A stretch of DNA of 32,774 nt from the NCBI GenBank assembly GCA_049970595.1, contig JBMFMQ010000003.1, forward strand, positions 1 to 32,774, read 5' to 3'. The notes beneath the pieces were generated by a model. That model worked only from the letters and a program-made list of their open reading frames with translations, was not told the origin of the DNA and searched no databases. This DNA is from Candidatus Ratteibacteria bacterium (GTDB taxonomy: Bacteria; Ratteibacteria; UBA8468; B48-G9; JAFGKM01). How positions within the stretch are numbered: the stretch's first letter is position 1; every line of letters starts with the position of its first letter. Below are positions 1 through 32,774 of this stretch, one piece after another. A program made the position numbers and the translations under genes.

Positions 1-338
1 ATACTTGCAAGGAATGATAATTTTTCTCCATAAATATCTTTAAGTAGAATAAAAAATAAGAGACAACAACCTATATGCAAAAAGATATTTAAAAGATGGT
101 AAGGTATTGGATTTAATTTAAAGATTTTATAGACAAGGGAATAAAAAATCATTTGCATTGGTCTGTAAAAATTAGAAATATTTCCATAAATATCTGTTTT
201 AAAAATTTTCAAAAGGAATTTGAAGTTTTTTATGTATGGATTTTCCACAATTAAAGAGATATCATCCCAGATAAAGGGATTAAAAAGAGAATTTAAGTAA
301 ATACAAAAAAGAAAAAGTAAATATTTACTGAACCCCAT
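1..338 (-). CDS. Partial CDS (N-terminus only, continues past the left edge): polytopic membrane protein of the TMTC/DUF1736 TPR-glycosyltransferase-like type
   Basis: Hand translation of the minus strand from ATG 338..336 is stop-free to base 1. It is absent from the ORF track because it has no stop in the window. Sequence: MGFSKYLLFLFCIYLNSLFNPFIWDDISLIVENPYIKNF...NFYRPMQMIFYSLVYKIFKLNPIPYHLLNIFLHIGCCLLFF. The F-x-W-DD-x5-N-P ... YRP ... NP-x-x-YH-L-x-N pattern matches what I recall for N-termini of TMTC-like/DUF1736 TPR membrane proteins. Confidence 0.45.
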   Translation of the reverse strand, partial: MGFSKYLLFLFCIYLNSLFNPFIWDDISLIVENPYIKNFKFLLKIFKTDIYGNISNFYRPMQMIFYSLVYKIFKLNPIPYHLLNIFLHIGCCLLFFILLKDIYGEKLSFLAS

Positions 339-404
339 TAGTTATTTTATCTTTTTTTATATTATATCACATTCCTATAGTTCTTACTTAAAGGAGTTTA
401 AACC
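318..404. repeat. Copy A of an ~87-nt direct repeat (partner at 32670..32755)
   Basis: Hand alignment: TAAATATTTACTGAACCCCATTAGTTATTTT...ATTATATCACATTC...CTTAAAGGAGTTTAAACC versus TAAGTATTCACTGAACCCCATTGGTTATTTT...ATTATACCACATTC...CTTAAAGGGGTTTAAACC. Same orientation, roughly 80 percent identical by eye. On the minus strand it contains an extended -10 promoter and ATGGGGTTCAGT. Confidence 0.8.
361..371 (-). promoter_or_regulatory. Extended -10 promoter (TGTGaTATAAT) for the leftward membrane-protein gene
   Basis: Reverse complement of 361..371 is TGTGATATAAT (TRTG-n-TATAAT). It lies 22 nt upstream of ATG 338. The same motif recurs in other intergenic regions of this window. Confidence 0.45.
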
Positions 405-478
405 ATAAAAGAGATTGACTTAACAACACCTGAACTGAAATCCTTTATAAACAAGGAAATTTGAAAAGTAGAAAAATA

Positions 479-507
479 TTGACAAAAATGAAAATATATG
501 GTATTAT
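479..507 (+). promoter_or_regulatory. Sigma70-type promoter for the 733..9098 operon
   Basis: TTGACA (479..484), 17-nt spacer ending in TGg, TATTAT (502..507). It lies in the intergenic region ~225 nt upstream of the first gene. Confidence 0.5.
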
Positions 508-732
508 AGATAAAAAGGAATAAAAAATGGGAAATAAAAATGCTCTCTCTTTCTCTTGTAGTTGTTATTTAAAAAATAAAAAATCCTTCCTTTTAAAATT
601 CTATTTTTTTATTTTGTTATGCCAGAATATTGATTTTTTTAAAATTTAAAGGAGGTGATGTGATATGAGGGTAGAAAAGTAGGAAAAATGTAAGTTAAAA
701 AAGAAATAATAAAAGAAAGGAGGAAAAATAAA

Positions 733-1488
733 ATGGGAAGAAAAATAAAAAAATCTGGGTTCACATTAATAGAGTTGTTGGTAGTAGTTGCTATCATTGC
801 TATTCTTGCAGCGATGCTACTACCAGCATTAAGTAAAGCGCGAGAAAGGGCTAGACAAGCAGTATGTATAAGTAATTTAAAACAGATATGGCATGCTTTG
901 ACTATGTACACTGAGGACCATGATGGCTGGTTTTTACCTGTTAATCCTCCCTATCCTCAGTACTGGGGAGGTGTTGTATCATTAAGACCATGGTTTGAAC
1001 TGCTTGGAAAATGGGGCAGATATTCTATTTTAGATTATGGTGTTTATTTAGGTGCTCCCGGAAGTAGTTATAGTAGAGGTGGTAAAACTTTGTTCTGCCC
1101 GAGTGAAAAAAGGCAATTTACTTATACTCATTATGCAATTAATCAATGGCTTGTTGGTAGGTATACCACGAGTGGTGAGGGGTTTGTTCCTGATCCAACT
1201 TATGGTCCATACTTAAAAAAAATAAATAAAGTGAGAAATCAATCTGTTGCAATATGGGTAGTGGATAATGGTGTTCCTTCAGCGGATTCTATTACTTATT
1301 TTTATGCCCAACCATATACTTACGCTTACAATAATTTCAGACATATGAATGAAAGTTGTAATATTCTTTATGTTGATGGACATGTTGAAGCAAAAACAAA
1401 ACGGGATATGGGGCTTCCTAATGGTGGTGCTACAAGTATTCCTTTAAGAAGAGGTTTTGTGTTGCCAGATGGTAGTTATAATCCATAA
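733..1488 (+). CDS. Prepilin-type N-terminal cleavage/methylation domain protein, H-X9-DG/DUF1559-like pseudopilin (paralogue 1)
   Basis: SD AAAGGAGG upstream. N-terminus MGRKIKKSG|[29 protein letters not shown] is a class III signal with G-1, F+1, E+5. C-terminal FRH-x10-DGHVE resembles the H-X9-DG motif. Confidence 0.85.
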
Positions 1489-1503
1489 AAAAAAGGAGGG
1501 AGT

Positions 1504-4500
1504 ATGTTTAAAAAAGCAGGAATTTTTTTGTCTTTTCTTACTTTTTTATGTTTTGGAGAGAGTAAACTTGTTTTTCATCTATCTTTTGATAATGAACAGG
1601 TAAATGATGTTTCTGGAAATATAAAAGGAGAGGTAAAGGGAGGGAGATTTGTAGAAGGAAAGATTGGAAAGGGTATATATTTTGATGGAAAAGAGAGGGA
1701 AGCAGAATGTATAATTTTTAAAGATTTAGCAAAAGATAGATTTTTTCAGGACTTTGAAGGAGGGCCTTTTACAATAAGTGTATGGATAAAGCCAGATTCA
1801 ACAAAAGAATATAATAAACAGCAGGAGATTTTAAATACAGCAAGTGATATAGGACCTGGATGGCGACTTACATATACATGGAGAATGATTATATTTAGGA
1901 CAGGAACAGGAAAAAGGGATGAACAGGGGAAAGGAGAATACTGGGAAGTTACAACAAATCCGAGTATAGATAAGGTAAAACCTGATGAATGGAACCATAT
2001 AGTTGTTGTCAGGAATGAGGAAGGAGTTTTATCATTGTATCTAAATGGTAAAAAAGTTGCAGAAAGTGAAAAGAAGTTTGATATTATACCATCAAATAGA
2101 TTTTTAACAGTAGGTGCTTATATAGGAGGATATGCATATGGATTTAAAGGGGTTATAGATGAGGTAAAGATATATAAAGGTGCATTAAGTCCAGAGGAGA
2201 TTTTGAAAGAATATGAAGTAGAGGGAAAGAAAATTAAACTTGATGGAAAACTTGATGAAGATATATGGAAAAAAGGTAAAGTATTCACAAATTTCAAATT
2301 AATTAATACAGATAATTTTGCGCCTGTCCAGACAAAAGTTATATTCAGTTATGATATAGACAATCTTTATTTTGCATTTATATGTGATGAACCAGATATT
2401 GCAAAATTAAAAAATGAAATAAAAGAAAATTCATTGAGAGTTTACAGAGATGATAGTATTGAAATAATGATAGATGCTGATAACAATAAAGGTGATTATT
2501 ACCATTTTTTATTCAATCCTTCTGGCTTTTATGGTGTTGAATTCAGAACTCAAAGTGGATTTGTAGGTTCAGAGGTAAAGGGTTTTAAATTATTTACAGG
2601 CACAGATATAGCAAAGGATAGATGGATAGTTGAAATAGTTATTCCCTATTCTTCTTTAACACTTGAAAGAATAAAAAATGATATATCATTAAATTTTGCA
2701 AGGAATAGAAGGGTTGATTTATCCTCAATACAGGAAAGTTCAATAGCAGAAAAAGGACAGTTTCATAATCCATTTGTTTTTATACCTTTAAAACTTGAAA
2801 ATATTGATTTGTCATTATATGCAGTTGAGATGAAAGATATAGAATTTGTAGAAACAGAAAAAAAAGATGAAAAAATAAATGTGAAATTAAAAGGAAAAAT
2901 AAAAAACCTGACAGATAAAGAGAAAGACCTTGAAATAGAGATATATGAAGGACAACTGGGTATTTTAGGAAAGACAAATTTACAGATTTTGCCTGAAAAA
3001 GGGGGAGAATTTTTCTTGAATATAATAGTTCCAGAACCAAAGGAATATAATTTTACAATAGATATAAAGGAAAGAGGCAAAAAGATTTATAGTGGAAATT
3101 TTCCAGTAAAGGTTTCATATATACCGATTTCACTTGAATTATTAAAACCAGTTTACAGAAATTCTATATATCCGACACAGAAGATAGATGAGATAGTATT
3201 AAATGTAAAAGTTGGACTGAAAGATGATGAAATGAAAGGAATTGATGAGGAAATTTTAATTGTTGATAAAGAGGGAAAGGAAATAGTGAAAAAATCAATT
3301 AAACCAGAAAAAGAGACAGATATCACATTAAAAATACTGCAGTTGAAAGAAGGGGAGTATAAAATAGTTGGTAGATTAAAAAAAGAAAAAAATGTAGTTT
3401 ATGAGACAGGAATTCCACTCTACATATTACCAAAACCAAAAGGTAATGAGGTTTATATAGATGAAAATTTAAATCTTGTATTAAATGGAAAACCTATAAT
3501 GCCGGTGATATGGTGGGGTGGTTCTCCTTACCAGGAAATAGCAAAGACAGGAGCAGATGGAATTATTGTTGGTGTAGGAGACCTTGATAGTTTAAAAGAG
3601 TTAGGGTTATATGGAGAAGTTATGCTTTTATGGGGAAGTGAGCAGAAAAAATATTTTGAAGGGCAAGATACATTATCAGAAGAAGCAGTAAAGGTAATAA
3701 CAGAAAAGATAAATTCGGTTAAAGACCATCCAGCATTATTATTCTATTATTTAACAGATGAACCAGAGGTAAGAAGTTTAAGTGCCAATCTTTTAAAAGA
3801 GGTTTATGAACTTATAAAAAGATTAGACCCATACCATCCTGTGCAGATAACAAATGATACAGTTAAAGGAATAGAAACATATATAGAATGTGCTGATATG
3901 TTTCTCCCAGACCCTTATGTTTGTCCTCTCGTTGATGGTAGTTTAACAAGACCGATGACATATATAATTCCTTTTATGGAAGAAATAAAAAAGGCAGGGA
4001 AGAAGAGAAAATTTGTAGGTATAACTCCTCAGGTATTTGATTATGGGAAGGTATATGCAAGCCGTCCTCCATATTCAACAAGAAATAACAGGGCTCCAAC
4101 CTTTGTAGAAGAAAGATGTATGAATTATCTTGCAATTATTTATGGAGCAAAGGGATTTAATTATTATGTATACGGGAAAAGAGAAGAAGGGCACTGGGGA
4201 GCAGTAAATATCCCTGATCTAAGAGTTGGTATGCCATATTTAATAAAAGAGAAAAAAGCATTAAGTGATGTTATATTACTGGGTAAAGATGTAAAAGAAA
4301 AAGTTAATATTGAGGATAAAAAAATACATTATACAGTAAGACAATATAAAGGAAAGACATATATAATAGCAGTAAATGTAGAACCTGTTGAAGTAAATGC
4401 AGAGATAAAATTGCTGGAAAATATAAAAGAATTAAAAGTAATATCAGAGAAAAGAAAAATAAATGTAAATGATGGGAAATTTTTAGATATATTTAAACCT

Positions 4501-4617
4501 TACGATGTTCATATATATACAGATGACCTCAAATTCCAGGATGTAATTGATTTAAAAATGGTTGAAGGAGAGATAAAAAAGGAAGGTGGGTGGTTTACAT
4601 ATCAATATAAAAAATGA
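1504..4617 (+). CDS. Secreted multidomain carbohydrate-active-like protein (signal peptide, LamG/concanavalin-like, CBM9/DOMON-like, Ig-like spacer, C-terminal TIM-barrel glycosidase-like region)
   Basis: SD AAAGGAGGGAG. Signal peptide MFKKAGIFLSFLTFLCFG. LamG-type block: FTISVWIKPD...WNHIVVVRNEEGVLSLYLNGKKV...IDEVKIYKGALSPEEI. CBM9-type block: DGKLDEDIWKKG...YRDDSIEIMIDADNNKGDYYHFLFNPSG. C-terminal LFYYLTDEPE region. The catalytic family is not resolved. Confidence 0.6.
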   Translation: MFKKAGIFLSFLTFLCFGESKLVFHLSFDNEQVNDVSGNIKGEVKGGRFVEGKIGKGIYFDGKEREAECIIFKDLAKDRFFQDFEGGPFTISVWIKPDSTKEYNKQQEILNTASDIGPGWRLTYTWRMIIFRTGTGKRDEQGKGEYWEVTTNPSIDKVKPDEWNHIVVVRNEEGVLSLYLNGKKVAESEKKFDIIPSNRFLTVGAYIGGYAYGFKGVIDEVKIYKGALSPEEILKEYEVEGKKIKLDGKLDEDIWKKGKVFTNFKLINTDNFAPVQTKVIFSYDIDNLYFAFICDEPDIAKLKNEIKENSLRVYRDDSIEIMIDADNNKGDYYHFLFNPSGFYGVEFRTQSGFVGSEVKGFKLFTGTDIAKDRWIVEIVIPYSSLTLERIKNDISLNFARNRRVDLSSIQESSIAEKGQFHNPFVFIPLKLENIDLSLYAVEMKDIEFVETEKKDEKINVKLKGKIKNLTDKEKDLEIEIYEGQLGILGKTNLQILPEKGGEFFLNIIVPEPKEYNFTIDIKERGKKIYSGNFPVKVSYIPISLELLKPVYRNSIYPTQKIDEIVLNVKVGLKDDEMKGIDEEILIVDKEGKEIVKKSIKPEKETDITLKILQLKEGEYKIVGRLKKEKNVVYETGIPLYILPKPKGNEVYIDENLNLVLNGKPIMPVIWWGGSPYQEIAKTGADGIIVGVGDLDSLKELGLYGEVMLLWGSEQKKYFEGQDTLSEEAVKVITEKINSVKDHPALLFYYLTDEPEVRSLSANLLKEVYELIKRLDPYHPVQITNDTVKGIETYIECADMFLPDPYVCPLVDGSLTRPMTYIIPFMEEIKKAGKKRKFVGITPQVFDYGKVYASRPPYSTRNNRAPTFVEERCMNYLAIIYGAKGFNYYVYGKREEGHWGAVNIPDLRVGMPYLIKEKKALSDVILLGKDVKEKVNIEDKKIHYTVRQYKGKTYIIAVNVEPVEVNAEIKLLENIKELKVISEKRKINVNDGKFLDIFKPYDVHIYTDDLKFQDVIDLKMVEGEIKKEGGWFTYQYKK

Positions 4618-5906
4618 AATATCTTAAAATTGGTTGTTTTAAAACAGATATAACTCCACCCGTTGGATACTTACTTACTGGACATATTGCAAGAAATAAA
4701 CCTTCTCAAAAAATTCATGACCCTCTATATTTAAAGTGTTTATCCATTTCTAATAAAAGAGATAGAATTTTTGTTATCACTGCTGATTTAATCTACTTTT
4801 CCTCAAAGTTTGTAAAATCGGTTAAAGGCATGATTTATAAAAAATTTAAAATTCATCCTTCAAAGATTTTAATGTGTGCTTCACATACACATACAGGGCC
4901 AATTATGGAAGATACATATTATTATTCAGAAAAACCATTACCTGATTATCTCTCACTTTTGAAGAAAAAGATTTTAGGTGGGATAATACATTGTTTGAAT
5001 GATGAAGAAGATGGAATTGTTAAATTTGGGAAAGGGAATATAAATATAGGTATTGTTAATAGAAGAAAAAGGACAGAAGAAGGGATAAAGATGTTACCTA
5101 ATTTTGAAGGGCCTATTGATGATGAAGTTAGTGTTATAAAGATTGATAAAAAAGATGGAAGTCCAAAAGTTATATTTTTTAATTATTCCTGTCATCCAAC
5201 AATTCTTTCAACAGATATATATGAGATTTCAGCAGATTACCCAGGAGTTGCACAAAGAGAAATTGAAAGTTTTTATAAAGGAGCAATAGGTATGTTTTCA
5301 AATGGTTGTTGTGGAGATGTTAGACCTGCAATTATAGAAAATGGTAGATTTAAAGGAGGTAATTTTCAAGATATAGAAAGGATGGGTAAAAGTTTATCTG
5401 AGAAGGTTATTGAAATATGCGAAAAGGCAGAAATTATTGAAAATTCAAATATAGGTTCAATTTTAAATATCTTTAACTTTCCTCTGAACAGAAAATTAAT
5501 ACCAAAAGATAATAAAGGACTTGTTAATTTATGCAAATTTTATAAAGAAAAATTTGGTAGAGATATTCCCAAGGAATGGGTAAAATTTATGAATAAAAAG
5601 ATAAAAGATGGAAAACTTAAAAATTATATTAAAGGAGAATTACAGGTAATAAAAATAGGAGATGTGAAATTGTTAGGACTCCCGGGTGAGATAATGGTGG
5701 AGATTGGATTAAAATTAAAGGCAAAGAATAAAAATTTGATTGTATGTGGATACAGTAATGGTTGTATCGGATATATTCCTACTGAAAATGCTCTTATAGA
5801 AGGTGGATATGAAGCATCTTCTTTTATCTATTATCTTTACCCTGCTCCCTATTCTTTTAATATGGAAAAAAAGTTAATAGAAACATCGCTCAAATTATTA
5901 AAATGA
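4614..5906 (+). CDS. Neutral/alkaline ceramidase-like amidohydrolase (N-terminal-domain family), cytoplasmic
   Basis: ATGA start/stop overlap with the upstream gene. No signal peptide. CASHTHTGP and NYSCHPT motifs and overall size resemble bacterial ceramidase-like proteins as I recall them. Confidence 0.45.
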   Translation: MKYLKIGCFKTDITPPVGYLLTGHIARNKPSQKIHDPLYLKCLSISNKRDRIFVITADLIYFSSKFVKSVKGMIYKKFKIHPSKILMCASHTHTGPIMEDTYYYSEKPLPDYLSLLKKKILGGIIHCLNDEEDGIVKFGKGNINIGIVNRRKRTEEGIKMLPNFEGPIDDEVSVIKIDKKDGSPKVIFFNYSCHPTILSTDIYEISADYPGVAQREIESFYKGAIGMFSNGCCGDVRPAIIENGRFKGGNFQDIERMGKSLSEKVIEICEKAEIIENSNIGSILNIFNFPLNRKLIPKDNKGLVNLCKFYKEKFGRDIPKEWVKFMNKKIKDGKLKNYIKGELQVIKIGDVKLLGLPGEIMVEIGLKLKAKNKNLIVCGYSNGCIGYIPTENALIEGGYEASSFIYYLYPAPYSFNMEKKLIETSLKLLK

Positions 5907-7048
5907 AACAAGGTTTCCTGACCTATTGTGAAATAAATCTTGACTCAATCATTCATAATTTAAAGTGGGTCAAAAGAAAGATAGGAAAACATGTGAAAAT
6001 ATGTTTTGCTGGAACAAAAGCAGATGGTTATGGATATGGGATACTTGAAGTTGCAAAAGCAGCAATTGAAAGCAAAGTAGTGGATTATCTTGGAGTTGCT
6101 GTTCCTGATGAAGGGAAATTTTTAAGAAAAAATGGGATAGATTTGCCAATAATTGTTTTCGGTCATATCTTACCTGAATTTGCAGAAAAAATTGTTGAGT
6201 ATGACCTTACTCAAACTGTTTGCACATACGATTTATGTGAAAGGATATCTTATTATTCTAAAAAATACAAAAAGATTGCAAAAGTTCACATTAAAGTTGA
6301 TACAGGAATGGGAAGAATTGGTGTTTTCCCAGAGGAAGTTATTTATTTTATAAAAAAAATTTCAAAATTACCCAATATTTACATTGAAGGAATTTATACT
6401 CATTTATCTTCTGTAGGTAGAGATGATGACTTTACTAAACAGCAGATAGAAAAATTTTTTTATGTTTTAAAACAACTTAAAAATGAGAATATAAGTATTC
6501 CAATAAAACATATGGCAAACTCTGCTGCAATAAAAAGATATCCTGAAACATACCTTAATATGGTAAGGCCTGGAAGTCTAATTTTCAATGCTGATTTACC
6601 AGAATTAAAACAGGTATTTTCTTTAAAAAGTAAGGTTATATATGTAAAGAAAGTTCCACCAAATTACAGAATTGGATACAGAGGTGAGTATATTACAAAA
6701 AAAGAAACAAAAATTGCAACAGTTGGTCTTGGATATATAGATGGATTTCCATTTTTTCTTGGAAATGAAAGATGGAAAGTTATAATAAATGATAAATTTT
6801 ACCCTGTTGTTGGAAGAATTTGTATGGACCAGATAATGGTTGATGCTGGAATGGATGAAGTTAAAATAGGGGATGAGGTTATAATTGTTGGGAAAAGTAA
6901 AATATGTGAGATAAAATTAAATGATATATTTAAAAAGGTTGATTTTTATAATTTTCTTGCTCCTTCCATAAATAAAAGAGTTCCAAGAGTTTATATAAAA
7001 AAAGGTAAGATATGGAAAATAAAAACAATTTACGGAGAAGTTTACTGA
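5903..7048 (+). CDS. alr: Alanine racemase
   Basis: ATGA overlap with the upstream gene. PLP-lysine region AGTKADGYGYG (canonical VKANAYGHG), VHIKVDTGMGRIG, GIYTHL, GRICMDQIMVD. Length 381 aa. Confidence 0.8.
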   Translation: MKQGFLTYCEINLDSIIHNLKWVKRKIGKHVKICFAGTKADGYGYGILEVAKAAIESKVVDYLGVAVPDEGKFLRKNGIDLPIIVFGHILPEFAEKIVEYDLTQTVCTYDLCERISYYSKKYKKIAKVHIKVDTGMGRIGVFPEEVIYFIKKISKLPNIYIEGIYTHLSSVGRDDDFTKQQIEKFFYVLKQLKNENISIPIKHMANSAAIKRYPETYLNMVRPGSLIFNADLPELKQVFSLKSKVIYVKKVPPNYRIGYRGEYITKKETKIATVGLGYIDGFPFFLGNERWKVIINDKFYPVVGRICMDQIMVDAGMDEVKIGDEVIIVGKSKICEIKLNDIFKKVDFYNFLAPSINKRVPRVYIKKGKIWKIKTIYGEVY

Positions 7049-8289
7049 TAAAAGGTTCTCATTACCAAACCGGTTTTTTGCTTGGAAATTTACATAAAGA
7101 GATATTGAAAAAGATTGAAAAAGAAGTTTCTGGAGAAATAAAAGTTGATTACGAAAGAATTAAAATATATGAGGTGATTTTAAATAAATTTTCTGATATA
7201 AGAGAGGAAATTGAAGGATACTGCAATGGTTCTGATATTAAATTTGAAAATCTTTTGAAACTTAAACTTGGAAATTTCAAAATACCAAAATTTTCATGCA
7301 CTTCTTTATATATAAGTTCTGATTTTACAGATGAGAAAATTCCTGTATGTATGAAGATAAGGGATGAGAAACCGCTGCCTCAATATATATGTAAAAAGAA
7401 GAATGGAAATAAAATGTCGTATTTTTTTTCTGGCTCAATTTCAGATATCGGATATGGCTTTTTCATAAAAGAAAATGGATTTTTAGGGATAAATAACACA
7501 GGAAGTTTTTTAAAAGAAAGATTTTTAAATGAACATGGTTTTGATGATTGTGATTTAATGCGGATAATCGCTGAAAATTGTAATGACCCAGAAGAAGCAT
7601 TAGAAAATATTAAAAAAATGCAGAAAGAAAAAATGATTTCTTATACAGGGAAAAAAAGAGGAATGATTTTTTTGTTAGTTAATAAAGAGAAAGCATTTTT
7701 TGTTGAAATAAATTCTTTTGATTTGAATTATAGAAAAGTTAAAGGGAAATTTGGATTTACAAATGATTTTTTAATAAATGAATCCAGAAAATGGGTTAAA
7801 AAAGAAGAAACAGAAGGGACAAAAAGTAGCAGGATTAGGAAAAAACGTCTTGATGAAATTTTTGAAGGGAATAAAACATTAAATCTTGAAAAGTTAATGG
7901 AAATTTCAAGAGATAAAAAATACTATCCATATTCAATATGTAGGGATACAAGTTTAATGTCTGTCAGGACCATTTCTTCTTTTATTGTTTTATATTTTAA
8001 AAATCCAGTTGTCTGGATAAATGTTGGCAATCCTTATATATCTCCTTATTTCCTATTTGATTTGAGAGGAAATTACATTTTAAAAGATTTTATAACTGGA
8101 GAGGTATCTTTAAAACTCAATTTATTATTTGAGAAAAAGAAACTTGAGGATGAAGAATATCTTAATAAAATAAGGGACTTTGAAAAGAATATGAAAGAAA
8201 AATTTGTGAGTTTAGAAGATATAGAAGAAAAAAACATTCGGATACAGGAAGAAGTTTATGGTTTTATATTTAAAGAGGAGGCAGAATGA
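7012..8289 (+). CDS. Putative C45-family (isopenicillin-N acyltransferase/carcinine hydrolase-like) Ntn amidohydrolase
   Basis: N-terminal IKGSHYQTGFLLG plus a candidate nucleophile Cys in FSCTSLYISS near residue 96, as in C45 proteins. Weak, motif-level only. 37-nt overlap with alr. Confidence 0.3.
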   Translation: MENKNNLRRSLLIKGSHYQTGFLLGNLHKEILKKIEKEVSGEIKVDYERIKIYEVILNKFSDIREEIEGYCNGSDIKFENLLKLKLGNFKIPKFSCTSLYISSDFTDEKIPVCMKIRDEKPLPQYICKKKNGNKMSYFFSGSISDIGYGFFIKENGFLGINNTGSFLKERFLNEHGFDDCDLMRIIAENCNDPEEALENIKKMQKEKMISYTGKKRGMIFLLVNKEKAFFVEINSFDLNYRKVKGKFGFTNDFLINESRKWVKKEETEGTKSSRIRKKRLDEIFEGNKTLNLEKLMEISRDKKYYPYSICRDTSLMSVRTISSFIVLYFKNPVVWINVGNPYISPYFLFDLRGNYILKDFITGEVSLKLNLLFEKKKLEDEEYLNKIRDFEKNMKEKFVSLEDIEEKNIRIQEEVYGFIFKEEAE

Positions 8290-9098
8290 AAGTTTATATA
8301 ATACCAGACCTTGAAGGAATAAGTGGTGTAACAAAGTTTAGACAGGATTTGAAGGCAATGGGAATATATGAAAAAATGTGTAAAAGGATGACAGAGGAGA
8401 TAAATGCAGCAGTTGAAGGAATAAAACAAGGAGATAAAGACGCAGAAATATATGTGATGGAAACGCACGAAATTGATGATGAAATTTTAAGTCCTAAAAT
8501 AACTGCTCTGATAAGAGGCGCACGGTTCCCTTTATTTGACAACTCATTTGATGTTTTATTTTTTGTAGGTCAGCATGGAAAATCTCAAGTAGAAAAAGGG
8601 GTTTTATGTCATACTGGAAATGCAAGAATTATGGAGGTTAAAATAAATGGAGTTGAGTATGGAGAACTCGGTATAAATTCTTTGTATGCAGGGGTTTACA
8701 ATATATCAACAATTTTTGTTTCCGGTGATACTGCCTGTATTGAAGAAGCAAAAAAATTGTTCAAAAAAGTTATAACAGTTGAATCAAAAATAGGTCTTGG
8801 TATGCATTCTGCTATATGTTATCATCCTAAAAAAGTATCAAATGAAATAAAAGAAAAAGCAAAAGAAGCAATAATTGAATATAAAAAAAATCCGGATGTC
8901 TTTCAACCATTAAAAATATTCCCTCCTTATGAAATTGAAATTGAATGGCAGTATATGGAAATGGCAGACAGGGTTACATTTATTCCAGGGGTTAAAAAAA
9001 TATCAAAAAGGACTACTTATTTTAAATCAGATGACTTTGAGGAAGTTTATAAATGTTATGTTGTTCAGGCACAAATAGGTCTTGCAGGTTATATTTGA
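8286..9098 (+). CDS. dppA: M55 family metallopeptidase (DppA-type D-aminopeptidase)
   Basis: ATGA overlap with the upstream gene. MKVYIIPDLEGISGV, MTEEINAAVEG, VGQHGKS..GVLCHT, INGVEYGELGINSLYAGVYNISTIFVSGDTACIEEAKKLF parallel the B. subtilis DppA sequence as I recall it. Confidence 0.8.
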   Translation: MKVYIIPDLEGISGVTKFRQDLKAMGIYEKMCKRMTEEINAAVEGIKQGDKDAEIYVMETHEIDDEILSPKITALIRGARFPLFDNSFDVLFFVGQHGKSQVEKGVLCHTGNARIMEVKINGVEYGELGINSLYAGVYNISTIFVSGDTACIEEAKKLFKKVITVESKIGLGMHSAICYHPKKVSNEIKEKAKEAIIEYKKNPDVFQPLKIFPPYEIEIEWQYMEMADRVTFIPGVKKISKRTTYFKSDDFEEVYKCYVVQAQIGLAGYI

Positions 9099-9219
9099 AA
9101 GGAAGAAAATAATTATTGAGAACTTTTTAATTTCATATAAAGTAGTAGTTATTCTCTTTTCAATTGCTGTATTTTTAATTGGCTTTGTGTTTTACAAAAG
9201 GGAGAATTTTTTGAAACAA

Positions 9220-9230
9220 TGTGATATAAT
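9220..9230 (+). promoter_or_regulatory. Extended -10 promoter TGTGaTATAAT
   Basis: TGTGATATAAT lies 19 nt upstream of ATG 9250, with GAGG as SD in between. Confidence 0.5.
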
Positions 9231-9249
9231 AGAAAACCTGAGGTAATTT

Positions 9250-10185
9250 ATGGTACGAATTGTTTTTGGTCCAGTTCCATCAAGAAGATTTGGAAAGAGT
9301 TTAGGAATTAATAATGTTTATCTTCCTAAAAAATGTAGTTATTCATGTGTTTACTGTCAAATAGGAAGAACAAATTATTATATGATTGAAAGAAAAGAAT
9401 TTTATAAACCAGAGGAAATAAAAAAACAGGTGAAAGAAGTTATTGAAAAATTGAAAGAAAAGGAGATTGATTATATAAGTTTTGTTCCAGATGGAGAACC
9501 AACAATTGACATAAATCTCGGGAAAGAAATAGAAATACTTAAAGAATTTGGAATTAAAATAGCAGTTATAACAAATTCTTCATTAATATGGAGAGAAGAT
9601 GTAAGAAATGATTTAAAGAAGGCAGATTGTGTATCATTAAAAGTAGATGCTGTAAGTGAGGATATATGGAAAAAAGTAAATAGACCAATTAAAGATTTAA
9701 AATTAAATGAAATTCTTGAAGGTATAAAGATTTTTTCAAACGAGTTTAAAGGAGAAATTTTAACAGAGACACTTTTTATAAAAAATTTAAATGATAGTTT
9801 TTATGAGATAGAAAAAATAAGCGAATTTTTAAAAGAAGTAAGCCCAACTATTGCATATATCGGTTATCCAACAAGACCACCTGCTGAAAAATGGATTGAA
9901 ATACCTGAAAAAGAAAGAATTGATTTTGCATATATTGTTTTTAAAAATAAAGGGTTAAATGTAAGGATTATTGAAAAAACAAAGGAGGGGAAATTTGGAT
10001 TTACAGGAAATATTATTGAAGATATCTTAAGTATTCTTTCTGTTCATCCTATGGAAAGGAAAGAAATTGAGGAATTTTTAACTGAAAATAAAGGGAACTT
10101 TGATTTAATTAAAGAATTGATTAAAAATGGGAAAATTGAAGAGATTGAGTATAGACAGAGGAAGTATTACAGGAGAAAGTTTTAA
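9250..10185 (+). CDS. Radical SAM protein
   Basis: FGPVPSRRFGKSLGIN followed by CSYSCVYC (CxxxCxxC) at the N-terminus. Confidence 0.8.
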   Translation: MVRIVFGPVPSRRFGKSLGINNVYLPKKCSYSCVYCQIGRTNYYMIERKEFYKPEEIKKQVKEVIEKLKEKEIDYISFVPDGEPTIDINLGKEIEILKEFGIKIAVITNSSLIWREDVRNDLKKADCVSLKVDAVSEDIWKKVNRPIKDLKLNEILEGIKIFSNEFKGEILTETLFIKNLNDSFYEIEKISEFLKEVSPTIAYIGYPTRPPAEKWIEIPEKERIDFAYIVFKNKGLNVRIIEKTKEGKFGFTGNIIEDILSILSVHPMERKEIEEFLTENKGNFDLIKELIKNGKIEEIEYRQRKYYRRKF

Positions 10186-10187
10186 AA

Positions 10188-11417
10188 ATGGATGAAATAT
10201 TTGATTGTATTATTGTTGGAGGAGGTCCTGCTGGCAGTTTTTCAGCGATATTTTCTTCTGAAAGGGGAAGGAAAGTAGCAATTATTGATAAAAATAATCA
10301 GGTATGCAAAAAACTTCTTCTTACTGGAAAAGGTAAATGTAATCTTACAAATATGAATGAAATGGATGAGAATTATTTTTCAAAATACAGAAATGGCAAA
10401 TTCCTTATAAATGTTTTTAATCAGTTTTCAAATAAGGACTTATTTAATTTTTTTGAAAGGAATGGATTGAAACTTAAAATTGATAAAGGAAAAAGGGTAT
10501 ATCCTGAAAGTGAGAATGCAGAAGATGTTGTAAAATTAATTAGAAAAATTCTTGATAAAAATAAGGTCCGACTCTTTTTAAAAGAAAAAGTTGTTGATAT
10601 AAAAAAGGATAAAGATTTTTTTATAATTTTAACTGATAAAAGAATCTTGAAAAGTAGAAAAGTTGTTATTTCAACAGGTGGTAAAAGTTTTCCAGAAACA
10701 GGTTCAGAAGGAGATGGATTTATTTTTGCTTCAAAATTTGGGCATAAAATAATAAAGGTAGTTCCTGCTTTATGCGGTCTTGAGATAAAGGAAAATTTTA
10801 TAAAAAAATGGCAGGGAATAAATTTAAAAAATGTTCTTGTGACAGCATATCTTGGTGATAAAAAAATCGGAGAAGAATTTGGAGATGTCTTGTTTACACA
10901 TTATGGAGTTAGTGGTCCTGCAATTTTAAATATAAGTGGGAATGTTTCTGAAAATATAGACAAAGGAGAGATAAAATTGATAATAAATTTTAAACCTGCA
11001 TTAAATTTTGAAATTATTGATAGGCGTCTTCAAAGAGAAATAAAGGAAAATTCAAATAAGATACTAAAAAACCTTTTTAAAAATCTACTTCCCTCTGGTT
11101 TAATTGATGAGTTTTTGAAAATTGCAGGTATTGATGGAGAAAAAAAAGCTAATCAGATAACAAAAAAAGAAAGAATTATACTTGCAGAGAAACTTTTAAA
11201 TTTTGAACTTAAGGTTAAAAAAACAAGACCATTTTATGATAGTATGGTTACAAGAGGAGGAGTTTCTGTTGATGAAATAAATCCAAAGACAATGGAATCA
11301 AAGATTGTAAAAGGACTTTATTTTGCAGGTGAACTCATAGATATAGATGGAAAAACAGGTGGATATAATTTACAGGCATGTTTTTCAACTGGATATGTTA
11401 CAGGATTAAATGTTTAA
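10188..11417 (+). CDS. BaiN/HI0933-family NAD(P)/FAD-dependent oxidoreductase
   Basis: IIVGGGPAGSF dinucleotide fold, TGKGKCNLTN, HYGVSGPAILN, C-terminal GELIDIDGKTGGYNLQ. Typical of the HI0933-like flavoprotein family. Confidence 0.75.
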   Translation: MDEIFDCIIVGGGPAGSFSAIFSSERGRKVAIIDKNNQVCKKLLLTGKGKCNLTNMNEMDENYFSKYRNGKFLINVFNQFSNKDLFNFFERNGLKLKIDKGKRVYPESENAEDVVKLIRKILDKNKVRLFLKEKVVDIKKDKDFFIILTDKRILKSRKVVISTGGKSFPETGSEGDGFIFASKFGHKIIKVVPALCGLEIKENFIKKWQGINLKNVLVTAYLGDKKIGEEFGDVLFTHYGVSGPAILNISGNVSENIDKGEIKLIINFKPALNFEIIDRRLQREIKENSNKILKNLFKNLLPSGLIDEFLKIAGIDGEKKANQITKKERIILAEKLLNFELKVKKTRPFYDSMVTRGGVSVDEINPKTMESKIVKGLYFAGELIDIDGKTGGYNLQACFSTGYVTGLNV

Positions 11418-12040
11418 ACTTTTAATATTGAATCTATAAATTTATTTGCTTTTTCAAGTAACTGGTCATTCCAGAATTTAGGAGGGTTCATTAAATAAAG
11501 GTCAATATTTGAATAAATTCCCTCACATTCTATTAAATATTTTTCTGGCAAACTTATATCATTTTCACCGTCCCATTCCATATATTTCCAGTTTTCAATA
11601 TTTCTGTAAATATGAGTATAAAGTTCAAAATCAATTGTAGGGTCAATTTCAATCCATTTTTTGTCAAGATAAACCACACAACTTACATGAATTGTTGGTT
11701 GACTTATCATTTCATATATATCTATTGGGACAATTGGAAAGAATACCTCTTTTTTTATCAAATAAACTTTATATCCTGAATAAATATTACAACTCCTTAA
11801 AAGTGCAATTTGGAGATTTGTTTTATTGAAGCAATTACCATACCCCTTTTTTAATGTTTCAGATGCTTTTGTATATGGATAATCAAATCTATATTTAATT
11901 TTATCCCTGACAAAATTAAAAATATCAAGGATTTTCTGTTTTTCAGAATAACTTTTTTTAGTCAGAAAATATGCCTTCATTCTTATGTCAGGACTATCAA
12001 CATCACAAACTTTTGTAGGAGACAGATATTCTTTTTCCAT
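11414..12040 (-). CDS. Transglutaminase-like cysteine protease-fold protein
   Basis: GYGNCFNKTNL (nucleophile Cys) and downstream IHVSCVVYLDKKWIEIDPT (His/Asp) match the transglutaminase core pattern. Confidence 0.6.
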   Translation of the reverse strand: MEKEYLSPTKVCDVDSPDIRMKAYFLTKKSYSEKQKILDIFNFVRDKIKYRFDYPYTKASETLKKGYGNCFNKTNLQIALLRSCNIYSGYKVYLIKKEVFFPIVPIDIYEMISQPTIHVSCVVYLDKKWIEIDPTIDFELYTHIYRNIENWKYMEWDGENDISLPEKYLIECEGIYSNIDLYLMNPPKFWNDQLLEKANKFIDSILKV

Positions 12041-12077
12041 ATTTATATGATAAAATAAAAATTAAAAAGGAGGCAAG

Positions 12078-12407
12078 ATGAAAAATTTTATTTACATTTT
12101 AATTTTAGTTTTACTTTCAGGTTGCTCATTTATAAAAACAAAAGGAACCTTTCTTGATAAAAATTACAGAGAAAATTATGTTAAAAGTCACCAGGTAAAT
12201 GAGGAATGGAAAAAAAATATAATTGAGGGGAAGATACCAAATGGAATGGAAAAAAAAGATGTTGAAGAGATACTCGGGAAAAATTATTTTGTTTATAAAT
12301 CAGATACAGAGATGATGGAAATATGGTTTTATAAATACTATTATGTAGGATTTGATAAAAACGGTAAAGTCATAAAATTTGGAATTTCTAACCAGAATTA
12401 CAAATAG
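12078..12407 (+). CDS. Small lipoprotein, BamE/SmpA-OmlA-like
   Basis: SD AAAGGAGG. Lipobox LLSGC. GMEKKDVEEILGKN...WFYKYYYVGFDKNGKVIKF resembles the SmpA/OmlA fold pattern. Confidence 0.35.
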   Translation: MKNFIYILILVLLSGCSFIKTKGTFLDKNYRENYVKSHQVNEEWKKNIIEGKIPNGMEKKDVEEILGKNYFVYKSDTEMMEIWFYKYYYVGFDKNGKVIKFGISNQNYK

Positions 12408-13198
12408 TTTTCATTTTTATTTTCAAGTAGATATGATGGAAGACCAAATACATTAATTTTTTTTGTAAATGGATTTTTGTAAACAAGGACCTTCGTATTA
12501 TAAACATTTTCTATATTTTGATATGTCAAAACTTCTTCTACATTCCCTTTTTTATAAATTTCTCCGTTTTTAAATAAAATCAATTTTGAACAATAACAGG
12601 AAGCAAGGTTTAAATCATGAAATATACCTATTATTGTAATTCCTTTTTCATTCAATTTTTTTAAAATATCCATAATCTGAAACTGGTATCCAATATCAAG
12701 ATGGCTTGTTGGTTCATCAAGTAAAATAACCTCTGGATTCTGGATTATTATCTGGGCAATATAAATCCTTTGTTTTTCTCCTTCAGAAAGTTCATTAATT
12801 TTCTTTTTAAAAAATTTTTTAATATCCAATTTAATACCAACTTCTTCAATTATCTCCTCTTTTTCTTTTCTAAATCTACCTAAAAAAGGGAATCTACCCA
12901 ATGTTAAAAAATCAAATACATCAATATTAAATGTAATTTTAATTTCAGATGGTAAATAGGCAACCTCTTTTGCATAATCAATATTTCTTATTTTTTTTAA
13001 GTCCTTTCCTTTATAAAAAACATAACCATCAAAAGATATTAAAATTTTTGAAAGGACCTTTAAAAAAGTTGTCTTTCCACTTCCATTCGGACCAACAATT
13101 CCAACAAATTCACCTTTGTAAATTTCAAAATTTATATTTTTGAGAACTCTATTTTTCCCATAACTGAATTTTAAATTTCTTACTTCATAAATTACCAT
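12398..13198 (-). CDS. btuD: ABC transporter ATP-binding protein, corrinoid/iron-siderophore (FecE/BtuD) type
   Basis: Walker A GPNGSGKTT, signature LSEGEKQR, Walker B ILLDEPTSHLD. Last gene of the riboswitch-controlled operon. Confidence 0.75.
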   Translation of the reverse strand: MVIYEVRNLKFSYGKNRVLKNINFEIYKGEFVGIVGPNGSGKTTFLKVLSKILISFDGYVFYKGKDLKKIRNIDYAKEVAYLPSEIKITFNIDVFDFLTLGRFPFLGRFRKEKEEIIEEVGIKLDIKKFFKKKINELSEGEKQRIYIAQIIIQNPEVILLDEPTSHLDIGYQFQIMDILKKLNEKGITIIGIFHDLNLASCYCSKLILFKNGEIYKKGNVEEVLTYQNIENVYNTKVLVYKNPFTKKINVFGLPSYLLENKNENYL

Positions 13199-14142
13199 AT
13201 TTTTGTTTCCTTAAATAATAAAAATAAAAAGAAAATTCCACCAAAGAAACCTGTTATAACTCCAACAGGAATTTCAACAGGTCTTATTAAAATTCTTGAA
13301 ATTGTATCGCATAAAACTAAAAAACAACCACCAGTTAAAAAAGAAAATGGTATAAGTTTTTTATGAATTGAGCCATAAATAGCCCTTACAATATGTGGAA
13401 TTATAAGACCAACAAAACCAATTATTCCTGATAGACAAACACATAAGGATGAAATAAGACAACTTATAAAATAAGCAAAATTTTTTTCAAAATTTACATT
13501 AACCCCAAGCGTTATTGCTTTTTCTTCATCAATACTTAAAATATCATAAATTCTTCCAGAAAAAGTCAAAAATAAAAATGAAGCAAAAATTAAAAAAGAG
13601 GCATAGATTAAAATTTTTTCTGAAAATGATGATAAATCACCAAATAAAAATAAGACAGTTGAATGGAATTTTTCATAATGAGAAATTGAAATTAAAAATA
13701 AAACAAGAGATGAGCATATAAAATTTAAAGAAATTCCAGCAAGAATTATTGAAGAAGTTGAAAATTTTTTTATTATTGATAATGAAATAATTAAAAAAAG
13801 TGAAAAGATAGAACCAAAAAATGCAAAAAATGGAATTGAATATACTTTACCCAATATTGTTCCAATTGCAATACCAAGTGAAGCACCACCAGAAATACCA
13901 AGAGTATAACTTTCAGCAAGTGGATTTTTAAGAACAGATTGTAAAATTGCCCCTGAAATTGAAAGCCCAGAACCAACAATAAATGCACATATTACTCTTG
14001 GTATCCTGATTTTTAGAAAAATTGTCTTTTCAATTTCAGAAAGATTAAAAATATCCTTTAAAGTATAAATCTTTGAACCAAAAAAAATACCAAAATAGAT
14101 TGAAAAAATGAAAAATAAAATAAAAAAAAGATTCTTTTTCAA
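13192..14142 (-). CDS. btuC: FecCD-family ABC permease (corrinoid importer)
   Basis: Polytopic. RIPRVICAFIVGSGLSISGAILQSVLKNPLAESYTLGISGGASLG is the typical FecCD motif. Overlaps its neighbours by 4 and 7 nt. Confidence 0.8.
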   Translation of the reverse strand: MKKNLFFILFFIFSIYFGIFFGSKIYTLKDIFNLSEIEKTIFLKIRIPRVICAFIVGSGLSISGAILQSVLKNPLAESYTLGISGGASLGIAIGTILGKVYSIPFFAFFGSIFSLFLIISLSIIKKFSTSSIILAGISLNFICSSLVLFLISISHYEKFHSTVLFLFGDLSSFSEKILIYASFLIFASFLFLTFSGRIYDILSIDEEKAITLGVNVNFEKNFAYFISCLISSLCVCLSGIIGFVGLIIPHIVRAIYGSIHKKLIPFSFLTGGCFLVLCDTISRILIRPVEIPVGVITGFFGGIFFLFLLFKETKIW

Positions 14143-14651
14143 TATTCAATCCCCTTCCTTGATTTTATTCCTTTATCATATGGATGCTTTATTTTTTTTA
14201 TTTCACTAACAAGGTCTGCCTTTTCTATAATCTTTTTTGTTGCTCCTCTTCCTGTTAAAACAAGTTCAATATTTTCTGGCTTTTGGTCCATTATTTCAAT
14301 TATCTCTTCTTCTTTTAAAAATCCATCTCTTAAAGAAATTAAAATCTCATCGCATATAACAACATCATAATTCTTTTTTTTGAAAATATTCTTTATAAAA
14401 TCAATTCCTTTCAAACATTCTCTCCTTATTTCTTCTTTCTCTACTTTTTCAAAATAAGGATGTTTTTCAGCAAAAGAAAAAAGATCAACACCAATTTTTT
14501 TCAATATTTTTTTCTCATTATAATTTTTTTTGTGGAAAAATATAAAGCATACATTTAAATCATGACTTTTAGCCCTTAAGGCAAGCCCAATTGCTGCTGT
14601 TGTTTTTCCTTTCCCATCTCCAGTGTAAACTTCAACCAGACCCTTTTCCAT
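14139..14651 (-). CDS. cobO: Cob(I)yrinic acid a,c-diamide / corrinoid adenosyltransferase (CobO/BtuR type)
   Basis: VYTGDGKGKTTAAIGLALRA P-loop, DEILISL, 170 aa. Confidence 0.8.
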   Translation of the reverse strand: MEKGLVEVYTGDGKGKTTAAIGLALRAKSHDLNVCFIFFHKKNYNEKKILKKIGVDLFSFAEKHPYFEKVEKEEIRRECLKGIDFIKNIFKKKNYDVVICDEILISLRDGFLKEEEIIEIMDQKPENIELVLTGRGATKKIIEKADLVSEIKKIKHPYDKGIKSRKGIEY

Positions 14652-15369
14652 TTTTAATTACATTCTTTTTTAAAGGATATTTTCCACATGAAAATTTTTC
14701 GCTTTCAGGGCAGTATCCAAGTGTTTCACATTTTGCTCCTGCATCTTCAAAAACTTCTGGTAAATTTTTTTTGCATATTTCAAGCATTTTATATGCAAGT
14801 TCTCTTATTTCCCATTGAGCGCGTGTGCAGCATCTTACTCTGAAAAAATGTAATAATTCCCTTACATTCATAGAAACAACAATTTTTGTTTCAGCAGCAT
14901 TTGGCAGAATATACCTTGCATCCTGATTTGCTTTTTCTCCTTCAATTCCAAGTTCTTTAAATCTTTTAATCATATTTATATAGACATCCCTTATTTTCTC
15001 TATCCCTTCAATAAAATATTTCTTTAAAATTTCATCCTTTTGAATTGAAGGTGGAATTATATATTTAAAATTATCTATTCTTACATATCTCTGACTCTGC
15101 TGTGAGTATGAAGCAATACGATGTCTGACAAGTTGATGGGAAAGTGCCCTTGAAATTCCCTCTATTGCAAAAGTAAATTTAACATGTTCAAGAACACTTT
15201 CATGTCCACTTTTTACTATTTCTCTTACAAATCTCTTCTTTTTCTCCATATCTATTTTTTTACTCTTTTCAAATATATCAAATGCAAATTCAGAAGAATA
15301 ACATTGTCTTGCAGCAGAATAAATAATTTCAACAGGATTTTTGCTCATTTCAATAAGTTCTACTCTCAT
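14632..15369 (-). CDS. thyX: FAD-dependent thymidylate synthase ThyX
   Basis: ThyX signature RHRIASYSQQSQRY. ESVLEHV. ~245 aa. Confidence 0.85.
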   Translation of the reverse strand: MRVELIEMSKNPVEIIYSAARQCYSSEFAFDIFEKSKKIDMEKKKRFVREIVKSGHESVLEHVKFTFAIEGISRALSHQLVRHRIASYSQQSQRYVRIDNFKYIIPPSIQKDEILKKYFIEGIEKIRDVYINMIKRFKELGIEGEKANQDARYILPNAAETKIVVSMNVRELLHFFRVRCCTRAQWEIRELAYKMLEICKKNLPEVFEDAGAKCETLGYCPESEKFSCGKYPLKKNVIKNGKGSG

Positions 15370-15390
15370 TTTTTCTCCTTTTTCAAAATT

Positions 15391-16191
15391 TTAGTTTAAC
15401 TTCATTATTTCTTTAACAATCTCAACAAAAGATAATGGTGTTGGACTGCATATTTTATCACTATCAATTACAAAAATTTTACCATTTTTAACAGCATTTA
15501 TCATCCTATATTTTCCCCAGTTTTTCTTTTCTTCCTCTGTATCTATTCCCATAGAAGTAATTATTATTATATCTGGGTTTAATTTTATAATTTCTTCAAT
15601 GCTATATATCCCCCCTTTTCCTTCTATGACATTTTTCATCCCAGCAAATTCAATTATATCATTGATAAAAGAATCTTTTCCTGCAACCCACAATGGTCTT
15701 GAACCAACCTGAACAAGAACTTTCTTTTTTTCTACCTTTTCTTTTTTTTCATAAAGTTGCTTTTTAACTTTTTTTATTATATCCTTTGCCTCTTTTTCTT
15801 TTCCAATAATTTTTCCAAGTTTTATAAAATCAAGGCATAATTGCTCAAAATTTAAAGGATATGAGAATATTTCAACTTTTATTCCAAGTTCTTTTAATTT
15901 TTTTATATCTTTTGGATTTGTTAAATTTGTTGCAAATACAATATCTGGCTTTAATGAATAAATCTTTTCAACATTAATATCAATAACATTTCCAACCTTT
16001 TCTTTATATTTTGCTTGGTTTGGTCTTGTGCAATATATAGTATTTCCAACAATTTTATCTCCAAGCCCAAGAATAAAAATATTTTCTGTTATTGCTGGTC
16101 CAAGAGAAACAATCCTTTTTGGTATATTTTCTGAATTTGAAAAAAAAATATAAATAAAAAAGAAAATTAAAATTTTTTTCATTTTGAACAT
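15391..16191 (-). CDS. btuF: Periplasmic binding protein of the BtuF/FhuD class (corrinoid-binding component)
   Basis: Signal peptide. RIVSLGPAITENIFILGLGDKIVG and PDIIIITS motifs of PF01497-type binding proteins. Operon context. Confidence 0.7.
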   Translation of the reverse strand: MFKMKKILIFFFIYIFFSNSENIPKRIVSLGPAITENIFILGLGDKIVGNTIYCTRPNQAKYKEKVGNVIDINVEKIYSLKPDIVFATNLTNPKDIKKLKELGIKVEIFSYPLNFEQLCLDFIKLGKIIGKEKEAKDIIKKVKKQLYEKKEKVEKKKVLVQVGSRPLWVAGKDSFINDIIEFAGMKNVIEGKGGIYSIEEIIKLNPDIIIITSMGIDTEEEKKNWGKYRMINAVKNGKIFVIDSDKICSPTPLSFVEIVKEIMKLN

Positions 16192-17354
16192 ATTTTAACC
16201 ATTATTCCTGCAATAAGACCTCCAATTATATCATCAATAAATGGTGGAAGTTTTTTTATTATTCCTGGTTTGGTTCTATCTATTCTTTCAAATTCAAAAA
16301 GTGCAAGTTTCCCTCCAATATATTCAGCAATCTGAATACCAATAATTTCATCAGCAATCAATTCAACAGGGTCATTTTCATAATCTTTTAAATTTGGGAT
16401 TATACCTTTTTTACCTTCCTCATGTAGTTTTAAACCTGCAATAATTAAAGAAGAAATATTAACATCATTTAAAATTTTCTCAAGTTCTTTCTCAAATAAT
16501 TTTTTAACCTTATTTTTATCGCCAATCTTTTTATCTTCAATATATGTTTCCATTGCTGTTTTTATAATATCTTCCTTTCTTATCCCTCTTTCTCTTAACC
16601 TTTCAATAATTGGTCTATCTATAAATATTTTATTTTGTTTTTCCATACTTTCTTTTATAGCAAAATATACTGTTTTTGCAAGTATTTCTCCAAATTTTGA
16701 ATGACCTCCTGCATATGTTATTTTCTCTTTATCTCCTGAAATAAAAATTATATTATCTGTGCCAGTTCCTGTTGCCTGATTTTCAAGACCACTATAAATT
16801 GAACGAATATCAAAATCCTGAAAAATTTTTGTTTTTGCTTCTGTTATTGTTATCAATGAGTTTAAAAAACCACTTTCTGTCAAAAAACAGTTTGTATAAA
16901 ATAAAACATTTATAGTCCCAATTTTATAAAATTTACCATTTTTTTCATACCAGTTTCCTTTATCAGAAGCAACTGTTAAAGAATTTGATTTAACTCCACA
17001 AGTTGCAAAACAAATAATTTTATAATTTTTAAAATTTTCTTCACAGATTCCGAAGTTTTCAACATCAACACCTGTAAAAAGCAAAGAAATTTCATCTTCA
17101 TTATATCCAAGATTTTTTTTAATTTGGTCTTTATATTTAATCCATTCTTCTGAATTCATTTCCCAGAATCTCCTTGGAACAGAATTTATACCGACAAATT
17201 TTACCTCTTTAAAACCTTCAAGTGTTGACAAAATTTTTCTTTTTTTATCAAAAGAAAATATAAGTGTTTTTGTTTTCTTTTCAAAAATAGAATGTTTTAA
17301 AATATAGGATTTAATTTTTTCTCCCTTTTCTTCAAATAAATTTAAAATTTCCAT
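16179..17354 (-). CDS. cbiZ: Adenosylcobinamide amidohydrolase CbiZ fused to a C-terminal PgpA/CobZ-like domain
   Basis: N-terminal ~250 aa are CbiZ-like (ILSTLEGFKEVKFVGINSVP...TGTGTDNIIF). The C-terminal ~140 aa contain ADEIIGIQIAEYI and PPFIDDIIGGLIAGIM. These resemble the E. coli PgpA motifs DEFIGMWITL and MIDDIVAGVISAGI as I recall them. Confidence 0.65.
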   Translation of the reverse strand: MEILNLFEEKGEKIKSYILKHSIFEKKTKTLIFSFDKKRKILSTLEGFKEVKFVGINSVPRRFWEMNSEEWIKYKDQIKKNLGYNEDEISLLFTGVDVENFGICEENFKNYKIICFATCGVKSNSLTVASDKGNWYEKNGKFYKIGTINVLFYTNCFLTESGFLNSLITITEAKTKIFQDFDIRSIYSGLENQATGTGTDNIIFISGDKEKITYAGGHSKFGEILAKTVYFAIKESMEKQNKIFIDRPIIERLRERGIRKEDIIKTAMETYIEDKKIGDKNKVKKLFEKELEKILNDVNISSLIIAGLKLHEEGKKGIIPNLKDYENDPVELIADEIIGIQIAEYIGGKLALFEFERIDRTKPGIIKKLPPFIDDIIGGLIAGIMVKICSK

Positions 17355-18289
17355 AAAAAGTCCCAGACAAAAAAGTTGAAAATTAAAAAAATAAAAGAAG
17401 TTAAATATGTTATTTTTAAACTCTCAATTATATGATTTAAATTTAACTTTTCTATTTCATCTCCAAGATATGGTTTAAAATTCATCACTTTATTGTAATA
17501 ATTTATCCCTCCAAGTTTTATCCCAAATCCACCTGCATAACAACTTTCAGGATATCCACTATTTGGACTTGGATGTTTTTTTCCATCCCTTATTGAAATT
17601 TTAAAGGCACAAATTCCCTTTCTTTTGTAAATAAAAAATGAAAAAGAGATAAAGAAAATTGATAAACGAGAAGGAAGAAAATTTAAAATATCATCAAATC
17701 TTGCAGAAGTTAATCCAAAGAATTTATATCTTTCATTCTTATATCCAACCATTGAATCAAGAGTATTAACAACCTTATAAAGAAGGCATAAAGGTGCACC
17801 ACCAATAAAACTATAAAAAATTGGGGAAATTATACCATCAACTGTATTTTCTGAAATTGTTTCTATTGTTGCTCTTATAATTTCGTTTTCATCAAGATTT
17901 TCTGTATCTCTCCTTACAACTCTTGATAGATAAAATCTTGCCTTTTTAATATCTTTGTTTTTAAGTGAATTGTAAATAGGAATTGTGTGGTCTTTTAAAT
18001 CCTTCAATGCAATAGATGTATAAATGAAAAATGATGAAAAGAAAAAGTAAAGAAATTTGTTATGTTCAAAAAGAAAACTAAAAAATTTAAAAGATAAAGA
18101 AAATAAGGTAAATGAGATGAAAATTGAAAAGAAAAAGCCACTTATAATTTCATTTTTTATAAATTTTCTAAAAATTTTTTCAAAAATTTTTGAAATAAAT
18201 GAAAAAAATTTAACAGGATGCGGAAAGTATTTTGGGTCTCCAAAAATTAAATCAAGAAAAAATCCAGTTATTGTTGGTAAAGTAAACAT
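17342..18289 (-). CDS. cbiB: Adenosylcobinamide-phosphate synthase
   Basis: LIFGDPKYFPHPVKF N-terminus, membrane protein, SPNSGYPE and GGINYY motifs typical of CbiB/CobD. Confidence 0.8.
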   Translation of the reverse strand: MFTLPTITGFFLDLIFGDPKYFPHPVKFFSFISKIFEKIFRKFIKNEIISGFFFSIFISFTLFSLSFKFFSFLFEHNKFLYFFFSSFFIYTSIALKDLKDHTIPIYNSLKNKDIKKARFYLSRVVRRDTENLDENEIIRATIETISENTVDGIISPIFYSFIGGAPLCLLYKVVNTLDSMVGYKNERYKFFGLTSARFDDILNFLPSRLSIFFISFSFFIYKRKGICAFKISIRDGKKHPSPNSGYPESCYAGGFGIKLGGINYYNKVMNFKPYLGDEIEKLNLNHIIESLKITYLTSFIFLIFNFFVWDFLWKF

Positions 18290-19335
18290 TTTAATTCATT
18301 TAAAAATTTTTCATTTTCATTTCTTTTTCTAACACATATTCTTATAAAATTTCTTCCAAGACCTTTTATATTTGAGCAATCCCTTACAAGTATCCCTTTT
18401 AACTTCAATTTCTCAATAAAAAATTTAAAATTTATATCTCTTTCAATCTTTATAAGGAAAAAATTTGCCTCTCCATTAAATACTTTAACTCCTTGAAGAA
18501 TTTTTAAATTTCTGTAAATATATTCTTTTTCCTCTTTTATCCTCTTTTTAATTTCTTTTAATTCAAAATCTATTAATTTTTGCGCAATATTTTCAGCCAA
18601 ACTATTAATATTCCAAGGATACATATATTTTGAAATAATTTTCGTTAAGTTTTTATCACCAATAAGATAACCAATTCTTAATCCAGGGATAGGGAATATT
18701 TTTGTAAAAGTCCTTAAAATAAGAAGATTTTTATACTTTTTTATTTCAGATACCAAACTTTCTTTTTCTGTAAAATCAATAAATGCCTCATCTATTAAAA
18801 AAATTTCATCTCTATTCTTTTTCAGAATTTCAATAATTTTCTCTTTTTCAATATAAAAACCAGTTGGATTATTTGGATTACATAAAAAAATAGAATCAAA
18901 AAAACTTTTATACTTTAAAATTTCATCAATTCTTATCTCAAAATTATCTTCTTCTTTTGTCTTTAAAAACAAAATTTTTCCACCATTTAATTTAATACTC
19001 CTTTCATATTCTGAAAATGTCGGTATAAAGATTATTGATTTTTTTAACTTTAATGCTTTTGGTATTAAATAGATTAGTTCAATAGAGCCATTTCCAAGAA
19101 TCACATTTTTATAAGAAACTGAAAATTTTTCAGCAATTTTTTCTCTTGTTTTTTTGTATTGACTATCAGGATAAAAAAATATATTTTCAATTGAAGAAAT
19201 AATCATATTTTTTATCTTTTCAAAATCAAAAAAAACATTAACATTTGAACTGAAATCAATTATCTTCTCTTTTTCAAAACCATATTTTTCAATCAACTCA
19301 TAAATATTACCACCATGCTTTAATAATTTTTCCAT
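18268..19335 (-). CDS. cobD: L-threonine-O-3-phosphate decarboxylase (class I/II aminotransferase fold)
   Basis: HGGNIYE...IIDFSSNVN N-terminus, CNPNNPTG, RTFTKIFPIPGLRIGY (PLP lysine). Context between cbiB and cobS. Confidence 0.75.
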   Translation of the reverse strand: MEKLLKHGGNIYELIEKYGFEKEKIIDFSSNVNVFFDFEKIKNMIISSIENIFFYPDSQYKKTREKIAEKFSVSYKNVILGNGSIELIYLIPKALKLKKSIIFIPTFSEYERSIKLNGGKILFLKTKEEDNFEIRIDEILKYKSFFDSIFLCNPNNPTGFYIEKEKIIEILKKNRDEIFLIDEAFIDFTEKESLVSEIKKYKNLLILRTFTKIFPIPGLRIGYLIGDKNLTKIISKYMYPWNINSLAENIAQKLIDFELKEIKKRIKEEKEYIYRNLKILQGVKVFNGEANFFLIKIERDINFKFFIEKLKLKGILVRDCSNIKGLGRNFIRICVRKRNENEKFLNELKCLLYQQ

Positions 19336-20053
19336 TGAAAATTGAAATTATTAAAAGAATTAAAATTTCATTGAACTCAACTATTGCTCCAATTGTATCT
19401 CCAGTTAAACCACCTATTTTTTTAGAAAAAAATTTGTTTAAAATGTATGTCAAAATTATAACAGGTAAAAAAAGTGATAATGAATTTATGCCTCCGGATA
19501 AAAATATGAGCACACATGATAAAATCGTTGAGTAAATAAAAATTTTTCCATTTATATTATCAAAGAATATTTTTGCCTTTCCATAATCTCTTGCATAATT
19601 AAAAAAATAAATTGAATAAACGATTGCCCATCTACTTAAAATTGGAAATAATATAATTGTTTGAAATTTAAAATTTTTTATTGAGTTTAAAAGAAATATT
19701 TTTGAAAGAACAACAAATAAAATTGAAAGAACACCAAAACATCCTATATTTTTATCTCTCATAATTTTAAGTATCTCATTTTTATTTTTCCCACCAAATA
19801 TTCCATCAAAAGTATCTGAAACACCATCAATATGTATTGCTCCGGTTATAAAAATTATGAAAAAAACTGTGATTGTATCAACAAAAATCAAAGAAAGAAA
19901 TTTAAGTAAATATTTATTTATAATTAATGAAAGAAAACCTATAATAAGACCACATAATGGGAAAAAAATCAATGAATATGGTAAGTCATTTTCATCTATT
20001 TCTTTAAATCTTAAAATTGTCAAAAACTGTATTGATGATAGGATTTTATTCAT
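19307..20053 (-). CDS. cobS: Adenosylcobinamide-GDP ribazoletransferase (cobalamin synthase)
   Basis: Polytopic. HIDGVSDTFDG and GGLTGDTIGA motifs. Confidence 0.8.
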   Translation of the reverse strand: MNKILSSIQFLTILRFKEIDENDLPYSLIFFPLCGLIIGFLSLIINKYLLKFLSLIFVDTITVFFIIFITGAIHIDGVSDTFDGIFGGKNKNEILKIMRDKNIGCFGVLSILFVVLSKIFLLNSIKNFKFQTIILFPILSRWAIVYSIYFFNYARDYGKAKIFFDNINGKIFIYSTILSCVLIFLSGGINSLSLFLPVIILTYILNKFFSKKIGGLTGDTIGAIVEFNEILILLIISIFNGKIIKAWW

Positions 20054-21108
20054 TTTATTTCCTTTGAAACGCCTGCTTCTTCAAAAGTAGCCATTTCATT
20101 TAAAATTTTTATACCAGATTCAACAAGAAAAATTCCAAGTGCTGCTCCTGTTCCTTCTCCAAGTCGTAAATTTAAATTTAATAGTGGTTCAAGTCCTATA
20201 TAATCAAGTAAAATTTTATGTCCAGGTTCAGAAGATAAATGTGAAGCAATCATATAATTTTTTGTTATGGGAGAAATTTTATATGCAATTAAAGCACCTG
20301 CACCTGAAATAAATCCATCAATCAAAACAGGAATTCTATTTTTTGCACATCCAATAATTACACCTGCTATTCCACCTATTTCAAATCCACCAACTTTTGA
20401 TAAAACATCAATTGGGTCAGAAGGGTCTGGTTTATTGAAACTTATTGCCTTTTTAATAACATCTATTTTCCTTTTATAAATATCATCACTTATTCCTGTT
20501 CCATATCCAGTTACCTTTTCAACTTCATTTCCTGTTATAACTGAAACAATTGCACTGCTTGGAGTTGTATTTCCAATTCCCATATCACCAACACCAGCAA
20601 TATCTATTGAACTTTTTTTCAATCGTCCTTCAACAATTTCTATTCCATAGTTTATTGATTGAATTGCTTGTTTTCTTGTCATTGCTGGCTGTTTTGTAAA
20701 ATTTTTTGTTCCATAATCAACCTTTTTAATAATAACTTTTTCATTGAAAATATCTTTTTTTACACCAATATCAACAACTATAACCTCTGCACCTACATGT
20801 CTTGCAAGAACATTTATTGCAGCAGTTCCTTTTAAAAAATTATAAACCATCTGTTCTGTAACCTCTTGTGGATATGCACTTACGCCTTCTTCACAAACTC
20901 CATGGTCTCCTGCAAGAGTAAATATAACTTTATTTTTAATTTTCACATCAGTTTTCCCTTTTATTCCACAATAAATAATTGCAAGTTCTTCAAGTTTTCC
21001 TAAACTACCTTTTGGTTTTGTTAAATTATCAAGTTTCTTCTTCGTTTGGTCCATTATTTTTTTATCTGGTAATTCAATTTCCTTTATATAATTTTCAAAA
21101 AACTCCAT
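20050..21108 (-). CDS. cobT: Nicotinate-nucleotide--dimethylbenzimidazole phosphoribosyltransferase
   Basis: KPKGSLGKLEE, GDHGV, GDMGIGNTT, LRLGEGTGAA motifs. Confidence 0.85.
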   Translation of the reverse strand: MEFFENYIKEIELPDKKIMDQTKKKLDNLTKPKGSLGKLEELAIIYCGIKGKTDVKIKNKVIFTLAGDHGVCEEGVSAYPQEVTEQMVYNFLKGTAAINVLARHVGAEVIVVDIGVKKDIFNEKVIIKKVDYGTKNFTKQPAMTRKQAIQSINYGIEIVEGRLKKSSIDIAGVGDMGIGNTTPSSAIVSVITGNEVEKVTGYGTGISDDIYKRKIDVIKKAISFNKPDPSDPIDVLSKVGGFEIGGIAGVIIGCAKNRIPVLIDGFISGAGALIAYKISPITKNYMIASHLSSEPGHKILLDYIGLEPLLNLNLRLGEGTGAALGIFLVESGIKILNEMATFEEAGVSKEIK

Positions 21109-21625
21109 TATTCTTTTCTCCTTTCAATTTTAATGGTATTCCTGAAACAATTAAATAAACATAATCAGAATTTTCTGAAATTAACTGATGAACTTTTCCA
21201 ATTATATCCCTAAAATCTCTTGCAATCTTATTTTCAGGAACTATTCCCCATCCAACTTCATTTGAAACAATTATAGCACAACATTTTTCCTTTCTTATCT
21301 TTATTATCAAATTTTTAACCTTATTTATTATTTCTTTTTCTCCATAATTTTTAAGCATCAAATTTGTTATCCATGTTGTAATACAATCAATAATATAATC
21401 ATTTCCACTTTCTATAAAATTTTCAATATCTATATTTTCTTCAACTGTTTTCCATTCTTTTGGTCTTGTCTTTTTATGTTTTTCTATCCTTTCTTTCATT
21501 TCATCATCAATTTCTTTACCAGTTGCGATAAAAACAACATTTTTAAAATTTTCTTTTGCTATCTTTACAGCAAACTTACTTTTTCCACTTCTACATGGTC
21601 CAGTAATAAAAATTATATTTTTCAT
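21095..21625 (-). CDS. cobU: Bifunctional adenosylcobinamide kinase / adenosylcobinamide-phosphate guanylyltransferase
   Basis: ITGPCRSGKS P-loop, ATGKEIDDEMKERIEKHK, IVSNEVGWGIVPEN. 176 aa. Confidence 0.8.
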   Translation of the reverse strand: MKNIIFITGPCRSGKSKFAVKIAKENFKNVVFIATGKEIDDEMKERIEKHKKTRPKEWKTVEENIDIENFIESGNDYIIDCITTWITNLMLKNYGEKEIINKVKNLIIKIRKEKCCAIIVSNEVGWGIVPENKIARDFRDIIGKVHQLISENSDYVYLIVSGIPLKLKGEKNNGVF

Positions 21626-22351
21626 TTATTCAAGGTCATATAAACTATCATCTTTTGATAAATCTCCAAGTGAAGAATTATATGGACTTGCATTAAATTT
21701 TGCTTTTATTGCCTCAACATGTCCATCACAGAAAGCAACATTTGCAAATCCATTATGTCTGAAATGAACATTTGGTCCACTCCAGGAATAATAAGGGTCA
21801 TTTGGTGCTCTTAAATAATTATTTCCAATTAATTCATTTGTAAAAGAAGACCATGAGGCACTATCACATAATAAGACAGTTTCTGATGTTTTTCTAATTC
21901 TTGATAATCTTGTTGGTGGTGTTGCCTGGCCATCCCATGCTGAATATCCACCTCCAATATATGAAGCATTGTAAGCATATCCTGTAAATGGTCTATCGTA
22001 TGATTTTATTATTTTTTTAGCAGTTGGACATTCAAATATCCCTTTTGTTAAATAACTTCCAATAATTCCTGGTCTATATGTTACCCACCAAGTATCTGTT
22101 GCAAAATCCCATCCAATTTCAGAAGTATATGTTAAATAATATGTGGGCGGGAAATAATCATCATTGTCTTGAACATACATAAGAAAAGCAAGTGTAAGTT
22201 GTTTTAAATTATTCATGCATGTTGCTTGTCTTGCCTTTTCTCTTGCCTTTGCAAGTGCTGGCATAAGCATTGCTGCAAGAATACTGATGATAGCAACTAC
22301 AACAAGCAACTCTATTAAAGTGAAGCCGACCTTTTTTAAATTTTTTTTCAT
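21626..22351 (-). CDS. Prepilin-type N-terminal cleavage/methylation domain protein, H-X9-DG pseudopilin (paralogue 2); first cistron after the B12 riboswitch
   Basis: Start re-set to ATG 22351, preceded by AAAGGAGGGG. The longer track ORF runs into the riboswitch. MKKNLKKVG|[46 protein letters not shown] is an exact H-X9-DG. Stop TAA 21626..21628 directly abuts cobU ATG 21625. Confidence 0.85.
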
Positions 22352-22370
22352 TTTTCCCCTCCTTTCAAAT

Positions 22371-22395
22371 AAAAAAGCCCGCCAACCTGGCGGGC
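22371..22395 (-). terminator. Intrinsic terminator acting as riboswitch expression platform
   Basis: Minus strand reads GCCCGCC-AGGTT-GGCGGGC followed by TTTTTT. It lies between the aptamer and the SD of the pilin-like gene. Confidence 0.75.
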
Positions 22396-22616
22396 TGCAC
22401 CCGATTTCTTTGCCATTACTTTCTGCCCTCGCAGAAAGTAAATTCGCCAATCTGGGGCAGGTCTTCTGACTCGGGCTTCATCCTACTCGGCTGCCTTCCC
22501 ATCCTTTACGGACAGTGGCATTTTGCCTTTCGTCTGCCCTCACAGCTCCGGGGGAGTGGCTGATCATCCATTTATGGACTACAGCACTTCCCTATTAAGC
22601 CATAAAGGCACCCCAG
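22371..22616 (-). promoter_or_regulatory. Cobalamin (B12) riboswitch, aptamer ~22452..22616 plus expression platform
   Basis: This is the only GC-rich stretch in the window. Reverse complement: CTGGGGTGCCTTTATGGCTTAATAGGGAAG...GCCACTCCCCCGGAGCTGTGAGGG...TGCCACTGTCCGTAAAGGATGGGAAGGCAGCC...AGTCAGAAGACCTGCCCCAG. P1 pairs CTGGGG (22611..22616) with CCCCAG (22452..22457). GCCACTG core at 22513..22519. B12 box AGTCAGAAGACCTGCC at 22456..22471. Extra 10-bp hairpin at 22417..22440. Confidence 0.85.
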
Positions 22617-22627
22617 ATTTATATAAA

Positions 22628-22655
22628 ATTATAAAATCAAAAAAATTTTTGTCAA
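22628..22655 (-). promoter_or_regulatory. Sigma70-type promoter driving the riboswitch and B12 operon
   Basis: Minus strand has TTGACA (22655..22650), a 16-nt spacer, then TATAAT (22633..22628). This puts the start ~22620, just upstream of the P1 helix. Confidence 0.6.
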
Positions 22656-22678
22656 GTCAAATTTTTTTGTGATATATT
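22649..22678 (+). promoter_or_regulatory. Divergent promoter for the beta-helix gene
   Basis: TTGTCA (22649..22654), 18-nt spacer ending in TGTGa, TATATT (22673..22678). Its -35 overlaps the -35 of the minus-strand promoter. Confidence 0.4.
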
Positions 22679-22691
22679 TATAAACTAAAAA

Positions 22692-24668
22692 ATGGAAAAA
22701 GTTAATTTAAAAAACGCAGATTTCTTGTATGTGTCAAATGATGGGAATGATTTTTTCAGTGGAAGGAACCCTGAAAAAAAAGAAAATGATGGTCCTTTCA
22801 GAACAATCAGAAGAGCACTTGATGAAATTGTCAGGATAAAAAAGAAAAATAAAGGCAAACTCAAAAAAAATATAATTATAATGATAAGGGGTGGTATCTA
22901 CTTTATTGATGAACCCTTAAATATTACACATGAGCATTCAGGACAAGACAAGTTTTTTGTAATGATAAGAAATTATAAAAATGAAAAAGTTATTATTAGT
23001 GGTGGTGAAAAATTGAGAAATTGGGAAGAAAAAGAAATTGAAGGTAAAAATTGTTTTGTTTTTAATCTTGAAAGAGATATTAGAAATTTCTGGGTAAATG
23101 GTGAAAGAAAAAAAAGAGCAAGGTATCCAAAAAAAGGATATTTAAAAATTGAGGGTTTAGTTGATGAAGATGAAAAGAAAGATTGGAATGAAAGTGTTTA
23201 TAAAATCAGAGTTAAAAAAGAAGATATGATAGAATTTAAAGATTATTGGAATGGAGAAGTTATTCTTATGACGAAATGGGTTGAGTCAAGATTACCAATT
23301 TCTTCTATTTTCCCTGAAAAATATATTATTGAATTTAAAAGAAAAACTGTATTCAAACCTCAAAAAGATGACCTCTATTATATTGAAAATATTTTTGAAT
23401 TTCTTGATAAGGATAGATGGTATTATGATACAAAAGAAAAAAAACTTTACTTTTATCCAGAAAATAAAACACAAATGAAATGGGATTTTATAATTCCGAA
23501 AACTGATGTTATTTTAAAAATTAAAGGAAATCCAGAAGAAAATAAGTTTGTTGAAAATATTTACTTTTATAATTTAACCTTCTCTCACACTGAATGGTAT
23601 TCTTATAAAATGAGTTTAAGAGGGGAAGATGTAGGTGGTTTTACTCAGGCAGCAATTGGTGTTCCAGGGGCGATTTATTGTGAAGGTATGAAAAACTGTA
23701 AATTTGAAAAATTAGAAATATCACATATTGGGACATATGGTATTGAGTTATCAAAAGGATGTCAGAATAATAAATTAATAAACTGTATTTTTTATGATTT
23801 AGGAGGTGGTGGGATAAAAATTGGAGAACCAATTATAAGAGAAGAAGAAAAACTTCATACATTCGGAAATGAAATAAGAAATTGTTTAATAAAAGATGGA
23901 GGTAAGATTTTCCATAGTAGTGTTGGAATATGGATAGGCCAGAGTTATAAGAATAAGATTTTGAATAATGAAATATGTGATTTTTATTATACAGGAATAA
24001 GTATTGGATGGACCTGGGGTTACGGAGAATCACTTGCAAGGCATAATATTGTTAAATTTAATAGAGTTTGCCATATTGGAAAGAAAAAAGATGGAGATGG
24101 TCCAATTTTAAGCGATATGGGTGGAATATATACACTCGGAATTCAGGATGGGACAATAATTTCAAATAATATATTTTGTTATATCTATGGTTATTGGTAT
24201 GGTGGATGGGGTATATATTTTGATGAGGGGAGCACTCATATCATTGCAGAAAATAACCTTGTTTACAATACAACTCATGGTGGTTTTCATCAGCATTATG
24301 GAAAGGAAAATATTATAAGGAATAATATTTTTGCTTTTGGAAGACAACAGCAGATTCAAATAACAAGACCTGAATCACATATAAGGTTTAAATTTGAAAG
24401 GAATATTGTTATAGGAGATACAGAAAAATGGATAGAAGGTGGATTTGATTTCAATTTTATTTTTGAAAAAAATATATACTGGAATTTGAAAGGCAAAGAA
24501 ATAAAGTTTTTTGGACTTACATGGGAAGAATGGAGAAAAAAAGGTATGGATGTAAATTCTTTAATTGCAGACCCTTTATTTTATAATATTAGAAAACTTG
24601 ATTTTAGGTTAAGGAAAAACTCACCTGCTTTCAAACTTGGATTTAAAAAGTTTAAATTACCAGAATAA
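22692..24668 (+). CDS. Right-handed parallel beta-helix repeat protein (pectate-lyase-fold, probable polysaccharide-active enzyme)
   Basis: Repeated short beta-helix turns: NNKLINCIFYDLGGGGIKIG, NEIRNCLIKDGG, NKILNNEICDFYYTGISIG, NNLVYNTTHGGFHQHYGKENIIRNNIF. No obvious signal peptide. Confidence 0.6.
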   Translation: MEKVNLKNADFLYVSNDGNDFFSGRNPEKKENDGPFRTIRRALDEIVRIKKKNKGKLKKNIIIMIRGGIYFIDEPLNITHEHSGQDKFFVMIRNYKNEKVIISGGEKLRNWEEKEIEGKNCFVFNLERDIRNFWVNGERKKRARYPKKGYLKIEGLVDEDEKKDWNESVYKIRVKKEDMIEFKDYWNGEVILMTKWVESRLPISSIFPEKYIIEFKRKTVFKPQKDDLYYIENIFEFLDKDRWYYDTKEKKLYFYPENKTQMKWDFIIPKTDVILKIKGNPEENKFVENIYFYNLTFSHTEWYSYKMSLRGEDVGGFTQAAIGVPGAIYCEGMKNCKFEKLEISHIGTYGIELSKGCQNNKLINCIFYDLGGGGIKIGEPIIREEEKLHTFGNEIRNCLIKDGGKIFHSSVGIWIGQSYKNKILNNEICDFYYTGISIGWTWGYGESLARHNIVKFNRVCHIGKKKDGDGPILSDMGGIYTLGIQDGTIISNNIFCYIYGYWYGGWGIYFDEGSTHIIAENNLVYNTTHGGFHQHYGKENIIRNNIFAFGRQQQIQITRPESHIRFKFERNIVIGDTEKWIEGGFDFNFIFEKNIYWNLKGKEIKFFGLTWEEWRKKGMDVNSLIADPLFYNIRKLDFRLRKNSPAFKLGFKKFKLPE

Positions 24669-24670
24669 AT

Positions 24671-25219
24671 TTATTTTAAGTATTTGTCAGAATAAATTTT
24701 TTCAATAAAATCAATTATTTTTTTTATTTCTGCAAGTCGTCCTTTCCCTTTTTTACCACTTGCAAGTTCTCCCTCTTCTGGACCAATAAAAAAATAACCA
24801 AATTTCTTTAATTTTTCCACATTTTCCTGAATTATTTTATTCTTCCACATATTTTCATTCATTGCAGGAGCAAAAATAACAGGTCCAGAAAAAGAAAAGA
24901 TTGTGGTTGTTAATAAATCGTCACATATTCCAGAGGCAATTTTACTTATTATATTTGCTGTTGCTGGGCATATAATGATTAAAGAAGCAAAATCAGCAAG
25001 TTTAACATGGTCTTCTTCGTAATTTTTTCTTTCAAACATATCATAGTAGACAGGATTTTTTGAAAGAACTTCAAAAGTTAAAGGACTTACAAATTTTTTA
25101 GAATTTTCTGTCATAATTATTTTAACTTTCCATTTGTTTTTTATTAATCCTCTCACAAGTTCACATGTTTTATATATAGCAATTGAACCAGAAATACCAA
25201 CAATGATATTTTTTTTCAT
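24671..25219 (-). CDS. coaC: Stand-alone phosphopantothenoylcysteine decarboxylase-type flavoprotein (CoaC domain only)
   Basis: GISGSIAIYK, SPLTFEVLS, CPATANIISKIASGICDDLLTT, APAMNENMW, GELASGKKGKGRLAE match the N-terminal half of CoaBC. 182 aa, no CoaB half. Confidence 0.7.
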   Translation of the reverse strand: MKKNIIVGISGSIAIYKTCELVRGLIKNKWKVKIIMTENSKKFVSPLTFEVLSKNPVYYDMFERKNYEEDHVKLADFASLIIICPATANIISKIASGICDDLLTTTIFSFSGPVIFAPAMNENMWKNKIIQENVEKLKKFGYFFIGPEEGELASGKKGKGRLAEIKKIIDFIEKIYSDKYLK

Positions 25220-25247
25220 TTTGCCTCCACCCTTTATTATATAACAT

Positions 25248-25276
25248 TTGCAAAGAAAATTAAATAATATTAAAAT
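25248..25276 (+). promoter_or_regulatory. Candidate promoter for the kinase-phosphatase pair
   Basis: TTGCAA (25248..25253), 17-nt spacer, TAAAAT (25271..25276). Followed by SD AAAGGAG and ATG 25302. Confidence 0.4.
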
Positions 25277-25301
25277 TATTTGGTTTTTTCAAAGGAGAAT
25301 T

Positions 25302-26066
25302 ATGTATGAGGATTATAAAATAAAATTGATAGGAGAAAAAATAGAAGGATATCTAATTGATGAAAGAATTTGGCAGGGTGCAACTTCAATGATTTATAGA
25401 GGAAGCAGTAAAAATGGGAAATTTGGTAATTTTGTTGCGATAAAAGTGCTTCATCCCTATAGGAAAGAAAGATACCAAATAAAAATGTTTGTAAAGGAAT
25501 ATAGAATATTGAAAAAACTCCATCATCCAAATGTATTGAAGGTTTATAAATTTGGGAGGAGAGAAGGACTATACTACATAATAATGGAATATATTGATGG
25601 TAAAAGTTTGAGATTCCTTGGGAATAAAATATCAGAAATTTCACCCGATACAATTCTTTATATAATGATAAAAGTTGGAGAAGGCATTAAGTATATCCAT
25701 TCTAAGAAAGTTTTACATAATGATATAAAACCAGAAAACATAATCGTTGGGAATAACTTAAAAGATGTTAAAATTATTGATTTTGGTTATGCAGAAAGAA
25801 TTGGTTTTTTGAAAAGGAGAACAAATTTAACAGGTGGAACAGAAAGATATATTGCTCCTGAAAGAAAAAAGGGAATAATTGATTTTAAAAGCGATATTTA
25901 TTCATACGGGGTTATGATTGAAGAATATTTAACTTTTTATGTTTTTTATGAAAAAATTTATCCAGTAATATCTTTAGCATTATCTGATAATCCTGCAAAA
26001 AGGCCTTCTTTAGATAAAATTATAGAAACTTTAAGGGGAATATATGAAAATAGGTATAATCAGTGA
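25302..26066 (+). CDS. Hanks-type serine/threonine protein kinase, catalytic domain only
   Basis: Start re-set to ATG 25302 (SD AAAGGAG 5 nt upstream). VAIKVL, HNDIKPENI, IIDFGYA, YIAPE motifs. No transmembrane or sensor extension. Confidence 0.8.
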   Translation: MYEDYKIKLIGEKIEGYLIDERIWQGATSMIYRGSSKNGKFGNFVAIKVLHPYRKERYQIKMFVKEYRILKKLHHPNVLKVYKFGRREGLYYIIMEYIDGKSLRFLGNKISEISPDTILYIMIKVGEGIKYIHSKKVLHNDIKPENIIVGNNLKDVKIIDFGYAERIGFLKRRTNLTGGTERYIAPERKKGIIDFKSDIYSYGVMIEEYLTFYVFYEKIYPVISLALSDNPAKRPSLDKIIETLRGIYENRYNQ

Positions 26067-26778
26067 TATCCATTCAAATTTTGAAAGTTTTAAAGCAGTT
26101 TTAAAATATTTTGAAAAAACTAAAGTTGATAAGTTGGCTATAGTTGGAGATGTTATTGGATATGGACCCGAGCCAGAAGAATGTATAGATTTTGCAAATA
26201 GTCTTACAGATATGGTAATAAAGGGAAATCATGAGGAAGGGATTTTGAAGAATGATTTTTCAAGATTTAAAGAATTTGCCAGAATTTCTCTTGAATGGAC
26301 AATTAAAGAGATTGGTGAAAAAGTAGAAAAAATAAAGAAATGGGAAGATAAATTAGAAATTGATGATATTATTTTTGTGCATGCTTCTCTTTCTGATTAT
26401 TTCTACAAGTATATCCTAAAAGTAGAAGATGCAAAAGAAGAATTTGAAAGAGTTGAGAAAAAAATCTGCTTTATTGGACATACTCATATTCCAGGAGGTT
26501 TTAAAAAAAATCTTTTGAATGGGAAAATAGAAAAGATTATGACAGATTTTTCAGGAAAGATGAATTTTAAAATAGAAGATAATTTTGTTTACATTATAAA
26601 TGTTGGAAGTGTTGGATTTCCAAGGGATGGTTTTCCATTTTCGTGTGTTTCAGTTTATGATACAGATGAAAAAAATTTTAAATTGGAAAGAATTGAATAT
26701 GATATAGAAAAAACATTAAAGAAAATTATTGAAAAAGGGCTTCCTTCAAAAATATGTGGTTTTTTAAAAGGTTTTTAA
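26044..26778 (+). CDS. Metallophosphoesterase (calcineurin-like phosphatase fold)
   Basis: ISDIHSN, VGDVIGYGPEP, GNHE, GHTHIP motifs. 23-nt overlap with the kinase gene. Confidence 0.75.
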   Translation: MKIGIISDIHSNFESFKAVLKYFEKTKVDKLAIVGDVIGYGPEPEECIDFANSLTDMVIKGNHEEGILKNDFSRFKEFARISLEWTIKEIGEKVEKIKKWEDKLEIDDIIFVHASLSDYFYKYILKVEDAKEEFERVEKKICFIGHTHIPGGFKKNLLNGKIEKIMTDFSGKMNFKIEDNFVYIINVGSVGFPRDGFPFSCVSVYDTDEKNFKLERIEYDIEKTLKKIIEKGLPSKICGFLKGF

Positions 26779-27213
26779 TTTTGGATTTAATTCTTTTATT
26801 TTTTCTTTTAATTTTTCTTTGTCAATATCAATTTTAGATAAAACTTCTATCCAGTTTTTATCCTCTTTTTCCTTCAGAATTTTTTCTAAAGGTATTCCTT
26901 TAATCTGATTGATTGCCCATGCAATTGATATATCAAAAAAAGAAAAATTCATTCTCATGTTTTCAAAATCATTTTCTTTAATCTTTGCAGTTTTACAGAT
27001 TTTTTCTTTTATTCTTTCAGCATAAATTGGTGTTGTTGCTCTCTTTTCAATTTCAATTGCTTCAGCAAATAAAGGAACAAAATCTTCTTTTTCATTTTTT
27101 ATTGTTTCCTCAATAAATTTAATTGAATTTTTAACTTCATCCAAACTTGCTTTTTTAATATCTCCATAAGAAACAAAAACCAACAATCCCAAAATTATCA
27201 TTATTTTTTTCAT
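26764..27213 (-). CDS. Secreted hypothetical protein
   Basis: SD GGAGGAG. Signal peptide MKKIMIILGLLVFVSYG. Lys/Glu-rich helical remainder. No family recognised. Confidence 0.5.
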   Translation of the reverse strand: MKKIMIILGLLVFVSYGDIKKASLDEVKNSIKFIEETIKNEKEDFVPLFAEAIEIEKRATTPIYAERIKEKICKTAKIKENDFENMRMNFSFFDISIAWAINQIKGIPLEKILKEKEDKNWIEVLSKIDIDKEKLKEKIKELNPKLKTF

Positions 27214-27231
27214 ATCTCCTCCTTTTTTAAT

Positions 27232-27260
27232 ATTATATATAACTTTTTCAAAATTTTCAA
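27232..27260 (-). promoter_or_regulatory. Candidate promoter for 26764..27213
   Basis: Minus strand has TTGAAA (27260..27255), a 17-nt spacer, then TATAAT (27237..27232). Confidence 0.45.
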
Positions 27261-27282
27261 GTTTATTTTGAAAAATAAAATT

Positions 27283-27293
27283 TGTGATATAAT
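27283..27293 (+). promoter_or_regulatory. Extended -10 promoter TGTGaTATAAT for the epimerase genes
   Basis: TGTGATATAAT ends 12 nt before ATG 27306 and there is no SD in between. This implies a very short or absent leader. Confidence 0.5.
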
Positions 27294-27305
27294 TAATTTT
27301 TGAAA

Positions 27306-28280
27306 ATGGGAAGAAAAATTTTGGTGGCAGGGGCGTGTGGTTTTATTGGATGGAAAGTAAGTGAGAAATTGCTTGAGAAAGGAGATGAAGTTATTGGAAT
27401 TGATGACTTGAATGATTATTATGATGTTCGTTTAAAAATATGGAGACTTGAAAGGTTAAAAAAATACAAGAATTTTATAGATGTAAAATTTGATATTTCA
27501 AAGGATGAAATAAAGTATATTGTAAAGGAAGCAAAACCTGATATAATAATAAATCTTGCTGCAAGAGCAGGAGTAAGAGCAAGTATTGAAAATCCTGAAA
27601 TTTATTATCTCACAAATGTTATTGGAAATTTAAACCTTCTTGAATGTGCAAAGGATTTCGGAATTAAAAAATTTATTCTTTCTTCAACTTCATCCTTATA
27701 TGCTGGTTTTCCTGTCCCATTTAAAGAAGATCTACCTGTTAACAATCCAATATCACCATATGCAGCAAGTAAAAAAGCAGCAGAAGTTACTTGTTATACA
27801 TATCATTATTTATATGGAATTGATGTTGTTATTTTTAGATATTTTACAGTTTATGGACCATGTGGAAGGCCTGATATGAGTATTTTCAAATTTATAAAAA
27901 TGATAGATGAGGGGAAAGAAATAACTGTTTTTGGAGATGGGACACAAAGCAGAGATTTTACTTATATTGATGATATTGCAGATGGAACTATTTTGGGACT
28001 TAATCTGTTTGGTTTTCATATAATAAATCTTGGTAATAATAATCCACATCAATTGAATGAAGTTATAAAAATTATTGAAAAAAAACTTGGGAAAACAGCA
28101 AAAATTATTTATAAAGATTTTCATAAAGCAGATATTAAACAGACATATGCAGATATTACAAAAGCAAAAAATTTACTTGGCTGGTCTCCAAAAATTGACA
28201 TAGAAGAAGGAATTGAACATACAGTAAATTGGTATAAAGAAAATAAACACTGGATTAAAGATATAGTATTAAAGGATTGA
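27306..28280 (+). CDS. NAD-dependent sugar-nucleotide epimerase/dehydratase (UDP-glucuronate 4-epimerase-like SDR)
   Basis: VAGACGFIGWKV Rossmann motif and YAASK catalytic motif, ~325 aa. ATG 27306 preferred over TTG 27300. Confidence 0.75.
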   Translation: MGRKILVAGACGFIGWKVSEKLLEKGDEVIGIDDLNDYYDVRLKIWRLERLKKYKNFIDVKFDISKDEIKYIVKEAKPDIIINLAARAGVRASIENPEIYYLTNVIGNLNLLECAKDFGIKKFILSSTSSLYAGFPVPFKEDLPVNNPISPYAASKKAAEVTCYTYHYLYGIDVVIFRYFTVYGPCGRPDMSIFKFIKMIDEGKEITVFGDGTQSRDFTYIDDIADGTILGLNLFGFHIINLGNNNPHQLNEVIKIIEKKLGKTAKIIYKDFHKADIKQTYADITKAKNLLGWSPKIDIEEGIEHTVNWYKENKHWIKDIVLKD

Positions 28281-29205
28281 TGGCAAAGGTACTTGTTACT
28301 GGTGGATGTGGTTTCATAGGGAGTCATACTGTTGATAGATTGATAGAAGAAGGTAATGAAGTTTTTGTTATAGACAATCTTTCAACAGGTTTTATTGAAA
28401 ATCTGAATAAAAAAGCAATTTTTTACAATATTGACATACAGAACAGGGATGAATTAAGAGAAATATTTGAAAATCAAAGATTTGATTTTGTATTTCATTT
28501 TGCTGCACAGATAAATGTAAGAAGAGGAGAAGAAGACCCGAATTTTGATATTAATGTAAATGTATTAGGAACATTAAATTTACTTGAGGAATTGAAAAAA
28601 AATCCACCTATAAAAATTATTTTTTCTTCAACAGGTGGGGTTATTTATGGATTGACTAATATATTTCCAACTCCTGAGGATGTTGAACCTTTCCCTATAT
28701 GTATTTACGGAATTTCAAAGTTAACATGTGAAAAATACTATATTCTTACTTCAAAAATTATGGTATTAACTTTGTTTCTTTAAGATATGGAAATGTTTAT
28801 GGACCAAAACAGAATTATTTATCAGAAGCAGGTGTAATCAGTATTTTTATATCAAGGATTCTTGAGAGAAAAGAATGTATAATTTTTGGAGATGGAAACC
28901 AGACAAGGGATTTTATTTATATTGATGATGTGGTTGATGCAAATATTTTATTTATGAAAAATGATGTAAATGGAATTTTTAATGTTGGAACTGGAATAGA
29001 AACATCTGTAAATAGAATTTTTGAGATTATAAAAGAAAATATTGGAAAAGATTGTAAAAAAGTTTATACAAAAGAAAAAAAGGGAGAATTAAGAAGAAGT
29101 TGTATTTCAATTGAAAAAATTAGAAGAAAAACAGGATGGTTTCCAAAATATAAAATTGAAGAAGGGATAAAAAGAACAATTAACTGGTTTTTAAATAAAA
29201 ATTAA
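28277..29205 (+). pseudogene. GalE-like NAD-dependent epimerase interrupted by a single frameshift
   Basis: Frame A (28277..28783) gives VTGGCGFIGSH...YGISKLTCEKY and then nonsense to a TAA. The other frame is open from 28732 and reads KILYSYFKNYGINFVSLRYGNVYGPKQ...GDGNQTRDFIYIDDVVDA... to 29205. Together they form one complete extended-SDR. The A5 run at 28731..28735 is the simplest slip site. Confidence 0.75.
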
Positions 29206-29909
29206 TAGGATGAACTTTCCCATTCAACATCACTTATAAACACATTATAATCTCTAAAAGCAAGATTTAAAACCTTCTGTTTAAAATTATAGTGATGCCA
29301 AAAACATCTAACAATTGGAACCTGACCACCATATCCATGCAATGACTGCCAGATTTTTGCTTCCTTCCAGGTTACAATTCCATCTCCATTTGTGTCTGCC
29401 TGCTGTATTTCTCCTGGTGTGTGAGTACTTTCAAACCATCTACTTTCCGTTGGAGCAAATTCATAAGAATAAGAAGATTTTTCAATATCCGGGTTTCTGT
29501 AGGTGTAGGCAAGTGAATCAAAAGGAGATGGAGAATAGGAATAATATAATTGAACTTTTGATAGTGGAATATCATTTATTTCTGGATAAGAAAGATTACC
29601 ATGTCCTCTTTCTCCTTTATTTAAATCAGTCAAACATATAAATATCTTCCCTTTTCCAAGATAATTACTTCCAAGACCAATTGTCTCACTTTTACATAGA
29701 TTTGAAAGCCATGTTGGATAATCTTCATAATCCTGATAATACATTTCAATTGCAAGTCCAATCTGATGTAAATTGTTTATACAGTTTGCCTGTCTTCCTT
29801 TTTCTCTCGCAGTTGAAAGTGATGGTAATATCTGACCTGCAAGCATTGAAATTATTGCAATTACAACAAGGAGTTCAATTAAAGTAAAGCCAGATCTTTT
29901 AATTTTCAT
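29202..29909 (-). CDS. Prepilin-type N-terminal cleavage/methylation domain protein (paralogue 3, C-terminal H-X9-DG motif degenerate)
   Basis: MKIKRSG|[40 protein letters not shown]. The C-terminus has FWHHYNF...AFRDYNV instead of H-X9-DG. Confidence 0.8.
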   Translation of the reverse strand: MKIKRSGFTLIELLVVIAIISMLAGQILPSLSTAREKGRQANCINNLHQIGLAIEMYYQDYEDYPTWLSNLCKSETIGLGSNYLGKGKIFICLTDLNKGERGHGNLSYPEINDIPLSKVQLYYSYSPSPFDSLAYTYRNPDIEKSSYSYEFAPTESRWFESTHTPGEIQQADTNGDGIVTWKEAKIWQSLHGYGGQVPIVRCFWHHYNFKQKVLNLAFRDYNVFISDVEWESSSY

Positions 29910-30595
29910 TTTTTGACTCCTTTTTCCATTTCTTTTATAACTTGGTAAATATAATTTTTCATTTCGTCATTTTTTTCATTATAATATAAAGCCCATAAAG
30001 ATGTCTCAATTTCTTCATACTTCCCAAAACTTTTCAGATTGTCAAGCGCGCACTTTCTTATATAAATATCCTCATTTTCATTCTCAATAATTTTTAGCAA
30101 TTTATCCTGATATTCTGGTAATTTCATATAGGAGAGTATTTTTATTTTTGTTTCTTTATCTTCTTTGTCAAATCTGTTTATTAAATATTCAATATTTTTT
30201 TTGTCAAATTTTAAAATTGTTTCAAAAGTTATATTCTTAATTGTTTTATCTGGACTATCAAGATATGAAAGAAGTTTATTGAAATCAATCTGTCCTATGC
30301 TATAGGCACATACTCTTTTTATTTCTTCATTTGGTTCTTTTTGAAATACTTCTTCTATCTGGGGTAAAACTTCTTTGATTTTTAAATTTCCAATAGTATA
30401 AATTCCATATATTTTCTCATTTTTATCATTGCTTTTTAAATACTTGAGATATTTTTTTGCTGTAGGTGTTTTATTTCTTTGCGCACTCCATGTAGAAATT
30501 CTGATAATTGAGAGAAAAATAATTCCAATAGTAACCCAAAATACAATTTTCCTTTTTTGATTAAGTGTGTTATAAAATTCAATAAATTTTTTCAT
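29906..30595 (-). CDS. Membrane-anchored HEAT/PBS-lyase-like repeat protein
   Basis: Start set to ATG 30595, because the track start TTG 30631 coincides with a -35 box. One TM helix IVFWVTIGIIFLSIIRISTW. Helical repeats such as EIKRVCAYSIGQI and IYIRKCALDNLKSFG. 4-nt overlap with the pseudopilin gene. Confidence 0.4.
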   Translation of the reverse strand: MKKFIEFYNTLNQKRKIVFWVTIGIIFLSIIRISTWSAQRNKTPTAKKYLKYLKSNDKNEKIYGIYTIGNLKIKEVLPQIEEVFQKEPNEEIKRVCAYSIGQIDFNKLLSYLDSPDKTIKNITFETILKFDKKNIEYLINRFDKEDKETKIKILSYMKLPEYQDKLLKIIENENEDIYIRKCALDNLKSFGKYEEIETSLWALYYNEKNDEMKNYIYQVIKEMEKGVKK

Positions 30596-30602
30596 TTTTT
30601 TA

Positions 30603-30631
30603 ATTGTATTCCAAATAAATGAAAATGTCAA
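30603..30631 (-). promoter_or_regulatory. Sigma70-type promoter giving a leaderless mRNA
   Basis: Minus strand has TTGACA (30631..30626), a 17-nt spacer, TACAAT (30608..30603), then only 7 nt (TAAAAAA) before ATG 30595. No SD. Confidence 0.55.
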
Positions 30632-30658
30632 ACTAAATTTTGGATGGCAAAATTTTAT

Positions 30659-31510
30659 TTAAGAAATTCTGATTATACATTCTTTTTTAAATTTTAAAAA
30701 ATCAATATTTTTGATAATTTCTTTAGTTTTTTTATCCCTATACCCGGAAATATCTGTTTTTATATTCAAACTTTTTCTTATACTTTCCATAACAATTTCT
30801 CTTATATATTTGCCCATTATTGAAGATAAAGAAGCAATAGGGGATGATTTTTCAACATTTTTATAAAAATTTATTTTTAAATTTTGATTTCCTAAATAGA
30901 TTCTATAACAGGAAAAATCAAAACTTTCTTTAATTATTTCTATTTCATATTCAGGATAGAAATAAGAAAGATATTTCCTGTAGTAAATAAGCCCGCCAAT
31001 TTTCCCGCAGTAAAATTCAACATTTTTATATTTTGCCATTTCTTTAATTATTTCGCAGAAATTTAAAAGATTGAGGAGAAATTTTGATTTTTCCCCTTTT
31101 ATAAGTTTATTGAAAGAATATGGGCATATAGAAATAATTTTTATTTCCATAAATTTATTTTTTTGAGGAATAAAATTTTTATACTTTTCAAGGACAGAAT
31201 TTAAATTTTTAGTTTTAAAGGTAAAAGGTATATTTTTTTCACAGATGTTATTTTCAAAAAAACATGAAGTTAATGTAAAATTTTTATAAATTTCAAAAGG
31301 AGAATTGGGTAATTTATTTTTTAAAAAATAATTTAAAAGAATGGCAATTTCCTCTAATTTATAAAAATCCTTTTTACATCTGTAAAAAACTTTACTATCC
31401 TTTATGTAATCAGGAATTTTTACATCTTCTTCAGTTAAAATGCCGGTTATAACAAGAGGTCCAAGAATTGGTCCAAATCCATTCTCATCAATTCCACATA
31501 TATATTTCAT
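30659..31510 (-). CDS. Divergent RNase HII-like protein
   Basis: N-terminus MKYICGIDENGFGPILGPLVITG parallels GIDEAGRGPLAGPVV of RNase HII. Also DSKVF (DSK motif) and a C-terminal IASLSSIMGKYIRE (compare AASIxAK). The central 200 aa are not recognisable. Confidence 0.35.
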   Translation of the reverse strand: MKYICGIDENGFGPILGPLVITGILTEEDVKIPDYIKDSKVFYRCKKDFYKLEEIAILLNYFLKNKLPNSPFEIYKNFTLTSCFFENNICEKNIPFTFKTKNLNSVLEKYKNFIPQKNKFMEIKIISICPYSFNKLIKGEKSKFLLNLLNFCEIIKEMAKYKNVEFYCGKIGGLIYYRKYLSYFYPEYEIEIIKESFDFSCYRIYLGNQNLKINFYKNVEKSSPIASLSSIMGKYIREIVMESIRKSLNIKTDISGYRDKKTKEIIKNIDFLKFKKECIIRIS

Positions 31511-32463
31511 TTGAAATTAAAATTTTCTATATTTTGGTAGATTTTCACAAATTGATAAATTTTTTTTACTTTCGTTAAAGATGGCATTTTTGTCCCTTCT
31601 TCCTCTGCTTTAGCAGTTCCTGTTGCAACTGCAAATTTTAGACATTCTTCATAACTTTTCCCTCTTTTAAATTTATATAAAAATCCAGCAAGAAATGCAT
31701 CTCCACATCCAATACTACTTTTAAAATTTATCTTTGGTGGTTTTGCATAAATTATTTTTGCTTTTGAAAATAATATCGCTCCATGATTTCCAAGTGTTAA
31801 GAGGATTATTGATATTCCAGAATTTATTAACCAGATGCAGATATTTTTCATTTTTTCAAAATTTCCAATTTTTTCATTCATACATCTTTCAAATTCTTCT
31901 ATGTTTGGCTTTATCAAAAATGGTCTTTCTTTTATTGTCTCTCTTAAAATATCTCCATCAGCATCAACAATTGTATAAACTCCATCTTTTCTAAATTTTT
32001 CAATTATTTCAGCATAAATATTTTTTTTTATACCAGGTGGTATACTTCCTGACATTACAACAAAATCTTCCTTTTTAAAATTTAAATTTTTCAATGTATT
32101 CCAGAATTTATTTAACTCATTTTTTTTTATTTCAGGACCTTTTTCATTAAATCTTAAAACTTTTTTTTCCGAAATAAAGTTATAAATATTCCTTAATTCA
32201 CCACTTATTTCAATCGGTATAAATTCAACTTTTTCTTTTTTCAGTAAATTTTTATAAAATTTACCATTGTTTTTACCGAGAAATGTTATTGAAATTGGTT
32301 TTTCTCCAAGTTTTTTAAGCATTCTTGCAACATTTATTCCTTTCCCTCCAGGGTCAATTCTTATTTTCTCAATTCTATTTACATCATCAAAAACAATATC
32401 TTTTAAATAAAAAGTATAATCAATGCTTGAATTTAATGAAATTGTATAAATTTTGACAGGCAT
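31507..32463 (-). CDS. PfkB-family sugar-phosphate kinase (1-phosphofructokinase / tagatose-6-P kinase / PFK-2 group)
   Basis: DPGGKGINVARML and GCGDAFLAGF motifs, 318 aa. ATGA overlap with the downstream gene. Confidence 0.8.
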   Translation of the reverse strand: MPVKIYTISLNSSIDYTFYLKDIVFDDVNRIEKIRIDPGGKGINVARMLKKLGEKPISITFLGKNNGKFYKNLLKKEKVEFIPIEISGELRNIYNFISEKKVLRFNEKGPEIKKNELNKFWNTLKNLNFKKEDFVVMSGSIPPGIKKNIYAEIIEKFRKDGVYTIVDADGDILRETIKERPFLIKPNIEEFERCMNEKIGNFEKMKNICIWLINSGISIILLTLGNHGAILFSKAKIIYAKPPKINFKSSIGCGDAFLAGFLYKFKRGKSYEECLKFAVATGTAKAEEEGTKMPSLTKVKKIYQFVKIYQNIENFNFK

Positions 32464-32464
32464 T

Positions 32465-32632
32465 TTATTTAGAAGTTTGTGGATGTGGTCTATATTTTCT
32501 CATTTTTTTTCTTTTTCTTATTTCACTTGGTTTTTCATAAAATTCTCTTTCTTTGATCTCCTTTATAATCCCTTCTCTCTCAACCTCCCTTTTAAATTGT
32601 TTAAATATTTTTTCAAAATTAATATTATTCAT
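32465..32632 (-). CDS. rpsU: 30S ribosomal protein S21
   Basis: Not in the ORF track (55 aa). Hand translation: [55 protein letters not shown]. The FKR...G...E...[14 protein letters not shown] core matches S21. Its TAA lies 1 nt before the pfkB-family ATG. An in-frame TTG at 32638 sits 9 nt after AGGAGG and may be the true start. Confidence 0.8.
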
Positions 32633-32669
32633 TCCCAATATCCATCACCTCCTATCCTTTTAAATTTCT

Positions 32670-32755
32670 TAAGTATTCACTGAACCCCATTGGTTATTTT
32701 CTTTTTATTTTATTATACCACATTCTTAAGTTTGTTTCTTAAAGGGGTTTAAACC
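32670..32755. repeat. Copy B of the ~87-nt direct repeat (partner at 318..404)
   Basis: See copy A. Here the palindrome is perfect (GGGGTTTAAACCCC, 32744..32757). The ATGGGGTTCAGT start opens only a 12-codon ORF (32652..32690). Confidence 0.8.
32712..32722 (-). promoter_or_regulatory. Extended -10 promoter (TGTGgTATAAT) for the rpsU operon
   Basis: Reverse complement of 32712..32722 is TGTGGTATAAT. It occupies the same position within the repeat as the promoter at 361..371. Confidence 0.45.
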
Positions 32756-32774
32756 CCTTTAAAATCCCCAAAAG

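Follow-up and report, generated by a model that had tools for sequence, protein, structure and literature searches.

Pilin-like proteins and B12 acquisition in described systems

In PVC-type bacteria, DUF1559 is among the largest of the paralogous families that have no known function. Pseudopili can serve uptake, as the competence pseudopili that take up DNA illustrate. In B12 acquisition, BtuB with TonB, and BtuG and BtuH, which bind B12 at the Bacteroides surface, are envelope components that are regulated by B12 riboswitches and act before BtuFCD. In Planctopirus limnophila, the DUF1559 (H-X9-DG) family has 68 paralogues of unknown function, two of them essential (PMC10632474), and dextran-binding fibres have been described in Planctomycetes (PMC5394234). 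The Sulfolobus bindosome consists of sugar-binding proteins that carry class III signal peptides and are assembled by Bas (PMC3047682).

We considered three pilin-like genes, here called P1, P2 and P3, in a stretch of 32,774 nucleotides from a Candidatus Ratteibacteria bacterium (GCA_049970595.1, JBMFMQ010000003.1; the window). Like GspG-K and the type IV pilins, their products have a prepilin leader with G-1, F+1 and E+5 and a globular head behind a long alpha-1 helix, but this head is larger, no related structure has been solved, and the genes are solitary and far from any machinery. P1 and P2 share the N-terminal region and the H-X9/10-DG motif of the Planctomycetes DUF1559 proteins. The idea of substrate-"fishing" fibres in Planctomycetes agrees with the role proposed below for P2, although none of the DUF1559 proteins has been linked to these fibres. 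The likeness to the bindosome lies in extracytoplasmic proteins with pilin signals working with an ABC importer, the P2 family being found usually beside btuFCD. The bindosome, however, is archaeal and its pilin-signal proteins are themselves the solute-binding proteins, whereas most P2 operons encode a separate BtuF (Peripla_BP_2), the P2 head is unrelated to binding-protein folds, and the P2 family has no linked Bas-like genes. P2 resembles BtuB/TonB, BtuG and BtuH in its linkage to a B12 riboswitch and in its proposed envelope role before BtuFCD, but it has no homology to them, being pilin-like and neither a TonB-dependent barrel nor a surface lipoprotein. We found no prior account in the searchable literature of a DUF1559 protein, pilin or pseudopilin under a cobalamin (vitamin) riboswitch.

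Three pilin-like genes and their partners

As the original prediction had it, pilin-like open reading frames lie at 733..1488 on the plus strand (P1) and at 21626..22351 and 29202..29909 on the minus strand (P2 and P3). In profile searches all three score above the cut-offs of N_methyl (PF07963) and TIGR02532, and they match PF07596 (DUF1559/SBP_bac_10) with 30.2, 51.2 and 38.5 bits, respectively, against a cut-off of 23.3, these matches spanning only the start of the profile (within positions 2-46 of 268). Each protein has a short basic leader ending in G(-1), followed by FTLIE (F+1, E+5; pattern FTLIELLVV..) and about 20 hydrophobic residues. Over the first 55 mature residues, 40 are identical between P1 and P2, 34 between P1 and P3, and 35 between P2 and P3, which makes the homology of the stem clear but falls short of the near-identity that had been claimed for it. 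The C-terminal domains had been called divergent; in global alignments against shuffles, those of P1 and P2 are detectably related (z = 5.3), and that of P3 resembles neither (z = -0.2 and 1.9). P1 does carry H-x10-DG and P2 H-x9-DG, and P2 also matches TIGR04294 (H-X9-DG; 21.4 bits, cut-off 19), a model that P1 does not match. What had been taken for a "degenerate" motif in P3 is an EF-hand-like loop, and the head that holds it is mostly helical. GspG and GspH models match all three proteins weakly, at the N-terminus only, and every equivalog cut-off is missed; the GspG scores (TIGR01710) come to 40.8-42.8 bits, from the N-terminal 55-60 residues alone, where the cut-off is 88.85. The nearest relatives carry the labels Ratteibacteria or Omnitrophota and not Planctomycetota. 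The reported absence of pilus and type II secretion machinery from the window agrees with Pfam scans of the other large open reading frames, which gave no prepilin peptidase, T2SSE/T2SSF or secretin.

P1, a DUF1559-type pseudopilin of 251 residues, is followed after 15 nt by a gene for a secreted protein of 1037 residues (1504..4617, plus strand) with Laminin_G_3 and CBM9 domains, a weak match to a GH2-like TIM barrel and an N-terminal signal peptide. A LamG/CBM9 protein of about 1040 residues is the next gene after P1 in all four loci (the window, L010, L011 and L094). The neighbours of P1 are, broadly as first described, a LamG/CBM9/GH2-like protein, a ceramidase-like protein, an alanine racemase, an AAT and an M55 peptidase; among the genes that follow P1, those for the ceramidase, racemase, AAT and DppA are not constant between loci. 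With transcription from a promoter-like site at 479..507 on the plus strand (11/12 matches, extended -10 TG), the leader of P1 would be some 225 nt long, and an Rfam search of positions 1..760 returned no match at E <= 1. By analogy, P1 may serve the adjacent secreted LamG/CBM9 protein.

P3 lacks a C-terminal H-X9-DG and has instead the EF-hand-like loop DTNGDG (within DTNGDGIVTWKE) and a conserved RCFWH. The F, T and E of the prepilin signature are invariant in 26 P3 orthologues. An AlphaFold2 model (pLDDT 88.7) has a helix at residues 10-61 and a mostly helical head; against the PDB, Foldseek gave a pilin match over the helix only, and its EF-hand matches were short and weak. The partner here, correctly named in the original prediction as a neighbour, is a HEAT-repeat protein with one N-terminal transmembrane helix (29906..30595, minus strand, with a likely start at ATG 30595), the stop of which overlaps the P3 start by 4 nt. 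Such a membrane-anchored HEAT-repeat protein precedes P3 in four of four loci (the window, L012, L013 and L095), while the PfkB and RNaseHII-like genes before P3 differ between loci. A promoter-like site at 30603..30631 on the minus strand (TTGACA, 17 nt spacer, TACAAT; 11/12 matches) ends 8 nt before the HEAT gene's ATG, so a leaderless mRNA is plausible. P3 may, again by analogy, serve the membrane-anchored HEAT-repeat protein.

The placement of the paralogues is thus non-random, as had been proposed, each of P1, P2 and P3 belonging to an orthologous group with a conserved partner. The wider "operons" do not hold up as conserved units, because genes beyond the direct partner differ among loci and the direct partner alone is constant.

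P2, its operon and its riboswitches

P2, a DUF1559/H-X9-DG pseudopilin of 241 residues (leader MKKNLKKVG, then FTLIE), is the first gene of a 12-gene operon for corrinoid salvage and BtuFCD transport. The operon has a sigma-70-type promoter at 22628..22655 on the minus strand (TTGACA, 16 nt spacer, TATAAT; 12/12 matches). A cobalamin riboswitch aptamer (RF00174) lies at 22439..22630, on the same strand as P2 and 88 nt upstream of its ATG, with a full-length model match of 104.3 bits against a gathering threshold of 31.5 (E = 2.6e-25). A strong intrinsic terminator hairpin, AGCCCGCC-AGG-TTGGCGGGCT followed by a T-run (22376..22396, minus strand), stands between the aptamer and the Shine-Dalgarno sequence and is probably the riboswitch expression platform. 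The Shine-Dalgarno sequence, AGGAGG, and the P2 ATG at 22351 follow downstream of the hairpin. The original prediction had overlooked the riboswitch directly upstream of P2.

The 11 genes directly after P2 (12398..21625, minus strand) overlap or lie at most 21 nt apart, with 0 nt between P2 and cobU and overlapping genes thereafter. They are cobU (21095-21625), cobT (20050-21108), cobS (19307-20053), a CobD/CobC-type aminotransferase (18268-19335), cbiB (17342-18289), cbiZ-PgpA (16179-17354), btuF (15391-16191), thyX (14632-15369), cobO/btuR (14139-14651), btuC (13192-14142) and btuD (12398-13198), all on the minus strand. No convincing internal terminator and no excess of promoters were found within 12398..21625. 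The description of P2 as opening a B12 operon (cobU-T-S, cbiB, cbiZ, btuFCD) was therefore broadly right. Because the operon provides for salvage and remodelling only (cbiZ, cobU/T/S, cbiB), the organism relies on imported corrinoids. A search of sequencing runs returned hot-spring metagenome DNA contigs only and no RNA.

The association of pilin and riboswitch extends well beyond the window. Six protein-level relatives of P2 (54-68% identity) all lie in B12 operons with an RF00174 riboswitch upstream. A context-blind scan of GTDB species genomes, using motifs of the P2 C-domain, gave 80 loci, 69 of which have sufficient upstream DNA; 64 of these 69 species-level loci show a B12 riboswitch close upstream of the pilin and in its orientation, and a riboswitch or a B12 gene neighbour is present in 76 of the 80. 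The riboswitches belong to classes RF00174, RF01482 and RF01689 (26 loci including the window were confirmed by Rfam models, the remainder by an nhmmer profile), and no further match was found elsewhere in the 857 kb of these loci. None was detected in five assessable loci (L027, L052, L085, L087 and L093), the first of which, labelled Victivallales, has a true P2 orthologue beside a divergent cobO-btuFDC cluster. The linkage persists to 39-45% identity, across several phylum-level lineages, and in at least five operon layouts: pilin-btuFCD; pilin-metH-like-btuFCD; cobO-pilin-btuFCD; pilin-cobU/T/S; and pilin-cobS-cbiB-cobQ-...-cbiK/C/D. The pilin usually adjoins btuF. In L065, L068, L072 and L074 one or two riboswitches have the pilin alone behind them, groES-groEL coming next, and therefore the pilin itself is the regulated target; pilins as sole controlled genes behind tandem riboswitches occur in several Armatimonadota. 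The suggestion that a pilin is co-regulated with an uptake pathway thus has direct evidence in the case of P2, in the window and in the 64 related loci.

The P2 family was found mainly in uncultured Ratteibacteria/Omnitrophota-like and Armatimonadota metagenome-assembled genomes, and this B12-linked subfamily is a small branch of 37 clusters at E <= 1e-30, where 5715 are reached at E <= 1e-3. No TonB-dependent receptor was found among the Pfam-annotated P2-family loci. These loci also have no linked assembly ATPase, platform protein, secretin or prepilin peptidase, except for T2SSE near L005/L037 and L009; as ATPase genes occur near these loci only, we dropped the idea of a linkage between the P2 family and a pilus ATPase. 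The P2-family gene is the single pilin gene in 68 of 80 loci.

The AlphaFold2 model of P2 (pLDDT 89.7) shows a pilin-like fold, with a helix at residues 12-62 and a beta-rich head. The F, T and E of the prepilin signature are invariant in 50 P2 orthologues. The best Foldseek match in the PDB is a type IV pilin, over the N-terminal helix only, neither the P2 nor the P3 model has a PDB match at E <= 0.001, and a sequence search of the PDB with P2 likewise matched the N-terminal pilin helix and nothing else; the P2 head thus lacks a relative of solved structure. The head is strongly conserved in the family (mean column identity 53%), and we found in it no known B12-binding motif and, with Foldseek against the PDB, no likeness to binding-protein folds. 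A DxHxxG cobalamin-binding motif considered for DGHVEA was rejected, as its final Gly is absent and DGH is common to the whole DUF1559 family.

Possible roles of P2 and its relatives

The interpretation we prefer, to which we would give about an even chance, is that the three genes encode specialised pseudopilins with one partner each, and that P2 acts in corrinoid acquisition before BtuFCD. P1-P3 would share a stem for polymerisation and processing (the class III signal peptide, then a hydrophobic alpha-1 helix that contains Glu5) and differ in their heads, each belonging to an orthologous group that is probably old and bound to a single partner, and P2 would be a likely member of the vitamin B12 regulon. 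We infer the direction of regulation and the subsequent steps as follows. With adenosylcobalamin present, the riboswitch terminator would form, and P2, the corrinoid salvage genes and the BtuFCD genes would be off. When B12 is scarce, P2 would be made, exported and cut by a prepilin peptidase encoded elsewhere, and could then assemble into a short type IV-like filament or pseudopilus, the head of which may capture corrinoids or dock BtuF, so that corrinoids are fed to BtuF-BtuCD. P2 would in this way provide the envelope-crossing or capture step done by BtuB/TonB or BtuG in other bacteria. Most of these operons contain a canonical BtuF, so the pilin is not needed as the binding protein of the ABC transporter.

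It is also possible, though we think it rather unlikely, that P2 functions in B12 uptake without any filament, its pilin N-terminus being an inner-membrane anchor and its periplasmic head an accessory corrinoid binder or a BtuF partner, in the manner of membrane-tethered binding proteins. The riboswitch and operon evidence fits this equally, and the usual position of the pilin next to btuF, the unlinked assembly machinery and the prevalence of lone pilin genes are all in its favour. In pilins, Glu5 is linked to the way subunits pack in filaments, and a mere anchor would have no use for this residue; yet G-1, F+1 and E+5 are invariant in the 50 orthologues, and the complete prepilin signature is kept throughout the DUF1559 family. 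That the pilin is a mere passenger at the 5' end of B12 operons, with no B12 role, seems extremely improbable, given that the linkage survives at 39-45% identity through a number of phylum-level lineages, no fewer than five layouts and three classes of riboswitch, and that in some loci the riboswitch controls the pilin alone.

Those same pilin-only units in some Armatimonadota, in which B12 scarcity would induce a surface-type protein, might instead point to an adhesin or contact pilin with which small, possibly partner-dependent cells attach to B12-producing neighbours, and the lineages concerned are uncultured. We consider this improbable, since the close and frequent adjacency to btuF and btuCD suits transport better and the conservation of the head is more in keeping with a small ligand that stays the same than with partner surfaces that vary. 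Equally improbable, in our estimation, is that the pilins are substrate-specific minor pseudopilins of a T2SS-like system that exports or displays a neighbour (in P1's case the LamG/CBM9 protein, in P2's case BtuF or some other scavenger of B12). The large signal-peptide protein that always follows P1 and the weak N-terminal GspG/GspH matches would be explained, but no cargo gene adjoins the monocistronic riboswitch-pilin units, in the window BtuF bears an ordinary Sec signal and in L009 that of a lipoprotein, the GspG-family scores (41-43 bits) are far from the cut-off of 88.85, and secretin and GspE/F genes are unlinked.

A riboswitch names its ligand, and so the pilin under B12 riboswitches gives DUF1559 its first concrete and cheaply testable functional link. 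The constant pairs (pilin with LamG/CBM9 and pilin with HEAT, n = 4 each) suggest that a general rule holds, with one head for each partner, and this rule could be mined genome-wide. We put forward, quite tentatively, the broader idea that the DUF1559/H-X9-DG expansion is a bacterial "bindosome", in which ligand- or partner-specific heads on a common pseudopilus stem would capture nutrients at or beyond the outer membrane. Were this so, the B12-riboswitch pilin would be the first DUF1559 member with a nameable ligand, and Ratteibacteria/Omnitrophota-like bacteria and Armatimonadota would have a TonB-independent route of vitamin uptake. Should the head bind corrinoids, P2 would represent a B12 acquisition component of a new kind and an instance of a type IV filament protein that serves vitamin uptake, and it would help to account for the scavenging of B12 by widespread uncultured auxotrophs.

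Three pilin-like genes and the partners of P1 and P3

The three pilin-like ORFs that had been predicted are all present in the window: P1 (733..1488, plus strand), P2 (21626..22351, minus strand) and P3 (29202..29909, minus strand). Each has a short basic leader with a terminal glycine followed by FTLIELLVV, and each scores above the Pfam cut-offs for N_methyl and DUF1559/SBP_bac_10, the DUF1559 match being limited to the first 30-46 profile positions, while scores with GspG and other equivalog models are far under the cut-offs. Pairs of the three proteins share 34-40 identities across the first 55 mature residues, in the N-terminal stem. Among the C-terminal globular domains, or heads, that of P1 is related to that of P2 (z = 5.3 versus shuffles), and the same comparison found no relation of the P3 head to either. 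The motifs predicted for P1 (H-x10-DG) and P2 (H-x9-DG, with TIGR04294 passed) were also recovered, and Pfam scans of the other large ORFs in the window gave no prepilin peptidase, secretion ATPase, platform protein or secretin. With ORFs and signatures confirmed and no linked machinery, the original observation of three orphan pseudopilins stands. The window itself, whose best DNA match is a hot-spring metagenome run, has a G+C content of about 28% (range 22-31%) and a GC skew of about +0.3 or -0.3 that tracks the coding strand, a pattern amounting to strong purine loading of the mRNA-sense strand.

About 19 orthologues of P1 were found. At three loci besides the window (52-65% identity) a LamG/CBM9 protein of about 1040 residues lies 16-28 nt 3' of the P1 orthologue, giving a pairing seen in four loci; the partner of P1 has a signal peptide, and in the P1-type locus L094 the partner is split into two ORFs. 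The window's ceramidase-like, racemase, AAT and M55 genes are absent from the three further loci. No convincing ORF is found in the roughly 730 nt ahead of P1 (1-732). With transcription from a strong promoter-like site in this stretch (479-507), the P1 leader would be about 225 nt long. Rfam returned nothing upstream of P1 at E <= 1.

For P3, with about 60 orthologues, three further loci (41-58% identity) have a HEAT-repeat protein of about 234 residues ahead of the pilin with a 4-nt overlap, again four loci in total. The window HEAT partner has an N-terminal transmembrane helix and probably starts at the ATG at 30595. A promoter-like -10 element ends 8 nt before this ATG, which makes the predicted leaderless mRNA plausible; as an operon, however, only the HEAT-P3 pair is kept, since the neighbours beyond it differ among loci. 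P3 orthologues conserve an RCFWH motif and an EF-hand-like loop, D-x-N/D-x-D/N-G-x-V/I-S/T-W-K/R-E, which in P3 itself reads DTNGDGIVTWKE and looks like a canonical, putatively calcium-binding, EF-hand loop. In the AlphaFold2 model of P3 (pLDDT 88.7) the head is helical, whereas DUF1559 heads are beta-rich; the Foldseek matches were all short and weak, to EF hands of the calmodulin type. Elsewhere in the window, an NAD-dependent epimerase/dehydratase gene (28277-29205) is apparently truncated: its 168-aa product aligns with PF01370 (Epimerase) over profile positions 1-152 of 240, the N-terminal part alone. Behind it comes a separate ORF of 91 aa, and just before it an intact 326-aa paralogue; a frameshift, a pseudogene or an error of assembly may account for the break.

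The P2 operon and its riboswitch

The original prediction overlooked a full-length cobalamin riboswitch upstream of P2 (22439..22630, minus strand; Rfam scan, 104.3 bits, E = 2.6e-25). On the same strand, a perfect match to a sigma-70-type promoter (22655..22628) lies upstream of it, and a strong intrinsic terminator (22396..22376) separates it from the AGGAGG that precedes the P2 start at 22351. The cobU gene abuts the P2 stop and is followed by cobT, cobS, an aminotransferase gene, cbiB, cbiZ-PgpA, btuF, thyX, cobO, btuC and btuD, all overlapping or at most 21 nt apart, and we found no convincing terminator within the operon. Because these control elements lie upstream and tightly packed B12 genes downstream, P2 would be the first cistron of a B12-repressible operon for corrinoid salvage, remodelling and import, with switch-off by B12 suggested by the terminator. 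The operon also contains a flavin-dependent thymidylate synthase gene, thyX (14632-15369), between btuF and cobO, and its CbiZ (adenosylcobinamide amidohydrolase; 16179-17354) carries a fused C-terminal PgpA-like segment. The BtuF signal is of the ordinary Sec type in the window and of the lipoprotein type in L009, a locus with a P2 relative.

The AlphaFold2 model of P2, built from 50 orthologues (pLDDT 89.7, pTM 0.81), consists of a helix (12-62) and a beta-rich head, for which Foldseek found no solved relative, its best-scoring hit (E = 0.16) being a type IV pilin. These 50 orthologues strongly conserve WDF, RPFTGYAYN, NNYLRAP, a further 10-letter motif and an acidic 14-letter C-terminal tail, which P1 and P3 either lack or have in altered form.

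Conservation of the riboswitch-pilin link

More than 120 full-length relatives of P2 were found (50-88% identity), the named ones labeled Ratteibacteria, Omnitrophica/Omnitrophota, Armatimonadetes or plain "bacterium". Six were placed on contigs (54-68% identity), and every one has a B12 context and an upstream RF00174 riboswitch. Their layouts include the pilin followed by a MetH-like S-methyltransferase gene and btuFCD; cobO, pilin and btuFCD; two pilins, two MetH-like genes (S-methyltransferase and pterin-binding) and btuFCD; pilin, cobS, cbiB, cobQ, cobU, cobT, cbiK, cbiC, nicO and cbiD; and pilin, btuF and btuC.

We also scanned one genome per GTDB species using head-domain motifs alone ([RK]P[FY]TGY[AG]YN and GP[NTL]VHFRH[NS]), so the choice of loci was blind to genomic context. 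The scan gave 130 P2 relatives, and the counts below rest on the best 80 of these (39-91% head-domain identity). All come from metagenome-assembled genomes with approximate taxon labels, among them Ratteibacteria, Omnitrophota, Armatimonadota (including Zipacnadia, Fimbriimonadales and Chthonomonas), WS1 and Victivallales. Upstream DNA of about 350 nt or more was available at 69 loci. Searched with an nhmmer profile made from seven known examples, together with Rfam runs, 64 of these proved to have a B12 riboswitch immediately ahead of the pilin and on its strand, and there were no hits elsewhere in the 857 kb of the 80 loci. Rfam covariance models confirm the riboswitch at 26 loci, the window included, and three classes occur (RF00174, RF01482 and RF01689). 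Of the 62 loci whose downstream DNA extends for 1.5 kb or more, 45 have same-strand B12 genes after the pilin, most commonly btuF directly behind it, and 76 of the 80 loci have either a riboswitch or a B12 gene neighbour. On these genomic data the regulatory link between pilin and B12 riboswitch is firm. The pilin is normally solitary (a single pilin motif within about 8 kb in 68 of 80 loci), and a T2SSE ATPase is near it only in L005/L037 and L009. A P2 head-domain profile matches 37 clusters (50% identity) at E <= 1e-30 versus 5715 at E <= 1e-3, so the B12-linked group is a small branch of a large family.

Thirteen loci have riboswitch and pilin with no B12 gene after them. In four P2-type loci (L065, L068, L072 and L074) the pilin has no other B12-related gene with it behind the riboswitch and is followed by groES-groEL, with one diphthamide-synthase-like ORF between in L068. 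Tandem pairs of complete cobalamin aptamers precede the pilin at six loci (L068:7247-7718, L072:2896-3333, L074:1512-1982, L075:2978-3481, L080:856-1334 and L089:492-982), and at the first three of these loci they appear to regulate the pilin alone.

Several other features of these loci deserve mention. Two tandem DUF1559 pilins follow one riboswitch in L007 (7191-8729) and L035 (about 7860 and 8653), and the C-terminal tail of the L007 paralogue (SDNSLYDWY) remains similar. A stand-alone homocysteine S-methyltransferase domain of the MetH N-terminal type, sometimes accompanied by a pterin-binding protein, lies between pilin and btuF under the riboswitch in L001 (8718-9623), L003 (8756-9649), L007 (8748-10470) and many other loci; neither protein matched a B12-binding domain, and the former is perhaps a methionine synthase that does not need B12 and is repressed by it. 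The signal-peptide proteins after the pilin in L089 (1846-2742, with a C-terminal PEP-CTERM motif) and L091 (8571-9998) have similar N-terminal regions and no other Pfam match, and could be additional envelope proteins linked to B12. In L005, btuD is closely followed by a group II intron domain (11534-11617; RF00029, 46 bits) and then by an ORF of 539 aa that matches nothing in Pfam.

Possible role of P2

Four classes of gene come under riboswitch control in B12 regulons: those for biosynthesis, for transport, for cobalt supply and for B12-independent isoenzymes. An exported pilin-like protein usually abutting btuF would fit the transport class. The window operon provides salvage and remodelling only, which makes the cell dependent on imported corrinoids, and none of the annotated loci showed a TonB-dependent receptor. 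On these grounds we propose, at roughly even odds, that P2 is a B12-scarcity pseudopilin for corrinoid uptake, with putative binding, assembly and outer-membrane steps. When B12 is scarce, P2 would be made, processed and assembled by pilus machinery encoded elsewhere in the genome, and would then capture a corrinoid or pass it to BtuF-BtuCD.

P2 might instead act as a periplasmic accessory that never polymerises, but Glu5, being invariant, speaks for a filament rather than a simple anchor, and we consider this reading rather unlikely. It is more doubtful still that P2 is an adhesin induced by starvation, and we would give equally little credence to the pilins being secretion specificity factors. 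That P2 is a passenger gene is very unlikely indeed, given the monocistronic riboswitch-pilin units (L065, L068, L072 and L074).

The closest concept to uptake by a pseudopilin is the archaeal bindosome, in which, unlike P2, the proteins with pilin signals are themselves ABC binding proteins (PMC3047682). The closest functional analogues, BtuB and BtuG/BtuH, have no homology to P2, and the dextran-binding fibres of Planctomycetes are a loose precedent for "fishing" (PMC5394234). The function of the DUF1559/H-X9-DG family has been described as unknown (PMC10632474), and we found no literature report tying a pilin or DUF1559 protein to B12 riboswitches. What is new here is a pseudopilin recruited to a vitamin regulon, whose biochemical role is testable.

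Follow-up and report, generated by a model that had tools for sequence, protein, structure and literature searches.

The linkage of a cobalamin riboswitch, a gene for a pilin-like protein and btuF is conserved across related loci and is specific to one subfamily of DUF1559 proteins. It is described here for a window of 32,774 nucleotides from Candidatus Ratteibacteria (contig JBMFMQ010000003.1), where the pilin-like gene is the first of a 12-gene corrinoid operon. We consider the encoded protein to be probably a B12-repressed component of corrinoid uptake that acts upstream of the BtuFCD ABC transporter. A first-pass annotation, made from the letters of this DNA, had interpreted it as a B12-regulated part of corrinoid acquisition, and our results support that interpretation; the replacement of BtuB, the binding of corrinoids and the location of the protein are kept here as proposals drawn from sequence.

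Riboswitch and leader of the operon

The aptamer of the cobalamin riboswitch (RF00174) occupies positions 22439..22630 of the minus strand. In the covariance-model search that the first-pass annotation had suggested, it scored 104.3 bits (gathering score 31.5, E 2.6e-25) and covered the model in full length (positions 1-189 of 189). Its fold has a z of -5.9 against shuffles. The P1 helix (CTGGGG/CCCCAG), AATAGGGAAG, GCCACTG and the B12 box AGTCAGAAGACCTGCC are readable in the sequence where they had been placed before, and the B12 box and core motifs align with those of 29 related leaders. The sigma-70-type promoter TTGACA-16-TATAAT (22628..22655, minus strand), which had been called near-consensus, matches the consensus at 12 of 12 positions. 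The orthologous locus L001 (88% identical) has this 12/12 promoter as well, equally placed with respect to its riboswitch. The stretch had also been considered the only GC-rich one of the window. By 300-nt bins, 22201-22500 is indeed the richest (0.44 versus about 0.27 overall), but it does not stand out alone, bin 901-1200, within another DUF1559 gene, having a GC content of 0.41.

Just 3' of P1 there is a hairpin (22416..22441, minus strand) present in both the minimum-free-energy and the centroid folds. It had been reported with 10 bp and has 11 bp, and it is possibly a P13-like element of the expression platform. A sequence scan found an intrinsic-terminator-like hairpin of 9 bp (7 G-C) with a U-run (22366..22396, minus strand), the stem of which, at 22396..22376, is followed by TTTTTATTTG, in agreement with the first-pass reading. 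This hairpin is the sole terminator-like site within 21000..22800. Of 48 related leaders, 44 have a comparable hairpin and U-run after the aptamer and ahead of the start codon. It is presumed to be the B12-dependent OFF element. Folding of the window leader revealed no clean antiterminator pairing. In an alternative fold, the 3' strand of P1 pairs with AAUCGGGUGCAG just before the terminator; since this pairing barely overlaps the terminator stem, the switching mechanism is kept as inferred. The Shine-Dalgarno region AAAGGAGGGG (22356..22365, minus strand), read in the sequence, ends 4 nt before ATG 22351, as previously described.

A promoter-like site at 21639..21612, considered as an independent promoter of cobU, was rejected because the cobU ATG precedes its -10 box and, furthermore, because matches of 9-10/12 are common in this AT-rich DNA.

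Gene content of the operon

The pilin-like gene (21626..22351, minus strand) encodes a prepilin-type DUF1559/H-X9-DG protein of 241 amino acids, recognized by Pfam and NCBIfam matches. Its TAA directly abuts the ATG of cobU (TAAATG junction), which encodes adenosylcobinamide kinase/guanylyltransferase (21095..21625, minus strand; PF02283 with 196 bits, NF004469 with 198 bits for a cut-off of 161). Pfam and NCBIfam models also identified cobT, cobS, cobD (threonine-phosphate decarboxylase), cbiB and a cbiZ-cobZ fusion (16179..21108, minus strand), a block of genes for corrinoid remodelling and nucleotide-loop assembly with overlaps of 4-29 nt. A btuF-like gene (15391..16191, minus strand) encodes a periplasmic corrinoid-binding protein, matching PF01497 with 108 bits and scoring below the cut-off of the BtuF model NF002894. 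Profile matches were found for thyX, cobA/btuR, btuC (FecCD family) and btuD (ABC ATPase) (12398..15369, minus strand), and the operon ends with btuD, followed by a gap of 358 nt. The gene order is pilin-like gene, cobU, cobT, cobS, cobD, cbiB, cbiZ-cobZ, btuF, thyX, cobA, btuC and btuD. The junction with cobU and the overlapping or nearly abutting genes downstream were confirmed as first annotated.

Two further DUF1559 paralogues are present in the window (733..1488 and 29202..29909), giving three DUF1559 genes in these 33 kb. Neither the window nor any related locus examined showed genes for a prepilin peptidase or for pilus or type II secretion assembly; therefore, any filament would need machinery encoded elsewhere.

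The pilin-like protein

The 241-amino-acid protein scored above the cut-offs of Pfam N_methyl (25.1 bits; cut-off 21.2), NCBIfam TIGR02532 (26.5; cut-off 16.3), DUF1559/SBP_bac_10 (PF07596, 51.2 bits; cut-off 23.3) and the H-X9-DG C-terminal domain TIGR04294 (21.4; cut-off 19). By both family models it is, at the level of sequence, a prepilin-type member of DUF1559/H-X9-DG, as had been proposed; the motif corresponds to H199-x9-D209-G210. The N-terminus has the features of a class III signal peptide, with the basic leader MKKNLKKVG, Gly at -1, Phe at +1, Glu at +5 and a hydrophobic helix, and the predicted cleavage site is G9|F10. The AlphaFold2 model (pLDDT 93.3) shows a helix of 51 residues (12-62) and then a beta-rich globular domain, as in a pilin fold; the globular domain alone, modelled with a shallow alignment, had a pLDDT of 35. 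The best Foldseek matches of the model were the pilins 3sok and 1ay2, which are weak (E 0.18-0.64). Foldseek against the PDB gave no match at E <= 0.001, leaving the globular domain without a solved relative there, and a profile search of the PDB matched pilin N-termini only. There was no sequence or fold match to the solved B12-binding proteins BtuF, BtuG, BtuH, transcobalamin, intrinsic factor and BtuM. This makes membership in those families less likely and does not lower the chance that the protein works like a B12 binder.

The protein resembles PilA, GspG and ComGC in its class III signal peptide features and in its long helix followed by a beta domain. However, its globular domain is larger and its gene lies in a vitamin uptake operon rather than in a pilus or secretion cluster. 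Scores were far below the equivalog cut-offs of GspG (TIGR01710, 42.8 versus 88.85), PilA (NF041775, 43.3 versus 400) and ComGC (33.5 versus 75), and the GspG and PilA models align to the protein at the N-terminal helix only.

DUF1559/H-X9-DG proteins are distributed among Planctomycetota, Verrucomicrobiota, Lentisphaerota and relatives, and the family comprises 231,015 clusters at E <= 1e-10. Single planctomycete genomes have been described with 68-74 paralogues, two of which are essential in Planctopirus limnophila, and no assigned function was found in the literature (PMC10632474, PMC2754498). C45, C108, W81, Y100 and H199-x9-D209-G210 of our protein are residues shared by the whole family. 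The riboswitch-linked subfamily is marked, in addition, by conserved aromatic and polar residues that generic DUF1559 proteins do not have: about 35 of its conserved positions are seldom shared (<30%) by generic members. The subfamily-specific residues include Y71, Y72, D82, R120, Y127, Y131, N177, R181, Y238 and the pair H196-F197. It is a distinct and tight group, with about 40 clusters at 50% identity scoring >200 bits out of >200,000 family clusters, and the only DUF1559 group found here with a riboswitch link.

Conservation of the riboswitch linkage

Relatives of the protein were collected from 80 metagenome loci (39-91% identity), of which 68 had enough upstream DNA to be informative. 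A strong riboswitch of the cobalamin clan lies directly upstream on the same strand in 64 of these 68, and two more have weak AdoCbl-like matches; the median distance from the end of the riboswitch to the start codon is 141 nt. A few relatives have no riboswitch (L165, L167 and L173). The controls were 80 generic DUF1559 loci with <=40% domain identity, taken from a full-length-alignment scan of genome contigs that yielded generic paralogues only, because the N-terminal pattern FTLIELLVV dominated the full-length alignment. A riboswitch was found in 0/57 of the control loci (p = 2.8e-31). After dereplication at 90% identity 47 of 51 clusters are riboswitch-led, and at 70% identity 22 of 26 (p = 2e-16 versus controls). 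Among control loci, the presence of a riboswitch tracks the similarity of the globular domain to the subfamily. About 16 GC-rich riboswitches recognized by Rfam escaped a covariance model built from five close leaders (R1), and a trimmed core model (R2) was also used for scoring the loci. The GC content of the leaders ranges from 0.30 to 0.68 across related loci.

In a second, more distant clade (31% identical), a riboswitch leads 5 of 6 planctomycete loci. One of these is in the complete genome of the cultured Fuerstiella marisgermanici (CP017641.1), with the gene at 8743484..8744410 of the complement strand and the riboswitch at 8744590..8744816. The pairing of riboswitch and pilin-like gene recurs in dozens of bacteria, mostly uncultured.

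Downstream genes and the outer membrane

Downstream genes were surveyed by tblastn in the 60 loci with enough downstream DNA. Same-strand genes for B12 transport or salvage were found in 48 of them, so that homologues do lie behind cobalamin riboswitches and beside cob or btu genes, as the first-pass annotation had expected. BtuF is encoded downstream in 43/60 loci and directly adjoins the pilin-like gene in 24/60, a btuF homologue being its commonest neighbour in the other loci. While the pilin-like gene is constant, the downstream genes vary among btuFCD, MetH modules with btuFCD, cobUTS, cobA, thyX, cobD and cobC. The description of the gene as welded onto a corrinoid salvage operon therefore holds for the window genome, but what is conserved beside the gene in other loci is the transporter btuFCD, and btuF in particular, rather than the nucleotide-loop salvage genes. 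Riboswitch-led operons also contain genes unrelated to transport, thyX and split MetH modules, and association alone is therefore no proof of a transport role. No B12 gene was called downstream on the same strand in L001 and L097, and no btu gene was called beside the pilin-like gene in L172.

In E. coli, BtuB-TonB transport of cobalamin across the outer membrane feeds BtuFCD. The window operon resembles this system in having BtuF, BtuC, BtuD and repression by a B12 riboswitch, but differs from it in that the pilin-like gene is the first regulated gene and the operon and its flanks have no TonB-dependent receptor. Such a receptor was found in none of 84 loci (operon and flanks, up to about 7 kb from each gene), which is compatible with a replacement of BtuB at the outer membrane.

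Surface lipoproteins encoded in B12-riboswitch-controlled btu loci, such as BtuG and BtuH of Bacteroides, catch corrinoids and feed the TonB-dependent BtuB. They are the closest functional analogy to the role proposed here, in which a non-transporter protein from a B12-riboswitch-controlled locus would catch corrinoids before these reach the cytoplasmic membrane. Our protein differs from these lipoproteins in its prepilin-type signal and in having the architecture of a pilin. It matches them neither in sequence nor in fold, and no BtuB is encoded near its gene. Capture by pilins is known from DNA-uptake competence pili and pseudopili, which catch extracellular DNA for transfer into the periplasm. 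Planctomycetes offer a further precedent for substrate capture in their dextran-binding fibres (PMC5394234), the players behind which are still unknown (PMC12673574). However, the substrates of these pili and fibres are DNA or polysaccharide, and no vitamin link has been described for them.

Proposed role and alternative explanations

In the mechanism that we propose, transcription would start at the TTGACA-16-TATAAT promoter. Binding of cobalamin to the aptamer would let the terminator hairpin form and turn off the whole operon, while scarcity of B12 would lead to read-through and to synthesis of the pilin-like protein first, followed by the salvage enzymes and BtuFCD. A prepilin peptidase would process the protein at G9|F10, and the hydrophobic helix would serve as its anchor, either to the inner membrane or within a pilus or pseudopilus assembled by machinery encoded elsewhere. 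The subfamily-specific globular domain would then bind corrinoids on the outer side of the cytoplasmic membrane and hand them over to BtuF. We infer the OFF-switch logic, prepilin processing, corrinoid binding and the hand-off to BtuF. A wider proposal, which as a whole we regard as tentative, is that in the Planctomycetota-Verrucomicrobiota-Lentisphaerota group, Omnitrophota and Ratteibacteria, B12 may cross the outer membrane through a pilus or pseudopilus capture device instead of the TonB-dependent BtuB, with this DUF1559 subfamily as the B12-specific subunit; by extension, the DUF1559 paralogues, tens to hundreds per genome, may be interchangeable substrate-specific subunits of one general pilin-based system for nutrient uptake.

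Pilin-type architecture and conserved riboswitch control would also suit an adhesin or pilus subunit induced by B12 starvation that binds no corrinoid and brings the cell into contact with B12 producers or with surfaces; uptake itself would then proceed through BtuFCD and another outer-membrane route. The loci L001, L097 and L172, with no btu gene called beside the pilin-like gene, and the pilus genes and host-dependent traits described for Omnitrophota (PMC10066038) favor this explanation. We nevertheless consider it unlikely, as the adjoining btuF (24/60 loci) and its presence in the operon (43/60) fit a direct transport partner better, and the strongly conserved sequence of the globular domain, even between distant lineages, suggests a fixed small-molecule ligand and not variable partner surfaces. 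A membrane-anchored periplasmic protein or chaperone for corrinoid processing, in which H196, H199, D209 and H211 modify or re-ligate corrinoids (for example by removal of the upper ligand) before BtuF or CbiZ, appears quite improbable. The invariant His and Asp of the H-X9-DG region, the subfamily-specific H196-F197 and the corrinoid-remodelling genes co-encoded in the window speak for it, and there is a precedent in the B12 transporter BtuM, which also performs decyanation. On the other hand, the fold search revealed no resemblance to an enzyme, and H199, D209 and G210 are common to the whole DUF1559 family, including many paralogues without a B12 link, which makes a structural role, or one in a shared function, more likely for these residues.

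In a family so large, with two more paralogues in the same window, a DUF1559 gene could also have landed behind a riboswitch by chance and have no role in B12 metabolism. This is very improbable and already contradicted by the comparative data: the linkage is confined to one subfamily, is kept over 22-47 dereplicated lineages with differing downstream genes, and is absent from the generic paralogues (0/57), while the ranges of protein identity (39-91%) and leader GC (0.30-0.68) argue against copies of one mobile segment. A component of corrinoid uptake upstream of BtuFCD is the reading that we prefer.

Implications for B12 uptake and the DUF1559 family

Our search of the literature found no paper tying DUF1559, prepilin or pseudopilin proteins to B12, which agrees with the earlier statement that such proteins are not described members of B12 regulons; as far as the literature was searched, the link is undescribed. 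B12-riboswitch regulons have repeatedly led to new B12 biology, including transporters, accessory binding proteins and B12-independent isozymes. The ligand-specific conserved context reported here provides the first concrete hypothesis for what a DUF1559 protein binds, and it is directly testable because the cultured Fuerstiella marisgermanici has a riboswitch-led copy. If the protein acts in uptake, it would help to explain how a 1.3-kDa vitamin is imported where btu operons lack a BtuB gene, and would have a tie to the composition of the substrate-binding fibres of planctomycetes (PMC5394234, PMC12673574). If the wider proposal of interchangeable capture subunits proves true, the B12-linked subfamily would be the first DUF1559 group with an identified ligand.

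The riboswitch-led operon

On the minus strand, a sigma-70-type promoter (TTGACA-16-TATAAT, 22655..22628) with a 12/12 consensus match leads into a full-length cobalamin riboswitch aptamer (22630..22439), in which the P1 strands, the AATAGGGAAG element, the GCCACTG core and the B12 box are found. The RF00174 check on this strand gave 104.3 bits (gathering score 31.5), E 2.6e-25, covering model positions 1-189 of 189. There is a hairpin 3' of the aptamer (22441..22416), which folds with 11 bp and not the 10 bp first described, followed by a terminator-like hairpin with a U-run (22396..22376), the sole such site within 21000..22800. Next come AAAGGAGGGG (22365..22356) and the pilin-like gene of 241 aa (ATG 22351, end 21626), whose stop abuts the cobU start in a TAAATG junction. 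Promoter, riboswitch, terminator, start codon, prepilin-type gene and junction are thus all present in 22655..21626, as the first-pass annotation had it. The stretch had also been described as the only GC-rich one in the window (GC about 27%). The bin 22201-22500, comprising the 3' part of the aptamer and the expression platform, is indeed the richest (0.44), but bin 901-1200 reaches 0.41.

Eleven genes, overlapping or nearly abutting, lie 3' of the pilin-like gene in the order cobU, cobT, cobS, cobD, cbiB, cbiZ-cobZ, btuF, thyX, cobA, btuC and btuD. The sixth (16179..17354, minus strand) encodes CbiZ (adenosylcobinamide amidohydrolase) fused to a CobZ/PgpA-type alpha-ribazole phosphatase, an arrangement like that of the bifunctional CbiS, whose model it matches at 180 bits, under the cut-off of 250. 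The gene thyX (14632..15369, minus strand), encoding flavin-dependent thymidylate synthase, places a folate-cycle enzyme under B12 control, and is also found immediately 3' of the pilin-like gene in two other loci, L125 and L128.

The pilin-like protein

The protein is matched above cut-off by the Pfam families N_methyl and DUF1559/SBP_bac_10 and by two NCBIfam models, one for the prepilin cleavage/methylation domain and one for the H-X9-DG C-terminal domain. Its N-terminus has class III (prepilin) signal features: the leader MKKNLKKVG, Phe +1, Glu +5 and a hydrophobic stretch. A confident AF2 model (pLDDT 93.3, pTM 0.85) predicts a helix of 51 residues and, after it, a domain rich in beta structure. 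A PDB sequence search matched only pilin N-terminal helices, and Foldseek returned no match at E <= 0.001, the best weak ones being pilins. From these three results, the predicted architecture is pilin-like, with a globular domain that has no solved relative and no likeness to a known B12-binding protein. Type IV pilins and type II secretion pseudopilins come closest to the protein in structure, although it misses the pilin/pseudopilin equivalog cut-offs by a wide margin. Positions C45, C108, W81, Y100 and H199-x9-D209-G210 are family-wide, being shared with generic DUF1559 proteins, whereas about 35 are specific to the protein's own subfamily. Many of the latter are aromatic or polar, such as Y71, Y72, D82, R120, P121, G124, Y127, Y131, S164, N177, N178, R181, H196, F197 and Y238. 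This residue pattern is as expected from a dedicated ligand site, but is not proof of one.

Conservation of the riboswitch and the pilin-like gene

Among the closest homologues, at 60-88% identity, the source names include Candidatus Ratteibacteria and Omnitrophica/Omnitrophota. Contigs with an 88%-identical orthologue have an RF00174 riboswitch (111 bits) immediately before this gene and unrelated genes behind it, with btuF and cobA 7 kb off. Orthologues with 62-69% identity show the order riboswitch, pilin-like gene, homocysteine S-methyltransferase module, btuF, btuC, btuD. We gathered 80 metagenome-contig loci (39-91% identity) with the alignment restricted to the globular domain, and detected cobalamin riboswitches with two covariance models built in this analysis and Rfam. 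Twelve loci were uninformative, the gene being at the contig edge. A strong same-strand riboswitch was found in 64 of the 68 informative loci, with a median of 141 nt between its end and the start codon; L105 and L125 have sub-threshold AdoCbl riboswitch (RF01482) matches ending at the start codon, and two loci gave no riboswitch with these models. After dereplication, 47/51 informative clusters at 90% identity and 22/26 at 70% have the riboswitch. A terminator-like hairpin with a U-run separates aptamer and start codon in 44/48 leaders, GC-rich ones included, which suggests a conserved transcriptional OFF switch. Tandem complete cobalamin aptamers precede the gene in L152 (6290-6433 and 6561-6703) and L156 (3087-3237 and 3366-3517). 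In L130/L132 (6017..6820 and 6836..7564) and L111 (about 7653), one riboswitch is followed by a tandem pair of DUF1559 pilin-like genes, which may encode a major and a minor subunit. An additional near-identical riboswitch copy is present in L130 (3033-3182), beside mobile-element-like genes.

Whether the placement is due to chance mattered most, given how abundant DUF1559 genes are: with a limit of E <= 1e-10, the family profile matches 231,015 clusters in a representative library, and the window has two more paralogues. The control set comprised 80 loci of generic DUF1559 genes in species-representative genomes, and in just 6 of them a cobalamin-clan riboswitch was found, adjacent or in the same operon. 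Five of these could be scored against the globular-domain profile (L012 could not) and rank 2, 3, 4, 7 and 9 of 70. None of the 57 controls scoring <40 bits against this profile, with enough upstream DNA, has a riboswitch (relatives vs controls, Fisher p = 2.8e-31; 2e-16 dereplicated at 70%). The link proposed from the single locus is therefore conserved and subfamily-specific. As for the other paralogues of the window, 733..1488 (plus strand) is directly upstream of a gene for a 1037-aa LamG/CBM9/GH2-like protein (1504..4617, plus strand), and 29202..29909 (minus strand) is immediately upstream of its partner, a HEAT-repeat protein gene (29906..30631, minus strand), a hint that different cargo or enzyme genes accompany different DUF1559 paralogues. 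Near the latter, adjacent plus-strand ORFs of 168 aa and 91 aa (28277..28783 and 28930..29205) match one GDP-mannose-dehydratase/epimerase-type protein, the first its N-terminal and the second its C-terminal part, with an intact paralogue adjoining (27300..28280); the pair appears to reflect a frameshift, a split gene or a sequencing error.

Via the Kuenenia control locus L015 we reached a planctomycete clade whose identity to the window protein is about 31%. The riboswitch lies directly before the gene in L015 and in 4/5 further loci (L172, L174, L175, L176). L172 is from the cultured Fuerstiella marisgermanici (complete genome CP017641.1, 8743484..8744816; RF00174, 115 bits). Within the flanking DNA covered, no btu-type gene was called in L172 or L174-L176; in L175 the next gene encodes a DUF6580 membrane protein. 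In L014 (4759..7825, a Phycisphaerae genome) and L018 (4828..7765, a Chthoniobacteraceae genome), both from the Planctomycetota-Verrucomicrobiota group, two ORFs without family matches, one of them in L018 with a PEP-CTERM end, stand between riboswitch and DUF1559 gene and may be additional B12 regulon members.

Downstream partners and proposed role

A tblastn census took in the 60 loci that have 900 nt or more of downstream sequence and detected, on the same strand and within 6 kb, a B12 transport or salvage gene in 48: BtuF in 43 (immediately adjacent in 24), BtuC in 28 and BtuD in 28. Further followers are MetH modules (S-methyl_trans, Pterin_bind), cobU-cobT-cobS, cobA, cobD, thyX and His_Phos_1 (cobC-like). 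Riboswitch and pilin-like gene together form the constant unit, whose commonest partner is the transporter, above all BtuF; the first-pass annotation linked the gene to corrinoid salvage, which is true in the window, but these salvage genes are one variant among several. In L005-L011, L106-L108, L113, L122, L130, L132 and L150, the pilin-like gene is separated from btuFCD by stand-alone MetH modules: a homocysteine S-methyltransferase domain (PF02574), accompanied in some loci by a pterin-binding domain (PF00809). It is unexpected to find pieces of a B12-dependent enzyme controlled by a B12 OFF switch.

In the best-supported reading, which is probably correct, B12 would repress the pilin-like gene through the riboswitch, and the protein, matured by prepilin processing, would capture corrinoids outside the cytoplasmic membrane and feed them to BtuF-BtuCD. 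The protein may work as a periplasmic binder tethered to the membrane, or as a subunit of a pseudopilus or pilus that extends to the cell surface; genes for pilus or secretion assembly were not seen in the loci examined. That it also replaces BtuB for outer-membrane passage is a tentative idea, which fits the lack of TonB-dependent receptors near pilin-like genes (none in a set of 37 representative ORFs, each 500 aa or longer, from 84 loci). An adhesin induced by B12 starvation, binding no B12, is rather unlikely, and a periplasmic corrinoid-processing protein somewhat more so. A mere passenger gene is contradicted by the linkage statistics and hardly credible.

The closest functional analogues of such a corrinoid-capturing protein are BtuG and BtuH, accessory B12-binding lipoproteins in riboswitch-controlled btu loci of Bacteroides. 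They are partners of BtuB, and are unrelated to the pilin-like protein in sequence and fold. In the literature searched, mentions of DUF1559 always describe a large paralogous family with no assigned function (PMC10632474, PMC2754498), and a 2025 review regards the players of fibre-mediated uptake in Planctomycetes as still unknown (PMC12673574). Our literature search found no paper joining DUF1559, prepilin or pseudopilin with cobalamin, in agreement with what had been presumed at the outset. The operon type is known, but a pilin-type component of a riboswitch-controlled B12 uptake operon is, as far as that search shows, undescribed. The proposed role would give the very large DUF1559 family its first ligand hypothesis, one that is testable in a cultured organism.
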